From: Patescibacteria group bacterium
GTDB taxonomy: Bacteria; Patescibacteriota; Minisyncoccia; UBA6257; GWB1-50-10
NCBI GenBank assembly: GCA_038065455.1
Contig: JBBTQX010000002.1
Location: forward strand, 32,001-96,000
Direction of reading: 5' to 3'
Length of the DNA: 64,000 nt
The position numbers were made by a program, and so were the translations under genes. Below are positions 1 through 64,000 of this stretch, piece by piece; position 1 is the first letter of the stretch, and every line of letters begins with the position of its first letter. The notes under the pieces were generated by a model. That model was not told where the DNA came from. It did not search any database and saw only the letters and a program-made list of their open reading frames with translations.

Positions 1-437
1 TCCTTTCCGTCAAAAGCAGTTTGAACTTTTCTGTTGGTTTCATCTCGCAAATGGCGCATTTGGATTTTATGTTCTTCCATCACTTTCTTGATGTGCTTTA
101 CGAGTTCATCTCGCCGTTCCTGACTCAATTCAGGCAAAAATATCCGGATAATCTGGCCGTCGATATTAGCCGAGAGATTCAAAGTGGAAAGCTCGATTGC
201 CTTGGCGACCGAAGGCACGGCGGCCTTGTCCCAAACCTGGATGACGATTTCCCGCGGCGGCTGAACGCTGATTGTTCCCAATTGCTTTATGGACGTCATT
301 TGGTCGTAATAATTGGTCTTCAAATCTTCGACAATCGCCGCGTTCGGCCGCGTCGTGCGGACGGCGGCTAGAGCTTTTTTCAAGCTATCCAGAATCATTT
401 GTCCCTTCGCCTCCAATTCGTTTAAAATTATTTCCAT
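1..437 (-). CDS. frr: Ribosome recycling factor (3' end runs off the window; absent from the ORF track)
   Basis: Manual translation from the ATG at 437: MEIILNELEAKGQMILDSLKKALAAVRTTRPNAAIVEDLKTNYYDQ...IQVWDK...IRIFLPELSQERRDELVK, which matches RRF motifs. Confidence 0.93.
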   Translation of the reverse strand, partial: MEIILNELEAKGQMILDSLKKALAAVRTTRPNAAIVEDLKTNYYDQMTSIKQLGTISVQPPREIVIQVWDKAAVPSVAKAIELSTLNLSANIDGQIIRIFLPELSQERRDELVKHIKKVMEEHKIQMRHLRDETNRKVQTAFDGK

Positions 438-438
438 T

Positions 439-1203
439 TTATTTGTTTATTCTTTCTTCAATAGCCTTTTTCTGGAGATTCATATTCAAATTATACCTTT
501 TTACCGACATTTCTCTATCCAGAAGCCAAACCAGTATTTCCGCGTTCTTCTTCAGATTCGCCCGGCGCAATTCCAATATCCTGTTTTCTAGTATTTTTTC
601 GAGATTTTCTTCTTCCTTATCCGGCAAATCATCCAGAATTTCGAAAGCCAAACCCGGCCGGCCGAAAGACTGCCGGGTGATTTGTTCGGCTTTCTCTCCC
701 CCGACTCCCCGCTCGTCTTTCAATATCCGGACGATTTCCGATTTCGGGAAGCGCGGAAAATAAATCTTAGTCAGGCGTGAAAGAAGCGGCGGCAAAAGAA
801 CATTCTCGTCGTGGGAAACGAATACAAGCAGTCCGTGGGTCGGCGGCTCTTCCACAACCTTCAAAAGCGCTCCCTGGGCCTCCGGCGTCAAATCCTCGGC
901 ATTATCTATGATCGCGAGCCGATAGTGCGATTTAAGAGGTTTCTGCCAAAGAAATCTTTTTGCCTCCAGAACCTTATCTATTCCCAAACTGTTTTTTTCC
1001 TCGTCCTTCACGACGAAGAGCGCGTCCAAAAGCGTCTCGGGCGTTATTTCGAATTTGCCCGTCTCGAGCGCATAAGCCAGAAGCTTCGCGAAAGAATATT
1101 TGCCGATTCCCCGGTCGCCGTAGAAAAGATACGGTTGGCCGAGCTTATCTTCCTTTATGAGTTTTTCGAAAGACTTTATTTTTTCGTCGTATCCGAAAAG
1201 CAT
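439..1203 (-). CDS. holB: DNA polymerase III delta-prime subunit (short form)
   Basis: YLFYGDRGIGK Walker-like motif, IIDNAEDLTPEAQGALLKVVEEPP and PLLSR clamp-loader motifs. Confidence 0.85.
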   Translation of the reverse strand: MLFGYDEKIKSFEKLIKEDKLGQPYLFYGDRGIGKYSFAKLLAYALETGKFEITPETLLDALFVVKDEEKNSLGIDKVLEAKRFLWQKPLKSHYRLAIIDNAEDLTPEAQGALLKVVEEPPTHGLLVFVSHDENVLLPPLLSRLTKIYFPRFPKSEIVRILKDERGVGGEKAEQITRQSFGRPGLAFEILDDLPDKEEENLEKILENRILELRRANLKKNAEILVWLLDREMSVKRYNLNMNLQKKAIEERINK

Positions 1204-1207
1204 ACGG

Positions 1208-2215
1208 TTAACGTTTATTCAAAAGAGTTCTCTTATAAACGTCCAAGTGATTCAAAATTATGGCCGTCCCCTTCGCCACGCAAAGAATCGGGTCTTCGGC
1301 CGTGTAGGCCGACACGCCGAGCGAGCGCTTGATGAATTCTTCAAGGTCGCGTACCTGCGAACTCCCGCCCGAAAGAATGATGCCTTTTTCCATTATATCG
1401 GCGGCGAGCTCCGGCGGCGTCACATTGAAAACAGACTGCACCGCGCCCATTATTTCCACCAAATGCGGATTGATAGCTTCGGCGATTTCGTTGGAATTGA
1501 TAATGAGGTCTTTAGGCAAACCGGAGGCCAAGTCGCGCCCGCGGATTTTCATTTCTGTTTTTGTTCGATTTGGCAGCGCCGTGCCTATCGTTATTTTTAT
1601 CGTCTCCGCCGTCGTTTCGCCGATCGCGAGACCATATTTTTTCTTGATGTATTCGGAGATAGATTGGTCGAAGCGATTGCCGGCGACGCGCAAACTTGCC
1701 CAAGTCACGATGCCGCCAAGGGAAATTACGGCCACCTCGGTCGTTCCTCCGCCGATATTCACCACCATATTACCTTCGGCCGAATGGATGGGAATGCCAG
1801 CACCCAAGGCCGCCAAAATCGGCTCTTTGACCAGATAAACCTCCTTCGCGCCTGATTCCTTAGCCGCGTTCATCACGGCCCGGTATTCGGTGGAGGTAAT
1901 GCCGGCCGGCACCGAAATGACCACCTCCGGCCGAAAAATGTTGAAAGCGCCTATGCTTTTCGATATAAAATAGCGAAGCATCGCTTGGGTGATATAATAA
2001 TCGGCGATGACGCCGTCCTTCAAAGGCTTATAGGTGACGATATTATCGGGCGTGCGCCCCACCATTTCTTTCGCCTCCGCCCCCACGGCCAAGACTCCGT
2101 TGTCGGGCTTCCGCAAAGCGACGACCGTCGGTTCGTTGATGACGATGCCCCGGTTCGGCAAAAAGACCAAAGTATTGGTCGTCCCCAAATCGATTCCTAT
2201 TTTTCGGATAAACAT
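1208..2215 (-). CDS. mreB: Rod shape-determining actin-like protein MreB/Mbl
   Basis: IGIDLGTTNT, EPTVVA, PLKDGVIAD, IGGGTTEVAVISLGG, ELAADIMEKGIILSGG. Confidence 0.95.
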   Translation of the reverse strand: MFIRKIGIDLGTTNTLVFLPNRGIVINEPTVVALRKPDNGVLAVGAEAKEMVGRTPDNIVTYKPLKDGVIADYYITQAMLRYFISKSIGAFNIFRPEVVISVPAGITSTEYRAVMNAAKESGAKEVYLVKEPILAALGAGIPIHSAEGNMVVNIGGGTTEVAVISLGGIVTWASLRVAGNRFDQSISEYIKKKYGLAIGETTAETIKITIGTALPNRTKTEMKIRGRDLASGLPKDLIINSNEIAEAINPHLVEIMGAVQSVFNVTPPELAADIMEKGIILSGGSSQVRDLEEFIKRSLGVSAYTAEDPILCVAKGTAIILNHLDVYKRTLLNKR

Positions 2216-2225
2216 GATTAAAAAA

Positions 2226-3527
2226 TTAATTTGAAACTCTTTTGATGTCGGCTCCGAGGAAGCTCAAGCGCTCCACGATCTTTTCGTACCCCCGGTCTAT
2301 TTCATGCACGCCCAATATTTCCGATTCCCCTTCCGCAATCAAAGCCGCGAGCACATGGGCGATGCCCGCCCGCAAGTCCGGCACCGTGAGCGTCGCGCTA
2401 TGAAGTTTCGTCGGCCCCTTCACGATTGCGCTATGCGGACAATTCTTTTCTTTGAAACGGCAAGGAACTTCGCTCAAACATTCATTTACCACTCTAATGT
2501 CCGCGCCCATTAAATTCAAGTCTTCAATATAGCCGAAGCGAGCTTCATAGACGGTTTCGTGGATGATTGATTCGCCCTGCGCCTGCGTGAGCATAGTCAG
2601 AAACGGCTGTTGCCAGTCCGTCATAAAACCCGGATGGGTGTCGGTTTCCAACTTGATGCCGGTCAATGGCCGCGCCCGGAAGAAAAGAATGCCCTCACTC
2701 GTCACTTCATACTCTCCGCCGATTCGCCTTAAATTATTCAAAAATGTGATGAGGTCGCCCTGGTCGGCTCCCTTCACCAATATCTTCCCGTTCGTCGCGA
2801 CCGCAAGGCACGCGAAAGAAACGGCCTCATTCCTGTCCGGCAATACCTTATGCCGCGCGCCATACAGTTTTGGAACGCCGTAAATCGTGACGGTGCGGTT
2901 TGTGCCAATCTCGATGATTGCCCCCATTTTCTGGAGCATCTTTATCAAGTCCGTGATTTCCGGCTCGACGGCAGAATTGATAATGGTTGTCTTCCCCTCG
3001 GCCAAAACCGAAGCGAATATTATCTGCTCCGTCGCACCGACGCTGGGATATTTTAAGGCAATAGTCGCTCCCTTGAGCCTTCCCGTGATTCTCGCCTTAT
3101 ATGAATCGGGGCTAGCTTCTATCTCTGCTCCAAGCGCCTTCAGGGATTCCAAATGCATATCCACGGGCCGCGGGCCGATCTTATCTCCGCCCACGATCGG
3201 CACCTCCGCCTCCCCCGCCCGATTCAGAAGCGGCCCCAAAGCCAGAATCGATACTCGATTTTTTTGATTCAGGGAAATCGCCTTGGTGTTTTTTATCTCC
3301 GGCGTCCTTATGACCAGATTGGAATCGATGGATTTTATTTCGCTTCCCAGCGCCACGCAAAGCTCTTTTACGATTTCCGCATCCCCGATTCGGGGGAAAT
3401 TCTCGAACACGCACTCCTCATCGGTTAAAAGCGAGACGATGAGCATTTTCGTCGCCGCGTTCTTCGCCCCGGCCAGTTTTATTTCGCCCGTGAGCGGCCG
3501 CCCACCCCGGATTATGAATTTATCCAC
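2226..3527 (-). CDS. murA: UDP-N-acetylglucosamine 1-carboxyvinyltransferase (Asp at the active-site Cys position)
   Basis: GAKNAA, GGDKIGPRPVDMH, SVGATE, PGFMTDWQQ, DLRAG, IDRGYE; GTG start. Confidence 0.95.
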   Translation of the reverse strand: MDKFIIRGGRPLTGEIKLAGAKNAATKMLIVSLLTDEECVFENFPRIGDAEIVKELCVALGSEIKSIDSNLVIRTPEIKNTKAISLNQKNRVSILALGPLLNRAGEAEVPIVGGDKIGPRPVDMHLESLKALGAEIEASPDSYKARITGRLKGATIALKYPSVGATEQIIFASVLAEGKTTIINSAVEPEITDLIKMLQKMGAIIEIGTNRTVTIYGVPKLYGARHKVLPDRNEAVSFACLAVATNGKILVKGADQGDLITFLNNLRRIGGEYEVTSEGILFFRARPLTGIKLETDTHPGFMTDWQQPFLTMLTQAQGESIIHETVYEARFGYIEDLNLMGADIRVVNECLSEVPCRFKEKNCPHSAIVKGPTKLHSATLTVPDLRAGIAHVLAALIAEGESEILGVHEIDRGYEKIVERLSFLGADIKRVSN

Positions 3528-3535
3528 GCATCCAT

Positions 3536-3609
3536 TATACCCGGTATTACAATGTTTAGAAAAGTTGCTGGTTCATTTTTTTTTGATTAGGTTTGTAATA
3601 CCGGGTATA
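3536..3609. repeat. 17-bp perfect inverted repeat in the divergent murA / GIY-YIG intergenic region
   Basis: TATACCCGGTATTACAA (3536-3552) and TTGTAATACCGGGTATA (3593-3609) around a 40-bp AT-rich spacer. Confidence 0.9.
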
Positions 3610-3620
3610 TTATTAAAGGT

Positions 3621-3908
3621 ATGTATCCCGTTAGAGACATTTCTATGTATTACAATTACGTTTTAAGAAGCAAAAAAGATGGGAAATGGTATACTGGCTA
3701 CACGAATGATCTACGGAAGCGCTTTAGCCAGCACAATAGCGATAAATTCCCTCAATGGACCAAAAATCGGGGTCCTTTTGAAATCATATACTATGAAGCC
3801 TGCAAAGATCTGCAAGATGCAAGGTCGAGGGAATATTATCTAAAAACAGGAATGGGTAAACGTTATATCAAAAATAGGCTAAAGCGCTTCCTGTCTCTAA
3901 CGGGATGA
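3621..3908 (+). CDS. Stand-alone GIY-YIG endonuclease (UPF0213/YhbQ-like); alternative start at 3645
   Basis: YYNYVLRS...WYTGYTNDLRKRFSQHN...TKNRGPFEIIYYE...ARSREYYLKTGMGK; its TGA overlaps the next ATG (ATGA). Confidence 0.9.
   Translation: MYPVRDISMYYNYVLRSKKDGKWYTGYTNDLRKRFSQHNSDKFPQWTKNRGPFEIIYYEACKDLQDARSREYYLKTGMGKRYIKNRLKRFLSLTG
3625..3906 (+). mobile_element. Family A IR element, nuclease-carrying copy (A1)
   Basis: Perfect 15-bp IR ATCCCGTTAGAGACA (3625-3639) / TGTCTCTAACGGGAT (3892-3906) enclosing the GIY-YIG ORF; the same IR occurs at three other sites. Confidence 0.75.
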
Positions 3909-5149
3909 ACCTCAAAACCCGGCGAACTCTCTTTTACTTCTTCATTCTCATATTCGTCCTTGCGGGCGCTTATCTCCTCGCAACCGCCCAGGGGCTGGTC
4001 CTGGATTTCAAAAATCTGAAGATTACCGGCACTGGCGGGCTCTTTTTGAAGTACGTTCCGCCCGACGCGACTGTGGAATTGAACGGCAAAAAAACCGATG
4101 TTTCGCCCGGCCTCGTTTCGAGCGGAATTTTCATCTCTAAATTAATTCCCGACGAATACCGGGTAAAGATTTCAAAACCGGGCTTCTCTGCCTGGGAAAA
4201 GACACTCGCGGTTAAGAACGGCGCGGTGGCTTCGGCGAGCCAAATCAGGCTCTGGCCCGAAGTCTGGGATTTGAATGTCATTACGACGAGCTCCGTCCGG
4301 GATTTCCGGCTCACGGGTGCGGGTCTAGTACTCCAAGGAAAAAACGGAACTCTTCGGCTGGACGGATTTTCTTTGGGAAACAGGAGTGTCGCTTTGAGCG
4401 GGCCGGACTCGTCCCTCATCGTTACGACCGATGAAAAAGAAAATTTTGTAACCAATCTCGAAGATTTGTCACCCGCGCTCGATATCGTCCGGCTCTTTAA
4501 TTCGCTGAAACAAAGCCAGTTGAATCTTCCCGGCACGATCATTCCTAAAAATTACTTCCTTCATCCCTTTAACGCCAAAATTCTCATCACGACCGGAAAC
4601 GCGCTTTACTCGCTCGATATCAAAAGATTGAGACTTGAAAAACTGACCGATATGGCAGGAATTAAGAAGGCGGAATTAAGGGGAAACGAAATGTTTCTTT
4701 TCGATATGAAAGACAATATAACGACATTCAATCTTTTTCTCCAAACTGCCAGAATTTATGAATCGACCTCCACCGAAGCCATCGGAATAGGAGCGAGCCT
4801 GGCCGGCTTGCCGGCCCCCGACGGGAAAAAGATTTTTTTGCTTTCAAAAAACGACACGCTTTCTTTGAAAGTTTTGGAAAATTATTATGCCGACGGCGAA
4901 GTGAGAAAGGGCGATATGTGGCCCGTTTTTTCCGACCGGGGCAAAATAACGGATTTCAAATGGTTGAATGGCAATTCTAATTATGCGCTGGTACTTGCCG
5001 AAAAAAACTTGTTCATCGTTGAAACCGACCGGCGCACCCCGCAGAATATCCGACTCATATCCCAAGGAGTGGAAAAATTCGCGACGGAGGGAAACGATCT
5101 CTATATCCTCAAAACCGACGGCACGCTTCTGAGGGCGAGTTTGAAGTAG
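3905..5149 (+). CDS. Membrane-anchored PEGA-domain protein with a probable beta-propeller C-terminus
   Basis: N-terminal TM helix, then TGGLFLKYVPPDATVELNG...LIPDEYRVKISKPGFSAWEK (PEGA pattern). Confidence 0.7.
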   Translation: MNLKTRRTLFYFFILIFVLAGAYLLATAQGLVLDFKNLKITGTGGLFLKYVPPDATVELNGKKTDVSPGLVSSGIFISKLIPDEYRVKISKPGFSAWEKTLAVKNGAVASASQIRLWPEVWDLNVITTSSVRDFRLTGAGLVLQGKNGTLRLDGFSLGNRSVALSGPDSSLIVTTDEKENFVTNLEDLSPALDIVRLFNSLKQSQLNLPGTIIPKNYFLHPFNAKILITTGNALYSLDIKRLRLEKLTDMAGIKKAELRGNEMFLFDMKDNITTFNLFLQTARIYESTSTEAIGIGASLAGLPAPDGKKIFLLSKNDTLSLKVLENYYADGEVRKGDMWPVFSDRGKITDFKWLNGNSNYALVLAEKNLFIVETDRRTPQNIRLISQGVEKFATEGNDLYILKTDGTLLRASLK

Positions 5150-5159
5150 AAGACGAATT

Positions 5160-5528
5160 TTAAAAAATATCAGAGACTCTAGTCAGTGCAAGCCGATTCA
5201 TGACTTCATCGTCATAGTTATCCATATGGACACAGATGCAAAGTAAGACGATAACGGCGCCTTTTACTGCGAACCACATTCGGGGATACTGATTGGGTCT
5301 TAAATTATCATTAGGAACAACGAGTTCTACTTTCCATAAGGTCCAGATATCATTCTGCGTTACCCTGTGTAATTTTGCCGGGGCTATTATTTGCTTCGGA
5401 TTCTCCGGATTGAATTGAAATTCGCACAACCTCTTGAATGAATCTAAACCGTCTTTAAGATGACGAAATCGCCGCTCAAGGGCGGCGATTTCTTTTTCTA
5501 TGCCGTCATGATACAGAAATTCAATCAT
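5160..5528 (-). CDS. Putative toxin (RelE/ParE-like) paired with the Panacea antitoxin
   Basis: 122 aa; ATGA overlap with the upstream Panacea gene; LWKVELVV...YPRMWFAV...LLCICVH resembles the RelE-superfamily topology (inference). Confidence 0.55.
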   Translation of the reverse strand: MIEFLYHDGIEKEIAALERRFRHLKDGLDSFKRLCEFQFNPENPKQIIAPAKLHRVTQNDIWTLWKVELVVPNDNLRPNQYPRMWFAVKGAVIVLLCICVHMDNYDDEVMNRLALTRVSDIF

Positions 5529-6016
5529 AGGTCGCTGAAATCCGTACCGCGATAGAACGCGAGTTCATATGAAATATCCTCTCCCGGCTTCGTCCCAACA
5601 TATGGGGCCTCAGCATGGGAAAGTTCGCCAAGCTGTTTTCCATTCAATTGGCCGTATTTTATGGCAACGCGATCAAGCATTCTTCTTTCTTCGATATCTA
5701 ATATTAATTCATCCGGTTCCGCCAAAGAACTGTAAACCTCAATTGGATTATATCCATTTCCCAATTCGACGGCTTTGGCAAGAAGTATTTTTTTCTCGGA
5801 CATTTCCGATATAATTTTCTCAAAAGAGACTGGTACTGGCCCCATAGGAAGGGCTTTATATGTATCCCCAGTTATAGGTTTCTGATTCTTTTCGAAGAAA
5901 TCAAAATCAGCAAAATAAAGGAGTTTTGCTAGTTTTTTCTTCCCTTGGATTTCACCTCCTAATTTCTTACAGAGATATAGTATAACTTGCTGATATTTCT
6001 TCTTTTGGAGGGTCAT
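5525..6016 (-). CDS. Panacea (DUF4065/SocA-like) antitoxin
   Basis: KKLAKLLYFADF...PITGDTYKALPMGPVP...LGELSHAEAPY. Confidence 0.85.
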   Translation of the reverse strand: MTLQKKKYQQVILYLCKKLGGEIQGKKKLAKLLYFADFDFFEKNQKPITGDTYKALPMGPVPVSFEKIISEMSEKKILLAKAVELGNGYNPIEVYSSLAEPDELILDIEERRMLDRVAIKYGQLNGKQLGELSHAEAPYVGTKPGEDISYELAFYRGTDFSDL

Positions 6017-6133
6017 TTTACTTAACAGTATTATACCACAATAAAACTCAAAACAACAAGAAAATGGCTATCTGAATAGTAAAATGAAGACTTAACTTAA
6101 ATGTTTCAATGCTCCTTCTCAATGCAACAGTGG

Positions 6134-6160
6134 AAAAAAAATCCCCGAAGGGATTTTTTT
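6134..6160. terminator. Intrinsic terminator after rpsI (potentially bidirectional)
   Basis: AAAAAAAATCCC-CGAA-GGGATTTTTTT. Confidence 0.75.
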
Positions 6161-6611
6161 AACGCTTGCGCCACTGTTGCGGCCGTCTCGCTTTCCGCAG
6201 GCCGTATTTCTTGCGCTCCACCTTCCGGGGGTCGCGTTTCATAAAGCCGAGGGATTTCAATTTGGAACGCCAGGTGGGATTCAAAGCGACGAGGGCGCGA
6301 GACAAGCCGAGCCGGATGGCTTCTGCCTGGGAACTCAAGCCACCTCCTCCAACCAATGCCGTCGCGTGGTATTCCTTGAGCGAAAGCTCGCCGAAGGGAG
6401 CGAGGACGGTCTTCTGCAATTTCGCGGTCGGAAAATATTCGGAAAAGGGCAAATCATTCACGATAATCTCCGGAGTCTTGCTCGCCGCTTTGCGGCCGGA
6501 AAAAAGCCGGACGCGGGCGACCGCGGTCTTCCGGCGGCCGATAGCCTCGATATATTTATCCTTTTCCTTTTCAATTTTCTTCGCCGGATGGGCGGTTGTT
6601 TTCGAAGGCAT
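6159..6611 (-). CDS. rpsI: 30S ribosomal protein S9
   Basis: GRRKTAVARV, GGGLSSQAEAIRLG, RDPRKVERKKYGLRKAR; likely start MPSK at 6611. Confidence 0.97.
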   Translation of the reverse strand: MPSKTTAHPAKKIEKEKDKYIEAIGRRKTAVARVRLFSGRKAASKTPEIIVNDLPFSEYFPTAKLQKTVLAPFGELSLKEYHATALVGGGGLSSQAEAIRLGLSRALVALNPTWRSKLKSLGFMKRDPRKVERKKYGLRKARRPQQWRKR

Positions 6612-6612
6612 T

Positions 6613-6954
6613 TTATTTTTCGATAATGAGATTTTTAAGCCGTTTCGCATTCAGGCGGTTTTTGGGCAACATCAGGCGCACGGCGTGCCGGAGAACCCAG
6701 GCCGGATTCTTTTTGAAAACATCGGCGAATTTCCGCTCCTTGAGATGTCCCAGGGGGCCGGTGTGCTTATAATAAATCTTCTGATTGGTCTTCTTGCCGG
6801 AAACGGCGATTTGCGAAGCGTTCGTGACCAGTACCCGGTCGGTATTCATAAGCCGCGGATTATAATTCGGGCTCTTCTTACCTTGGAGCAAAAAAGCTAT
6901 CTCCGAGGAGAGCCGGCCTAATTTTTTGTTTTTCGCGTCGATTTGATGGTCCAT
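6613..6954 (-). CDS. rplM: 50S ribosomal protein L13 (short)
   Basis: IDAKNKKLGRLSSEIAFLLQGK, YYKHTG, AVRLMLPKN. Confidence 0.95.
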   Translation of the reverse strand: MDHQIDAKNKKLGRLSSEIAFLLQGKKSPNYNPRLMNTDRVLVTNASQIAVSGKKTNQKIYYKHTGPLGHLKERKFADVFKKNPAWVLRHAVRLMLPKNRLNAKRLKNLIIEK

Positions 6955-6955
6955 A

Positions 6956-7309
6956 TTATTTTACGAATTCGATGACGGCCATTTTGGAGCCGTCGTGCTT
7001 CCTCGGAGTAACCGTTTTTACCACCCGGGTGTATCCCCCTTTCCGCTCTTTATAGCGCGGGGCGATTTCGTGGTAAACCTTGTAGGCTGCCGCTTTCGGC
7101 AATTTCTCCAAAAGCAGTTTCATTCCGGCCAGATTTTGCTGTTTGCCGTAGGTGATATAGCGCTCCACGATGCCCTTCAATTCCTTGGCGCGCGCCTCGG
7201 TCGTCGTAATCTTTTCGTGGCTCACAAGGTTATTGGCCAGAATCCTCAAAAAAGACCTGCGAGGGCCTTTTTTCAAACCGAATTTTCTCCCCTTGTGCAT
7301 GTGCCGCAT
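6956..7309 (-). CDS. rplQ: 50S ribosomal protein L17
   Basis: MRH, ITTTEARAKEL, RKGGYTRVVK. Confidence 0.97.
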   Translation of the reverse strand: MRHMHKGRKFGLKKGPRRSFLRILANNLVSHEKITTTEARAKELKGIVERYITYGKQQNLAGMKLLLEKLPKAAAYKVYHEIAPRYKERKGGYTRVVKTVTPRKHDGSKMAVIEFVK

Positions 7310-8056
7310 TTATTTTTCTTTCTTTTTCTTTTCGGGTTTGCCGGAAATCAATTCCGCCGGAACTACTTCGATGGCCAGAACTTTGTCGAAATGGTCTTTC
7401 AAAATATTGCTCGCCTTGTGGAGCGCCTCCGAAGGGCTAATGGAGCCGTCGGTCTCTATTTCCAATTTCAAGCGGTTATAATCGGTGCGGTCGCCCACGC
7501 GCATATCTTCCGAGTGGAAGGATACCCGGACAACCGGGGAAAAGATGGCATCAAGCACGATCGTGCCGACCGAAAGCCTCTCCATCCGGCGGGATTCGCT
7601 CATCACGTAGCCCAAGCCCTTTTCGACGGTGATTTCCATATCCAAATCGGCGGACTTTTTCGAAAGAGTCGCGAGATGCAAATCCTTGTTGATTACCCGC
7701 ACGAGCGTGGAAGATTCGATATCCTCCGCCTTCACTTCCTTCTCGCCTTTCACGTGAAGTTTTAAAGTCTGCGGCTCATCGGCGGTAAAATGAAAGCGGA
7801 CTTTCTTCAGGTTCAACGTGAACTCCACGATATCCTCCACCATGCCGGGCAAAGTCGAAAATTCATGGTCTATATTCTTAATCTTAATCTGAGTAATAGC
7901 CGAACCCGGAAGCGAGGAAAGGAGCGCGCGCCGAAAAGCATTCCCCAAAGTGACGCCATAACCGGTAAAAAGACCTTCAATGTAAAAAACACCGATATTG
8001 TCCTTTTCGGAAATTTTCTTGACCTCGACCGCTTCGCTGATATGTGTATATTTCAT
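7310..8056 (-). CDS. rpoA: RNA polymerase alpha subunit, apparently lacking the alpha-CTD
   Basis: GYGVTLGNAFRRALLSSLPG, HEFSTLPG, DAIFSPV, RVGDRTDY; ends at 248 aa with a Lys-rich tail. Confidence 0.95.
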   Translation of the reverse strand: MKYTHISEAVEVKKISEKDNIGVFYIEGLFTGYGVTLGNAFRRALLSSLPGSAITQIKIKNIDHEFSTLPGMVEDIVEFTLNLKKVRFHFTADEPQTLKLHVKGEKEVKAEDIESSTLVRVINKDLHLATLSKKSADLDMEITVEKGLGYVMSESRRMERLSVGTIVLDAIFSPVVRVSFHSEDMRVGDRTDYNRLKLEIETDGSISPSEALHKASNILKDHFDKVLAIEVVPAELISGKPEKKKKEK

Positions 8057-8074
8057 TTTTTTGTTTTATAAAAT

Positions 8075-8674
8075 TTAACGCGAATAGAATTGGCCGACCA
8101 CGTTTATATCGAAAGGTAGTTGCACTCCGGTAACGGGCGGTTTTGCCACGCACTCGCCTTTCAATTCCTCCGCTTTGAGCTTAAGCCACTCAGGCGGGGT
8201 GTATTGCTTCAACCGGAGTTGAATATCATCGAAAATCTTCGCCGAGCGGGATTCGGGCCGCACAGCAATAATGTCTTTAACCCTAACATAATAGGAAGGA
8301 ATTGTCACTTTTCGGCCATTCACGTGGATATGGCCGTGGGAGACGAGCTGGCGGGCGATTCTCGGAGACTTCGCGAATCCCAAAAGAAAAACCACGTGGT
8401 CGAGGCGGCTTTCGAGCTTGGTCATAATGCCGTCTTTGTCGGAATTCCGGAACATTCTCATCATCTGATGATTATTCAGCCCGTAAAGAATTTGGATTTT
8501 CTGTTTTTCCTGGAGCTGCTTTCCGAATTCGGAAACGGAGTGGCGCGCCTGGCCGTGCTGGCCCGGGCGGTAAGGATGGCGTACCATCGCGCACTTCGGC
8601 GAATTACAGCGGTCTCCCTTGAGGAAGAGTTTGATGCCCAGCGATCTTTCTTTTTTCTCTTTGATTCTTTTCAT
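8075..8674 (-). CDS. rpsD: 30S ribosomal protein S4
   Basis: PGQHG, LQEKQK, LESRLD, ARQLVSHGH; likely start MKRIKE at 8674, and the ORF-track extension lies inside element A2. Confidence 0.96.
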   Translation of the reverse strand: MKRIKEKKERSLGIKLFLKGDRCNSPKCAMVRHPYRPGQHGQARHSVSEFGKQLQEKQKIQILYGLNNHQMMRMFRNSDKDGIMTKLESRLDHVVFLLGFAKSPRIARQLVSHGHIHVNGRKVTIPSYYVRVKDIIAVRPESRSAKIFDDIQLRLKQYTPPEWLKLKAEELKGECVAKPPVTGVQLPFDINVVGQFYSR

Positions 8675-8798
8675 CCCGTTTAGAGACAGGATACGCTTAA
8701 GAAGCATATCCGTGAAGCATTAGCCGATTCGACTTTATTGGATTCTATTGATTGTTTGATAATCATGTTATTCATAAGTTTGATGTCTCTAACGGGAT
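8673..8798 (-). mobile_element. Family A IR element, short copy (A2) at the rpsD start codon
   Basis: ATCCCGTTTAGAGACA (8673-8688, one extra T) / TGTCTCTAACGGGAT (8784-8798); internal hairpin GGATACGCTT-AAG-AAGCATATCC. Confidence 0.8.
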
Positions 8799-8808
8799 TC
8801 ATATTTTT

Positions 8809-8953
8809 ACCAGGCAGTGAAAATGCGATTGCAAATCGTGATTGAATCGACGATTCTCGCTATTTCCAATGACCTTTTATTTATATTCATATGTTTTGAT
8901 ATTATGATGGTTTTCGATTTGAATTCAATCTAATCGCATTTCTACTGCCTGGT
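8809..8953. mobile_element. Family B IR element, short copy (B1) directly after the rpsK stop
   Basis: ACCAGGCAGTGAAAATGCGATT (8809-8830) / AATCGCATTTCTACTGCCTGGT (8932-8953). Confidence 0.8.
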
Positions 8954-9402
8954 TAAACCCTTCTGGTCTTGGCCGGACGCGGTCCGTTGTGCGGAATCGG
9001 CGTCACATCCTTGATGGACAGTATATTCAAGCCCTTGCCGGCGAAAGAACGGATGGCGGAATCGCGGCCGCTACCCACGCCGCGCACGAAAATCTCCACG
9101 GTATTCGGGCCGGTCTTTTCCAATTTCTGGGCAATGGCTTCGGCGACTTTGGAAGACGCGAAAGGAGTCGCCTTCTTGGGTCCGGAAAATCCCAAAGAGC
9201 CAGCGGACATCCATGTAATCACGGCACCCTTATCGTCGGTTACGGTAATAATGGTGTTATTATAGGTGGCTTGAATATAGATACGGCCGTTTTCCCAGTG
9301 CTGTTTGGATGTGGACGAAGATTGCTTAGCCGGCGCCTTTTCGGCCGTCCCCGCTTCCTTCACCGCTTCGTCTTTGGTTTTTATGACTTTTTTCTTTCCC
9401 AT
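8953..9402 (-). CDS. rpsK: 30S ribosomal protein S11
   Basis: ATYNNTIIT, SAGSLGFSGPKKATPF, GVGSGRDSAIR, DVTPIPHNG. Confidence 0.97.
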   Translation of the reverse strand: MGKKKVIKTKDEAVKEAGTAEKAPAKQSSSTSKQHWENGRIYIQATYNNTIITVTDDKGAVITWMSAGSLGFSGPKKATPFASSKVAEAIAQKLEKTGPNTVEIFVRGVGSGRDSAIRSFAGKGLNILSIKDVTPIPHNGPRPAKTRRV

Positions 9403-9415
9403 TTGCCGATTATAT

Positions 9416-9450
9416 ATGAATTTTCGAGTCTACAGACGATGAAAATTCAT
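9416..9450. repeat. Hairpin upstream of rpsK
   Basis: ATGAATTTTC (9416-9425) / GAAAATTCAT (9441-9450), with an inner GTC/GAC pairing. Confidence 0.6.
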
Positions 9451-9464
9451 CCATAGAATCGAGC

Positions 9465-9563
9465 ACCCCGCCATCATCCCCGACTTGGAGCAGGATATTT
9501 TCTTTCATTATGATTTTCGTTATTTTATTGTTTTTCATATTTTTAGTGTAATGATGGCGGGGT
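9465..9563. repeat. IR-bounded AT-rich insert between rpsM and rpsK
   Basis: Perfect 13-bp IR ACCCCGCCATCAT (9465-9477) / ATGATGGCGGGGT (9551-9563). Confidence 0.75.
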
Positions 9564-9573
9564 AAGTGTTCCC

Positions 9574-9957
9574 TTATTTCAAATCGACTTTCCGCTTGCC
9601 ACTACCGGCCGTCTTCCTGACGTTGCCGCGCACCGTCCGGGAATTCGTTTTCGTCCGCTGGCCGCGCACCGGAAGCTTTCGCAAATGACGCACGCCGCGA
9701 TAGGCTTTAATATCTTTCAAGCGAGCGATGTTCTGTTTTATCACTTGCCGCAACTCTCCCTCAATCTTGTAGTTCTTCTCTATCATTGATTGGATGCGGT
9801 TCACCTCGTCCGGCGCCAAATCCTTCGCTCGTTTTTGGAGGTCGATTTTCGCGCCGACCAAAACCTTGGCGGCCAAGGTCGGGCCAATGCCGTAGATGTA
9901 GCCCAAGGCCACGTAGATTTTTTTGTTATCGGGTATGTTTACTCCGGCGATTCTCAT
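9574..9957 (-). CDS. rpsM: 30S ribosomal protein S13
   Basis: MRIAGVNIP, IYGIG, YRGVRH, LPVRGQRTKTNSRT. Confidence 0.97.
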   Translation of the reverse strand: MRIAGVNIPDNKKIYVALGYIYGIGPTLAAKVLVGAKIDLQKRAKDLAPDEVNRIQSMIEKNYKIEGELRQVIKQNIARLKDIKAYRGVRHLRKLPVRGQRTKTNSRTVRGNVRKTAGSGKRKVDLK

Positions 9958-9959
9958 AA

Positions 9960-10076
9960 TTATCCTTGTCTTTGTTTATGCCTCGGGTTCTTGGCACATA
10001 TGACGTAAACCCGCCCTTTTCGACGGACGGTCTTGCAAACGCTGCAGATTTTTTTTACCGATGCTCTGACTTTCAT
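9960..10076 (-). CDS. rpmJ: 50S ribosomal protein L36 (too short for the ORF track)
   Basis: Manual translation [38 protein letters not shown]. Confidence 0.97.
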
Positions 10077-10198
10077 CCCGTTAGAGACAGGATACGCTTA
10101 AAAAGCGCATCCGTGATATGTCGCTTGGTTTGATTATTCCGACCTGTTGGTTATTCATATTGATACATTATTCAAAATTTGTTTGTCTCTAACGGGAT
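10075..10198 (-). mobile_element. Family A IR element, short copy (A3) at the rpmJ start codon
   Basis: ATCCCGTTAGAGACA (10075-10089) / TGTCTCTAACGGGAT (10184-10198); internal hairpin with arms GGATACGCTT and AAGCGCATCC. Confidence 0.8.
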
Positions 10199-10208
10199 TC
10201 ATAAAACT

Positions 10209-10436
10209 TTACAATCTTCGCACGATTCGTCCCCGTTTGTCCAGGATGTTCGCCATCTCCACCATAACCCTGTCTCCGGGGATAACCCGGATGCGGTTGA
10301 TTTTAAGCTTGCCGGCGGGATGCGCTAAAATGTCTTTTTCTTCCCCGTTTTCAAGTTTGACCTTCACGCGGAAAAGCAAACCCGGCAGTGCCTCCACCGC
10401 TATTCCCTCAATCCTGACTAAAGGCGTATTTTCCAT
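10209..10436 (-). CDS. infA: Translation initiation factor IF-1
   Basis: IEGIAVEALPGLLFRV, ILAHPAGK, IRVIPGDRV, RGRIV; upstream of rpmJ. Confidence 0.93.
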   Translation of the reverse strand: MENTPLVRIEGIAVEALPGLLFRVKVKLENGEEKDILAHPAGKLKINRIRVIPGDRVMVEMANILDKRGRIVRRL

Positions 10437-10451
10437 TAACAAACAGAGTGA

Positions 10452-10480
10452 ATTTTAGACAAATACAGATTTTTTGTCAA
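10452..10480 (-). promoter_or_regulatory. Sigma70 promoter for the infA-rpmJ-rpsM cluster
   Basis: Minus strand TTGACA-17 bp-TAAAAT. Confidence 0.8.
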
Positions 10481-10513
10481 TTTTTTAATCTATAAATCGT
10501 CTTTAATATCAGT

Positions 10514-10555
10514 TGTGGATAACTATTGACGCTTATTCATGTAAGTCGTTATAAT
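10514..10555 (+). promoter_or_regulatory. Sigma70 promoter (+ strand) preceded by a DnaA-box match; points into the NYN 3' end
   Basis: TGTGGATAA (10514-10522), TTGACG (10526-10531)-18 bp-TATAAT (10550-10555). Confidence 0.7.
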
Positions 10556-10561
10556 GATAAT

Positions 10562-10642
10562 ACAGAATAACTTCTGTCCTGCCCGTGGATATGGGTTAAC
10601 TTTCCGCAAGACCTGATTCTCTTGAGTCAGGTTTTTGCTTTT
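10562..10642 (+). ncRNA. Candidate ~80-nt sRNA antisense to the NYN gene 3' end
   Basis: Consensus promoter upstream; two small hairpins; terminator AGACCTGATTC-TCTT-GAGTCAGGTTT plus a T-run, with G-U pairs forming on the + strand. Confidence 0.55.
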
Positions 10643-11306
10643 TAACCGCAATATACTTTTTTATGTCTTGAGCATTGATTTTATTATCAACTAGCTCTCC
10701 TAACGACGCATCAATATGCCCTCCTTTTATTAAAATTATCTTTTTCTTTTGTTTCTTTAAGAAACGGATAAGAGCGGCGAAATCGGCATCGGACGATAAT
10801 AGACAGAACGTATCATATGAATTGATGAGTCTTACGGAATCAACTGAAACCTCCACGTCAAAATTGCACTTCGGAATCAATATAAAATTCCCTCCCTTAT
10901 CAACATTTATCTTCCGCATTGTCTCGCTTTTTTCTTCGGAATCCAGATAATGCTTGATTTGCTGTATTGGTTTAGTGAAAACCCTAGACTTACCGAAAAT
11001 ATGTTCCGCGGCCCGTTTGAATCTTAAAGACCCTGGATTAACAGGGTCGTGTCCATAATAAAAACGATCATCGCTGGAAAACGCGCTCAAGAAATCTTTT
11101 AATTTTTGCAGACCAATCGTTAACAACTCATTATCTGCCATTTTCACTCCGCTCTCATCAAAATCATCTTCATCAAACCAATGATTGACGTTCGCAAAAT
11201 CAATGAATGAGATAATGTTCGGATACCTGTCCGGTAAGATATCAAGATTTTTTCTTATTTGATCTTTTTTAAGTTCTTCCAAATCCATTTTAATTTTCTC
11301 CTTCAA
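10596..11306 (-). CDS. NYN (PIN-like, LabA/DUF88) domain nuclease
   Basis: FIDFANV, KCNFDVEVSVD, LLSSDADFAALI acidic catalytic motifs. Confidence 0.85.
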   Translation of the reverse strand: MKEKIKMDLEELKKDQIRKNLDILPDRYPNIISFIDFANVNHWFDEDDFDESGVKMADNELLTIGLQKLKDFLSAFSSDDRFYYGHDPVNPGSLRFKRAAEHIFGKSRVFTKPIQQIKHYLDSEEKSETMRKINVDKGGNFILIPKCNFDVEVSVDSVRLINSYDTFCLLSSDADFAALIRFLKKQKKKIILIKGGHIDASLGELVDNKINAQDIKKYIAVKKQKPDSRESGLAES

Positions 11307-14142
11307 CTGTTTTTATTTCTTCCTCCGTTAAGCCGTAGAGCTTATATACCTCCTCATCAATTTTCTTGTCGGTTCTTCCTATTTCGGATTTCAGTCGTTC
11401 CCATTCGTTGGAATTTTCCTCGACGTCGTGAAATTCTTTATTAAGAAGGATTATCTTATCAACATAAGAAATTATTAATTTCTGCGATGCCTCGTCTGCA
11501 ATATAAATTGGTAGATCTAATAGTGGCTCCTTATCTATTTGTAGTTGATCACCCTGTAATTTCCCCTTATTTCTTAACCAGAAATGCATGATGTTTGAAT
11601 TGAGTAATCCAAGAACATATTTGAGATTCACTTTATCCAATTTTAAAATTATAAAAGCTCTTGTAACATAACAAGGAAAATCAACATATGAAAAGGATGG
11701 TTTTATGGTTTTCCTTATTGAAAAAATACAGTGGCCCTCAAAAAATCTTTCTTCGCGTGCCCTATGAAGACCATAGGGAGCATACACAGAAGTTAAAATT
11801 TTAGAAAATTTATCTAGGTGTTTTTTGAGATTAGGAAACTGTTCAATATGTTCCCGGAAATAACTGTCCGCATAAATTATACGGAGGCTTGTGTTTTTAA
11901 TAGATAAGTATCTATTTATTTCTTTTGTTGTATAGTACGGTCTTAAATATTGATCTTCAGGTTTTGTTGGTGAAAGTTCTTTAATTTCGTCCTCAGATAA
12001 AATAAATATGCCATCGCCTTTCTTTATTGTTTTATCTGACAAACCCTGTAGGTGCTTTTCAGTGATAAAATCTTGCAAAACATCAATGCCATTACCGACA
12101 TCTTTTTCGTTAATGTGGTAATTCTGTTTTGATTTTATCTTTTCTAGGAGAATGTCTTTATTGCTCTCGGTAAAAATTAAAAAGTGGCCCAGTAATTTTT
12201 CTGGTTTAATCTCAATTTCGGTTTTTTCACCAAAAATTCTGGAAATAAGTTCGTTTTCCGCTATATTCCTATCGGGAATCCTTAAATAACTTACCTTGTA
12301 TTTTTCATCTGGTTTTCCTTTTTTAAAGGTAAAAATCATTGTTTGAATCCCAGCTTGTTCAAAAACCTTATAGTCACCAAAATCTAGGAAGGATTTTAGT
12401 TCGCCATCTTTTAAAATTTTATCTCTAAAAATATCTGCGCCGGCATTGCTTACCCAATTATTCGGAGCGATAAAACTCAAAATTCCCCCGTCTTTAAGTA
12501 AATCTATTGAAATGCACGCAAACATTGTCCAAATATCCATTTTACCCTGATAATATGGGCTATCGTGCAGACCATTAAAAGCTTCTTTATTCACAAACTC
12601 CTTGATATACGGCGGGTTTCCGATAATCACATCAAACCCGCCTTGTTTGAAAACCTCCGGAAATTCCTCTTCCCAGTTAAACGGCTTCTTATTGCGAAAA
12701 TTTGCACCAAAATGCTTTTTAAGTTCCGAGTCGGTGCCCGAAATGAGCGAGTTTCCATTCTTTATATTTTTATCGAGCGATGGCAGCTTCTGCCTTTCAT
12801 TTAAAGCGCCTACAAGAAGATTTAATCTGGCGATTTCAACCGCTTGCTCGTCCAGATCAACCCCATAGATATTCTCTAAAAGTATTTGGATTTTTGTGAA
12901 AACATTCCCTGGTGCGCCCATTTTCTTGTATTTTTCATTGATAAGTTCCAACGCCTGAACAAGAAACGAACCGGAACCACAGGCCGGGTCCAGTACCTTT
13001 ATCTTCTTCAAATCCTCTATAGTGTTGCACTTTTCCAAAACCGGCCCCAAGGCGTTTTTCACGATATACTCAACGATAAAATGGGGCGTGTAATAAATCC
13101 CCTGCTCCTTGCGCTTCTTAGCATCCTTATGAACTTCTACGCCCTTCTTTGATTGAGAAAGTTTATAGCCGAGATAGTTTTCATAAACTGTTCCTAGAAC
13201 ATCAGCGGGCATCGCCTTGAAATCATATTCATAATAGCCCGGTTTGCCGTAGAGAATCTGAATAACTTTCTCCGTGGCGTCGCCATATTCCTCCCATTCT
13301 TCAAACGGGTGTTCGGAAAAAAGATTGGAATTGTAGGTTTTATCCAATTCCCTGAATTTATCCACCATGTGCTTGTAAAGCGGCACCTCGTTTTGGTCTT
13401 TGCGATTTTTCCATTCACGAAGCAATGGGATAAGCGTTGGCGGTTCAATTCCTCTATCCTCGGCAACACGTAAAAAGATAAGTCTGTCCAAAAGCTTTTG
13501 AACGCCTTCATCTAAAAATTGGGGGGCAATTTTAGAATTCCAAGCCTTCAACGATTTAGTAAGAATCTCCCGACATTCGTTCAGGTCGTTGAATAACAGC
13601 GAAGTTACCGGAATTTTCTGGAATTTCTTTCCGAATTTTTCTGCCTCTGTATCGATAAGATTTTTCTCGAATGATTCTCTTGATAAGAGCGAAAGTTGGT
13701 CAAAACATTCAATATATCTATCGTAGGAAATTTCAAAGAGAAGTTTGGCGGCCAATGTCGCTTTCGCATCCTGCGTGTTGAAAACTTTTATACTCTCAAA
13801 GTCGGTAAGCACTGCCCAAGTTACGCCCTTATTCCAAGAATATCTTATTGCTTGTTTGGCATATTCTTCGCGATGCAAATCCACCTTAAGTGATTTGGCC
13901 TCTAAATAGAATTTCGCCCGGCCATTTAAATAAAATCCGTAATCAACTCTATCCGAGGATGATAAATTTTCTTCCGCTGAAACCTCATTTTTGTTATGGA
14001 CATCCCACCCAAGCGCTTCAAAAATCGGCAGAATAAAATCTTTTTTTGTTTCCTCTTCCGTATAACTCTTTATCTTGCCGGCCGATTTAGCAATTTCATA
14101 CTTATCAATAAGCAACCTTATCTTCTCTTTCGGGTCATTCAT
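11290..14142 (-). CDS. Fused type IIG/IIL-like restriction-modification enzyme (N-terminal nuclease, N6-adenine MTase, TaqI-C-like specificity domain)
   Basis: EEETK...RVDYGF...YLEAK nuclease; GIYYTP, VLDPACGSGSFL, GFDVIIGNPPY; C-terminal LLNS and IDEEVYKLYGLT. Confidence 0.9.
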   Translation of the reverse strand: MNDPKEKIRLLIDKYEIAKSAGKIKSYTEEETKKDFILPIFEALGWDVHNKNEVSAEENLSSSDRVDYGFYLNGRAKFYLEAKSLKVDLHREEYAKQAIRYSWNKGVTWAVLTDFESIKVFNTQDAKATLAAKLLFEISYDRYIECFDQLSLLSRESFEKNLIDTEAEKFGKKFQKIPVTSLLFNDLNECREILTKSLKAWNSKIAPQFLDEGVQKLLDRLIFLRVAEDRGIEPPTLIPLLREWKNRKDQNEVPLYKHMVDKFRELDKTYNSNLFSEHPFEEWEEYGDATEKVIQILYGKPGYYEYDFKAMPADVLGTVYENYLGYKLSQSKKGVEVHKDAKKRKEQGIYYTPHFIVEYIVKNALGPVLEKCNTIEDLKKIKVLDPACGSGSFLVQALELINEKYKKMGAPGNVFTKIQILLENIYGVDLDEQAVEIARLNLLVGALNERQKLPSLDKNIKNGNSLISGTDSELKKHFGANFRNKKPFNWEEEFPEVFKQGGFDVIIGNPPYIKEFVNKEAFNGLHDSPYYQGKMDIWTMFACISIDLLKDGGILSFIAPNNWVSNAGADIFRDKILKDGELKSFLDFGDYKVFEQAGIQTMIFTFKKGKPDEKYKVSYLRIPDRNIAENELISRIFGEKTEIEIKPEKLLGHFLIFTESNKDILLEKIKSKQNYHINEKDVGNGIDVLQDFITEKHLQGLSDKTIKKGDGIFILSEDEIKELSPTKPEDQYLRPYYTTKEINRYLSIKNTSLRIIYADSYFREHIEQFPNLKKHLDKFSKILTSVYAPYGLHRAREERFFEGHCIFSIRKTIKPSFSYVDFPCYVTRAFIILKLDKVNLKYVLGLLNSNIMHFWLRNKGKLQGDQLQIDKEPLLDLPIYIADEASQKLIISYVDKIILLNKEFHDVEENSNEWERLKSEIGRTDKKIDEEVYKLYGLTEEEIKTVEGEN

Positions 14143-14148
14143 CTTATT

Positions 14149-15885
14149 TTATTCCGCCAGAATCTTTACCTTGTTCAAATAATTGGGAACGGATTTTACC
14201 CAGAAAGGCCAGAAAGAAATGTTGGCTTTTTGGAGGCCCGGCAGAGCGAAAATTTGTGTTTTGAGCGTTTCGCCGTCGAGGCCGAGAATCTGATTTTTGA
14301 AACTTTCCAAATTTATCTTCGGTTCGTAGGTAAGGACGCCGTTCACCGAAAAAGTCATCTTGCCGGCGGCGAAATCCGCGGTACTCGTCGAATAGTCCAT
14401 CGAGAAATTCCTGACCGTAATCTCCTCGGTCGATGTACTCAAAAAATCCACCAGAGCATCTCGGAGCATTCCCTCGTTGAAACCCAGTTGGCGCAACTCC
14501 CCTGCCACGAGGACGCTGAAATTGCCGTCCTGGTCGACTTGGCTCGAAACATTCTCGCTCGTCACTTTGAATTCCGAACCGTTATCCATTATTTTCAAAT
14601 TCTGCGAATCCAAAATCATCGTTTTGCTTTTAAGCGTATTCAAAAGCGCTTCTTCTATTTTCGCCTTCGCGCCGCTCACATCGCTTTCGGAAGGAACGAT
14701 CTGATTGCCTTCCGCTCCGCCCGTCATCGAGGATATTGATTCGGCATAGAATCCTTTATAGAGCGCCGGCGTCGCCTTGAAGCCCGGTATCTTCCATCCT
14801 CCACTCGGGGGCAAGTTGTAATCCGAACCCGCCTTATCCGCCACGACTTTCACCTCGACGGATGACGGCGTTCCATTCGCGGTTTTCATTCCCGGTACCA
14901 CGGCCCTATTCACCAATCTGAAAATTTTTCCTTCCGGAGATTCAAAACGGGTAGTCGCTACGAGCGTCTGGGACTTGGTGCTATAGACGTTATAAACGGT
15001 AAGCGTTCCGCCAGCCTTGGTACTCAAGGTGGAGCTGCCGGTTGCGGGAAAATTCATACTTAGATTCCCGGGCGCCACCGAAAGCTGGCCGGGCAGACTC
15101 GCCGCGTTGCCGCTCACGGAAGGAGTATTCACCTCTTTATCCGCCGTTACCCGAATGGAAAACGGAACAGTAGTTTTTTGTATGAAAATGTTGATTATTG
15201 CTCTGGGCAGAATGTCCGCCACCGCGAAATATCCCGCCGCCAAAACGACGGCCGTGCTGACGAGCATTATCGCCCAGAATTTTTTTCCGCGCTTCGCTTT
15301 CTTTTCGACATTCCTTTCAATCCTTTCGAAATTCTTTTCGATTCTTTCTTCCACTATCGGAGCCGGAATGTATTTCACCAATTCCTCTTCCGACGCGACG
15401 GGCTCCGTAATCGGAATTTTGGTTTCTTCGATTGCCGGGGCTTTTTTCTTTCTCGCGACTCTCGGCTTTTTCACCCCGGACTTCCTCGCCGGTTTTCGTC
15501 CCTCGATTTTTTCCTTCCCTCCGCGTTCCGCGTTCGGGACTTCGCTTTGCCTGACCAATTCTATTTCGGCCGCACCGACATCATCCAATCCCGGCAAAAT
15601 ATCCACCACAGATCTTTCCCTGGTTTTGAAAACCGGATTTATGGCCGGAATAGTCGCCAAGGACGCCAATTCCAGAATACGCTCGTCCACCGATTCTATC
15701 GCCAATTCCTTGCCGGCCGTTTCACACTCGCGCTCCAGTATTTGGAAATTATGGACCGAGGAACCCAGAACGGAGTTTTTGGGAATATTGAGAATGATTT
15801 TTTCCGCCTCGACGGCAGTCAGCTGGCCGACTACTTTGTTCAAGTCGTCGTCTTTGTCCAAAAATATCTTTTTTTCCGATGCCAT
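14149..15885 (-). CDS. Conserved single-pass membrane protein with a baseplate-J-like extracellular region (CPR-type)
   Basis: N-terminal KIFLDKDDDL...IPKNS, central TM helix, AGGTLTVYN...LVATTRF...ADKAGSDYN...MTGG; adjacent to an FtsA-like gene. Confidence 0.6.
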   Translation of the reverse strand: MASEKKIFLDKDDDLNKVVGQLTAVEAEKIILNIPKNSVLGSSVHNFQILERECETAGKELAIESVDERILELASLATIPAINPVFKTRERSVVDILPGLDDVGAAEIELVRQSEVPNAERGGKEKIEGRKPARKSGVKKPRVARKKKAPAIEETKIPITEPVASEEELVKYIPAPIVEERIEKNFERIERNVEKKAKRGKKFWAIMLVSTAVVLAAGYFAVADILPRAIINIFIQKTTVPFSIRVTADKEVNTPSVSGNAASLPGQLSVAPGNLSMNFPATGSSTLSTKAGGTLTVYNVYSTKSQTLVATTRFESPEGKIFRLVNRAVVPGMKTANGTPSSVEVKVVADKAGSDYNLPPSGGWKIPGFKATPALYKGFYAESISSMTGGAEGNQIVPSESDVSGAKAKIEEALLNTLKSKTMILDSQNLKIMDNGSEFKVTSENVSSQVDQDGNFSVLVAGELRQLGFNEGMLRDALVDFLSTSTEEITVRNFSMDYSTSTADFAAGKMTFSVNGVLTYEPKINLESFKNQILGLDGETLKTQIFALPGLQKANISFWPFWVKSVPNYLNKVKILAE

Positions 15886-15901
15886 TGGCTTTTATTTTAA
15901 C

Positions 15902-17026
15902 CTAGAAATTGGGAATCAGCCACTTCACCCGACGCTTTAAAAGCCGGTTTAGATACTCGAATTTCGGAAGATCATATTCGAAAACCAAAAGAGCTAGGGC
16001 ATTCTGTTCGATGAGCGGTTCGAAGCCCAAAGCGGCATTTTTTTTCTTTATAATATACTCTTTACGCTCCAATTCCTCATCGACCCGGATAGCCGCCCCG
16101 GGGAAATTCTTGATCCGGCCGGAAAAATAGATTTTAGGCCGGCTGATTTTTGTTTTTTTCTTGAGCGGCTCCAAAAGACCGGCGAGCTCCCGAACGCTTT
16201 CGTTCACTCTTCCTTCCAGCCATTTTTTTACCTTGACCGAAACATTGTTTTCGAAATAAAGGCGGATTATCGCTCTGGCCGAGGCTTCGTCTATGCCCAG
16301 TTCGGCGGCTACTCCGCCGGTAAAAGTCCCCGTCCCCCAGCCATAACCGACTTCAAAGGCTTTTTCGTTTCCGTGGACTTTGAAAACCGAGGTGGCGGTC
16401 TCGCCGATCTGAACCGAAAAGCTCCCGGATTCGGGAAGGAAGTCCCCCAAAACGCTCGCGCTTTCGAAGACGAATATCTTGCCCCAGTCTTTGAAGCGTT
16501 CCAGAGAAGGCAAAGTTTCGCGCGGAACGAATGTGCCTCGGATTTTCAAATTCAATTCTTTTCCTTCAAAGCCGACCGGGTTATACATTTTGTGAGTTCC
16601 AATGGAAACATCGCGTACCTGGACATAAGCCATAATCAAATCCGAGTCGCTCGTCTTCATTTTTTTGGCCGCCATCGCCCGATAGCGATTCAGAAAATCC
16701 CAAAATCCTTTGTGGACCAGTTGGTCCATTTCGCTTTCGGTTATCGCTTCATTGGGTTTCGGGCGCTTCAAAACCACGGTATTTTCCGCGGTCGTGGCTC
16801 TTTCGCTTCCGAGTGAAAAAATTATGTAGTCCGTCTTCTTGGTAGGCCGCCTCACGCCATCCAAATCCTTCACCGCGTACCCTTCGCAAATCGTGATTTC
16901 TTTCTTCTTCAGATTCCGATAGGCTCGCGTAACCTCATACGCGCCGTTCCATTCCTCCACCAGAAGGAAATATTCCCGGCTGCCGTTCCAAAAATTCTGA
17001 ACGAAATTCCACGTTTTCCAGACCAT
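15902..17026 (-). CDS. Divergent FtsA-like actin-fold protein
   Basis: RPKPNEAITESEMD, NPVGFEG, VQIGETATSV, WGTGTFT; motif resemblance only. Confidence 0.45.
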   Translation of the reverse strand: MVWKTWNFVQNFWNGSREYFLLVEEWNGAYEVTRAYRNLKKKEITICEGYAVKDLDGVRRPTKKTDYIIFSLGSERATTAENTVVLKRPKPNEAITESEMDQLVHKGFWDFLNRYRAMAAKKMKTSDSDLIMAYVQVRDVSIGTHKMYNPVGFEGKELNLKIRGTFVPRETLPSLERFKDWGKIFVFESASVLGDFLPESGSFSVQIGETATSVFKVHGNEKAFEVGYGWGTGTFTGGVAAELGIDEASARAIIRLYFENNVSVKVKKWLEGRVNESVRELAGLLEPLKKKTKISRPKIYFSGRIKNFPGAAIRVDEELERKEYIIKKKNAALGFEPLIEQNALALLVFEYDLPKFEYLNRLLKRRVKWLIPNF

Positions 17027-17054
17027 TACTAATTAGTATAGCTCAATTCTTTTC

Positions 17055-18788
17055 CTACTCCACTGTGGCGCGGATGCGCCGGATGCCGGCCGCCACCGCC
17101 TCTTCTTTGATGATTTTGAACTTCCCTACCTCCCCCGTGCGCGCCACATGCGGCCCGCCGCAGAATTCGATGGAAAATGATTTTTCAAATTGGGGACTTT
17201 CCGCTGTCGCACCCTTCGGGCCGACCGAATAGATTGATACAATATCGGGATACTTCTGGCCGAATTCGTGCTCGGCGCCGAGCTTCTCCGCCTCTTCGCG
17301 GGCGATTTCGCTGTGCACGACCGGCAAGTCTTCCGCAATCTTTTCGTTCACTATCCGCTCCGTTTCTTTTTTCTGCTCGTCCGTCATTTTCGCATTATGT
17401 ATAAAATCCATCCGCAGACGCTCGCTTGTGATGTTGCTTCCCCGCTGTTTCACCTCCGGCCCCAGCACGATTTGGAGCGCTTTGAGAAGAAGATGGTGGG
17501 CTGTATGCAAACGTATAGTTTTTTCCGAATGGTCGGCAAGGCCGCCCTTGAACTGCCCAGCCGAAGACGTCCGAGATAATTCTTGATGGGCTGATTTTCT
17601 GCGTTCGAAATCTGCCTTATCGATTGAAACTCCCTTCTCTTTCGCCAACTCCTCAATCATCTCAATCGGCAAGCCGTGCGTCTGGTACAGGTCGAAAACG
17701 ATTTCTCCGGTCAACTCCGCTTTTTCGAATTCCCGTGCTCCTTTTTTCAACGCTTCGGAAAAAGCTTCTTTTTCCTTATTAAACTCATCAAGCACTAGCT
17801 CCCGGTTTAATTCCGGATAGAACCCCTCGTAATTTTCGAATACTTCGCCGAATAGATGTTCGGCTAACTCTTCGTTTTTGGAAAGATGGAGATGAACCAT
17901 TACCCGCCTCATCAAGCGCCGGAGGACATATCCGGCTTCTTTATTGGACGGCTTCACGCCATCGGAAATCAAAAATGCGATGCCGCGGATATGGTCGCTT
18001 AAAATACGGCGCGTCCGAACTTCCATTTCTTCCGGCAAAAGGGCTATTATCGGCGCAAATAAATCTGTTTCGAATATAGTCGCCTTCTTCTGCGACACCA
18101 TAGTAAGTCTCTCCAAACCCATGCCCGTATCCACGCCCGGCGTTTCGAGCGGGGTAAGTTTTTGATTTTTCGCGTAGAACTGATTGAAAACGATATTCCA
18201 AACCTCGACGGCTTTCCCAGCAGCGTTTTTCACGTAAATTTCCGTTGTCGGACCGCACGGGCCTTCGTTCCCCGTCGGACCCCAGAAAACGTCCACGCCC
18301 TCGCGGATTATTTTTTTCTCCGGCATCCCGATATCTTTCCAGATATCGTAGGATTCTTGGTCGAACGGCACGCCGTTTTTCCGCCAATCTCCTGCCGGCA
18401 CCTTGACCGGATCAAAAATCGTCACATAATCGATATCCAATCCCATTTCTTTCACGATGAAATCGTGGCCGAATCGAATGGCTTCTTTTTTGAAATATCC
18501 GCCGAAGGAAAAATTGCCGAGCATTTCGAAGAATGTCAGATGACTTTCATCCCCCACTTCGTCTATATCCGAAGTGCGGAAGCATTTTTGAACCGAGGCG
18601 GTATTCTTCGAATTGAAATCCTTCATCGGGTCGGAATCGTTCGTGTAGTAGGGCTTGAACTGCTGCATGCCCGCAGTCGTAAGGAGCACCGACGGATCGT
18701 CGGGAATCAAAGATGAGGACGGCACGACCGCGTGCCCGTTCTTCTCAAAAAACTCCAGGAATTTTCTGCGTATCTCCGAAGAGGTCAT
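17055..18788 (-). CDS. alaS: Alanine--tRNA ligase (short form without C-Ala)
   Basis: LLTTAGMQQFKP, HLTFFEMLGNFSFG, GPCGP, DTGMGLER, HTAHHLL, EFCGGPHV. Confidence 0.96.
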   Translation of the reverse strand: MTSSEIRRKFLEFFEKNGHAVVPSSSLIPDDPSVLLTTAGMQQFKPYYTNDSDPMKDFNSKNTASVQKCFRTSDIDEVGDESHLTFFEMLGNFSFGGYFKKEAIRFGHDFIVKEMGLDIDYVTIFDPVKVPAGDWRKNGVPFDQESYDIWKDIGMPEKKIIREGVDVFWGPTGNEGPCGPTTEIYVKNAAGKAVEVWNIVFNQFYAKNQKLTPLETPGVDTGMGLERLTMVSQKKATIFETDLFAPIIALLPEEMEVRTRRILSDHIRGIAFLISDGVKPSNKEAGYVLRRLMRRVMVHLHLSKNEELAEHLFGEVFENYEGFYPELNRELVLDEFNKEKEAFSEALKKGAREFEKAELTGEIVFDLYQTHGLPIEMIEELAKEKGVSIDKADFERRKSAHQELSRTSSAGQFKGGLADHSEKTIRLHTAHHLLLKALQIVLGPEVKQRGSNITSERLRMDFIHNAKMTDEQKKETERIVNEKIAEDLPVVHSEIAREEAEKLGAEHEFGQKYPDIVSIYSVGPKGATAESPQFEKSFSIEFCGGPHVARTGEVGKFKIIKEEAVAAGIRRIRATVE

Positions 18789-18805
18789 CTATACAATCTA
18801 GAGAA

Positions 18806-19228
18806 TTACCTCAAACTCATCAAGACGGCGCCGGCCGTGAGAAGCGCCGCGCCAAGGCCGGATTTCCAAGTCAGGTTTTCCCCTAAAAAGAGAATAGCGA
18901 GAACGAGCACAAAAACCACGCTTAGCCTATCCAAAGCCGCGACACCAGAGGCCGGGCCGTTCTTCAGGGCGAAGAAGTAGAAGAGCCACGAAAGCGCCCC
19001 GGCAACGCCGGAAAGAGCGATAAAAACCAGGGCTTTGTTATCTATGGATCTAAACGATTCCCAACTTCCGAGGCCAAAAGAAACGGCCAAAAGGAAAACT
19101 GCCATTATAACGGCGCGGACGGTCGTAGCAAGCGTCGAGTCGATGTTCGATATCCCGATTTTGCCGAAGACGGCGACGAGCGCCGCCGAAACAGCCGATA
19201 ACAAAGCGAAAAATATCCAACTAGGCAT
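18806..19228 (-). CDS. EamA/DMT family small transporter
   Basis: Multi-TM; KIGISNIDSTLATTVR, SWLFYFFALK, DRLSVV, LGE. Confidence 0.85.
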   Translation of the reverse strand: MPSWIFFALLSAVSAALVAVFGKIGISNIDSTLATTVRAVIMAVFLLAVSFGLGSWESFRSIDNKALVFIALSGVAGALSWLFYFFALKNGPASGVAALDRLSVVFVLVLAILFLGENLTWKSGLGAALLTAGAVLMSLR

Positions 19229-19646
19229 TGATTTTATTATACCTCAAAGAAAATGTGAGGCCGAGAGCGAAAAGAATAATTGAATCGAAAGCCGAGAAGA
19301 GGCAATAAAAACAAAGCGAATGGATTATGAAAAGCTGGACATATAAGAACCAAAGCGAGGCAATAAATCCGAAAATCGTCAAAAGCCCGGCCAAGAAGAA
19401 CAATTTTTCGTCTCTCTTTATAAACGAAATAAGAGAAAGAATGAATATGCCGAGATAATAAACCACGCCGAGGAGCGACACCGGCACCGAGCCTAGTGTG
19501 GCATAGGAGCTTTGGAGCACCAAATCGCAGGTATTTATAAGCAGACAAACTACCGACACATCCTGATAATGCGTTATCGTAAGATATGTAGCATCAATCA
19601 ATCCAAGAAAGCTCAATACCAAAAAAATTATCGCTATTTTTTTCAT
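19221..19646 (-). CDS. Vitamin K epoxide reductase (VKOR) family protein
   Basis: C-x5-CDLVLQSSYA, PVSLLG, LCFYC. Confidence 0.9.
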   Translation of the reverse strand: MKKIAIIFLVLSFLGLIDATYLTITHYQDVSVVCLLINTCDLVLQSSYATLGSVPVSLLGVVYYLGIFILSLISFIKRDEKLFFLAGLLTIFGFIASLWFLYVQLFIIHSLCFYCLFSAFDSIILFALGLTFSLRYNKINA

Positions 19647-19676
19647 TTTAAATTAGTCTATGGGTGGTATAATTGA

Positions 19677-20135
19677 CTATACCACCTGGTTTTTTACTCT
19701 GGATACTTTGCCATCCAAGCCGAAATAATTTCCGGCGTCCATTATGAAGAATAAAATAAGTAGCGCGGCGTAGATAACATGGTCGTCCACGATAAATCCG
19801 TTCGCCACGACCGGAAAAGCGTTGCCGGCAAAATAATACAAAACCATTAAAAGCGCCCCGGGGATGGCGCTCCACCGCACGAAGAGCCCCAATATAAGGG
19901 AAATGCCCAAAAGCAAAAGTGCCCATTCGTTTATGAAATTCACAACCCCGATGACACTCGGCCCGGCAAACCAGGCATATAATCCGGAAAATGTCTTGGC
20001 ATTAGCCAGGAATCCCGCCGCGCTCCAACTCGCGTCCAATATCTTCACGAGTCCGGCATAAAAGAAAATCCAGCCCAGCGCTATTCTCCCGACAGCCAGC
20101 CAAACCTTCGTATTTTTATTTAAAATATTTTCCAT
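19677..20135 (-). CDS. DoxX/DoxD family membrane protein
   Basis: RIALGWIFFYAGLVKI, GISLILGLFVR, AGNYFGLD; start MENILN. Confidence 0.85.
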   Translation of the reverse strand: MENILNKNTKVWLAVGRIALGWIFFYAGLVKILDASWSAAGFLANAKTFSGLYAWFAGPSVIGVVNFINEWALLLLGISLILGLFVRWSAIPGALLMVLYYFAGNAFPVVANGFIVDDHVIYAALLILFFIMDAGNYFGLDGKVSRVKNQVV

Positions 20136-20142
20136 ACTTCGA

Positions 20143-21912
20143 TTATACCACCTCGGCGTTATAGCAGCTTTCACAATATACGATTTCCTTGCGGTCGGGG
20201 GAATATGAGGTTTCGAATTCATTCGGGCACTTCCCTTCTCTATGCTGGTGCTTCACGGTGTTTTGATAAATTCCGTTCTCCGATTTTTGACTGGAGCATT
20301 GGCATTGGCGATGCCAAAGCGAAAATGGATTGCGTAATCCAAAACGCGCCCCGGCTCGACAATGAAAACAATTATGCGGTATTGGAATACGCATTTTTCT
20401 GTAGAACATTAATTCCGACGGCACAATCCGATAATTTCTTGCGCATAATGAACAACGCAGAGTTTCATTTAAGATAGTATCCGACACATCGGAAATGCTC
20501 TCCGGCAACTTATCCAGGGAAATAGTTTCTTTGCCGGTAGTAACTTGAAAATGTTCTTGCCAACAGATTTTTTCTTCTTCCGCCTGTTTTTGAGTTATCG
20601 GAAAAAAATCCTGCGCTACCGTTTCATTGTAGGCAAAGTACGATAGTTCAGTCGGAAAGAATTCTCCATGTTTGTATGTTCTTCCTTTCGAATCGATGTA
20701 TGGTATTTCATCCATTTGTTTCTTTATTTTTGAAATCAATTCTTCATATTCTTCTTTGGAATATTGCTTATTCAAAACGCAATATTGGGCTTTCTTCAGG
20801 CCGCAACAGCCAAAAATGTCTTTTGACGAGTGGCATCCATCGACATAGGAAACTTCCGTATTTTTCCAGGAAAATATCGAGAAGCGGCTTCTATACGAGT
20901 GGTCGGGAGTAATTCCTTCATAGCATTGATCAAGCTCGCCTCCTACACTTAGGTCATAGCTCGCTTTAGGGGTATCGGAATTTTCAACCCATCGGCAATC
21001 TTCCGGACGCTGAACATTGAAACAGTCTCTGGAATTCTTGCCGTTTATGAGGGCATCACCCGTGCAATTAACACAATTTCTTAAACTTGAGAATTTCCTG
21101 GGGTAGAGAGGAAAAATAGATAAAAGCTCTTTCATTGCTCTTTCTGCGCCTGCGTGGGTATCAAGCCGATATTCGGCGAGAATGCGATTGTATTCCTCTT
21201 TTGTATATTCTTTATTCTTGAAACAATAACGCTTATGCCTGATGCCGACAGATAGGAAACAATCGGAACAATCCCTGCAATCCCAGCAAAAATTGCAATC
21301 GGAAAGCGCGACGGAATAATAAACATTCCGACATCGATAACATTTCTCCGTATAAACAGTTTCATAAATCGCTTCGCATTCTCCCATTGAATTAAGGCTA
21401 TCCACAATTTCTTTTCCATCGAGGAGATAAACGCTATAAAGACATTCTTCAAGTTTCCAGGCAATAAAAACCATATAGCAGTTCTTGCTACGCGCGAAAT
21501 CCTGGGTATATTCGCAATTCAAGCTTCCGATTCCGTTGTCATTCACCATCGCGAGCGCTGGCACGCGTCTTTGCAGTTCCGCGAATTGTTCGAAGAATGA
21601 TTTGGAAAAATCATATTCTTGCGCATAAGACTTCGGATCCCATCCGTCGGACCACCAGCATTTCTGACAATACACGCTTTTCATTGGTCCATCCGGAGAA
21701 TAGAGGGAAATTATGTTTTTATTGCATAAGTCGCATTTTCTGGAGTAAAGCGATAAATCATTCCGCCAGGAAAGCCGGCGCTGTTTTCGGCATTCCGGGC
21801 ACCAAGTCGGCGGCGGAACCTTCATTTTCTCATAAAACAAGAAATCGTCCGGTTCGATTGTGAACGGGTTTTTGCAGTTCTGACAGTTTTTGGTTTCTAT
21901 TTTATTACTCAT
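20143..21912 (-). CDS. Cys-rich protein with multiple CxxC zinc ribbons and short Cys repeats (CPR-type, function unknown)
   Basis: CQNC, PPTWCPECR, CDLC, CQKCWWSD, CFKNKEY, GEFFP, CSLC, CFHCR, YCESCY. Confidence 0.75.
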   Translation of the reverse strand: MSNKIETKNCQNCKNPFTIEPDDFLFYEKMKVPPPTWCPECRKQRRLSWRNDLSLYSRKCDLCNKNIISLYSPDGPMKSVYCQKCWWSDGWDPKSYAQEYDFSKSFFEQFAELQRRVPALAMVNDNGIGSLNCEYTQDFARSKNCYMVFIAWKLEECLYSVYLLDGKEIVDSLNSMGECEAIYETVYTEKCYRCRNVYYSVALSDCNFCWDCRDCSDCFLSVGIRHKRYCFKNKEYTKEEYNRILAEYRLDTHAGAERAMKELLSIFPLYPRKFSSLRNCVNCTGDALINGKNSRDCFNVQRPEDCRWVENSDTPKASYDLSVGGELDQCYEGITPDHSYRSRFSIFSWKNTEVSYVDGCHSSKDIFGCCGLKKAQYCVLNKQYSKEEYEELISKIKKQMDEIPYIDSKGRTYKHGEFFPTELSYFAYNETVAQDFFPITQKQAEEEKICWQEHFQVTTGKETISLDKLPESISDVSDTILNETLRCSLCARNYRIVPSELMFYRKMRIPIPHNCFHCRAGARFGLRNPFSLWHRQCQCSSQKSENGIYQNTVKHQHREGKCPNEFETSYSPDRKEIVYCESCYNAEVV

Positions 21913-21920
21913 TTTATTTC

Positions 21921-21950
21921 CTAGGTGGTGTCTTTAAAGACACCACCTAG
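21921..21950. repeat. Family C perfect palindrome, copy 1
   Basis: CTAGGTGGTGTCTTTAAAGACACCACCTAG (30 bp). Confidence 0.9.
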
Positions 21951-21968
21951 TTTTTGTCTTATTTTATA

Positions 21969-23168
21969 TCAACCGTATAGTCTTTCTAGCTCCTTGTATT
22001 TGGAATTGCGGCTCTCGACGGGCGCGCCGATCTTCACGCCATAGGCGCCGCCGGCCTTGGCGAAGTGGATTATGAAAGCGTCCTCCACTTCCCCCGAACG
22101 GTGGGAAACGATGGTTTTCACGCCGTTCAAGCGGGCAATCTTCATGGCTTCGCAGGTTTCGGTCACAGTGCCGATTTGATTCGGCTTCACTATCAATCCG
22201 CTGATTAGCCCTTCGCGGACTGCCTTCTCAATCGCGATGGGATTGGTTGTCGTGAGGTCATCCCCCACCACAAGCGCTCCCGCGGAACGGGAAGTTAATT
22301 TCTTGAAGCCTTCTTCGTCGGTTTCGGCGAACGGGTCTTCGATAGACATAAGAAGCGGGAAGGATTTCAGATAGAATTCGTAAACCTCCGCCATCTCATT
22401 GGTCGAAAGATTCCGTCCGTCGAATCGGTAGCGGCCGTTCTCAAAAAATCCGCTCGCGGCGGCATCAATAGCCAGAGAAAAATCGGGCGCCAACTTCCCC
22501 TCTTCTATCGCTTTTCCGAGAACTCTCAAAGGCCCGGCATTATCGGGAAAATCCAGAGAATATCCCCCTTCGTCCCCCAGCACCAATTTTCTTAGGCCGA
22601 ATTCTTCTTTGATTTTCCCTCCCAATTTTTCATAGAAATCTTTCAATTCCGCGATGCTCCTCCCGAAGGAATCGTGGGTTTTCGCCACAACCATATATTC
22701 CTGGATATCCAGATTGTTCTTCGCGTGCGTCCCGCCATTTATGAGATTAGAAAATATTAGCGGATTTTCCCCAAAAATCTCTCCGCCGAAGAATTCCTCG
22801 TTCAAAACTTCCCACAATTCCTTGTTCTTCGACTTGGCAACCAGACGCGCGAAAGAAACCGAGATGCCTAATATCAGGTTCCCGCCCAATATTTCTTTCC
22901 GCGGCGTGCCGTCCAAAGTGATGAGGAACGCATCCAGTTCGCCGATAGATTCGAAGTTCCGCCTTAAAATCTCCGGCTTTATCTTTTTTCCTGCGACTCG
23001 TATCGCCTCCGCGGGCTCCAGAACATCCGCCTCGTTCTTTCCCCGGCTCTTACCGGAGGGAATCTGCGCCGAAGCGGTATCGCCATATTCTCCCGTCAAA
23101 AACACCTCGATGGTCGGCTTCCCCCTGAAATCCGTTATTTCCTTTACTTCAATGTCTTTTATCCTCAT
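21969..23168 (-). CDS. eno: Enolase
   Basis: NGGTHA, IQEYM, GDEGG, SIEDPF, VGDDL, VKPNQIG, SHRSGE. Confidence 0.92.
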   Translation of the reverse strand: MRIKDIEVKEITDFRGKPTIEVFLTGEYGDTASAQIPSGKSRGKNEADVLEPAEAIRVAGKKIKPEILRRNFESIGELDAFLITLDGTPRKEILGGNLILGISVSFARLVAKSKNKELWEVLNEEFFGGEIFGENPLIFSNLINGGTHAKNNLDIQEYMVVAKTHDSFGRSIAELKDFYEKLGGKIKEEFGLRKLVLGDEGGYSLDFPDNAGPLRVLGKAIEEGKLAPDFSLAIDAAASGFFENGRYRFDGRNLSTNEMAEVYEFYLKSFPLLMSIEDPFAETDEEGFKKLTSRSAGALVVGDDLTTTNPIAIEKAVREGLISGLIVKPNQIGTVTETCEAMKIARLNGVKTIVSHRSGEVEDAFIIHFAKAGGAYGVKIGAPVESRNSKYKELERLYG

Positions 23169-24163
23169 GCGATGAAATTCTTCGGGTCTGCGCTGTTATT
23201 AATAAAACCCGAGATGTTCTGGAGTGTTACGGTCAATATCCTCATTAAAGCTTCGACGGTATTGAAAGCGTTGTGCGGAGTGATTAAAACGTTCGGCATT
23301 TTTATGAGCGCGTGATTTTCGAGAATTATTTTCATCGCTTCTCCGCTCGGCTCCGGCCCTTTTTCATATTTCGTTCCGCTCTCTTCTTCGAGTACATCCA
23401 ATCCCGCGCCAGCCAGTATTCCATCTTGGAGCGCTTTCACGAGCGCATTCGTCTCCACGATCGGCCCGCGGGCGGTATTCACCAAATACGCTCCTCTTTT
23501 TATCAAACTAATGTTATTTATATTAATGAGATGGCGGGTTTCCGGAGTCAAAGGACAATGGATAGTGAGTACATCGGACTGCTTGAGCAATTCCTCGAGC
23601 GGAAGATATATGAAACCCAGTTCCTTTGCAGCCGCCGCATTTTCTATTACATCATAGGCGATGATTTTCATCCCGAAGCCGTTCGCGATTCTCGCCGATT
23701 CCAACCCGATCCGGCCCGTACCGATAATGCCGATTGTCCGGCCCTTGAGATCGATACCTCGAAGACCTTCAAGCGAAAAAGAGCCGCTTTCCTTGATGCG
23801 GTCTACCGCCAGATAGATTTTCCGGGTTAAATTCAGAAGGAGTCCGAAGGCCAGTTCCGCCACCGTGTTGTTGCCATAGCCCGGCACGTAACCCACTTTT
23901 ATTCCTTTCGCTTTGCACGCCTCAAGGTCGATATGGTCGAAGCCGGTGGAATTTGTCGTCACCATCTTCAAATTTGGGAAATGTTCCAACACCTTCGCCG
24001 TTATCTTCGAATTGACGAAAATGGCGAGAATGTCGAAATCGTTCCGTTCCGGCAGTTCTTCCTCCGTAATCGCCTTATTCGAGAAATACAATTCGTGGCC
24101 GGGCAGGCTCTCTCGCGCCGTTTTTTCCTCCCACCCCTCCGCCTCGAAAAATCCTATTTTCAT
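23165..24163 (-). CDS. D-isomer-specific 2-hydroxyacid dehydrogenase (D-lactate or glycerate dehydrogenase-like)
   Basis: STGFDHID, GIIGTGRIG, HCPLTPET, NTARG, GLDVLEEE, TPHNAF. Confidence 0.9.
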   Translation of the reverse strand: MKIGFFEAEGWEEKTARESLPGHELYFSNKAITEEELPERNDFDILAIFVNSKITAKVLEHFPNLKMVTTNSTGFDHIDLEACKAKGIKVGYVPGYGNNTVAELAFGLLLNLTRKIYLAVDRIKESGSFSLEGLRGIDLKGRTIGIIGTGRIGLESARIANGFGMKIIAYDVIENAAAAKELGFIYLPLEELLKQSDVLTIHCPLTPETRHLININNISLIKRGAYLVNTARGPIVETNALVKALQDGILAGAGLDVLEEESGTKYEKGPEPSGEAMKIILENHALIKMPNVLITPHNAFNTVEALMRILTVTLQNISGFINNSADPKNFIA

Positions 24164-24202
24164 ATGGCTTCATTATAACGGAATGGGCCGATTTATAAAA
24201 AC

Positions 24203-24230
24203 AAAAAAACCGCGGTATATAATACCGCGG
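24203..24230 (-). terminator. Intrinsic terminator after the 84-aa ORF
   Basis: Minus strand CCGCGGTAT-TAT-ATACCGCGG followed by TTTTTT. Confidence 0.7.
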
Positions 24231-24231
24231 C

Positions 24232-24486
24232 TTATAATGACTGTAATCCGGAAAAGGCAAATTCGTCGAAATCTTCGATTGGTTCCGAGATCAAATCATC
24301 CTTGGAGATATCGCAACCGAGTTTTTCACTTGAAATTATCCCTTTTCCCGATTTGAATATCGTTCCGATAATTTCTCTGCCTTTGATTTCCTCTATTTTT
24401 ACCACAAATATCGAGGTTCCTTCTATCTTCGCATGGGAACCGTAGAATTTGCCGATCTCGAACTTTTTCGAGTCACCGTTTTTCAT
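24232..24486 (-). CDS. Hypothetical protein
   Basis: 84-aa ORF with an AGGA SD-like motif upstream and a terminator downstream. Confidence 0.55.
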   Translation of the reverse strand: MKNGDSKKFEIGKFYGSHAKIEGTSIFVVKIEEIKGREIIGTIFKSGKGIISSEKLGCDISKDDLISEPIEDFDEFAFSGLQSL

Positions 24487-24591
24487 AGGGTTCTTTTCCT
24501 TTCTTTTTTGATTGGTGATATAAAACTACTGAATAAAAAATAACACCGGAACGAGTCCGGTGTCAAACCCAGGCGTGTTTTAGAGACGAAA

Positions 24592-25032
24592 TTAACTTTC
24601 CTTCGTTACTAGATAAATACCGAAGATTATTGCGATTACCGGCCAGATGAACATTCCCATATGAAAGAATGGGAAGAATTGCTGAATCATGAAAAAGATG
24701 CCGGCAACGACAATAATCGCCCCGATAATGACGCGGAAGCCGCCGTGCTTCTTGTCTTTCTTGATTTCTTCCGCCACCACCTTTGCTTCTTTTTTGACCT
24801 TCTTGGCAAAATCTTTCACCTCTTCTTTCGGGCTCGTTTCCGCTCCCGCTTCAAGCGGAGTTATAACGGAGAGTACCAAATATACGAAAAGACCCACGCC
24901 GCCGGGCATTGTAAGGAGAACGAAGATGATCCTCACGACCGTCGAATCGATATTGAAATATTTTCCCAATCCGCCGCACAAGCCGAATATCATCCTATCG
25001 CTCCGCGAACGATAAAGTTTTTTATGTTCCAT
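24592..25032 (-). CDS. PspC-domain membrane protein
   Basis: KKLYRSRSDRMIFGLCGGLGKYFNIDSTVVR. Confidence 0.9.
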   Translation of the reverse strand: MEHKKLYRSRSDRMIFGLCGGLGKYFNIDSTVVRIIFVLLTMPGGVGLFVYLVLSVITPLEAGAETSPKEEVKDFAKKVKKEAKVVAEEIKKDKKHGGFRVIIGAIIVVAGIFFMIQQFFPFFHMGMFIWPVIAIIFGIYLVTKES

Positions 25033-25047
25033 AATCTAAAATATAAT

Positions 25048-27462
25048 CTATTTCCGGCTTAATTTCAAAATCGTCTTGATGACGGAATCCGGATTCAAAG
25101 AAATGCTCTTTATCCCCTCCTTTACCAAGAATTCCGCGAAATCGGGATAATCGGAGGGCGCCTGGCCGCAAATGCCAATGTATTTTTTCTTCGCGTTGCA
25201 CTTGTGGATTATTTCCGCGATGAGTTTTTTGACCGAAGGGTTATTCTCGTTCGCGATATGGGTCACGATACCAGAGTCCCTATCCAAACCGAGCGTGAGC
25301 TGAGTCAGATCGTTGGAACCGATGGACATCCCGTCGAAAATTTCCAAAAATTCGTCCGCCAAGAGTATATTGGAAGGAATTTCGCACATCACATAAATCT
25401 TGAGATTTTTGTCTTTTTTCCTGTTCAAGCCGTACTTCGCCATTATCTCCACTACTTTTCTTCCCTCTTCGGGCGTCCGGCAGAAAGGTATCATCGCTAC
25501 TACATTTTGAAGCCCCATCGTCTCACGCACTTTCTTCAGAGCTTTCACTTCCAAACTGAAAGCATCCTTGAACTTCGGGTCATAGTAGCGAGAAGCGCCG
25601 CGCCAGCCAAGCATCGGGTTTTCTTCGTTCGGCTCGTAACGCTCGCCGCCCAAAAGCTTGGAATATTCGTTTGTTTTGAAATCCGAAAAGCGGATAATCA
25701 CTTCGTTCGGCCAGAAGGCCGCGCCGATTTTCGCGATGCCCTCCGCGAGCTCGTCCACGTAGAAGTCTGTCTTCCGGCGGTAACCGAGCGTGATGGCGTC
25801 TATTTTCTCTACCAATTTTTTGGTTGCGGGATTCTTCTTCGCTTCGGAAACCAATTTCGGATAGTCGATGAGCGCGTTCGGATGGATTTTGATATGCGAA
25901 GCGATAATGAATTCGAGCCGTCCCAAGCCGACGCCCTGCGCCGGCAAGAAATGATTCTTGAAAGCCTCATCCGGCGAAGCGACATTCACCATCACTTTCA
26001 CTTTAGACTTCGGAAGCTTGTCCAAATGACGCTCCGTGACGCCAAAAGGCAGAATGCCCGCATATACCTTCCCCTCCTCGCCCGAGGCGCAATCCACCGT
26101 CACCTTCTGGCCGGTCTTCAAAACTTTCGTCGCCTTGCCCGCGCCTACGATGCACGGAATGCCAAGCTCGCGCGAAACGATTGCGGCGTGGGATGTCCGG
26201 CCGCCCTTGTCCGTAACGATGGCCGAGGCGATTTTCATAATCGGCTCCCAATCCGGATCGGTAATCTCGGTCACCAGCACCTCCCCTTTTTTGAAATCTT
26301 TTATTTTCTTAGCATCTTTGATGACGCGCACCGGACCCGCACCGATTTTCGCCCCGACAGCGATGCCATTTATAAGAACTTTAGATTGTTTCTGAAGATG
26401 GTATTCCTTATATATTTTCTTGTCCGTCAGAGCCTGAACGGTTTCCGGTCTGGCCTGGACAATGAAAAGCTTCTTCGTCCGTCCGTCCTTCGCCCACTCT
26501 ATATCCATCGGCTGATAGTGTTTATGGAGTTTCGAAAAATACTTCTCTATCTCCAAAGACCATTTCGCGAGCGTAAGCACCTCGTCCTCCGAAATGCAGA
26601 ACTTCGCCTGCTGGGACTCCGTTACCGAAACTCTCTTCGTTCCCTCTTTTCCGTATATGAGCTTCACATTCTTCTTCCCCAAATTCTGCTCGATAATGGC
26701 GCGATGGCCGGTTTCAAGCGTCGGTTTGAAAACCATGAATTCGTCCGGCGTCACCTGACCTTGAACGATCATCTCTCCTAAGCCCCAGGAGCCGGTGATA
26801 ATAATGGCGTTATCGAAGCCGCTCTCGGTATCAATCGTGAAAGCCACGCCCGAGGAGGCCAGGTCGGAGTGCACCATCTTCTGCACGCCGACCGAAAGCG
26901 CAATATCCGTATTGGCGAAACCCTTATCCACGCGGTATGAAATAGCGCGGTCGGTAAAAAGCGAAGCGATGCATTTTTTAGCCGAAAGAAGAACCGCTTC
27001 CACTCCCACTACATTCAGATAAGTTTCCTGCTGGCCGGCGAAAGATGCGCCCGGCAAATCCTCTGCAGTCGCGGACGAACGCACAGCCGTGTCGGTATTT
27101 TTGCCGTACATCTTCTCCAGTTTCCGATAGGCTTCGCGGATAGCCCTCGTGAGCTCTTTCGGTAATTCGGCTTCAATTATTATTTTGCGAATTTCTTTTC
27201 CGCTTTTCTGCAGTTCCCGAATATCCTTTGTATTCGTCCTCTTCATTATCTCCCGGATTTTCTTGTCCAAACCGGTCTTTTTCAAAAAGAAGCGGTAGGC
27301 AAAGGCGGTGAGCGCGAAACCGTTCGGGATATTTACGCCGAGCGGAACGAGGTGCGAATACATCTCCCCCAGTGCGGCGTTCTTCCCGCCCACGAGTGGG
27401 ACATCCTTGATACCAAGTTCCTTGAACCACAAAACGAACGATTTTTTCTTAGATTGAGCCAT
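25048..27462 (-). CDS. ppsA: Phosphoenolpyruvate synthase (pyruvate, water dikinase)
   Basis: VGGKNAALGEM, AVRSSATAEDLP, DIEWAKDG, GGRTSHAAIVSRE, EENPMLGWRGASRY, ICGQAPSD. Confidence 0.96.
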   Translation of the reverse strand: MAQSKKKSFVLWFKELGIKDVPLVGGKNAALGEMYSHLVPLGVNIPNGFALTAFAYRFFLKKTGLDKKIREIMKRTNTKDIRELQKSGKEIRKIIIEAELPKELTRAIREAYRKLEKMYGKNTDTAVRSSATAEDLPGASFAGQQETYLNVVGVEAVLLSAKKCIASLFTDRAISYRVDKGFANTDIALSVGVQKMVHSDLASSGVAFTIDTESGFDNAIIITGSWGLGEMIVQGQVTPDEFMVFKPTLETGHRAIIEQNLGKKNVKLIYGKEGTKRVSVTESQQAKFCISEDEVLTLAKWSLEIEKYFSKLHKHYQPMDIEWAKDGRTKKLFIVQARPETVQALTDKKIYKEYHLQKQSKVLINGIAVGAKIGAGPVRVIKDAKKIKDFKKGEVLVTEITDPDWEPIMKIASAIVTDKGGRTSHAAIVSRELGIPCIVGAGKATKVLKTGQKVTVDCASGEEGKVYAGILPFGVTERHLDKLPKSKVKVMVNVASPDEAFKNHFLPAQGVGLGRLEFIIASHIKIHPNALIDYPKLVSEAKKNPATKKLVEKIDAITLGYRRKTDFYVDELAEGIAKIGAAFWPNEVIIRFSDFKTNEYSKLLGGERYEPNEENPMLGWRGASRYYDPKFKDAFSLEVKALKKVRETMGLQNVVAMIPFCRTPEEGRKVVEIMAKYGLNRKKDKNLKIYVMCEIPSNILLADEFLEIFDGMSIGSNDLTQLTLGLDRDSGIVTHIANENNPSVKKLIAEIIHKCNAKKKYIGICGQAPSDYPDFAEFLVKEGIKSISLNPDSVIKTILKLSRK

Positions 27463-27506
27463 ATTTCGTATTTCAGACTACCTCGCTATTATAACACTAC
27501 CGATAT

Positions 27507-28784
27507 TTACCCTTTAATTGCGATAATTAAATCCGACACATTGGAACCGGTGTCGCCGGTCAGGAGATAGTCCCCAACTTCTTTGAAAAACGCGTAGGAA
27601 TCGTTGTTCTTCAAAAATTCCTCCGGCTTCAGACCGAGTTTCGCGGCCTTTTCACTGGTTATTTTATCACAAAGCGCGCCCGCGAAATCGGTGTTGTCCC
27701 GCCCATCCGAGGCAAAAGAAAGTATCAGTTCGCCGTCGCCTACCTCTCCCAAAGCACCCATCGCCACCTCCTGGTTCCGACCGCCTTCACCCGCGCCTTT
27801 CACACAAACAGTCGTCTCTCCGCCATAAAGAACGGCGGTTTTTCGGTTCTCCTTATGGAGATTGGCGGCAATTTCCTTTCCCTTATCCCTCGCTTCTCCC
27901 TCCAGGATATTGGTATGGATATCGGCATCGAAACCCAACTCCTTCGCCTTTTCGGACATAGCCGAAAGAGCGGTGATGTTGTCCATAAAAACGATATTCG
28001 CCATCTTCTCGAAGAATTTGTTTCCTTTGGGCGTTTCGAGCGGCTCTATTTTCAAGCCGATTGATTTTTCAATGCCGTATTTTTCCAAAACGAGGCGCGC
28101 ATCCTCCACTGTCGTCGTATCTTTCACCGTCGGCCCGGAAGCGACGAATTCGATGCTTCCCCGCACATCCGAAAAAATGAGCGCGACCGAGGTGGCCGGA
28201 TAGGCGTAGGCCGCGAGATGCCCGCCGCGCGCGAGCGATAAGTGCTTCCGAACCGTATTGGTTTCCTCAATATTGGCGCCCGCGCGAAAAAGCGCCTGCA
28301 GAATATCCTTTTCATCCTGACAGACCAACTCTTTGGGCTGGCATAAAAGCGTCGAGCCGCCGCCGGATATCACAAACAAAACAAAATCCTTTTCGGCCAA
28401 AGAAGAAAGTAGTTTGATTATCTCCGCCGTCGCATCGATATTCCTAGGCTCGGGAAAAGGATGGGCGCCGGCGAATGTCTTTATTTTATTTAAGCTTCCT
28501 TCGTGCACATCGAGTACGATGCCGCCGTTCAATTTTTCGCCCAAAATCTCCTCAAGCGCTCGGCCGGCCTCAAGCGCGCACTTCCCCACCCCCACCACGA
28601 AAATGCGTTCAAAATGCGAAAGGTCAAATTCCCTGCCTTTTACGGAAAGAGTGTTTTCCCCGAGAATAATTTCTTTTTTTATATATTTTTCCGTATCAAT
28701 CGCATCGAGTCCCGCCTCCGCTATTTCCAAAGCGGCTTTCCGCAAATCCGTCTCCGCCAATTCCTTGAAATTCCGGATCTTCAT
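27507..28784 (-). CDS. Glycerate 2-kinase (DUF4147/MOFRL family)
   Basis: VVGVGK, HPFP, ISGGGSTL, VRKHLS..RGG, SDV, GGETTV, GGRNQE, TGDTGSNVSD. Confidence 0.9.
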   Translation of the reverse strand: MKIRNFKELAETDLRKAALEIAEAGLDAIDTEKYIKKEIILGENTLSVKGREFDLSHFERIFVVGVGKCALEAGRALEEILGEKLNGGIVLDVHEGSLNKIKTFAGAHPFPEPRNIDATAEIIKLLSSLAEKDFVLFVISGGGSTLLCQPKELVCQDEKDILQALFRAGANIEETNTVRKHLSLARGGHLAAYAYPATSVALIFSDVRGSIEFVASGPTVKDTTTVEDARLVLEKYGIEKSIGLKIEPLETPKGNKFFEKMANIVFMDNITALSAMSEKAKELGFDADIHTNILEGEARDKGKEIAANLHKENRKTAVLYGGETTVCVKGAGEGGRNQEVAMGALGEVGDGELILSFASDGRDNTDFAGALCDKITSEKAAKLGLKPEEFLKNNDSYAFFKEVGDYLLTGDTGSNVSDLIIAIKG

Positions 28785-28802
28785 TTATCTAACATTTTAG
28801 CA

Positions 28803-30947
28803 CTAAAGAACCCTTCGTTTCAGCAGAACGGCATTCACCGAAACAATTACGGTGCTTAATGACATTAAAACAGCCGAAACAGCCGGTTGAAGCAGAATTC
28901 CGTAGGAAACGAGAACGCCCGCCGCGAGCGGCATCGCGATAATGTTGTATCCGGTCGCCCACCACAAATTCTGAATCATTTTTGCGTATGTCAGGCGCGA
29001 AAGCTTTATTATCTTCGGAATATCCCTCGGATCGTTCCTGACCAATATGATTCCGGCCGATTCCACCGCTACATTCGTTCCGGCGCCGATGGCGATTCCC
29101 AAATCCGCCTGGGTCAAAGCCGGCGCATCGTTTATGCCATCGCCCACCATCGCGACTTTAAGGCCCTTGGATTGGAGTAATTTAACCTTCTCCGATTTTT
29201 CTCCCGGCAGAACCCGAGCGAAATATTCGTCGATTTCCAGTTCGTCCGCCACCCACTTCGCCACTTCTTCGGAATCGCCGGTAACCATCGCTGTTTTTAT
29301 GCCCATCGCTTTCAATCCGGCAATCGCTTCGCGCGATTCGTTTCGAATGATATCTCCCAAAACGATGAATCCAATTATATTTTCATCCGCTATAGCATAA
29401 ATAATCGTCTTCCCCTGCCCAGCAGATAACCCGATTTCTTTTGGAGTTTGGAATTTGGAATTTGGAATTTCCGAAAGTATCGCCTCTCCTCCGGCAAGAA
29501 TCCTTTTCCCTTGCACCGAGGCGCTTACGCCTTTTCCCGAAATTCTTTTGAAATCCTCAATCGGCAGAAGCGGAATATTTTTATCTTTCGCATACCGGAC
29601 AATAGCCTTGGAAACGAAGTGCTCCGAATGGCTGTCTACCGAAGCGGCCAACTGAATCACATCGCTCTCTTTCTGATTCGGCGCGGCAACGACTTTTTCC
29701 ACACCGTATTCGCCGGTCGTGAGCGTTCCCGTTTTATCGAAAAGGATTATGTCGATATTCCGGGCGGACTCCAACGCCATTCGCTGTTTCACCAAAAATC
29801 CGTTTTTGGCGGCAAGCGTCGTCGAGATGGAAGCGATGAGCGGCACCGCAAGACCCAAAGCGTGCGGACAAGCGATGACCAGAACCGCCACCAATCTCTC
29901 GATTGCGAATGAAGCTCCGCTCCCGCCCGAAAGCCACGCGGCGAAAGTTATAACGCCGACGGTTATAGCGATAAGCGTGAGATAGAAAGCGGCCCTATCC
30001 GAAAGAACCTGGAGGCGGGATTTCGAAGATTGGGCCTCCTGCACCAATTTCATCACGCCGGCCAGAAAAGTGTGTTCGCCGATTTTGGTCACTTGAATCT
30101 TCAATGAACCGTCGGCATTCAAGGTGCCGGCAATAACTTCGCTCCCCTCGCTCTTCAAAATCGGCTTTGACTCTCCGGTCACGGCGGATTCATTGACCTC
30201 CGATTTGCCTTCCACCACTTTTCCGTCGGCGGGAATCTTCGCTCCGGGCCGCACAAAAACCACGTCCCCGACCTTCAATTCGGCCAGAGGGATGGATATG
30301 CTATTGCCGCCGCGCAACACTTCTGCCATATCGGGCAAGAGCTTCGACAATTCTTTCAAGGCTCCCTGAGCGCTCTGGACCGACTTCATCTCGATATAAT
30401 GGCCCAAGAGCATTATCGTTATCAGAGTCGCAAGCTCCCAAAACAGCGTGTGTTCGCTTCCGGAAATAACCGACCCAACACTGAAAAAATAAGCGGCAGA
30501 AACCGCGATAGCGATAAGCGTCATCATTCCGGGCAAGCGCGCCCGAAGCTCGTGCCAAGCACCCATTAGAAAAACCCAGCCGCTGTAGAAAAACACTATT
30601 GAGCCCAAAATCAGCGCTAGATACCGGGAACCGACGAATGCCGGGAATTGCCAACTGAAAAGTGCTTCCGGCAAATCCGAATAAGCCAATATCGGAATCG
30701 TAAGAATCAGGCTTATCCAAAATTTACCGAGAAAACTCGATGTTTTGTGTCCGGCATGTCCCGATGGCTTTGCCATCGAGGATCCTCGATTGTTATACAA
30801 TCGGGACTTGTTGAATTCTTTTTTCTTTTTCTCCGGCACCAGATTCATTCCGCATTCCGGGCAATGGCCCGGCTTGTCGCTCTTCACTTCCGGATGCATC
30901 GGACAGATGTAGGTTTTTTGCTGTTCTCCTTGATTTTCGTGATTCAT
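28803..30947 (-). CDS. P1B-type copper-translocating ATPase (CPH type, CopB-like)
   Basis: YICPMHPEV...CPECGM metal-binding domain, TGES, ACPHALG, DKTGTLT, GDGINDAPAL, YN, MSLST; start could be 30971. Confidence 0.92.
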   Translation of the reverse strand: MNHENQGEQQKTYICPMHPEVKSDKPGHCPECGMNLVPEKKKKEFNKSRLYNNRGSSMAKPSGHAGHKTSSFLGKFWISLILTIPILAYSDLPEALFSWQFPAFVGSRYLALILGSIVFFYSGWVFLMGAWHELRARLPGMMTLIAIAVSAAYFFSVGSVISGSEHTLFWELATLITIMLLGHYIEMKSVQSAQGALKELSKLLPDMAEVLRGGNSISIPLAELKVGDVVFVRPGAKIPADGKVVEGKSEVNESAVTGESKPILKSEGSEVIAGTLNADGSLKIQVTKIGEHTFLAGVMKLVQEAQSSKSRLQVLSDRAAFYLTLIAITVGVITFAAWLSGGSGASFAIERLVAVLVIACPHALGLAVPLIASISTTLAAKNGFLVKQRMALESARNIDIILFDKTGTLTTGEYGVEKVVAAPNQKESDVIQLAASVDSHSEHFVSKAIVRYAKDKNIPLLPIEDFKRISGKGVSASVQGKRILAGGEAILSEIPNSKFQTPKEIGLSAGQGKTIIYAIADENIIGFIVLGDIIRNESREAIAGLKAMGIKTAMVTGDSEEVAKWVADELEIDEYFARVLPGEKSEKVKLLQSKGLKVAMVGDGINDAPALTQADLGIAIGAGTNVAVESAGIILVRNDPRDIPKIIKLSRLTYAKMIQNLWWATGYNIIAMPLAAGVLVSYGILLQPAVSAVLMSLSTVIVSVNAVLLKRRVL

Positions 30948-30958
30948 ATTTTTTATTT

Positions 30959-31711
30959 TTATACTCCGCAAGACGAGCCTTTATTCTCGGTCGGCTTTAA
31001 TTTCGCGACTATCGCCTGATATCCCGAAGCGCTTGAATAGTTGGCCGAAAGAATCTCTTTGGCGGATATTCCGTCAGCTGACGAACCAATACTCTTTCCT
31101 TGTTGGGCCAAATATGCCTCAATGTTCGCATACATATCCGGAAACCAGGAAGTGTTGGCTTTTAGCGCCTCGTCATACATTTCCGCTTCATCCGCGCCTT
31201 GGCTTGCCATCAATTCAAGAAGCCCCAGCATCGCCATTCCGTGATTGCAATCCGGAAAATAAACCGAGTTGCCGCAACAAGGACGAAAGATGTTTTTGGA
31301 CACTCTTTCGACAAGCGCCTGCTGTTCCGGAGTCAATTCGATGAAATTATGCATCGAATAGTGATTCATCGCATTGCCGACGGAAATAGTCCAGCCGCCG
31401 GTCGAAGCGAATTTGTCCGCGCCGCCGTAGCTTGAATCCATCATCGGCCCTTTTTCCAAAATCGGATTTTTATTGGATAAGCCGAGCGCCCAAAGAAGAT
31501 TGAGGGTCGTGCTGGCCGATTCGAATTTTTTTTCGTCTATCACGCCCGCCTGAACCATTTTTATTTTAAGGCTCCCCAAATCGAGACTTCTATTTCCGGT
31601 CCGATTGGAATCGGCCGGAACACCCGCCCGATAAACTAGAGCCAAAGCGACAATCAAAACGGAAAACAAAACGCTGATCAGAATCAAATAATTCCCATTT
31701 TTATTTATCAT
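30959..31711 (-). CDS. Membrane-anchored Cys/His-motif hypothetical protein
   Basis: N-terminal TM; RPCCGNSVYFPDCNHGMA; C-terminal SCGV. Confidence 0.7.
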   Translation of the reverse strand: MINKNGNYLILISVLFSVLIVALALVYRAGVPADSNRTGNRSLDLGSLKIKMVQAGVIDEKKFESASTTLNLLWALGLSNKNPILEKGPMMDSSYGGADKFASTGGWTISVGNAMNHYSMHNFIELTPEQQALVERVSKNIFRPCCGNSVYFPDCNHGMAMLGLLELMASQGADEAEMYDEALKANTSWFPDMYANIEAYLAQQGKSIGSSADGISAKEILSANYSSASGYQAIVAKLKPTENKGSSCGV

Positions 31712-31729
31712 AGTGATTTTTAAGAGCGG

Positions 31730-32107
31730 TTAATTCTGAGGCAAGGGGCACACCGTCTTGTCGGATAATTCCTGAAAAGACATTTCTCCCGCTATCCGAC
31801 TGCCATCCTGGAATATCCAGGTCGGATATCCATTAATGCCCTTTGCGGTGCATTTTGCCGTTTCCTGAGTACATTCTACATACGGCACATATTGGAACGC
31901 GCTCCCGAAAAGTTTCTTCTGATTCTGGCAATGAGGGCACCAATAGGCGCCGTACATCACGACATCTTTGGATGCCAAACATTTGGCGAATGTATCTATC
32001 GCCGCATTGGCTTTGGTCGGGCCGTTCGTTAAAACCATCGTGAGAATCACGGCTACCAATACCAGAACTAAAACTCCCACCGAAATTAATGTGTTTTTTG
32101 TATTCAT
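31730..32107 (-). CDS. Membrane-anchored thioredoxin-like protein (VKOR-partner type)
   Basis: FAKCL, MYGAYWCPHCQNQK, YVEC, GYPTW. Confidence 0.85.
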   Translation of the reverse strand: MNTKNTLISVGVLVLVLVAVILTMVLTNGPTKANAAIDTFAKCLASKDVVMYGAYWCPHCQNQKKLFGSAFQYVPYVECTQETAKCTAKGINGYPTWIFQDGSRIAGEMSFQELSDKTVCPLPQN

Positions 32108-32120
32108 AATTCCAATTAAA

Positions 32121-32618
32121 TCATTCTTTACAGCAATCGACCAGTTTATTCACGATATCCTCGTGAGTCCAAGGCCCGTCGCCCTCCGGATTTTTTTTCA
32201 AATCTTCCATATTTATCAACTTCAAACGCAAGCCCCAGAAGAGCGAGTATAATTTGTAGGATTTGTCGAACATCTCCTTCGCCTCCTTCCGCTGGCCCGC
32301 GCCCTCCAGTTTCGTACCCACTTCCATCAGCCGCATTGAGGTCGCAAGCAGATGTTTCGAGATACACCAAGTTTCTCCTTCATGCTTATCAATCAACTTC
32401 CCTAAAAGTTCTTTTCGCATCTCCCGCGTTTCCCGAAGCAAATCGAAATAATCGTCCTTCTTCGTCTTCTCGGCCGTGAAGAAAAAATGCTCCTCCAGAC
32501 TTATGAGATTCATCACGGCAATCGACAAATCCTCATCGAGCGACAAATCGAAATTGCCGCTTTTTTTCAGCTCCGCCACTTTCTTCATCAGTTCTTCGAA
32601 ATTTAATTTCTTGTCCAT
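32121..32618 (-). CDS. Helical hypothetical protein
   Basis: NLISLEEH, WCISKHLL, C-terminal DCCKE. Confidence 0.7.
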   Translation of the reverse strand: MDKKLNFEELMKKVAELKKSGNFDLSLDEDLSIAVMNLISLEEHFFFTAEKTKKDDYFDLLRETREMRKELLGKLIDKHEGETWCISKHLLATSMRLMEVGTKLEGAGQRKEAKEMFDKSYKLYSLFWGLRLKLINMEDLKKNPEGDGPWTHEDIVNKLVDCCKE

Positions 32619-32622
32619 ATGT

Positions 32623-33405
32623 CTATATTAAAAAGGTTAATATGCCTAAAATAATGACAATGACCGCGCCCCACAAATGAAACTTCCTTATATTATTTTT
32701 GCGCCATTCCTGAATTTTGTCCAAGACCGCCCGATTACTCGCTCCGAGGAGTATCAAAACCAGTGGCAGAACGAAAATCAGATTGTAGAAGACGAGATAA
32801 CCGAGGCCGCTCCAATATGTGCTGGTGTCGTGCAGAAGCCCCAAAATCAAAAGATAAGGGCCGCCGGTGCAGGGAAATTCGCAGATTCCCACGAGCGCTC
32901 CCAGAATAAACGCCGTCGGAACGGAAGCTTTTTCCATCAAACCGGCGATTGTTCTGTGGCTCAAAGTCGGAATCGCAAGCCTAATCGGAAAAGACGGGAA
33001 AAACTCGTTGATAATTCCGATGAAACCCAGAAGAATCAGAAGCGTCGCACCGACCTTCGCCATAAAGTGTGGCACGCTGAAGACGTGAAGCGCCTGAAGA
33101 ATTCCTAAACCAATCAGAAGATAGGCCAAAAATATCCCGAAGATATAGACTCCGCCGATTTTAAGGATACTCGAACGCATTTTTCCCAGACTGAAGAGGA
33201 AAGCAATCGTGAGAAGCAGGACGGAAAAAGCGCAGGGATTAATACTGTCCACTGCCGCCGCGACGACGACGAGCGGCGCAAGGAATTTTCCTCCTCCGCT
33301 CCACTGCCACAGAAACGGGGCGATACCGGGAGAAAGCTTCAGAAAAACCACGAGTGCCCCGAAAGCCGCGATTGCCAAAATTATTCCCAAAAATTTCTTG
33401 TTCAT
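32623..33405 (-). CDS. CcdA/DsbD-like transmembrane thiol-redox protein
   Basis: DSINPCAF and CEFPCTGGPY motifs in a multi-TM protein. Confidence 0.8.
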   Translation of the reverse strand: MNKKFLGIILAIAAFGALVVFLKLSPGIAPFLWQWSGGGKFLAPLVVVAAAVDSINPCAFSVLLLTIAFLFSLGKMRSSILKIGGVYIFGIFLAYLLIGLGILQALHVFSVPHFMAKVGATLLILLGFIGIINEFFPSFPIRLAIPTLSHRTIAGLMEKASVPTAFILGALVGICEFPCTGGPYLLILGLLHDTSTYWSGLGYLVFYNLIFVLPLVLILLGASNRAVLDKIQEWRKNNIRKFHLWGAVIVIILGILTFLI

Positions 33406-33409
33406 AATT

Positions 33410-33913
33410 TTAAGGCCTTACAACCGCTTTTATTTCGAACTCTTTTGCATTACCACCGGATTCGAGCCGGACCAGCCGGTCAACCGGGCCCACGCCCGCC
33501 GGACCGTGCGCCGCCGGATCGAAAACCGCTCTCACTACCGCTTTTTCGCCCGCTTTCAGTTCGCGGCCCAATCCGGGCACAAAGCCGTGCCCCGGCATTC
33601 CGAACGGGCCGGACTCTTCGCCACCCAAGATGAAATATGCGTTCGTGCACATGCAAGAAGTGAAAAGTTTTTCGAATACGATTGTCGAGGACGAATTATT
33701 CGTTATTTCGAAATCGTGAGAAACTTTTCCGGCCGCCATGCTGATTTCGCCGAAATCGAAATTCGTTTCGGGCGCGCTAATATCGACAATCGAGCTCAAT
33801 GACGCGGCCTTATCCGATACCTTTTCTTTCTGGGAATTGGGATACGAAACGGCGATAAGAGTTATAACCGCCAAAATTCCCACTCCCAACCAAATGCTTA
33901 TTTTCTTGTTCAT
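33410..33913 (-). CDS. DUF1573-like Ig-fold exported protein
   Basis: FDFGEI, FEITN, TSCMCT, FGMPGHG, FDPAAHGP. Confidence 0.75.
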   Translation of the reverse strand: MNKKISIWLGVGILAVITLIAVSYPNSQKEKVSDKAASLSSIVDISAPETNFDFGEISMAAGKVSHDFEITNNSSSTIVFEKLFTSCMCTNAYFILGGEESGPFGMPGHGFVPGLGRELKAGEKAVVRAVFDPAAHGPAGVGPVDRLVRLESGGNAKEFEIKAVVRP

Positions 33914-33990
33914 AGATTTGATTTAATGCGACAAAAAATCCCTTTTGGGGATTGGAGGCGCGAAATCCGATTACTCGACAGTAATTCGAA

Positions 33991-34407
33991 TCAAGCGCCT
34001 ATCGCGAAAGCGGGAGAACGTTCCAAGCCGGCGAACCACGAAATCATTTTCGGTCCGGAATCAGCGACCTTGTCCTCATAATTTTTTCTGAAATAAGCTT
34101 GGCTTAGTATTTTATTCTTTCCGATCTCCGAAAAAATCAAAGCCAGGGAAAAGGCCAAAAGAAGAGCGGAGAGAAGAAACAACGGCGAAACATCCAAAAA
34201 GCCCGACTGGCCCAAATTCTGGATATTCTTGAAATGGAAAGCCGCGAAAGCGAAGACGCCGTCTTTCACGGGACAGGGCGTGCCCTGGGTGGCATCGGCG
34301 AAACAATTATTTCCCATCGCGCCGTGCATCTCGTTCAAGCCGACAAAGCCGAAAACACTGATTGAAAGCAGCGCTATTAAAACTATATTGGCGAAAACGG
34401 TTTTCAT
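33991..34407 (-). CDS. Hypothetical membrane protein with Met/His/Cys residues
   Basis: Signal/TM, EMHGAMGNNCF...CP...FH, second TM, C-terminal LERSP. Confidence 0.6.
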   Translation of the reverse strand: MKTVFANIVLIALLSISVFGFVGLNEMHGAMGNNCFADATQGTPCPVKDGVFAFAAFHFKNIQNLGQSGFLDVSPLFLLSALLLAFSLALIFSEIGKNKILSQAYFRKNYEDKVADSGPKMISWFAGLERSPAFAIGA

Positions 34408-34442
34408 TCGGTTAAATCATATCAATTTCTCCCATAAAAGCA

Positions 34443-34590
34443 AACCCTGCTCCTAGATTAATCCCGGCGTTTGCCAAAATGGGTATTGTCTAGTTCCGAG
34501 GTTTAAGAAAAAATTAATTCTCTGTCGCGTCGGAAAATTTGACACCCCTGGTAAGGATTATTTGATCCGGAATCTAGCGTGAGCAGGATC
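34443..34590 (-). ncRNA. Candidate ~150-nt rod-shaped ncRNA (6S-like)
   Basis: TATAAT (34598-34603, minus strand) just upstream; 5' GATCCTGCTC pairs with 3' GAGCAGGGTT; nested stems CTAGATT/AATCTAG, CCGG/CCGG, TTACCA/TGGCAA, TTCCGA/TCGGAA. Confidence 0.45.
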
Positions 34591-34701
34591 ACTGTTAATT
34601 ATACCCCTATCCAAATGTCCGCAAATCAGCCTCTGTGCACAAAAGTTTGACAGAAACGATGAATAATGACGGCCAGCCGGAATACTAAGGTTTCTCCTTG
34701 A

Positions 34702-35295
34702 TTATTCGAGGATCCCGTTCAAATCCACATCGTAAAGCATCCGTTCGCCGATATATTGGTAATTGATTATTTCTTCAGGTTTGAACCAAATGGCAATTTC
34801 TCTTTCGGATTCTTTAGGGTCATCGGTACAATGAATGAGATTCCTGACACATCTATCATCTTCATTCGATAAATCATAAGAATCAATCGTCAAGTCACCT
34901 CGTATAGTTCCAACATCCGATGTCAGCGGCTCCGTACCGCCGACTATCTTCTTCACTATTCCTACGGCTTTATTTCCTTCCCATATCATCGGAACTATCG
35001 GCCCGCATGTGATAAACGAAACATTACCTCTGACTATATCCATACCATATTCGCGAGCTGTTTTTTCTATCGGTTTGCCGGCTTCCGTTCTTTGTTTTAT
35101 GCGCAACTCGCCTTTAGCCTGGAGCCAAATTTCATCTTTTTTATAATGCTCGTTCCCTTGTTCTTTTGTGCCTAATGAAAATTTGGCGGCTATGAGCTTC
35201 AAACCAGTGCGTTCAATTCTATGAATCAGTTCACCCACCAATCCTCTCTGAATGCCGTCCGGTTTGATAATTACAAGCGTTCGTTCTTTTTTCAT
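34702..35295 (-). CDS. ndk: Nucleoside-diphosphate kinase
   Basis: ERTLVIIKPDGIQRGLVGE, GTIRGD, RNLIHCTD, EREIAIWF. Confidence 0.93.
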   Translation of the reverse strand: MKKERTLVIIKPDGIQRGLVGELIHRIERTGLKLIAAKFSLGTKEQGNEHYKKDEIWLQAKGELRIKQRTEAGKPIEKTAREYGMDIVRGNVSFITCGPIVPMIWEGNKAVGIVKKIVGGTEPLTSDVGTIRGDLTIDSYDLSNEDDRCVRNLIHCTDDPKESEREIAIWFKPEEIINYQYIGERMLYDVDLNGILE

Positions 35296-35296
35296 A

Positions 35297-36694
35297 TTAT
35301 TTCTTTTTATCTATTTTAATGCGGAGTTCTTTTAGTTGTTCCTCCGAAACGTCCGACGGACCGTCCATCATCAAATCTCTGCCGTCGCCGGTCTTCGGGA
35401 ATGCGATGACTTCCCGGATATTCGGCTCGTTTTCCAATATCATCGCAAAGCGGTCCAATCCCCAGGCAATGCCGCCGTGCGGCGGCGCGCCGAAACCCAA
35501 TGCCTCGAGCATATGCCCGAAATTGCTTTTTATCCTCGCCGATTCGAATCCCATTATTTCGAAAACTTTCTCGAGCGCCTCGGGCGTATGATTCCGAATG
35601 CTTCCCCCGCCAATCTCCCAGCCATTCAGCACGATATCATACTGCGTAGTCAAAATTTCCGGAATATTTTTCTTATCCATCAAATCCTTCATAAATTCCG
35701 GCTTCGGCGCGGAGAAAGGATTATGAGTAAAGGTCCAGTCGCCGTTATCGGTCTTCTCAAAAAACGGAAAGTCTATCACCCAGCAAAAAGCCAGCAAATT
35801 CAAATTATTTTTATCATCCCGCAAATCCGGCCGGTCCGTACCATACTTCTCCTTCGCCTCCTTGTAGGATAGGCACGGAAAAGGAATTTCCTGGATTTTC
35901 TTCTCGGGATAAAGCTTCCCTATGAGCTCAATCAGAAGCTTTTCATTCAATTCCATCACATCCTCGCGCTCCACGAAGCTCATCTCCAAGTCCAATTGGG
36001 TGAACTCCGGCTGGCGGTCGCCACGCGTATCCTCGTCGCGGAAACAGCGGGCAATCTGGAAATACCGCTCAAGGCCTGCCACCATCAAAAGCTGCTTGTA
36101 TTGCTGGGGCGACTGGGGCAAAGCGTAAAATTTGCCTTCATAAAGCCGAGACGGCACCAAATAGTCCCGCGCGCCTTCCGGCGTAGATTTGGTCAAAATC
36201 GGCGTCTCCACTTCTATAAATTCTTCCCCATCCAAATAGTCGCGAATGAATTTTATTATCCTGTGGCGATGGCGGATATTTTTCTGGAGACGGGAACGAC
36301 GCAAATCCAGATAGCGGTATTTCATCCGCACCTCCTCATTTATGTCAAGACCGTCGCTCGTAACATCGAAGGGCGGAGTCTTCGCCTCCGAAATTATCTC
36401 CAGGCTTTCCGCCGGCACCTCATGGTAGCCGCTCGGAATCTTCGGGTTTTCCATGCCCGCGGGGCGCTTTCCCACCTTGCCTTTTATTTTTACCACCCAC
36501 TCCGAACGCAAAGTTTCCGCCTTCGCGTGAAGCTCTTTGTCTTTCGGAATAAAAACTACTTGGGCAATACCACTCCGATCTCTCAAATCGATGAAGATAA
36601 GTTTGCCGTGGTCGCGCCGGACATCCACCCAACCTGTGAGTTCCACCTCCTGGCCTTCTTTCGAAGCGATGTCTTTGGCTAAAGTCCTCATCAT
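35297..36694 (-). CDS. aspS: Aspartate--tRNA ligase (short, GAD domain largely absent)
   Basis: RRDHGKLIFIDLRD, YRYLDLR, TPEGARDY, PQSPQQYKQ, CFRDED, QPEFTQLD, PPHGGIAWGLDR. Confidence 0.96.
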   Translation of the reverse strand: MMRTLAKDIASKEGQEVELTGWVDVRRDHGKLIFIDLRDRSGIAQVVFIPKDKELHAKAETLRSEWVVKIKGKVGKRPAGMENPKIPSGYHEVPAESLEIISEAKTPPFDVTSDGLDINEEVRMKYRYLDLRRSRLQKNIRHRHRIIKFIRDYLDGEEFIEVETPILTKSTPEGARDYLVPSRLYEGKFYALPQSPQQYKQLLMVAGLERYFQIARCFRDEDTRGDRQPEFTQLDLEMSFVEREDVMELNEKLLIELIGKLYPEKKIQEIPFPCLSYKEAKEKYGTDRPDLRDDKNNLNLLAFCWVIDFPFFEKTDNGDWTFTHNPFSAPKPEFMKDLMDKKNIPEILTTQYDIVLNGWEIGGGSIRNHTPEALEKVFEIMGFESARIKSNFGHMLEALGFGAPPHGGIAWGLDRFAMILENEPNIREVIAFPKTGDGRDLMMDGPSDVSEEQLKELRIKIDKKK

Positions 36695-36701
36695 TACGGA
36701 A

Positions 36702-37589
36702 TTATTTTATCACAAAAAACCTTAATATGTCATCCGTGGCCTCGAATTTCACCAAGCCGTCCCGATCGGTGCGAAATATCTTCGCGCCGACATCCGCTAA
36801 CCGATTCAAAGCTTCTTTTGTCGGATGGCCGTAGGAATTCTTCCCTACTTCTATAACCGCGACTTTCGGCCTGATCGAATCCAAGAAATTCGCCGAAGAC
36901 GAGAATTTCGAGCCGTGATGCCCGACTTTCAAAATATCCACCTTGTCCGCCATATCCGCCATTATTTTATTTTCCGTTTCCTCACCCATATCGCCGGTGA
37001 AAAGTGCGCGAGTGTTTTTGCTTTCTAGCTCGAGTACCAGTGCGGTCTCATTCAAACTGTCTCCGGAAGCAATGGTGTTCTTCGGAGGCCAAAGCACTTT
37101 CATTCTACTTGCACCGTACCGGATGACATCCCCCGCCGCAAGCGTTATAAGCGGGATATTCTTGTCTTTTATCGTTTTTATAAGCTCTTTCGCCGCCGAA
37201 GTGTCTTTCGGCACGCCGTTCCAAACAAACGCGCCGATGCGATAGCGTTTCAATACTTCCATTAGACCGCCGAAATGGTCCAATTCGGCATGACTCAAAG
37301 CGACGATGTCTATATAATGATCGCGCGAAGGCAATATCTTGTCCAAATTCTCGAGCACCAACGAGTCCGGCGGCCCGCCGTCAATGAGAATCTTCGCCCC
37401 GCCCGGAAATTTGACGAGTTCGCTGTCCCCTTGGCCCACCGACAGGAAATAAAGAGATAATCTGTCTTTTTCCGAAGCGTCGGCTCCGATTTGCCGGAAA
37501 ACAAGAATATCCAGAATAAAAAACAAAGTCAGCCAGAAAACGACTTTCCCGAAATTATTCCCGATGAATTTACGAATGAATTCCTTCAT
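36702..37589 (-). CDS. ComEC-associated metallo-beta-lactamase-fold nuclease
   Basis: VGQGDS, LIDGG, SHAELDHFGG, FTGD, LKVGHHGS, YGHP. Confidence 0.9.
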   Translation of the reverse strand: MKEFIRKFIGNNFGKVVFWLTLFFILDILVFRQIGADASEKDRLSLYFLSVGQGDSELVKFPGGAKILIDGGPPDSLVLENLDKILPSRDHYIDIVALSHAELDHFGGLMEVLKRYRIGAFVWNGVPKDTSAAKELIKTIKDKNIPLITLAAGDVIRYGASRMKVLWPPKNTIASGDSLNETALVLELESKNTRALFTGDMGEETENKIMADMADKVDILKVGHHGSKFSSSANFLDSIRPKVAVIEVGKNSYGHPTKEALNRLADVGAKIFRTDRDGLVKFEATDDILRFFVIK

Positions 37590-37607
37590 TTTTCCATCTT
37601 CGTGCCC

Positions 37608-39092
37608 TTATCCCCAGGGTGGTGTCTTTAAAGACACCACCCTGTTTTTCGACGTTTTCAAAATGAAAGTTGCGATTGCCAGATAATAAGCAACAATAAA
37701 AATCCAACCCAAAGACACGCTTAGAGATAGATTGAAGTTGCCGAAGAATTCTATCAGTCCCGTCTCGACTTTCAATAGCGGCCAAACGAACCAGCCGGCG
37801 ATGAGCGCGAGATAATGCGAGATGCCGGAGAGAACGGCGACGGCGAAGCCGAGCATCATCGTATACGGAATAAGCTCCAGAACCAGAACATTCGAGATGA
37901 GCGAAATAGGCGAAAAATTCCCGAAGTTCTGGATTAATATCGGAAGAACCATAAGCTGAGCGGAGCCGGTCATCAGGAGATTCTCCCGCCAGGAAAAAGT
38001 TTCTTTTTTCCCGCCGACCGGCAAATTGAAAAGCTCTTCGAGCGCCGGCTTCAAATATACGATGCCGATGAGCGCGAGGAATGAAAGTTCAAAACCGGCA
38101 TCGAATACCAACACCTTGGGATTTATAAGCACCATCAAGAGTCCCGCTAAAGTTATGGCATTCCGCGGATTGAAGATGCGGCCGCTCTCGGTCGCAACGA
38201 CGACGAGCGCGCCCATAATCGCCGCTCGCACGACCGATGCCTCCGCTCCGGTCATAAGCACGAAGGCGACAAGGAAAATGAAGGCGACAATAAAAGCAGT
38301 CCTTCTTTTCAAGAATGAAGTGAGTAAAGCCATTGCCGCCACGATGACGATCGAGACGTTGTAGCCCGAAAGCGCGACCAGGTGCGTCGTGCCGCTTATC
38401 TGCATCGCCACTTTGAACTCGGGAGAAAAATCGCTCCGCTCACCCAAGGTCAGGCCGGAAAGAAAAGCCGCTTCCTCGACCGGCAATATCTCTCCGAAAT
38501 TATCCACAGTGGAATTCTTGAGATTGAATAAAAAAGATTTGAAGGGCGCGCCCTTATCTTCCGCGATTAGCTTAACTTCGGGATATGAAACAATTCCGCT
38601 TATTCCCTCCTTCGCCAGATATTGGGCATAGCCTGCCTGCGCAGGCAGGCCTCCCAATTCCGGTTTTTTGACCGCGCCATTTACCGAAATCAAGTCGCCA
38701 TAATGGAATTCGGGATAGCGCGGAGCATTTACGAGAATTTTCACCTTGGCGCCGGAAAATTCCGTTTGGACGTAAAGATTTTGATAACTCCCCCTTGGGG
38801 CGGGATTATTCACCACCAATCCCTGGAAATTGAGCTTTTCTCCGGTCGGAATATACTTTTCAGTAAAATTCCTATCGTCGGCGGCCGAATAAAGCGCACC
38901 GATGGCTATAAAGGCCGAAAGTCCCGCAATCCAAAAAAACCGCCGGCTCTTCTTCCAAAATCCCAGCGAAACAAAAACAGCCGCGCCAGCGGCCGTCAAA
39001 ACCAATATCCAGAAATTCAAATGGAGGCTCTCTAACCCTACTCCAAAAAGAAAGAAAATCGAACCGAAAAAGAAAATATTATACGGCTCCAT
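37608..39092 (-). CDS. comEC: ComEC/Rec2 competence channel
   Basis: GTTHLVALSGYNV, ASVVRAAIMG, NPKVLVFDAGFELSF. Confidence 0.9.
   Translation of the reverse strand: MEPYNIFFFGSIFFLFGVGLESLHLNFWILVLTAAGAAVFVSLGFWKKSRRFFWIAGLSAFIAIGALYSAADDRNFTEKYIPTGEKLNFQGLVVNNPAPRGSYQNLYVQTEFSGAKVKILVNAPRYPEFHYGDLISVNGAVKKPELGGLPAQAGYAQYLAKEGISGIVSYPEVKLIAEDKGAPFKSFLFNLKNSTVDNFGEILPVEEAAFLSGLTLGERSDFSPEFKVAMQISGTTHLVALSGYNVSIVIVAAMALLTSFLKRRTAFIVAFIFLVAFVLMTGAEASVVRAAIMGALVVVATESGRIFNPRNAITLAGLLMVLINPKVLVFDAGFELSFLALIGIVYLKPALEELFNLPVGGKKETFSWRENLLMTGSAQLMVLPILIQNFGNFSPISLISNVLVLELIPYTMMLGFAVAVLSGISHYLALIAGWFVWPLLKVETGLIEFFGNFNLSLSVSLGWIFIVAYYLAIATFILKTSKNRVVSLKTPPWG
37615..37644. repeat. Family C perfect palindrome, copy 2 (inside the comEC 3' end)
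   Basis: CAGGGTGGTGTCTTTAAAGACACCACCCTG (30 bp). Confidence 0.9.
38631..38650. repeat. 20-bp perfect palindrome within comEC
   Basis: GCCTGCCTGCGCAGGCAGGC, read as (G)LPAQAG. Confidence 0.8.
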
Positions 39093-40219
39093 TATAAAAT
39101 TATACCACCGCCTAGCATACGTCGACCGCGCAGACCAGCCAAAAATCCCGCTTCGTAAAAGACGGCCGACTGGCCGGGAGCGACGAATTTGACCGGTTTT
39201 GAAAAAATCAATTTATATTTCCCGCCCTCTTCTTTTATAAGCGTTGCCGGAATGAGCGGCTGGCGATACCGAACTCTGGCAAAAACTGATAACTTATGAC
39301 CTATAACTTGAAACTTACTAACGAGTTTTGGGTTTATAAAATGCGTGTCTGCTAACTCTATCTCTTTTTTGAAAAGCGCCGGATTGTCGCTTCCCAGCGC
39401 GACTACAAGTGTGTTCGTATTGATGTTTTTATCCGCAACGTAAAGCGGTTTTTGGAATTTGGTATTTGGGATTTGGATTTTGGCGCCCAAATGTCTTTGC
39501 CCAATCGTATAGAACTGGGCGCCCATGTGCTCCCCCATCTTCCGGCCTTCCGTATCGACGATCGGCCCTTTTTTCGGCTTGATATAATCTTTCAAAAATT
39601 CATCGAGTTCCACCTCGCCCAAAAAGCATATCCCTTGAGAATCTTTCTTTTCCGCCGTCGGCAATCCCGCTTCTTTCGCTATTCTCCGCACTTCGGGCTT
39701 CACATAATCCCCGATCGGAAAAAGGCAGTGTTTCAATTGTTCCTGTGTGAGCGTCCACAGGAAATAAGATTGGTCTTTGTTTTTATCTCTAGCCTCAAGG
39801 AGAGAAAATGCATTTTCTCTCTCCGCGAGCCGTACATAATGACCGGTCGCGATATAATCCGCGCCCATCTCGAGCGCCTTCTTGAAAAATAAGCCGAATT
39901 TAATTTCCTTATTGCACATCACATCCGGATTGGGTGTGAGCCCGCTCCGATAGCCCACTACCATATACTCCACCACTTCCTTCTTATATTCCTTTTCAAA
40001 ATCAAAAACGTAGAATGGAACGCCTAAATGTGCGGCCGCCCGCCGAGCATCTTCCGCATCACGTTCGGCACAGCCGTCCACGTTGAATGAGCGGATAAAA
40101 ACGCCAGTGATATTATATCCCTGTTTCTGTAGCAAATAAGTGGCTACGGAAGAATCCACTCCGCCCGATAAGCCAACAAAGACCCTTCGCTTCTGCTCAG
40201 GGCAGACCTTTTTACTCAT
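39092..40219 (-). CDS. mnmA: tRNA-specific 2-thiouridylase
   Basis: GLSGGVDSS, TPNPDVMCNKEIKF, ATGHY, KDQSYFL, DSQGICF, TIGQR, PGQSAV. Confidence 0.96.
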   Translation of the reverse strand: MSKKVCPEQKRRVFVGLSGGVDSSVATYLLQKQGYNITGVFIRSFNVDGCAERDAEDARRAAAHLGVPFYVFDFEKEYKKEVVEYMVVGYRSGLTPNPDVMCNKEIKFGLFFKKALEMGADYIATGHYVRLAERENAFSLLEARDKNKDQSYFLWTLTQEQLKHCLFPIGDYVKPEVRRIAKEAGLPTAEKKDSQGICFLGEVELDEFLKDYIKPKKGPIVDTEGRKMGEHMGAQFYTIGQRHLGAKIQIPNTKFQKPLYVADKNINTNTLVVALGSDNPALFKKEIELADTHFINPKLVSKFQVIGHKLSVFARVRYRQPLIPATLIKEEGGKYKLIFSKPVKFVAPGQSAVFYEAGFLAGLRGRRMLGGGIIL

Positions 40220-40791
40220 ACTTTCTCCACGCGCTCCACGTACTCGCCTGTTGTCGTATTCACTCTCAAAATATCGCCTTCATTGATGAAGAGAGGAGCA
40301 TCCACCTTCGCGCCCGTTTCGAGCGTCACCACTTTCGTACCGCCTTGGGCCGTATTGCCCTTCACGGCCGGCGGAGCTTCGGTCACTTTCAAATCCATTT
40401 TTATCGGCAATTCCACATTGATAACCTTCTCGCCGAATTTATAGGCCGTTACTTCCAGATTGGTTTTGAGAAATTGGGCGGCCTTGCCGATAACGTCGAC
40501 GCTCAAGGTAAAGCGGTTTTTGGGATTACCTTTTTCGTTGAACCAAAATTCGCCGCGGCTCTGATAAATGAATATCACCGTCGTCGTGTCTATCTCGGCT
40601 TCCTCATATTCCTCGTTTTGGTGGGCGGAATAGTCCACCACCTTGCCGTTCACTAGATTCTCGATTTTGAGCTGGACGACTGGCTTCCTCTGTTGCATCC
40701 GGACGAAGGCGTATTCTATCACCTTCCACGGCTCGCCATCCTTGATGAAAACCGTGCCTATCTTCAACTCGTTATAGGATAATCTGGACAT
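40216..40791 (-). CDS. efp: Elongation factor P
   Basis: VELP, PAVKGNT, TLETG, PLFINEGD, GEYVER. Confidence 0.93.
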   Translation of the reverse strand: MSRLSYNELKIGTVFIKDGEPWKVIEYAFVRMQQRKPVVQLKIENLVNGKVVDYSAHQNEEYEEAEIDTTTVIFIYQSRGEFWFNEKGNPKNRFTLSVDVIGKAAQFLKTNLEVTAYKFGEKVINVELPIKMDLKVTEAPPAVKGNTAQGGTKVVTLETGAKVDAPLFINEGDILRVNTTTGEYVERVEKV

Positions 40792-40792
40792 A

Positions 40793-40929
40793 CCAGGTAG
40801 TGAAAATGCGATTTAAAATCGCGATAATTTGATTAATTTTTATAATAGATGACCTTTTATGTATCTTTTTACAATGCTGGGCAATAAATACGACTTAAAC
40901 TTGTTTCCAGTCGCATTTCTACTACCTGG
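40793..40929. mobile_element. Family B IR element, short copy (B2) at the efp start
   Basis: CCAGGTAGTGAAAATGCGA / TCGCATTTCTACTACCTGG flanked by a CATA direct repeat (40789-40792, 40930-40933). Confidence 0.8.
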
Positions 40930-41013
40930 CATAATTGCTGACTATTCTATTCAAAATCCGGAAGATTTGCAAATTCCTTTAGAAATCAGCCAATAACATA
41001 TTTAAGTGAAGCG

Positions 41014-41157
41014 CGGCATGATAAAAAAGTGGGTAAAAGCTCCGCTTTTTATCGACATCACTCGGACAAAACAAAAACATTGTTTTTGCTTTGCTCCTCG
41101 CTCGTCGATATAAGACTTGGCCTAGCGGCCCGGAGCGCACACTTTTTTGGCGTGCCG
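41014..41157. repeat. Long nested hairpin sharing 28 bp with the insert in tgt
   Basis: CGGCATG/CGTGCCG, AAAAAAGTG/CACTTTTTT, GCTCCG/CGGAGC, TATCGAC/GTCGATA, CAAAAACA/TGTTTTTG; 41111-41138 identical to 54140-54167. Confidence 0.7.
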
Positions 41158-41171
41158 AACCTAGCTTAGCG

Positions 41172-43022
41172 CTACTCTATCTTCGTGAGTGCGCTTTTCA
41201 AAGCATCTTTGAGACTCTCCACGCTCATTTCCTCTTTCGGATCTTTAGTTCTTTTTTCCTCATGAGGCTTGGATAATTCCGAAAGAGACACTCCGGGCCT
41301 TCCCGTTTCTTCCATAAAAGGTTTTTCTTCAAAGGCGGCCGAGTGTTGCGGCCGAGCAATTTCTGGCTTCACGAACGCAGGTTTGGGCTTGGGTTTGAAG
41401 ACCTCGAAAGCTTTCTTTATCGGCTGGAAGTTTTCTCTCTTCGGAGCGGCTGGCGCCTGCGTCTTCTGCTGTTCGAATTCGATGCCTAAAACGGCTAAAT
41501 CGGAGTATTGCTGATTCTGCACCTGGGGCGAAGGAGCGAATTCTCGGTCGGACGGAATCGGTTTCAATTCCCCCGCTTTTATCTTCGCGAGGCAATCCTG
41601 GCAGTAGACCGGCCGGCCCGGCTGAGGTTCAAAAGGAACGGTCGTTGTTTTCCCGCACGATGAGCAGACCACCTGGTATTTGCCAGAAGCGCTGATTGGC
41701 CCACTCGCGGTCATACCCGGTCCACCCATGCCACTCCATTCGTTGATTTCTTTCTCCACCATCCAGGACGGCCGGGCATAGCGCTTTTTGGAATTTTCTA
41801 TGATGGTATTCACGAGCTCGGAAGATGAGTTCACTTTGAAACCCGGCAGGGTTTTGGCCGAAAATGGCCGGCTCGTCACGCCGTCCACCATCAGTTTCAG
41901 GTAGATGGTATAGTTCGGAAGATTGACGAAATCCGCCGGGACGAATTCCGGATCGAACTCACTTTCCAAAAATTCGGCATCCGCCGCGCCCACCCGGAAA
42001 CAAATCATCGTGCCGACGTTGCCGAAAACCGCGTCGCGCACCTTGGTGGAAACATCGGTCACCAATTGGCCGATATATTGATGGGCCAGGATAAGGTCCA
42101 ATCGATATTTTCTGGATTCGGAAAGAATACTGGCGAAGGAATCGGTCGCGAAGTTCTGGAATTCGTCCACATAAAGGTAGAAATCCACGCGCTCGTCTTC
42201 GGGCACACGCACGCGCTCCATCGAAGCAAGCTGGATTTTTGTGATGAGCATCGCGCCCAAAAGCGCCGAGTTGTCTTCTCCGATCCGGCCCTTCGATACA
42301 TTCACGATGAATATCTTTCCGGAATTCATTATGTCAAAGATATCGATCGTACTCTTGGATTGGCCGACGATATTCCGCACGACGGAAGTCGAAAGGAATT
42401 GGCCGACTTTGTTTTGAATCGGGGCGATGGCTTCGTTGCGGAACTGGTCTTTCCATTCCTCGTATTCGTTCAACCAAAAAGCCTTCACGACCGGGTCTTT
42501 GATGTTCCCAACGATTTTCTGGCGGTACTCTTTGTCCACAAGAAGCCGGGTGATGCCCAAAAGAGTGGAGCCGGGCGTGTCCAAGAGCGCGAGAATCGCG
42601 TTATTCAAAATATATTCCATACGCGCCGACCAAACGCCGGACCAAATCTTCGTGAAGATGCTCATCAGGCCCGAAGCGGCCAAATGCTTGTATCTCGGGT
42701 CGGGCAGTTCCAAAACATTGAAGCCGATATGGGACTCCGTGTCGGCCGGGTTGAAATAAATAACGTCGTCCATCCGCTCCTTCGGAATCTTTTCCAATAT
42801 TCCTTCCGCCAATTCGCCGTGCGGGTCGATGACGCACAAACCCTCGCCGTTCGCGATATCCTGCGTAATGAGATTGTTCAGGAGGACGGACTTGCCCGTG
42901 CCGGTCTTGCCCACCACATACATATGCTGGCGGCGGTCCTTCCGCTTGATGCCAAAAAGCCGGTCGGCGTTCCGGAAATTCGTTCTCGCGAAATATGCGA
43001 CGTCTTTATCTATTTCAGCCAT
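41172..43022 (-). CDS. VirD4/TraG/HerA-like P-loop ATPase with a C-terminal CxxC-x17-CxxC zinc ribbon
   Basis: HMYVVGKTGTGKS, IDPHGEL, LYVDEFQNF, SESRKY, AHQY, CSSCG...PFEP...PVYCQDC. Confidence 0.85.
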   Translation of the reverse strand: MAEIDKDVAYFARTNFRNADRLFGIKRKDRRQHMYVVGKTGTGKSVLLNNLITQDIANGEGLCVIDPHGELAEGILEKIPKERMDDVIYFNPADTESHIGFNVLELPDPRYKHLAASGLMSIFTKIWSGVWSARMEYILNNAILALLDTPGSTLLGITRLLVDKEYRQKIVGNIKDPVVKAFWLNEYEEWKDQFRNEAIAPIQNKVGQFLSTSVVRNIVGQSKSTIDIFDIMNSGKIFIVNVSKGRIGEDNSALLGAMLITKIQLASMERVRVPEDERVDFYLYVDEFQNFATDSFASILSESRKYRLDLILAHQYIGQLVTDVSTKVRDAVFGNVGTMICFRVGAADAEFLESEFDPEFVPADFVNLPNYTIYLKLMVDGVTSRPFSAKTLPGFKVNSSSELVNTIIENSKKRYARPSWMVEKEINEWSGMGGPGMTASGPISASGKYQVVCSSCGKTTTVPFEPQPGRPVYCQDCLAKIKAGELKPIPSDREFAPSPQVQNQQYSDLAVLGIEFEQQKTQAPAAPKRENFQPIKKAFEVFKPKPKPAFVKPEIARPQHSAAFEEKPFMEETGRPGVSLSELSKPHEEKRTKDPKEEMSVESLKDALKSALTKIE

Positions 43023-43046
43023 CTTACTTATCTATTATACATCAAA

Positions 43047-43166
43047 TTACACGATTTCTTTCTGATAGCACTCCTCGCAAGCGATACGTTCATACCCCCA
43101 TTCAGGCAGAATATAAGTCGTGATTTCTTTCTTGCAGTGTTCGCAAATTATTTCTTTTCAATCCAT
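43047..43166 (-). pseudogene. Zinc-ribbon fragment with an in-frame TGA
   Basis: MD*KEIICEHCKKEITTYILPEWGYERIACEECYQKEIV*, resembling the C-terminus of 20143-21912. Confidence 0.5.
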
Positions 43167-43198
43167 ATATTTATATTATCTCCTTAAGATAACACGCC

Positions 43199-43555
43199 TT
43201 ACATCGGAATTTTCTGTATTTCAAAGATTAATAGGCCCTTGACCACCAAAGCGGAAAGTTCCCGGGAAACCTTGCGAGCGGTGGCGAACAAAATTACCTT
43301 TTTGCCTGCGCTTATCAATTTTTGAATTGGGTCGGCAAAATCGCTATCTCCGCTTCATAGTACGAACGTTTCCGCGCTGTTTCTTTCACAATCAATGAGC
43401 ATGTCAACGCCAATTTCCACGTCAAAATTGCATTTCATGTCCTGAATGAAATAATCCTTTTTCTTATTCATATCCTTCTCCAGGGTCGCCGTTTGGGACT
43501 CATAACCTATTGAACGGATATTTGATGATGAAATTAATATTCTTTGCATGAACAT
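43199..43555 (-). pseudogene. Chimeric remnant: KTSC-like N-terminus joined to an NYN C-terminal half, with an in-frame TGA
   Basis: MQRILISSSNIRSIGYE (KTSC-like), then KCNFDVEIGVDML...FVL*SGDSDFADPIQKL...KKVILF. Confidence 0.7.
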
Positions 43556-43627
43556 TTACGATTACTTGGATTATGCGAGATTTTCTTCAAAAAATAACCC
43601 GCTCGCGGGTTATTTTATTTTTCCGTC

Positions 43628-43822
43628 TTAACCGTTATCTCCGTCGCCGTCCTTCGAAGTTTCTTCGAATTCCAGTTCGGGTTCGGAAACTTTTTCATTT
43701 GTTTTTTTACCCTTTAAAATCATTCGGGAACAGTGAGCAATCCACATCCCTTTTATGATTCGATAAATCATAAAAATGGCTGCTATCGCGATTACGATGA
43801 CCCACCATCGAAGGCTCATCAT
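43628..43822 (-). CDS. Small single-TM hypothetical protein
   Basis: 64 aa; TATAAT 8 nt upstream; terminator-like hairpin AAAATAACCCGC-TC-GCGGGTTATTTT downstream. Confidence 0.5.
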   Translation of the reverse strand: MMSLRWWVIVIAIAAIFMIYRIIKGMWIAHCSRMILKGKKTNEKVSEPELEFEETSKDGDGDNG

Positions 43823-43856
43823 TTTCTGGAATTATACCATAGCTGATGCGTGTTCG

Positions 43857-44162
43857 TCAACCGATTATTCCCGACATCCATTCCTTATAGACCCGGTTTA
43901 TCCGCTTTACGTCTATCGCGGCCACAATCGGGGTGGAATACGAGTGGTTCTCGTGAATCATATCCTCTATATCCTGAATCTTGGATTCATTCGTCTTGAT
44001 GATAAGAGCGTACTCGTTTTCGCACTTCATCGCGCCCTCCCAGATATAGCAGGATTCAATCGGCCACATATTGACGCAGGCGGCCACTTTCCTTTCCACT
44101 ATCAATTTGGAGAGTTTGCGCGCTTCTTCGATATCTCGGCAGGTGGAGTAAATAAAAACCAT
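43857..44162 (-). CDS. cutA: Divalent-cation tolerance protein CutA
   Basis: AACVN, YIWEG, ENEYALIIKT, HSYSTP. Confidence 0.9.
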   Translation of the reverse strand: MVFIYSTCRDIEEARKLSKLIVERKVAACVNMWPIESCYIWEGAMKCENEYALIIKTNESKIQDIEDMIHENHSYSTPIVAAIDVKRINRVYKEWMSGIIG

Positions 44163-44185
44163 ATATTTAATTATACTCCTTTTTT

Positions 44186-45640
44186 CTATATCAAAGGCTC
44201 CGGCGTGTCGTCCTTCTTGGCGGCCGCTCCGCCTCCGGAATTTCCCGTAATGGCCGCCTTTTCCTGGGCACTCCGGAAGATGCCTGCCTCCTCCTCGGCG
44301 AGAAGTTTCTTGGCCGCGTCGGCCAGAATGGTGTATTTCGCCCGCGAAGCTTTAATAATTTTTTCTTTGAATGAGCTGTGGGGCGGCGGAAGAATCTTGA
44401 GCGTTTCGGCGGAGAAGGGGTCATAGGTCTCGCCATCAATCGTCATTTTTATGTAAAATTCTTGCATCCCGAGATTGATCATATCCTTGGATTTGAATAT
44501 CGGGGTCATTTCGGATTCCAATCGCGCGGCATCTTCGCCGCCCACTCGAAAAACGATAATACTCCCCGTATTACCCAAAACCGCCGCCTGAATCTGCGGA
44601 ATCAATTGTTGCATATATTGATGCGCCACCGTAAGACAAAGACCGTACTTCCGTGCTTCGGAAAGTAGATTCTCGAAAGTTTCCGTCACGAGGCTATGGA
44701 ACTCATCTATATAAAGATAGAAATCGTGCCGCTTGGATTCGGCCAGGGACGCCCGAGCCATGCCGGCCTGTTTTATTTTTGTAACGAACATCGAGCCGAA
44801 GAAACTGGAATTCTCCTCGCCCAGCTTTCCTTTTGAGAGATTGATGAGAATTATTTTCTTCTGATTCATCAGTTCTTCCAAGTTTATTTTATTCTCCTTC
44901 TGGCCGAAGATGTTCCGGAGGAGCGGATTAGAAAGAAACTGGCCGAGCTTGTTCACCAAAGGAATAATGGCATCGGTATCGAACTTCTCCGACCAGTCGG
45001 CGAACTCAATCGCCCAAAAGCGCTTGACCATATCGTCTTCGATGTACTCCACCACTTTCTGGCGGTAATTGCGGTCGTTCAAAAGCGAGATCATTCCACG
45101 CATGGTGGCGTAGGGATAGTCCAGCAGCGCAAGACAGGTGAAGCGGAAAACGTGCTCCAGCCGTGGCGTCCAATTCGCGCCGAATTGTTTTTCCATCACC
45201 TCAATAAGGCCTTGGGTGAGCTGATGTTTGAAAGATGGATCGATATTGGCGAGTGGATTGAATGAAACCGGGTATTCCGCGTCCGATGGGTCGATGATGC
45301 AGACGTCGTCGACGCGGTTTTCCGGAATGGCATCAAGAATTGCGTCAATCACGTCGCCGTGCGGGTCCATCAGGCACAATCCATAACCGTAGGCGATATC
45401 CTGACGGATTAGAAGCTCCAAAAGTTTGGACTTACCCACGCCGCTCTTGCCGACTATGTAGATATGGCGCCGGCGATCCACCCGCTTAATGCCGAAAACG
45501 AAGCGCTTTTCCTCGAGGGCCGCGATGTAGTTCGTACGCCCGATATAGGAAATTTCACTCGCGTCGGCCCTGCCGTAGACCGGGAGTTCCGGCGGCGGCG
45601 GGGCATACTTGATTATTTGAAGCTTTCCGGCTTTTGGCAT
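44186..45640 (-). CDS. Second VirD4/TraG/HerA-like P-loop ATPase
   Basis: HIYIVGKSGVGKS, MDPHGD, LYIDEFH, SEARKY, AHQY. Confidence 0.85.
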   Translation of the reverse strand: MPKAGKLQIIKYAPPPPELPVYGRADASEISYIGRTNYIAALEEKRFVFGIKRVDRRRHIYIVGKSGVGKSKLLELLIRQDIAYGYGLCLMDPHGDVIDAILDAIPENRVDDVCIIDPSDAEYPVSFNPLANIDPSFKHQLTQGLIEVMEKQFGANWTPRLEHVFRFTCLALLDYPYATMRGMISLLNDRNYRQKVVEYIEDDMVKRFWAIEFADWSEKFDTDAIIPLVNKLGQFLSNPLLRNIFGQKENKINLEELMNQKKIILINLSKGKLGEENSSFFGSMFVTKIKQAGMARASLAESKRHDFYLYIDEFHSLVTETFENLLSEARKYGLCLTVAHQYMQQLIPQIQAAVLGNTGSIIVFRVGGEDAARLESEMTPIFKSKDMINLGMQEFYIKMTIDGETYDPFSAETLKILPPPHSSFKEKIIKASRAKYTILADAAKKLLAEEEAGIFRSAQEKAAITGNSGGGAAAKKDDTPEPLI

Positions 45641-45642
45641 TT

Positions 45643-45956
45643 ACCAGGCAGTAGAAATTCGACTATTTGTGGTTTTTATCATAAAAGTATTCTTTGAGCA
45701 TGCGCTTTAGCAATCTGGCACCTTGGCTCGTCTTCAGATATTGCTCTCTTCTTGTTGCGTCCCTTGAATTCAAGTATGCCTCATAGTGTATCAATATCCA
45801 AGGTGCTTTTTTCTGGTTGAATAGCTCTTTTTGCGATTATGTTCTTTGAATCTTCTCTTTAAATCATTGGTATAGCCTATATACAACGAATTGTCTTTTA
45901 GACTCCGGAGAATGTAGATATAGAACATAATCGCGGTCGAATTTTCACTGCCTGGT
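45643..45956 (-). mobile_element. Family B IR element, nuclease-carrying copy (B3)
   Basis: ACCAGGCAGTAGAAATTCGAC (45643-45663) / GTCGAATTTTCACTGCCTGGT (45936-45956) enclosing a GIY-YIG gene. Confidence 0.78.
45663..45928 (-). pseudogene. GIY-YIG endonuclease split by a -1 frameshift at A_AAA_AAG (pseudogene, recoded gene or assembly error)
   Basis: Frame 0: MFYIYILRSLKDNSLYIGYTNDLKRRFKEHNRKKSYSTRKK; the -1 frame continues APWILIHYEAYLNSRDATRREQYLKTSQGARLLKRMLKEYFYDKNHK*; not in the ORF track. Confidence 0.85.
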
Positions 45957-45961
45957 GAAGT

Positions 45962-46477
45962 TTATTTTAAAGCGCCGATTTCTTTCAGGAACGATTCGAA
46001 TATATTCAGTATTTCTTTCGCTTCGCTTTCTTTTATTTCAAAGCCGGCCGTGTGCACCAAATCGTTTCGGATGCGATGGGCCCGCCAAAGATTTTCCAAG
46101 GTTTTCAGTTCCTTCGGGTTGAGCTTCTGGAGCTTGTCGGCGATATGCTCCCCTTCCAAACCCAGATCGTCGAGCGCTTCGCCCACCAGATTGTCAGCCG
46201 CCATTATCGCGAGCGTAAAAGAATGAGGCGGAGCGGAATGGGCCTTTTCCAATATCTTTTCCCAAACCTTCGCGTATCTTTCCGTATCGAATTCGCTTTG
46301 GGCGGCTTCCGTTCCTTCTTCTTTTTTCTTTCTCAGCGAACTGATTAAATCGGGGCGGTATTTGAGCGCCTTACGAAGTACAATAAAAAAACCAACCAGA
46401 AAAACGACGTCCAAAATAATGAATATGGTGCGAGCGGTGTAATAAAATCCCTCCAATTTTCCGAAAAAATCAGCCAT
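45962..46477 (-). CDS. Conserved single-TM hypothetical protein
   Basis: TM, W..I, LAIMAADNL, GEHIADKL, LWRAHRIRNDLVH (HEPN-like RxxxxH). Confidence 0.7.
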   Translation of the reverse strand: MADFFGKLEGFYYTARTIFIILDVVFLVGFFIVLRKALKYRPDLISSLRKKKEEGTEAAQSEFDTERYAKVWEKILEKAHSAPPHSFTLAIMAADNLVGEALDDLGLEGEHIADKLQKLNPKELKTLENLWRAHRIRNDLVHTAGFEIKESEAKEILNIFESFLKEIGALK

Positions 46478-47896
46478 TTATTTGTATCTTTCCAATTCTT
46501 CTTCTTCCCCGAAAATTGGTAATCCCGAAGGCGGACCAGCCCGCTTGCTCTCAAGATGTTTCAAATGGGGTTCGGTAAGCACAGTTGAAGTCGGAATATG
46601 GAAAAGCGTAGCGAGGCACTTCGTATTCATAATGAAACGCTTGGAAGTAGTATTCCAATTAAAAAGATAGGAGGTGAGCATTCTGCCGATGAGCGTTTCG
46701 ACCGGTACTTCGCGCTTCCGGTAATTTAAAAGCATCCTGGCTTTTCGGAACTCAAGCCGGGTACCGGGGAAAACGTAGGGTTTTTTCCAAATCATTGTTC
46801 TGGTGGCCACTCCATTATTTTGGCCGAAAGAATTCATATCCAAGTTGGAATATTGATTGAAAGCGCCCACGATACCTTTGCGGGGAAAATTATCGGAAAA
46901 GGTTTTTTTATTCGAGAAGTATACAAAACGTATCAAGGTGTTGAAGGCGGGCTTCGAAAGATTTTCTTCCACGGCCTTCAAAACATCGGCTTGGCCGGGC
47001 GAACGCATCATAGCCATTTCATACTCTTCGTTTCCGCCCGTAGGCAATGCGCGACCCTTCACCTTCCTCGTTTGCGGCTCTCTTAATTTTTTTAAATCGT
47101 CCTCCCATTTATCGTCCCAATTCTCCGAGCCGGCCGGAGCGATAAGGAACTGAATGCCGACGATTTCCGTCTTCTTCAATTTTCCCAGAATTTCCAAAAA
47201 AGATGAAATAGGGTCAAAACTTTTTTCCTCGGCTTCGTTCTCAAAATCGGTGTAGGTTTTTATCGGATACATATCGTCTTTTTTGAGTGTCATTTCGGTG
47301 CCCCACATATCCAAGTCTTTTTCGTAAACCTCATAAACCTTGTCGGGCAACTGGTCGACATAATCCGGCACCTCGACGATATCCAAGCCGGGATAATAAG
47401 AGAAGAAAGCCGCCTCTATCAAGTTTCTCAACTTGGCGTAACACCGAATATAGAGATGGATCTCGCCGCCGAAGCTGACCATTTCAAGCGAATACCATCG
47501 GGGCACTTCGCCGTCCCAATATTTTTCGCGAATATCATCCGGCGCATTCCTTAAGGAATGGAATGCCGCTAAAACCTGCTCCATTGCCTGAGAACTCTTT
47601 TCGATGAGGCGAGGTATCCTAAGCTCGAGAAAAACCCATTTAATATCAGTCTTAAATATCTCCTGGCGCCAATGAAGCCAGGTCTCGAGAAAAAGTCGGA
47701 AAATTACGATGAAAAACCATAGCCACCAAGTCCGTTTCAAAAAATCAATTACGACCGTGCCGAGAACGGAGGGAGCAACAAGGGGTACGACGAGCGCCCC
47801 GGCCGCGCCGGAAATGAAGAGTATCCACCAGGTCTCTTCTTTGCTGAACGCCTCTTCGAGAAAAGAGCCGAGCTCCTTCAAAAAATTACCTAACAT
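46478..47896 (-). CDS. Conserved membrane protein upstream of the ATPase pair
   Basis: N-terminal TMs, LELRIPR, AMEQV, SLEMVS, YPIKTY, LATLFHIP, PPSGLP. Confidence 0.75.
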   Translation of the reverse strand: MLGNFLKELGSFLEEAFSKEETWWILFISGAAGALVVPLVAPSVLGTVVIDFLKRTWWLWFFIVIFRLFLETWLHWRQEIFKTDIKWVFLELRIPRLIEKSSQAMEQVLAAFHSLRNAPDDIREKYWDGEVPRWYSLEMVSFGGEIHLYIRCYAKLRNLIEAAFFSYYPGLDIVEVPDYVDQLPDKVYEVYEKDLDMWGTEMTLKKDDMYPIKTYTDFENEAEEKSFDPISSFLEILGKLKKTEIVGIQFLIAPAGSENWDDKWEDDLKKLREPQTRKVKGRALPTGGNEEYEMAMMRSPGQADVLKAVEENLSKPAFNTLIRFVYFSNKKTFSDNFPRKGIVGAFNQYSNLDMNSFGQNNGVATRTMIWKKPYVFPGTRLEFRKARMLLNYRKREVPVETLIGRMLTSYLFNWNTTSKRFIMNTKCLATLFHIPTSTVLTEPHLKHLESKRAGPPSGLPIFGEEEELERYK

Positions 47897-47932
47897 TGAT
47901 TTCTTTTTATTTTACCTTATTAGAGAAATAAC

Positions 47933-47966
47933 AAAAACCCCGCCAATCCATAGACTGGCGGGGTTT
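47933..47966 (-). terminator. Intrinsic terminator
   Basis: Stem CCCGCCA...TGGCGGG next to an A-run on the + strand (U-tract on the minus strand). Confidence 0.65.
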
Positions 47967-47978
47967 CCGAACATTGGC

Positions 47979-48998
47979 TTAGGCCTCGCGAACCTGGTAT
48001 TTACCGCTATCCAATCGCTTGAAATACCGGCGATTTTGGAGATTAAGAAGAATGGTATTCTCCTTGAGAAGGCGCTGTTCGTTCACGAGACGCACCACCG
48101 TCGCGGATTCCAAAGAACCGTGTTTTTTCAGGAGCCGAGCGATGACCTCCCGCACCGTACCGGGTTCGTAGCCTTTTTCCTTCAGGGCATAAACGCCGCG
48201 CCCGACGAGAACGAAGCGATTGTCCTTGATGAGCTCGTTGTGCACTGTTTGAACGTGCGCCGGTTTCTTATCCAAACCGAACTTGTTGATATTCTTCGCG
48301 ATATCCCCGAAATGAAGAGGCCGTTCGTGTTTCTTCAAAACCAGATAAACTTTGTCGCGGATCGTCTTAGGCTCGATCTCGGGCCATTCTTTCAAACCGA
48401 AATCGCCGAAGATGTTCGTGCCAAAATGTTTCGGGATGGAAAGAAGATGGGCGGAAACCAAATCTTTCATATGATTCAAATAAAGTTTCTTGTTTAAAAT
48501 TTCTTCCTTCTTGCCGGACTTCAGGAAATTTGTGACCGTCTTTATGAAATCATGGAATTTTTCTTTGGATTTTTCATCGGAGAACCAGAAGGCTTGCGCG
48601 TTGTCGTCGTTCTTCGAATAAGAGGGTACACCCGCCACGAGAAGAATGAAGCGCAGTTTCTGGTCGGCGTGCTTCACATCCGCTCCAATCTCAAGGCCGT
48701 GAATAAGGTCGTTCATAAAATTGTCGTCGCGCTTCACGCCGCCCACACCCGCCAGGTGCTTCCTGGCATAATCCAAAATGACCGCCGCTTCTTCTTTTAC
48801 CTTCTTCGAAAGTTTTTTAATCGCCTGCTCCTCTATCTGGCGCACCCGCTCGCGGGTGATTTTGAGTTCATCGCCGATGAATTGGAGTGTCGAGCGCTCG
48901 CCGGTCTTCAAACCGAAACGGCCGACAATCACCCGGCGCTGTTTGGGGCTGAAATCGGCGAGAAGATTATCTATTAATTGGTCGAGATTTTGTTTCAT
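47979..48998 (-). CDS. Sigma70 region-4-like HTH plus C-terminal HARE-HTH-like protein
   Basis: RFGL...TLQFIGDELKITRERVRQIE; PLHFGDIA, TVHNELIKDNRFVLVGRGVYALKE. Confidence 0.8.
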   Translation of the reverse strand: MKQNLDQLIDNLLADFSPKQRRVIVGRFGLKTGERSTLQFIGDELKITRERVRQIEEQAIKKLSKKVKEEAAVILDYARKHLAGVGGVKRDDNFMNDLIHGLEIGADVKHADQKLRFILLVAGVPSYSKNDDNAQAFWFSDEKSKEKFHDFIKTVTNFLKSGKKEEILNKKLYLNHMKDLVSAHLLSIPKHFGTNIFGDFGLKEWPEIEPKTIRDKVYLVLKKHERPLHFGDIAKNINKFGLDKKPAHVQTVHNELIKDNRFVLVGRGVYALKEKGYEPGTVREVIARLLKKHGSLESATVVRLVNEQRLLKENTILLNLQNRRYFKRLDSGKYQVREA

Positions 48999-49041
48999 AT
49001 TTTAATGATGATAACGATAGCATAATGGTTTTACGGTGTCA

Positions 49042-49111
49042 ACCAGGTAGTGAAAATTCGGCCGCTTCGCACAGTCTGCCTTTGGCAGAAGCCGAATTTC
49101 TACTACCTGGT
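49042..49111. mobile_element. Family B IR element, minimal copy (B4) after secF
   Basis: ACCAGGTAGTGAAAATTCGGC / GCCGAATTTCTACTACCTGGT; TCAA direct repeat at both ends; inner hairpin TCTGCC-TTT-GGCAGA. Confidence 0.8.
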
Positions 49112-49126
49112 CAATCCCCCATCAGA

Positions 49127-50017
49127 CTATTTTTTCTGCCAAAGATACAACAGCGGGCTGGCCACGAATATGGAGGAATAGGTCCCGAAAACCGTTCCCA
49201 CGAGAATAGTGAGAATGAAGAAGAATATGGAAGCCGGGCCGAAAATAAGCAGGGTCACGAGCACAATAACGAGTGTGAGCGTGGTGTTTATGGAACGGGC
49301 CATGGTTTCGTTCACGCTGAAATTAATGATTTCGCCCAAGTCGAATCTTTTGCCTCGATTCAAAGTCAGGTTCTCCCGAATGCGGTCGAAGACCACGATG
49401 GTGTCATGGACGGAAAAACCCATCACGACAAGCAGTGCCACGATGAAATTCGTGTCTATTTCAATTCCTTTCCAGTGTCCCAAAATGGCCAAAAGGCCGG
49501 CCGGGATACTCACGTCGTGCAGGAGTGTCAAAAGAGTTACGATACCATACTTCCAAGATTTGACCGGTTCCGAAACCTTTCGGAAAGCCCAAGCAATGAA
49601 AAGCGATATACCGAACATTACGAGCGCCACGGCCCAAATGGATTTATTTTTGAGTTCCGAACCGATAGCCGGACCGATCGAGGAGTAACTTTTTTCGGAT
49701 ACCTCGCCGAATTCTTTTGCGAGCTCTTCCTTATAGTTCCGCCTCTGCTCTTCGCTCAAGCTCGGCAGGCGAACAAGGAAAGTTCCGTCATCGGAACTCT
49801 TCACGCTCACTGTACTTCCCTCTCCCGCCGTTTTTTGCAAAGCCTCCTTGATCGCCGTTTCGGTCACATCGCTCTTTCCAAAACTCATCTGCCATTCCGT
49901 GCCGCCTTTAAGGTCAATGCCGGGCCGGAGGCCGAAGATTATAATGAGCGCCCAAGCCGCGACAACCATAAGTCCAGAGAATCCTAAAAAGTAATTTTTA
50001 TTCGCTATCAGATTCAT
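49127..50017 (-). CDS. secF: Protein translocase subunit SecF
   Basis: GIDLKGG, IGPAIGSEL, LLHDV, GFSVHDTIVVFDRIRE, RSINT, YSSIFVASP. Confidence 0.95.
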   Translation of the reverse strand: MNLIANKNYFLGFSGLMVVAAWALIIIFGLRPGIDLKGGTEWQMSFGKSDVTETAIKEALQKTAGEGSTVSVKSSDDGTFLVRLPSLSEEQRRNYKEELAKEFGEVSEKSYSSIGPAIGSELKNKSIWAVALVMFGISLFIAWAFRKVSEPVKSWKYGIVTLLTLLHDVSIPAGLLAILGHWKGIEIDTNFIVALLVVMGFSVHDTIVVFDRIRENLTLNRGKRFDLGEIINFSVNETMARSINTTLTLVIVLVTLLIFGPASIFFFILTILVGTVFGTYSSIFVASPLLYLWQKK

Positions 50018-50140
50018 CCCGTTAGAGATAGGATACGCTTAACAAGCGTATCCGTGATATTTTTGTTTGTTCGACTGATTTTGATTGTTTTGATTTTATG
50101 GAAGTCATATTATTTATACTTTGAAAATCTCTAACGGGAT
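50016..50140 (-). mobile_element. Family A IR element, short copy (A4) between secD and secF
   Basis: ATCCCGTTAGAGAT (50016-50029) / ATCTCTAACGGGAT (50127-50140); ATGAAT direct repeat on the coding strand; supplies the secD stop codon. Confidence 0.82.
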
Positions 50141-51420
50141 TCATTATCTTCAACAGATTTATTATCTTGACCAATAAATATCCGAAGCATTGTGCGCGTG
50201 ATGGTAATAGCCGAGAACATACTGATCAAAACTCCGATTAAAAGTGTAAGAGCAAAACCGCGCACGAAACTCGAAGTGAAATAATAAAGGACGGTCGCTG
50301 TAATAATGGTCGAGATATTGGAATCCCGGATGGAGGTCCAAGCCCGTCGGAAACCCTCTTCAATGGCGGAATAGTGGGATAATCCCTTTTTAAGTTCTTC
50401 CTTCGTCCTTTCGAAAACGAGAATATTCGCGTCCACCGCCATACCAATAGACAGAATGAAGCCAGCGATACCCGAAAGAGTCATCGTTATGGGAACGATT
50501 TTGAAGATTGCGAGCGTCAAAGCCACGTACATTAAAAGCGCGAAAGCGGCGAATACTCCCAAACCGCGGTAATAAATAATCATAAAAAGGAGGATCGCGA
50601 GCGTTCCGACAATGCCCGCGAAAACGGCCTTATCGAAGGCTTCCTTTCCGAAATCGGGGCTTACTGTCCGCTGATTCACGAGTGTAATCGGCGCGGGCAA
50701 AGCTCCCGCGTTGAATCTTTCCGCGAGCTGGCGAGCCGTATCGACGGTAAAATTTCCGCTGATTTGAGCCTTGCCGCCCGTGATTTTCTGCTGGACCGTC
50801 GGCATCTCAATCAATTGATTATCCAAAAATATAGCGAGCGGCTTTCCTACATTCTTTCCGGTCAGATCGGCGAAAATTTCCGCTCCTGCGCTCGAAAAAG
50901 TGAGGTCTACTTGGGGCTGGCGCGTCACGGAATCAAAACTTATCTGCGCGCTCACAACATAACGGCCATTCAATTCCGTTGGAATAAATTGAACAGTGGA
51001 ACTCGCCTCAAGCGAACCCGTTGCGGGAGCGATTACTTCGCGAAAATCCAAAAAAGGCGTAGCACCAATCTCTTTAATAGCCTCATCGATATCCTTTATT
51101 CCGGCCAACTCCACCGCCAGCCTGGTCGATTCTCCTGCTTTCTCGACGAAAACTCGCGGTTCGCTCACTCCGAATAAATTGACGCGCTTTTCGATGACAT
51201 CCCTGAGACCACTGACCACCGAATCCCGATCGGCGAAACCGACTTTCGAGAGATCCACTTCATACGTCAAAAGACTGCCGCCGGCCAAATCCAGGCCGAA
51301 GTTCCAGGGCCGGAAGGAGCTTATTTTCTGCCACAAGGGTTCGTAGGAAAAAACAGCGGCGAAGGCGGCTACCGCCACGAGAAGAATCAATACTGCTACC
51401 AGTCGCTTCTTGGAAATCAT
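50131..51420 (-). CDS. secD: Protein translocase subunit SecD
   Basis: GLDLAGG, RVNLFGVSEP, AGALPAP, IGMAVDANILVFER, IRDSN, VRGFA. Confidence 0.95.
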   Translation of the reverse strand: MISKKRLVAVLILLVAVAAFAAVFSYEPLWQKISSFRPWNFGLDLAGGSLLTYEVDLSKVGFADRDSVVSGLRDVIEKRVNLFGVSEPRVFVEKAGESTRLAVELAGIKDIDEAIKEIGATPFLDFREVIAPATGSLEASSTVQFIPTELNGRYVVSAQISFDSVTRQPQVDLTFSSAGAEIFADLTGKNVGKPLAIFLDNQLIEMPTVQQKITGGKAQISGNFTVDTARQLAERFNAGALPAPITLVNQRTVSPDFGKEAFDKAVFAGIVGTLAILLFMIIYYRGLGVFAAFALLMYVALTLAIFKIVPITMTLSGIAGFILSIGMAVDANILVFERTKEELKKGLSHYSAIEEGFRRAWTSIRDSNISTIITATVLYYFTSSFVRGFALTLLIGVLISMFSAITITRTMLRIFIGQDNKSVEDNESR

Positions 51421-51498
51421 TTCCCCAAAGTATATAGCAAGCTCGTTTTCAAATCAAATAAAAAACCGAGTTATTGAAACTCGGTTTCGATAAATTAA

Positions 51499-52002
51499 TC
51501 ACCCTCCAAAATTCCTCTTTCTTTTATAAGAGGGGAACTTATGGAAAGACGCTATGTGCGGTATATTTCCCATTTGTTCCTCCAATATATCCAGCATATC
51601 GAAGGAATCGAGATGTTGAAAGAAAGAAAATGTTTTTTCCGCTTCTCCAACGGCAAGTGGTAATCCTTCATCCATCACCATTAATAGTTCGGTTTTGTTT
51701 TTTTTCGAAGCCAGTTCCCTATCGATTTTTTCTTCCACTTCGGAAAAAAAATTATCCTGATCGGGAATATCGTCATCGGAAACATACCTGTGAGGATCGT
51801 GGCAAAAAACGAATTCATCGTCGTCAAAGTCAGGAATATTGAATTCCGAATTTGACGGAACAAGATTGCGAAGAGCCAGGCATTTCCGACCGGAGTTTTC
51901 GTTCGGCGGCCGCTTCAAGTTGATTTTTTCTTTTGCCAGCGAGAGCGTTTCTTTCGTCGGGAAGAAAACTTCTTTCGATACTACCAACATGGATTTTTCC
52001 AT
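51499..52002 (-). CDS. Hypothetical acidic protein
   Basis: AGGAGG 7 nt upstream of the ATG at 52002; terminator-like hairpin AAACCGAGTT...AACTCGGTTT near 51463-51488. Confidence 0.55.
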   Translation of the reverse strand: MEKSMLVVSKEVFFPTKETLSLAKEKINLKRPPNENSGRKCLALRNLVPSNSEFNIPDFDDDEFVFCHDPHRYVSDDDIPDQDNFFSEVEEKIDRELASKKNKTELLMVMDEGLPLAVGEAEKTFSFFQHLDSFDMLDILEEQMGNIPHIASFHKFPSYKRKRNFGG

Positions 52003-52150
52003 GACATTTCCTCCTATTATTAGGGTTGGTTGATAAGGGTGGATTATTGATTTTTTGTGGTACTCATTCAATTATACCCCCGAATTTTCAATAATATCAA
52101 TTGGGTGTACTGGCTTTTATTTGAAAATATTGACGAATTTCACCGGGTTC

Positions 52151-52221
52151 ACCAGGTAGTAGAAATGCGATCAGTTCGCTTTGCGAACTAAACTTGAATC
52201 ATCGCATTTTCACTACCTGGT
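52151..52221. mobile_element. Family B IR element, minimal copy (B5) overlapping the M23 gene stop
   Basis: ACCAGGTAGTAGAAATGCGAT / ATCGCATTTTCACTACCTGGT; inner hairpin AGTTCGC-TTT-GCGAACT. Confidence 0.8.
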
Positions 52222-53082
52222 CAAACCGAATATGTTAATAAATTTTATTGGATCAACCGAGACGGTGTTTATCTTTATCGATAGATGAAGATGCGGACCG
52301 GTCGCGTAACCCGTCTCCCCCACCGTGCCGATAATTTGGCCGGACTTCACGGATTGCCCAACCTTCGCCTTAATGGCGTCCAGGTGCATATATAAAGAGA
52401 AGATGCCCGCGCCGTGATCCACTATTATAGTGTTACCGTAAATCGGATCGTTCTCGGCCTTCCGCACAATGCCGTCGTTTATCGCCGCAACCGCGCTTCC
52501 TTTGGGCGAACCAAAATCAATGCCTAAATGCCTTATCATCTGTTCTCCGCTTTTCCGCAATTCACCGTAGGGCGCCACGATTTTTCTGTTGTTATAAAGC
52601 GCCAATCCGAATGACTTGGAAAAAAATATATTATCGGTTTTTATCGTCACAATAGAGTCGAGTTTGGATTGCTCGACCGCCAAATTTTTTGAAAGTTCAT
52701 CCGAAGTCAGGCCTAATTTATCGGGCACACCGAGGTCCACAAGCGGGAACTTCCGCGCCCGAATGTAGAGCTTGGCGTCGAAAACCGAACCATCGGCAAA
52801 CTTCACCGAGAAAGAGTGGTAGCCAGCCGTCTCGTTCGCCTTAATCGGACCGACAATTTGTTTTGAATTTTTATAGGAGATAACGGAAAGAGTCCGATTA
52901 TCGAAGGAGGCACTCAAAGGAACCGCGTTCTTATCCGAAACGACGGCGACCAAGGTATCCCCTTGAAAAAGCAAAGAATTCAAAAAACTCACATTAGCTG
53001 TCGCGGCCCGGGACGACCCGGCGAATATCAGAAAACCCAGAAGAAAAACGAAGGGAATGAATCTTTTGATTGAAATTGACAT
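52213..53082 (-). CDS. Secreted M23 family peptidase
   Basis: Signal peptide; HLGIDF, YGNTIIVDHG, YMHL, TGPHLH. Confidence 0.9.
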   Translation of the reverse strand: MSISIKRFIPFVFLLGFLIFAGSSRAATANVSFLNSLLFQGDTLVAVVSDKNAVPLSASFDNRTLSVISYKNSKQIVGPIKANETAGYHSFSVKFADGSVFDAKLYIRARKFPLVDLGVPDKLGLTSDELSKNLAVEQSKLDSIVTIKTDNIFFSKSFGLALYNNRKIVAPYGELRKSGEQMIRHLGIDFGSPKGSAVAAINDGIVRKAENDPIYGNTIIVDHGAGIFSLYMHLDAIKAKVGQSVKSGQIIGTVGETGYATGPHLHLSIKINTVSVDPIKFINIFGLTR

Positions 53083-53134
53083 AAAAACTTAATTAGCCTT
53101 TATGAATAAAACGTGGAAAGGCGGGAAGTGTTTC

Positions 53135-54406
53135 TTAGAGATTTGCCGAGAATTCCTTTTTAAACTCCGAAAATCTCCCTTCCTTTATCGAGGTTCTGAT
53201 TTTCTCCAGAAGATCGTTGAAAAAGAAAATGTTGTGTATCGTGGCGAGGCGCCCCGCGTTCAAGTCCTTCGCCTTGAACAACTCGCGCAATTTTCCCCTC
53301 GTGAGCTTCATTTCCGAACAAACCGGGCAAGAACAGCCGCTTTGAATTTTCATATGACTCCCCTGCCAAACGCCTTTCTTGATATCAAACCGGCCGAACT
53401 TGGTCCATAAGGAGCCGTGCCGCGCCTCGCGCGTCGGTATCACGCAATCGAAGGTATCCATTCCCAATTCCACCGCGTCAAAAACGTCTTCTATCCGGCC
53501 AATGCCCAAAAGATGGCGCGGCTTTTCTTCCGGCAGATGCGCCGCGCTCCAACGGATAACGGAGAGCATTTGTTCGCGGGGCGCGCCCATCGATTCGCCG
53601 TAAGAGCCGCCGATTGCAAAGCCCTCGAACGGCTGGGCGCCGATGAATTTCGCGCTCGTCTCCCGCAAATCGCGGAAAGCGCCGCCCTGCACCACGCCAT
53701 ACATCGCTTGGTCTTTCCGTGTTCGAGCCGCGAGCGACCGCAAGGCCCACTTGTGCGTCCGTTCAAGTGATTTTTTCGTATACGCGTAGTCGTGACGCGG
53801 CGAGGTCGGCTCATCGAAAGCGACGATAATATCCGCTCCCAACTTTTCCTGTATTTTTACGGAGGTTTCCGCATCCAAATACGATTCACCATAATTGTCA
53901 TTGAAACGGGCCCCATCTTCCGTTACCCTAACAAGGTTTTTTTCAGATTTGAGAGAAATATCGTCCTTTCTCGAATCTATCCCACCGAACTTTCCCATAC
54001 CGTGCTCGCGCCCGAAACCCAGGCTGAAAACCTGAAAACCCCCGCTATCGGTCATAATCGGACCGGGCCACATATAATCGTGTAGATCTGGAAGATTATT
54101 TAATTTATCTAGCCCCGCCCCGTGTACTGGATGGGAGGGTAAGACTTGGCCTAGCGGCCCGGAGCGCCCGACCAGACGGTATGCGGGGCGGGGCTCATGC
54201 TCAAATGTTCGCCAGAGATGATAAGTGTTCGAAATAATTAGCTGAGTCAAAGTCCTCGGAATATCTTCGGAATTCAAGCATCGCACCGCTCCGTGCGTCC
54301 CCACCACTACATAAGAAGGGGTCTCAATGATACCGTGCGGGGTTTTTAAAACGCCCGCGCGGGCGTTTGTTTTCGAATCTTTTTTCAGAATGTCGAATTC
54401 AAGCAT
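53135..54406 (-). CDS. tgt: tRNA-guanine transglycosylase with an in-frame ~28-aa insertion
   Basis: NTYHL, TDSGGFQVFSL, VVQGG, PRHLLGIG, DTFDCV, CSCPVC, HN. Confidence 0.93.
   Translation of the reverse strand: MLEFDILKKDSKTNARAGVLKTPHGIIETPSYVVVGTHGAVRCLNSEDIPRTLTQLIISNTYHLWRTFEHEPRPAYRLVGRSGPLGQVLPSHPVHGAGLDKLNNLPDLHDYMWPGPIMTDSGGFQVFSLGFGREHGMGKFGGIDSRKDDISLKSEKNLVRVTEDGARFNDNYGESYLDAETSVKIQEKLGADIIVAFDEPTSPRHDYAYTKKSLERTHKWALRSLAARTRKDQAMYGVVQGGAFRDLRETSAKFIGAQPFEGFAIGGSYGESMGAPREQMLSVIRWSAAHLPEEKPRHLLGIGRIEDVFDAVELGMDTFDCVIPTREARHGSLWTKFGRFDIKKGVWQGSHMKIQSGCSCPVCSEMKLTRGKLRELFKAKDLNAGRLATIHNIFFFNDLLEKIRTSIKEGRFSEFKKEFSANL
54111..54195. repeat. Palindromic insert inside tgt
   Basis: AGCCCCGCCCCG (54111-54122) / CGGGGCGGGGCT (54184-54195); the stem extends to 19 bp with three G-U pairs on the + strand. 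Confidence 0.8.
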
Positions 54407-55157
54407 TTTCTATTTCACTGCGCGCCCCGAAATAGTCGCAATAATCGCAATCTTTCCCGCTCTCGGGCAACTCGTCCGACTCCAGGCATTTTTTTATCTC
54501 TTCGAGCGTTCCCGAAACCCAATCGTCGTTCCCTTCGTAAGGAATTATTTTGATATCGAATTCAAGCTTCGCGTCGAAGGCTTCTTTGTCCGCATTGCCG
54601 TTGCAGTAGACGAAATAAGCGGTATTTGAGACCGGAAAATCGTTCCGGCGGAAAAGCCATTGGTAAACTTCCACCTGGCGCTTATAGCCGATCTGCCATT
54701 CCGCATCGAGATTCACCTCGCTGGATTTTGAGGTAGCCTTATAGTCCACGATATGCAATTCGTTTTTATTATTCAGCCAAACGTCGTCCACGCCGCCCCG
54801 GACAATCAGATTGGTCGGGCTATGGAAGAATTTTATTCCCTGCGTCCGGGAATTCCGCCACTCCTCCAGCTTGTCGTTGGGATACGGCACCGCATCGATT
54901 TTATATTTTTTCATCAGCGGATGAGCGGAGCCAGCGGCCCGATGAGCATCGAATTCTTTCTTAAGAAGGGCGTCGACCGCCGTATTCAAACTGAAGGGGT
55001 ATCCGGGCGGACGACCGGTGCCGAGCCGCTTATCAATATAAAAACAACGGGGACATTGGAGAAACAAATCTATTCCGCTTCGACTTATCACGAACGGGTC
55101 GGCGGAATTTGGAACGAACAAATTCCTTATCTTATGCGGATTATAATATTCGGACAT
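54399..55157 (-). CDS. PD-(D/E)XK nuclease, Cas4/AddB-like with four Cys
   Basis: SRSGIDLFLQCPRCFY, GGVDD, IVDYK, QVEVY, CDYCDY; start MSEYYN. Confidence 0.85.
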   Translation of the reverse strand: MSEYYNPHKIRNLFVPNSADPFVISRSGIDLFLQCPRCFYIDKRLGTGRPPGYPFSLNTAVDALLKKEFDAHRAAGSAHPLMKKYKIDAVPYPNDKLEEWRNSRTQGIKFFHSPTNLIVRGGVDDVWLNNKNELHIVDYKATSKSSEVNLDAEWQIGYKRQVEVYQWLFRRNDFPVSNTAYFVYCNGNADKEAFDAKLEFDIKIIPYEGNDDWVSGTLEEIKKCLESDELPESGKDCDYCDYFGARSEIENA

Positions 55158-55366
55158 TAATCTTGAATCTTCTGTATTCTTTTCGAAAAGAAAAATATAT
55201 AAGCTATCTCGAGAATTCCCACGGTATTGATAATAAGCAACGCGATAAACCAATTTCTATCGGAACGTCTAGCGGCCTTCCAGAGCGCCACTCCTTTCCA
55301 AGGCAGGGTCCAAATTAACAGAAGGATAAGAATCCATTGATCTTGGCTTTGAAGAATATTGAACAT
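55157..55366 (-). CDS. DUF5652-like small membrane protein
   Basis: WTLPWKGVALWKAAR...WFIALLIINTVGILEIAY. Confidence 0.8.
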   Translation of the reverse strand: MFNILQSQDQWILILLLIWTLPWKGVALWKAARRSDRNWFIALLIINTVGILEIAYIFFFSKRIQKIQD

Positions 55367-55483
55367 TTTTTATGTTTAGATTAACGGCCTTTATATTTTT
55401 GCGAAACCAATATAAACGAGTACGAAACCGATAATTACGAAGATTAAAAATTCGGCATGTTTCATATTGGTATATATTATATC

Positions 55484-56722
55484 TTATTCGTACCTTAACG
55501 CTTCAATCGGGCTTTTTTTAGAGGCCTGCCGGGCGGGATAAATGCCAAAAACTAGGCCCACGAATGCGGCTACTCCCAAACCAAGTGCTGCCGCGCCCAC
55601 CGGAAAAGTAAAAGCCCAATTTACCGCCAAAACATTGCTTAAAACAATGGATATGAGAAACGATAACGAAGCGCCAAGAGCAATACCAATTGCGCCGCCC
55701 ACGGCGGTGAGAATAACCGACTCAAGGAGGAATTGAACGAGAATATCTTTTTCGGTTGCTCCCAGTGCTTTTCGAAGGCCAATTTCCCGCGTTCGTTCGG
55801 TCACTGATACGAGCATAATATTCATAATACCGATGCCGCCAACCAGAAGAGAGATTGCGGCCACTGCCGCAAGAAAAAGTGTCAGCACATTCGTGATGGT
55901 TGAGACCATTTGAACCGCCTCTGCCTGAGTTTCGATGAAGAAATCATCCTTGTCGGGGTTGTCTATATTATGCGAATTCCGGAGTGTGACTTTCACATCC
56001 TCGACCGTCTGGGCTACGGCGGATTCCGTATCGGTCTCCACCACAATGCGATTAAAATGTTTGATACCAAAAACATACTGCTGGCCGGTGGTATAAGGAA
56101 TGAAAGCCACTTCATCGAAATTAATAAACGACGACTGGCCTTTTTTAGGCAGGATACCGATAACCCGAAAATTTCGGCCCTTGATTTTTATTTTCTGATT
56201 TAAAATGTCATCGTTTCCAACCAATTCTTCTTTTACCTTGGAACCGATAATAACGACGTCGGCATAACTTTTCACTTCATCATCCGAAAAAATCCGGCCC
56301 TTCTCAGGATAAATATTGTAAATTTCCGAAAAGAGTCCGGTCACGCCGAAAATGGTCGGCCGATAAGTCTCGCTCCCAAAGGCAGCCGTTTCCGCACCAA
56401 ATACGACGGGCATAATACCGTTGAGGTGCGGTACATTGGCTTTTTTGTTCAAAGCGTCGATATCCTTCGACTTCAGCGAATCAGCGAATGTGGAAATAAA
56501 ATCCGTCGGCCCTTTGGGCTGTCGGCCGGGTACGATAGCGATAACTTTAGATCCAATTCCTTGAACCTGGCCCAAAATCAAATCCTGTGCTCCTTGACCC
56601 AGCGACATTACGAGAATGATGGAAGTGATACCTATCACGATTCCCAAAATTGTAAGCACCGATCGGGATTTGTGGGTCGCGAGTCCGTTCAAAGCGGTTT
56701 TCATCGAATACTTGATATGCAT
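55484..56722 (-). CDS. MacB/FtsX-family ABC permease
   Basis: RSVLTILGIVIG, GGIGIMNIMLVSVTERTREIGLRKALGA, PIEALRYE. Confidence 0.93.
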   Translation of the reverse strand: MHIKYSMKTALNGLATHKSRSVLTILGIVIGITSIILVMSLGQGAQDLILGQVQGIGSKVIAIVPGRQPKGPTDFISTFADSLKSKDIDALNKKANVPHLNGIMPVVFGAETAAFGSETYRPTIFGVTGLFSEIYNIYPEKGRIFSDDEVKSYADVVIIGSKVKEELVGNDDILNQKIKIKGRNFRVIGILPKKGQSSFINFDEVAFIPYTTGQQYVFGIKHFNRIVVETDTESAVAQTVEDVKVTLRNSHNIDNPDKDDFFIETQAEAVQMVSTITNVLTLFLAAVAAISLLVGGIGIMNIMLVSVTERTREIGLRKALGATEKDILVQFLLESVILTAVGGAIGIALGASLSFLISIVLSNVLAVNWAFTFPVGAAALGLGVAAFVGLVFGIYPARQASKKSPIEALRYE

Positions 56723-57442
56723 TTATTTTGAAAATTCGTCGCTTCGGCGCCGATGGCCGACTTTTTCGTCTTTATCTATCTTACCGTCCAGAATATGGAT
56801 AATTCTTTCGGCGTGTTCGGCAGTATATGTTTCGTGGGTGATGAGAATAATGGTATGGCCGTGTTTTTCGTTCAGGTGCTGGATGGTTTCCATCACAGCC
56901 AAGCCGGATTTGGAATCCAGGTTTCCGGTCGGCTCGTCGGCGAAGATGATTTGCGGGTCGAGCACGAGCGCCCGCGCGATAGCCACTCGCTGTTTTTCGC
57001 CACCCGAAAGCTTGGCCGATTCGTGATTCACCCGATGGGAAAGGCCGACGGCTTCAATTGCCTTCATTGTTTTCTCGTTCCAAAGTGATTCTTCGATATC
57101 CGAATACAAAAGGGGCAGTTTCACATTTTCAAGGACGGATGCTCTGGACAGCAAATTGAAAGTTTGAAAAACGAAGCCCATTTGTCGGTTGCGCACCCGA
57201 GCCAGCTCTACCGGCGAATAATCGTCGATGGTTTTTCCGTCGAAACGGTAAGTGCCGCCGCTTTGGCGATCGAGAAATCCGAGAATATGGAGAAGCGTCG
57301 ATTTACCGGAGCCGGATGGCCCCATAATCGCCACAAACTCTCCTTTGTTTATTTTAAATGTAACGCCCCGCACGGCTTGTGTGACCGCGCCGCCATCCTC
57401 GTCGTAAGTTTTCTCCAGACCTTCCGCCTCGATTAAAGCCAT
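56723..57442 (-). CDS. ABC ATP-binding protein (MacB/LolD type)
   Basis: GPSGSGKST, LSGGEKQRVAIARAL, ADEPTGNLD. Confidence 0.95.
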   Translation of the reverse strand: MALIEAEGLEKTYDEDGGAVTQAVRGVTFKINKGEFVAIMGPSGSGKSTLLHILGFLDRQSGGTYRFDGKTIDDYSPVELARVRNRQMGFVFQTFNLLSRASVLENVKLPLLYSDIEESLWNEKTMKAIEAVGLSHRVNHESAKLSGGEKQRVAIARALVLDPQIIFADEPTGNLDSKSGLAVMETIQHLNEKHGHTIILITHETYTAEHAERIIHILDGKIDKDEKVGHRRRSDEFSK

Positions 57443-57448
57443 GAAAAT

Positions 57449-58885
57449 TTAAAGATTATTTGTGATTACCGATTCATTTTCCTCCAGGCCTTTCAGTATT
57501 TCCACATTCCCATCCACTCCTCGAAGTCCCGTTTCAATGACGCGTTTTTCGGAAACGCCGTTCCCTTTATCCACAAGCACAAATTTTTCGCCGTTCTGAT
57601 TAGTGACCGCTCTTTGCGGAATCGTGAGTGCATTCTCGCGCTTATCGGTAAAGACGGTGATATTGGCCGTCATGCCGGACTTCACCCGATCATCATTCTT
57701 CAAAAACTGGAATTTTGTTTTGTAAGTGGCTACACCCTCGACCACGGTCTCGGCCGGCTCAATTGAAGAAACTTTAATGTTGAAAATAATATCGTTACCG
57801 TACGTATCCAATGTAACAGTGCCCTCTTCGCCGACTTTGATTTTGGCGATGTCGGCTTCCGGCACGTTGGCTTCCACTTCGAAATTGCTGGCGGAAATAA
57901 TCGAAACCATGAGCGCGCCCGGCGAAGCAATTTCGCCGACCTTAGCGTTTTGGAACGTCACGACGCCCGAGATCGGCGAGTAAATTACGGTTTTCGATAT
58001 CTGCGCTTTTATATTCGCCAGTCCGGCTTCATATGATTTCACGTTTGCTTCGAGCGAAGCGACGGCGGCTTTCTGGGCCGATATGGATTGTTCCTGGTCC
58101 GTGATATCCGCAAGAACGGCGTTCACATTCGTCCGGGCAGTATTGATATTCGTTTTATAGGAGTCGATTAAAGATTGGGTTAAAGACGAATCGGCCGCAT
58201 TCACGACTGCCTCCATTGCCTTCGAAAGCAGGGAGCGAACAGTCGTCAGATAATTTTTGGACTTCACGAGATAATTCTGAAATTCGATTTTGGAATCCAT
58301 TCCGGCCATGACGGCGAGATCCGACGACCAGCCGGCGAGATCGCTCGTCGCCGAAAGGCGCAGCTGCCTCAAATTGTTGTCTATCGCGATATCTTTGGTC
58401 TGGAAAGTCAGGCTCGGATTCTGCAAATCGTCGTTCGTAAAAAGCGCGTCCAGCTGTTTTCTTACGGCATCGTCGGCTTTGGCATAAGCGTTATTCAAAA
58501 TATCCGGAATACTTCCGTAATAATTTGAAAGGATAATCTCGGCCTTGGCCAAATCCGAATTTTGCGCGGCGAGATCCGCTTCGGCTTTGGAAAGTTGGGC
58601 CTCGAATTCGACCGCGTCCAGAGCAATCACCGATTCGCCGATATAAACGCGATCGCCAACTTGGGCATTGACCGCCGCAATGCGGCCGCTCTTTTCAAAA
58701 GCCAGGTCAACATTCTTTGCCGGCTTCACCTTGCCCGTAACCGAAACCTCTTCGGAAACGCTCCCCCGAACGACTCTCGCGGTTTCAAAGGGCGATTTGC
58801 TCTTACCCGAAAAGACAAGGAAAACCGCGATTACGATTACAATGCCCAAAACCGCCAATACCCAGGGTTTTTTGAAATAATTCAT
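57449..58885 (-). CDS. Efflux membrane-fusion (periplasmic adaptor) protein
   Basis: N-terminal TM, lipoyl halves, long coiled coil, SPISGVV, VPEADI, KSGMTA. Confidence 0.9.
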   Translation of the reverse strand: MNYFKKPWVLAVLGIVIVIAVFLVFSGKSKSPFETARVVRGSVSEEVSVTGKVKPAKNVDLAFEKSGRIAAVNAQVGDRVYIGESVIALDAVEFEAQLSKAEADLAAQNSDLAKAEIILSNYYGSIPDILNNAYAKADDAVRKQLDALFTNDDLQNPSLTFQTKDIAIDNNLRQLRLSATSDLAGWSSDLAVMAGMDSKIEFQNYLVKSKNYLTTVRSLLSKAMEAVVNAADSSLTQSLIDSYKTNINTARTNVNAVLADITDQEQSISAQKAAVASLEANVKSYEAGLANIKAQISKTVIYSPISGVVTFQNAKVGEIASPGALMVSIISASNFEVEANVPEADIAKIKVGEEGTVTLDTYGNDIIFNIKVSSIEPAETVVEGVATYKTKFQFLKNDDRVKSGMTANITVFTDKRENALTIPQRAVTNQNGEKFVLVDKGNGVSEKRVIETGLRGVDGNVEILKGLEENESVITNNL

Positions 58886-58895
58886 ATTGCGCTCT

Positions 58896-60038
58896 TTATT
58901 GTATCGCGCGGGCGATCGCTTTCACAACTGCTTTATCAAAAGCGTCCGGCAGGATTCTTTCGCGATTCGGGTGCTTGATTATAGCAGCGAGATTTTTGGC
59001 GGCTTTGACGAGCATCTCGTCCGTAATATCCCTCACTTTGTGATCCAGCGCTCCCCGGAAAATTCCCGGAAAAGCCAGCACGTTGTTTATCTGGTTCGGA
59101 AAATCCGAGCGCCCGGTCGCGATTATCCAAGCACCGGCTTTCTTTGCCTCGTCCGGCATTATCTCCGGTACCGGATTGGCCATGGCAAAAATAATTGGCT
59201 TCGGGTTCATTTCTCTTATCATTCGGGGCGTGAGGAGTCCAGCTTTGCTCACCCCGATGAATATGTCGGTGCCCTTCAGGCTTTCTTCTAATCCACCCTT
59301 CATCTTCTTTTTATTCGTCGATTTCGCGAGTTTCTTCTTGTATTCATCCAAGCCGGGCCGGCCTTCATATATAGTGCCCTTGGAATCAACGAGGACGATA
59401 TTTTTGAAGCCGAATTTCAAAAGCAGCTGCGCAATGGCGTTTCCGGCCGCGCCCGCGCCATTCAAAACCAGTTTCGCTTTTTCTTTCGTGAGGCCGCGCA
59501 CCTTTAAAGCGTTTATGAGCGCCGCGAGGACGACTGTCGCCGTGCCGTGCTGGTCGTCGTGCATCACGGGGATTTTCAATTCTTTTTTGAGGCGCGCTTC
59601 TATCTCGAAACAGCGCGGCGCGGAAATATCTTCCAGATTTATTCCGCCGAAGACCGGCGCGATTCTTTTTACCGTTTCCACTATCTCATCCGGGTCTTGG
59701 GTGTCTAAGCAAATCGGAAAAGCATCCACGTTCGCGAATGCTTTGAAAAGAATAGCTTTCCCTTCCATTACGGGAATGGCCGCCTCCGCTCCAAGATTGC
59801 CCAAACCCAAAATGGCCGAGCCATCCGAAACGATTGCCACTGTATTGCTTTTGAGCGTGTATATTTCCGCGAGCTTTTTATCTTTCCCGATGACTCGGCT
59901 CACCGCGCCCACGCCCGGCGTGTATGCAAGCGTAAGATCCGCCCTATTTTTGAGCGGCACTTTACTCGCAATCTCAAGCTTCCCCGAATATTTTTTATGG
60001 AGAACGAGCGAAGCGGCATAGACATCCCGCTTTTTCAT
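58896..60038 (-). CDS. NAD(P)-dependent malic enzyme
   Basis: AYTPGV, GLGNLG, PVMEGKA, INLEDI, HDDQHGTA, GAGAAG, GRSDFPNQINN. Confidence 0.94.
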   Translation of the reverse strand: MKKRDVYAASLVLHKKYSGKLEIASKVPLKNRADLTLAYTPGVGAVSRVIGKDKKLAEIYTLKSNTVAIVSDGSAILGLGNLGAEAAIPVMEGKAILFKAFANVDAFPICLDTQDPDEIVETVKRIAPVFGGINLEDISAPRCFEIEARLKKELKIPVMHDDQHGTATVVLAALINALKVRGLTKEKAKLVLNGAGAAGNAIAQLLLKFGFKNIVLVDSKGTIYEGRPGLDEYKKKLAKSTNKKKMKGGLEESLKGTDIFIGVSKAGLLTPRMIREMNPKPIIFAMANPVPEIMPDEAKKAGAWIIATGRSDFPNQINNVLAFPGIFRGALDHKVRDITDEMLVKAAKNLAAIIKHPNRERILPDAFDKAVVKAIARAIQ

Positions 60039-60047
60039 TTGATGGAG

Positions 60048-60281
60048 TTAAATTTTTAGAAGTTGGGCAAGCTTCGCCTTGTCGAAACCGATAATAATTT
60101 TGTCGTCCACCTCGATAACCGGCACGCCCATCTGGCCGGATATATCAATCATCCTTTTCTGGGCTGGAATATCCACGGAAACGTCTTTTTCTTCGAACGC
60201 GACATTGTTGGCCTGGAAATAGGCCTTGGCCATTTTGCAAAACACACAACTCGGAGTGCTGTAGATTATTACTTTTGGCAT
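60048..60281 (-). CDS. Glutaredoxin/NrdH-like protein
   Basis: YSTPSCVFC, SGQMGVPVI, IGFD. Confidence 0.9.
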   Translation of the reverse strand: MPKVIIYSTPSCVFCKMAKAYFQANNVAFEEKDVSVDIPAQKRMIDISGQMGVPVIEVDDKIIIGFDKAKLAQLLKI

Positions 60282-60322
60282 ATCCCTTAATTATGGGGGA
60301 ACATTATTCCCAGTCAACTTGA

Positions 60323-62308
60323 CTAATATTCCACCGATTCATCGTCATCTATCCCGTCCGTTTCGTCGTTATAGTTGGTCTTTTTTTTGGCGTTCCCCAT
60401 CGAAAGGTCTTTGTGCTGGACGCTCAAGAGCACGCTCGGGTCGTCCAGAAAACGCGAAAGCCGATTGAAGGACATTGGACCCATATTTCCCGCTAAATGG
60501 AATAGGAGAAATAGTTTATTCCGGGCGCGGGTAATGGCAACATAGAAAAGCCGGCGCTCTTCCTCGATTTCATCTTTCGACTTCAAAGCCATTTTAGAAG
60601 GCAGAATTCCTTCTATTATTCCGAGAAGATACACCGCATCCCATTCCAAGCCTTTCGCCGAGTGAATGGTGGAAAGAGTAAGGGGCTTTTCCTCGTCTTT
60701 TTCCGAGTCTTTTCCTTTCTGGTTTTCTTCCGGTATCTCTATCGCCAAATCCGCCAGCAAATCGTTCAAGTCCGTATAATTATCTGCGATCGGTCGGATG
60801 GCTTCCAAATCGTTCAGCCGATTCGGCCACTCGTCGAACTTGTCTTTCAGAAACGGCAGATAGTAATCGGCAACAAGACCGAACTTCTCGGAGACCGTTT
60901 TATCTTGGAAAGCTTCCGCAAGAGTTTCCTTCAAATCCAGGAGATAGGGCGAATACTTGTATCCGGCGGAATATTCATCGAGAGCGGCGAGCGCCGAATC
61001 CCAATCCTCCGCTCGATGTATTGTTGAAGAAATATTCTCCGCCGTCTTTCCCCCGATGCCCGGCAAAAGCGTAAGAACCCGGCTCCAGCTCAATTCGTCT
61101 TTGAAGTTCGCGAGTATTTTCAAATGCGCGAGCACATCTTTCACGTGCGCCGTTTCGTAGAATTTCAATCCGCCGAAAAATTTGAATGGAATCCGCGCGC
61201 GGGCAAGCTCCGCCTGAAGCGGGATGGAAATATAAGATGAGCGGAAAAGCACCGCCTGATGCGCGAAAGGCATACCGTCCAGTACCGCTTCCTGAATAGT
61301 CTCCTTTATCCATTCCGCTTCGTCTTCCGCATCGCCGAAATACATTATCGTCGGTTTCTCCCCCGTACTTTCCCGGGCAGCCGTCAGAACTTTCTTAAAC
61401 TTGTTCTCCATGTTGTCGAGAACCGAATTCGACAAATCCAATATTGCCTGCGTGCTCCGATAATTGCTCTCCAGCTTCACGAGCTTGCACTCCTTGAACT
61501 GGTCGGGAAAATTCATAATGTTTTCGTGATAGGCGCCGCGGAAGCCGTAGATGCTCTGCGCGTCATCCCCCACCACCATCACATTCTTGTGCTTGGAAGC
61601 CAAAAGATAAGTGATATCGCCCTGCATTTTGTTCGTGTCCTGGTATTCGTCCACCATTATGTATTCATATTTTTGGGAGAGGATATTCCTGATTTGCTCG
61701 TCTTTCAGGACTTCGCGGGCATAGAACAGGAGATCGTCATAATCCAGATAGCCGTTTTCCTTCTTGTATTCGGCATAATTCTTCTTGACCCGCTCAATAT
61801 CTCCGACGAATTGGCTCAAGTGCTCGTATTCCTTTTCCAGTATCCCCTCTATCGAAAGATTTTTGTTCAAGGCGCCGCTAATGATATTTCGGAGCGTGCC
61901 CTTTTGGGGAAATTTCTTATCCCCGCCCGAAAATCCCAATCTCGTCGCAATCTTCCCCACTGCTTCCTGCGCGTCGTCTTCATCCATAATTATGAGATTC
62001 TTCGGCAAGCCAATCTGCGCGCCATATTGCTTCAATAATTTATAAGCGAACGAATGGAATGTGCCGCCCTCCACCTTGCAAGCGCGGGGGTCGTGTTCGG
62101 CTGCGCGGTTAAGCATCTCGGCGGATGCCCGGCGCGTGAAGGTCAAAAGCAAAATAGATTCGGGCTTTATGCCGTGTTCTATCAAATTCAAAACGCGGTA
62201 TTCGATAACCCGCGTTTTTCCCGAGCCCGGCCCCGCAATCACCAAGACCGGCCCCTTAATTGTCTCCACCGCCTCCCGCTGGCTGGAGTTTAGAAGTTTA
62301 TCGGACAT
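60323..62308 (-). CDS. UvrD/PcrA/Rep family helicase
   Basis: AGPGSGKT, TFHS, VDEYQD, GDDAQSIYGFRGA, NYRS, TIHSAKGLEW, EERRLFYVAITRA. Confidence 0.94.
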   Translation of the reverse strand: MSDKLLNSSQREAVETIKGPVLVIAGPGSGKTRVIEYRVLNLIEHGIKPESILLLTFTRRASAEMLNRAAEHDPRACKVEGGTFHSFAYKLLKQYGAQIGLPKNLIIMDEDDAQEAVGKIATRLGFSGGDKKFPQKGTLRNIISGALNKNLSIEGILEKEYEHLSQFVGDIERVKKNYAEYKKENGYLDYDDLLFYAREVLKDEQIRNILSQKYEYIMVDEYQDTNKMQGDITYLLASKHKNVMVVGDDAQSIYGFRGAYHENIMNFPDQFKECKLVKLESNYRSTQAILDLSNSVLDNMENKFKKVLTAARESTGEKPTIMYFGDAEDEAEWIKETIQEAVLDGMPFAHQAVLFRSSYISIPLQAELARARIPFKFFGGLKFYETAHVKDVLAHLKILANFKDELSWSRVLTLLPGIGGKTAENISSTIHRAEDWDSALAALDEYSAGYKYSPYLLDLKETLAEAFQDKTVSEKFGLVADYYLPFLKDKFDEWPNRLNDLEAIRPIADNYTDLNDLLADLAIEIPEENQKGKDSEKDEEKPLTLSTIHSAKGLEWDAVYLLGIIEGILPSKMALKSKDEIEEERRLFYVAITRARNKLFLLFHLAGNMGPMSFNRLSRFLDDPSVLLSVQHKDLSMGNAKKKTNYNDETDGIDDDESVEY

Positions 62309-62320
62309 ACGATTGGTTTT

Positions 62321-62797
62321 TTAATTCAGAAGCCAGATGGACCAGTTCAGATAGGTCGCGAAGGTTACCCAAACGATGTACGGTGCCAAAAGCCAGGCGG
62401 CCGGACGGGAGATTTTGGAAAACGAGATAATCGTCGCGAGAACCGCAACCCAAAGCGAAATCAACTCGATAAGAGCCGGTCCGGGGCTTTGCAAGCCAAA
62501 GAAGACGATGGACCAGGCCGCATTCAAAGCCAATTGGATGCCGAAAACTCCAAGCGCCAATCTCACCTCCTTATTCTCCCAACCATTCGTCCATACGATA
62601 TATGCCGCAATGCCCATCAAGAGATAAAGCGCCGTCCAGACGGGACCGAAAAGCCAACCCGGCGGATTTATTACCGGCTTTATAAGCTCGGTATACCACG
62701 AAGGGATCGCCCACGCCGTGAAAAACGAGCCGATTACTCCGACCAGCTCCGAAATTACGATTGCGATGATTAGCTTGGGGAAGTTGATTGACCTCAT
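62321..62797 (-). CDS. tspO: TspO/MBR family protein
   Basis: WYTELIKP, PPGWLFGPVWT, LNAAWSIVFFG, PYIVWVTFA. Confidence 0.92.
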   Translation of the reverse strand: MRSINFPKLIIAIVISELVGVIGSFFTAWAIPSWYTELIKPVINPPGWLFGPVWTALYLLMGIAAYIVWTNGWENKEVRLALGVFGIQLALNAAWSIVFFGLQSPGPALIELISLWVAVLATIISFSKISRPAAWLLAPYIVWVTFATYLNWSIWLLN

Positions 62798-62804
62798 TTT
62801 TTTA

Positions 62805-63449
62805 TTATAGCAGATTTTCCTGCTCTATCTTGTCTTTATGCTCCGCAGGATTCGCCTTTTGCTTTACCCGGCGCTCGGCGAGGAATTCATCATACTTCCC
62901 AGGCAGAAGCTTCAATTTATGAAAATCTATCTCGAGCGCTCTTAAGACATTCGTGGCGCGGAGTGCGGCGGCGGGGTGATAAAGAGGAATCACGAGCCGC
63001 TCGCCCCACCAGAAGACCCGACCGTGGTCGTTAGAAATCTTTGCGAGCGGAAGAATGTAGTTCATCGAATATCGCCCCAACGGCGCGATAATCTTCGGAT
63101 TCAATGTTTCTATCTCCTCCGTAAGGTACGGGCGATAGGCCTCCAACTCCTCCGGAAACGGGTCGCGATTCTCCGGCGGGCGGCGCTTCACGATATTGGA
63201 AATATAAATATCTTCCCGTTTCCAGCCGATGCTATCGATTAGCTTATCCAAAAGTTTTCCGGCGCGTCCCACGAACGGCCGGCCCAACTTGTCTTCCGAC
63301 GCTCCCGGCGCCTCGCCGATAAACATCACCTCGCTTTGGGCGCTCCCCTCCCCGAAAACAAAATTAGCTTCCTGAAGCGGCAGGGATTCGTCCCCCGCCA
63401 TTCTGGCTTTCAACTCTTCAAGTTTTTTTGATTTATTTTCTTGTGGCAT
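62805..63449 (-). CDS. Family 4 uracil-DNA glycosylase
   Basis: [30 protein letters not shown]. Confidence 0.9.
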
Positions 63450-63460
63450 ATTAAATACTC

Positions 63461-63484
63461 GGTGGTGTCTTTAAAGACACCACC
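63461..63484. repeat. Family C perfect palindrome, copy 3
   Basis: GGTGGTGTCTTTAAAGACACCACC (24 bp) between hisS and udg. Confidence 0.9.
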
Positions 63485-63494
63485 TTATTTTTGA

Positions 63495-64000
63495 CTAACA
63501 ATTTAGGATGTTTTTCAAATATTCCAAAATGTCGTCCTTCTCGATTTCTTCCTGCGTCCTTTCTCTCATATTCTTCACCTGCACCGTTTCTTTTTTGCGC
63601 TCATCGGAGCCCAGGATAATCACGAAGGGGTAATTTCCTTTCGCGGCATAGGCCAGCTGGCCCCGCAAAGTCTTTTCCTGGCCGAGATAGAACTCGGTCG
63701 AAATGCCCCCTTGGCGCAAATCGGTCGCAAGCGACTCGCAAATCATTTCGGATTCATCGTCGAAATTCAGGAGAAGAACGCTCGCATTCGCGCTGAAATT
63801 GGGAAAAAGCTTGAGCTTCTCCAAAGCTACGAAGAGCCGATCCACGCCGATGGAGCCCCCGGTCGCCGGAATCGAGGCCGTTCCGAAGCGGGAAACCAAA
63901 TCATCATACCGCCCGCCCGAGGCAACCGAACCCAAATCAGGATATTCGTTTACGACGGTTTCAAAAACCATGCCGGTGTAGTAGCCCAAGCCGCGCGCGA
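63495..64000 (-). CDS. hisS: Histidine--tRNA ligase, C-terminal part (5' end outside the window)
   Basis: ARGLGYYTGMVFE, SGGRYDDL, GGSIGVDRL, anticodon-binding domain. Confidence 0.92.
   Translation of the reverse strand, partial: ARGLGYYTGMVFETVVNEYPDLGSVASGGRYDDLVSRFGTASIPATGGSIGVDRLFVALEKLKLFPNFSANASVLLLNFDDESEMICESLATDLRQGGISTEFYLGQEKTLRGQLAYAAKGNYPFVIILGSDERKKETVQVKNMRERTQEEIEKDDILEYLKNILNC

Follow-up and report, generated by a model that had tools for sequence, protein, structure and literature searches.

For the elements described in this report, the candidate likenesses among MITEs and insertion sequences are the IS5/IS1031 type and the Correia elements of Neisseria. The attC sites of integrons act as folded single strands, on which conserved unpaired bases, and not the stem sequence, mark the strand that is used. 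For the REPs of E. coli, the available part of a published report (PMC8266576) describes a conserved 2x2 mismatch in mid-stem and a GTAG, both needed by their enzyme, and indicates that repair of the mismatch abolishes activity and that recognition is strand-specific. The window analysed in this study, a stretch of 64,000 nucleotides from the genome of a member of the Patescibacteria (ultra-small groundwater bacteria), carries an inverted-repeat family, herewith designated family B, whose two arms show a fixed difference of two nucleotides in mid-stem.

Family B copies in the window and in a sister genome

As originally predicted, five copies (B1 to B5) were found in the window, all at the expected places and each with one GTGAAAAT arm and one GTAGAAAT arm. 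The arms are 20-bp terminal inverted repeats (TIRs) and, in correction of the original prediction, the asymmetry lies at their exact centre, where, in 5/5 copies, GA occupies positions 10-11 of one arm and AG those of its partner. Using a 15-nt arm pattern in which neither purine was fixed, we obtained 10 exact matches in the window versus 0.61 expected, together with one extra match with 2 mismatches, which was unrelated.

B1 (8810-8952, plus strand, 143 bp, non-autonomous) carries its GA arm at 8810-8829, with GA at 8819-8820, and its AG arm at 8933-8952, read on the minus strand (A10 at 8943, G11 at 8942); at this site in the sister genome (G004), 7-8 nt of the right tip are left as the sole remnant. 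B2 (40793-40929, plus strand, 137 bp, non-autonomous) has GA at 40802-40803 and its AG arm on the minus strand (40920, 40919). Comparison of the empty with the filled site identified its 4-bp target duplication, CATA (left, 40789-40792; right, 40930-40933), the sister genome being without B2 and having an empty site with a single CATA. B3 (45644-45955, minus strand, 312 bp) is the full-length copy and has its GA arm on the right, with the AG arm at 45644-45663 (AG at 45653-45654) and the GA arm at 45936-45955, read on the minus strand (45946, 45945). It was not found at the corresponding site of the sister genome, and a second copy is interrupted by a contig end (C3:88616).

The two remaining copies are short and of hairpin class. 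B4 (49043-49110, plus strand, 68 bp) has GA at 49052-49053, the AG arm on the minus strand (49101, 49100) and a TCAA duplication at 49039-49042 and 49111-49114. Its ortholog occupies the same site in the sister genome, and there the former GA arm has decayed to AA, which implies that selection acts on transposition competence only. B5 (52152-52220, minus strand, 69 bp, GA arm on the right) has AG at 52161-52162 and its GA arm on the minus strand (52211, 52210); the interior is inverted compared with most of the short copies, and the comparison with the sister genome did not find it there. Re-inspection of the five copies also bore out the compensating arm variants that had been noticed before (CAGGC/GCCTG versus CAGGT/ACCTG, and inner TGCGA, TTCGAC and TTCGGC), the 4-bp direct repeats at B2 and B4, the sequence ATGACCTTTTAT common to B1 and B2 (found at both 8869-8880 and 40849-40860), the TTT-loop hairpins of B4 and B5, and the occurrence of both orientations.

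Generality of the central asymmetry and pairing of the arms

Throughout the own genome (654 kb), the arm pairs were GA+AG in 25/25 cases; two of these pairs, flanking one assembly gap, are probably one element, and the count for usable elements is 24/24. When metagenomes were scanned without fixing either purine (n=194 seeds), GA was read 101 times, AG 89 times, and AA and GG 2 times each, and 104 of the 109 paired elements were GA+AG. Non-redundant elements drawn from the own genome, from further Patescibacteria genomes and from metagenomes were then pooled to a set of 182, including the 24 of the own genome. In this pool GA+AG was found in 111/114 elements from metagenomes and in 41/44 loci from genome contigs; the ORF-bearing elements among the latter had been chosen with GA+AG forced. 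The original prediction had proposed to look in additional copies for random mismatch positions or symmetric arms; the asymmetry was kept in 176/182 pooled elements, and symmetric arms were rare (GA/GA 1/182, AG/AG 2/182). By position, G at L10 and A at L11 were each present on 177/182 left arms, and A at R10 and G at R11 on 180/182 and 178/182 right arms, respectively. The central GA/AG is fixed at 97-99%, and positions 10-11 are conserved in these elements to the same degree as the invariant core AGT..AA. The asymmetry was independent of ORF direction, GC skew and HUH transposase genes.

Positions 3, 6, 14-17 and 19-20 are variable among the 182 elements but change jointly on both arms, and at positions 1-9 and 12-20 left and right match in 90-100% of the elements. 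In a pair count of 27 short elements, changes on both sides were observed in 10/20 pairs (34 cells), with compensating changes at 10/18 arm positions outside the central two; pair 11 was unpaired in 26/27 and pair 10 was G·T in 25/27. As controls, slid arms scored far lower and 0/500 shuffles reached the observed value, although kinship among the elements inflates such shuffle tests. The complementarity of the arms is under selection, and arms that must remain complementary are used as a pair. Part of the covariation may have arisen because arm pairs descended together with proteins that co-evolved with them.

On both strands of B1, B4 and B5, the predicted fold has a stem of 9 bp, followed by a 2x2 loop and by an inner stem in which the arms pair over 9-10 bp; z-scores were -4.7 to -8.5 (about -4.7 for B1). 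The GTAG at positions 8-11 is present on one arm only, and the stems of the top and bottom strands are non-equivalent.

The enclosed GIY-YIG gene and the mobility of the elements

The full-length form (about 300-330 bp; 312 bp in B3) is filled by one GIY-YIG nuclease gene of about 88 aa, and the 60-150-bp forms (B1, B2, B4 and B5) are non-autonomous derivatives retaining only the arms. In B3 the gene (45663-45928, minus strand) is interrupted in this assembly, where a 1-nt frameshift at an A-run leaves two parts, of 45 aa and 43-48 aa. Run X9 yielded a contig with one additional base after 45805 (depth 26.1 of 26.1), which, from a reading of the frames, would reunite both parts. By a gapped-arm scan, 33 of 36 loci turned out to be real elements, about 22 of them with intact GIY-YIG ORFs of 82-93 aa; in 21/30 elements, 19 nt separate the stop codon from the right end. 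A longer partner with the same ends exists (B3 plus the 33 loci), encoding only the GIY-YIG nuclease with its putative mobilising role; a PF01609 search of the genome gave no match. Between element ORFs, 24 of 325 pairs had a usable dS (0.25 to about 1.4), with a median dN/dS of 0.146, and the gene is under purifying selection. Over this range of ORF divergence, neutral arm positions would have been scrambled, and hence the central GA/AG is selected.

Intact relatives match Pfam PF01541 (E 6e-16), and Y6, Y17, G19, R27, N32 and E51 do not vary across 29 sequences; the conserved Tyr, Tyr-x-Gly, Arg and Glu of the GIY-YIG catalytic domain are present. The predicted structure (pLDDT 94) is a single domain of 82-93 aa without a separate DNA-binding domain. 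Sequence matches to 1ywl (E 2.6e-5) and 1zg2 (E 4.9e-5) established the similarity to Slx1/UPF0213, and the fold search gave UPF0213 as the best match followed by Slx1 (TMq 0.6-0.69, rmsd 1.5-3.2 Å), with UvrC and I-TevI far behind (E about 1; I-TevI about 1.2). As judged from the model, the element protein is closest in fold to UPF0213 and the Slx1-type structure-specific nucleases. The UPF0213/YhbQ family is multi-copy in 35/40 related genomes. A small GIY-YIG gene is also carried by a separate inverted-repeat family (family A), which has perfectly symmetric arms and two near-identical copies at different loci, one silent base apart, and by a further such family, at locus L127, where it lies within a perfect 21-bp repeat, likewise with symmetric arms. 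The symmetry of family A and L127 indicates that a central mismatch is no general need of GIY-YIG repeat elements.

Family B elements are mobile. A perfect 4-bp target duplication was identified for 112/176 elements, whereas shuffled flanks gave 37.5 on average and at most 49, and the arms are present in 66/400 other genomes of the order, where control matches were almost nil. The insertion loci are many and unrelated, and lie exactly at gene boundaries; the duplications include start or stop codons, TATG being dominant. In the own genome, the 125-148-bp class occupies the space from a stop codon to about 7 nt ahead of the following ATG, and both orientations relative to adjacent genes occur. 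Four tandem pairs were found, each sharing exactly one 4-bp duplication and all head-to-tail (4/4). The orientation defined by GA/AG, read against the asymmetric target, was TATG in 72 cases and CATA in 9. The explanation favoured below does not account for this bias. A GC-skew bias of orientation was not seen (12 versus 10 in negative-skew regions, for 25 elements of one draft genome).

Recognition of the arms and comparison with known systems

We propose that the paired arms, with their selected central G·T/A·C irregularity, form a cis-signal for a structure-selective nuclease, and we give this reading a probability of about 0.5. Family B is made up of small cut-and-paste-like mobile elements of Patescibacteria with 20-bp TIRs and 4-bp target duplication. 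Folding of either strand, or cruciform extrusion, would produce 9 bp, the tandem irregularity and another 9 bp; the irregularity would be required by the element's own nuclease, would place cleavage about one helical turn off, at the arm/target boundary, and would distinguish one end or strand from the other. The candidate for the mobilising enzyme, which would read the folded stem and cut at this position, is the GIY-YIG protein. More tentatively, and with the odds somewhat against it, family B may be an unrecognised class of prokaryotic DNA transposon, in which a stand-alone Slx1-like GIY-YIG nuclease, as the sole enzyme, would read the paired stem or cruciform in a cut-and-ligate manner. 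The irregularity would then be an anchor and a strand or end marker, the cut at the arm/target boundary would be staggered by 4 nt, the 4-nt overhang would travel with the element and host ligase would finish the move; precise excision would be possible, and re-insertion beside existing copies favoured. In the literature searched, no account of such an element was found.

The original prediction held that a folded, mismatched stem is recognised as in REP and IS200/IS605. The folded stem as the object of recognition gains from the selected complementarity of the arms, the fixed centre and the Slx1-like protein, and the REP precedent is apt, but membership in REP or IS200/IS605 was not supported: the inverted repeats reach the tips with a 4-bp target duplication, the gene inside is GIY-YIG and not HUH, GC-skew bias is absent, and Y1 genes are neither linked to the arms nor co-occurring with them. 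A skew bias would be expected from exclusive use of the hairpin that one strand forms on the lagging-strand template, and its absence counts against such use. The 4-bp target duplication, which implies staggered cuts in duplex target DNA, also counts against the hairpin reading; to our knowledge, the known single-strand hairpin transposons do not yield 4-bp target duplications.

The strongest alternative, although we consider it less likely, is that AGTGAAA and AGTAGAA are two distinct functional ends read as double-stranded DNA, which, like IRL and IRR of insertion sequences, would differ in their part in cleavage or strand joining, and that complementarity elsewhere reflects the reading of both ends by one protein. 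TIRs with a 4-bp target duplication are typical of duplex-DNA transposons, replication-strand bias was not seen, and the TATG bias (72 to 9) and head-to-tail tandems fit ends that cannot be exchanged for one another. Against this, the genome has one ORF type, yet many arm variants (positions 3, 6, 15, 16, 19 and 20) are matched between left and right, mixed states being found in only 3/182 elements at position 6 and 4/182 at position 15; such matched variants are hard to explain if they are unread, and equally so if a single protein reads them. In addition, 3/30 intact elements carry the ORF in flipped orientation with respect to GA/AG yet are still inserted at TATG in sense orientation, and the 88-aa single-domain protein is without a separate DNA-binding domain. 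Our preferred reading, by inference, is that the arms would be recognised in the folded state and not as a pair of distinct duplex ends.

A function at the RNA level seems improbable. The elements would be co-transcribed with host genes and their arms would pair in the mRNA, and the central A·C by G·U would prevent the 20-bp stem from serving as a full RNase III or dsRNA substrate or would tune translation of the flanking genes, rendering the insertions harmless. The insertion at gene boundaries, the codons within the duplications and the position of the 125-148-bp class agree with such a role, as do GIY-YIG insertions in Patescibacteria rRNA genes, neither introns nor homing-type according to the available part of PMC11270868. 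A need for a mismatch alone, however, would permit many mismatch types, whereas both arm states are sequence-fixed; the elements take either orientation relative to neighbour genes in the own genome, and an Rfam search of the window gave no family match.

It is very improbable that family B consists of REP-like elements moved in trans, through a folded single strand, by the HUH Y1 (RAYT-like) proteins of the genome, even though two PF01797 genes are present and GTAG on one arm with a central 2x2 stem mismatch recalls the REPs of E. coli. Both Y1 genes lie between unrelated palindromes of their own, with the family B core absent within 1.5 kb; among 40 relatives, a Y1 match was found in 3/9 arm-positive versus 11/31 arm-negative genomes, one genome (G021) having 12 arm matches and no Y1 match. 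A target duplication exists, and no full-length element encloses a Y1 gene. An accident of a single founder event, frozen and inherited without function, is hardly credible: all copies share an ancestor and single copies do decay in situ, yet positions 10-11 stay fixed while ORF dS exceeds 1 and other arm positions have repeatedly changed on both sides.

Returning to the paired arms as a nuclease signal, the small DNA-cutting enzyme as the only gene hints at an undescribed way to move DNA. If the 88-aa GIY-YIG protein mobilises the elements, nuclease-only chemistry would be added to the known transposase classes, and part of the large, uncharacterised UPF0213/YhbQ family would gain a function. 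The fixed central mismatch bears on a possible convergence, in which a non-HUH protein would have reached the REP/IS200 solution of a folded irregular stem. By inserting at start and stop codons, the elements shape the boundaries of genes in genomes that are very small and gene-dense, and they may be behind the GIY-YIG insertions in Patescibacteria rRNA genes left unexplained in the available part of PMC11270868.

With the attC sites of integrons the likeness is by analogy only, family B involving no integrase and having another function. REP/BIME with RAYT (TnpAREP) and IS200/IS605 share the GTAG and a hairpin whose mid-stem carries a conserved 2x2 irregularity, but the stem of family B is built from the two ends of the element and is not a subterminal hairpin. 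GIY-YIG homing endonucleases of I-TevI type share the catalytic domain and a selfish multi-copy gene; in contrast, the family B protein is without a DNA-binding domain and matches the I-TevI fold weakly, and the elements, including derivatives without ORF that are also mobile, are inserted at many unrelated sites with target duplication and not by single-allele homing. In common with MITEs and insertion sequences, family B has TIRs, short target duplications, numerous dispersed copies, a longer form with a gene alongside short non-autonomous derivatives of it, and presence or absence between sister genomes, but its sole gene codes for a GIY-YIG nuclease and for no transposase of the DDE, serine, tyrosine or HUH type, and its arms carry the fixed central 2-nt difference. 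Slx1, whose solved entries carry titles on processing of branched DNA, and bacterial UPF0213 (YhbQ/YazA-type) are the best sequence and fold matches of the family B protein, which differs in having neither a RING/PHD domain nor an Slx4 partner, and in that its gene is multi-copy with inverted repeats on both sides.

Central asymmetry and pairing of the family B arms

The family B elements are flanked by inverted-repeat arms of 20 bp, one of which (the GA arm) carries GA and the other (the AG arm) AG at positions 10 and 11. All five copies in the window, B1 (8810-8952), B2 (40793-40929), B3 (45644-45955), B4 (49043-49110) and B5 (52152-52220), were found to be real, each being flanked by inverted repeats that start with CCNGG and reading ..AGTGAAA.. 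on one arm and ..AGTAGAA.. on the opposite arm. When a 15-nt arm pattern was searched in the window with both central purines left free, 10 exact matches were obtained against 0.61 expected. The whole genome from which the window is taken (Patescibacteria, 654 kb in 10 contigs with approximately 46% G+C, the window being C2:32001-96000) holds 25 arm pairs with a spacing of 61-312 bp, and all 25 are combinations of GA and AG [note that two of these pairs flank an N-gap and probably represent a single element].

Nine of 40 relatives contain the same free-purine pattern, as do 66 of 400 other genomes from the order, where control matches were nearly nil; the places listed for the 400 genomes included one GG and no AA, together with one symmetric pair of each kind (GA/GA and AG/AG), this count being inexact. 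A metagenome scan for one arm subfamily, again with the purines free, yielded 120 loci, for which 194 seeds were distributed as GA 101, AG 89, AA 2 and GG 2, and 104 of 109 pairs combined GA with AG. After pooling of all non-redundant elements, GA/AG was present in 176 of 182, and thus the fixed asymmetry proposed for the five copies in the original prediction is confirmed and extends well beyond the window. The ORF-bearing elements from genome contigs were chosen with GA and AG forced and give no unbiased test of the asymmetry; the unbiased sets are those of the own genome (24/24) and the metagenome (111/114).

Apart from the centre, the two arms of an element agree with each other, in 90-100% of elements at positions 1-9 and 12-20, and in only 2-3% at positions 10-11, the latter figure alone being free of selection bias because the search pattern constrained the core but left positions 10-11 wholly free. 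The core residues A7, G8, T9, A12 and A13 are near-invariant, and the asymmetric pair enclosed by them is equally conserved (97-99% per arm). In contrast, positions 1, 3, 4, 6, 14-17, 19 and 20 are variable and co-vary across the arms; position 6, for instance, is TT in 159, CC in 17, AA in 3 and mixed in 3 of the 182 elements. Covariation of the arms, also predicted originally, was checked by direct pair counting instead of a covariance model: in 27 short elements, 10 of the 20 pairs were changed on both sides, a level reached by none of 500 shuffles and far above that of slid controls. Of the same 27 elements, 26 have pair 11 unpaired and 25 have G·T at pair 10. For every strand tested, the predicted fold (z values between -4.7 and -8.5) consists of a stem of 9 bp, followed by a 2x2 loop and then by 9-10 bp of inner arm stem. 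The arms are selected for mutual pairing while their two central positions are selected against Watson-Crick pairs, and since these positions are kept from such pairing, a tandem G·T/A·C stands at the exact centre of the 20-bp stem in either folded strand. The stems of the two strands are not equivalent (5'-GA over 3'-TC versus 5'-AG over 3'-CT), and GTAG is present on one arm only.

Mobility and target sites

The family B elements are mobile. B2 is missing from the syntenic contig of a sister genome (G004), where CATA, duplicated in the window, is present once; B3 and B5 are likewise missing, and B4 is at the same site with two G-to-A changes in its GA arm. The G004 site corresponding to B1 (contig C35, approximately 5400-5420) lacks B1 but retains 7-8 nt identical to its right tip (..TGCCTGG) beside the same flank (window 8798-8809 and 8946-8957), which could be either a deletion remnant or the footprint of an imprecise excision. 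Tip-only footprints beside solo arms (inward tip 2/10, outward 0/10) were too few to interpret, and contigs from public sequencing runs showed joints at elements with sides of 20-27 nt that most likely stem from other copies and are uninformative on excision. The low-depth contigs of an RNA run yielded nothing usable on transcription.

A perfect 4-bp direct repeat flanks 112 of 176 pooled elements, against 37.5 on average and at most 49 for shuffled flanks, and direct repeats of other lengths were not seen in the pooled set. With the GA arm placed left, the commonest duplication reads TATG in 72 cases versus CATA in 9. Own-genome duplications comprise TCAA, TTGA, TTAA, TAAA, TATA, TCTA and CATA; except for TATA, each includes a start codon or a stop codon on one of its strands, the insertions being located at gene boundaries. 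In four tandem pairs the spacer is exactly one 4-bp duplication. Tandem arrays spaced in this way by TATG/CATA, and a minimal 35-bp element consisting of the two arms alone, were noted at loci L064:2609-3237, L048:61-448, L139:8487-8880 and L131 (approximately 8749-8783).

Several copies of 125-148 bp (8810-8952, minus strand, in the window; C5:15092, C6:4519 and C10:13533 elsewhere in the genome) share a conserved-looking ORF of 27 codons, which runs outward through the GA arm and stops at a TAA in the flank. Where the neighbouring genes are co-directional, most of these copies point the same way and lie between a stop codon and the following ATG. This ORF may be non-coding, because its variation tracks a subterminal hairpin rather than codons.

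GIY-YIG genes of family B and of other repeat families

The interior of B3, the full-length gene-bearing form of 312 bp, is a small minus-strand ORF broken by a 1-nt frameshift in an A-run (45801-45815). A contig from public run X9 carries one extra base after 45805 and the frames, as read by eye, join both pieces, so that there seems to be either an intact allele in a related population or an assembly error; a second copy of the B3 type is truncated by the end of contig C3. A gapped-arm scan over genomes of 185,579 species gave 36 loci, comprising 3 chance matches and 33 real elements; approximately 22 of the latter, spread over many Parcubacteria lineages, carry an intact ORF of 82-93 aa. 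Together with the metagenome loci, a set of 30 intact proteins was collected. The family B proteins match the Pfam GIY-YIG family, with Y6, Y17, G19, R27, N32 and E51 invariant; the median dN/dS is 0.146 (from the 24 pairs, out of 325, for which dS was usable), and the protein model shows a pLDDT of 94, its best solved relatives being UPF0213 proteins, followed by Slx1. The ORF, which fills the interior, starts 20-43 nt from one element end (25-32 nt in 28/30), and its stop is 19 nt short of the opposite end in 21/30. Of 40 relatives, 35 encode homologs of the small protein, with as many as 13 in a genome. The link between the elements and the GIY-YIG gene is strong, and given this repeated and exclusive association, seen again in two further repeat families described below, we take the nuclease as the probable mobility enzyme of the elements.

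Small GIY-YIG genes were also found in other repeats. The arms of family A (TCCCGTTAGAGACA) are symmetric and 14 bp long; this family is represented in the window at 3626-3905 (plus strand), 8674-8797, 10076-10197 and 50013-50145, and has about 28 arm ends in the genome and many short derivatives. Its copy at 3626-3905 holds a different intact GIY-YIG gene of 87 aa, and a near-twin at another locus (C8:28386-28665) differs by one silent base; for the copy at 8674-8797, the empty G004 site confirms a TTCA target duplication. A third family with symmetric arms (L127, approximately 6430-6770) carries a small GIY-YIG gene in a perfect 21-bp inverted repeat, CCCAGCACTTTCTTTGCGCTA. Another such gene (C8:92154-92420) lies directly upstream of an apparent tRNA-Arg(GCG), as judged by eye, and an 11-bp stretch from the 5' part of this tRNA-like sequence recurs on the far side of the GIY-YIG gene. 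Further repeats observed in the window are an inverted repeat of two perfect 17-bp arms set 40 nt apart (3536-3609) just upstream of the gene-bearing family A element, a 171-bp segment of a different family with its own inverted repeat (9403-9573) that is missing at the syntenic G004 site and represents another small insertion, and a sequence of approximately 47 bp (41111-41160), a third short repeat family, with many copies (91-100% identical) in each of the four sister genomes.

Proposed recognition of the arms and comparison with known systems

The original prediction held that the folded stem with its internal mismatch is what is recognised, as for REP and IS200/IS605 ends. This interpretation is supported in part; the assignment to REP or IS200/IS605 fell. 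The chief alternative treats the two arms as distinct binding sites in duplex DNA, which fits the 4-bp duplication and the bias in target orientation but leaves the matched variation of the arms within one genome unexplained. We favour a mode in which the arms are recognised while paired, in hairpin or cruciform form, because they are selected to pair, their centre is kept from pairing, and the probable enzyme belongs to the GIY-YIG branch in which the members with solved structures work on branched DNA. It is plausible, and has a precedent, that the mismatch is a structural signal: the central irregularity may serve as an anchor and may mark the end or the strand, about one helical turn from cleavage sites that would lie where arm and duplication meet. 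Speculatively, the elements may move by cutting and ligation with 4-nt overhangs, which would fit the 4-bp duplication, the sharing of duplications in tandem arrays and the inherited-looking TATG orientation.

Other explanations of the asymmetry or of the mobility fared less well. Mobilisation by HUH/RAYT enzymes was rejected for lack of linkage to, and of co-occurrence with, the arms: the genome has two HUH Y1 (RAYT-like) genes of 235-236 aa, at C3:12621-13329 (minus strand, PF01797 match at 12877-13119) and C10:7392-8102, both outside the window and each bordered on both sides by its own short palindrome in a REPtron-like arrangement unrelated to families A and B, and no association between Y1 genes and family B arms was observed among relatives. 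PF01609, the sole DDE transposase family searched, had no match in the genome, and no Rfam family reached threshold in the window. A promoter in the GA arm that drives the ORF was rejected, since the AG arm is upstream in 3 of 30 intact ORFs as well as in degraded ones. Nor does the asymmetry track ORF direction: the elements with flipped ORFs remain at TATG in the sense orientation, and flipped interiors also occur in some short elements. A protein tree, asked whether flipped elements arose once, left 19 of 27 inner branches open. The idea that the ORF is fused to a host ATG in the duplication was likewise rejected (frame relations 13/9/8 over the three frames). TGA and TAG stops in one arm frame explain neither the difference between the arms nor the near-absence of AA, both states being stops, and no dependence of the asymmetry on replication strand or GC skew was found in the own genome.

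By structural tests, family B conforms to MITE/IS-type elements, yet without a known transposase. No bacterial inverted-repeat element with a GIY-YIG nuclease gene was found in the literature accessible to us, although subscription journals and supplements may hold one. A study of rRNA insertions in Patescibacteria reports GIY-YIG-encoding ones that are neither introns nor of the homing type (PMC11270868), and these might be elements of the family B kind. In the tests for REP and IS200/IS605, family B was a member of neither. The closest working analogy is nevertheless E. coli REP/TnpAREP, which is reported to require a conserved mid-stem 2x2 mismatch together with GTAG, the recognition being strand-specific (PMC8266576).
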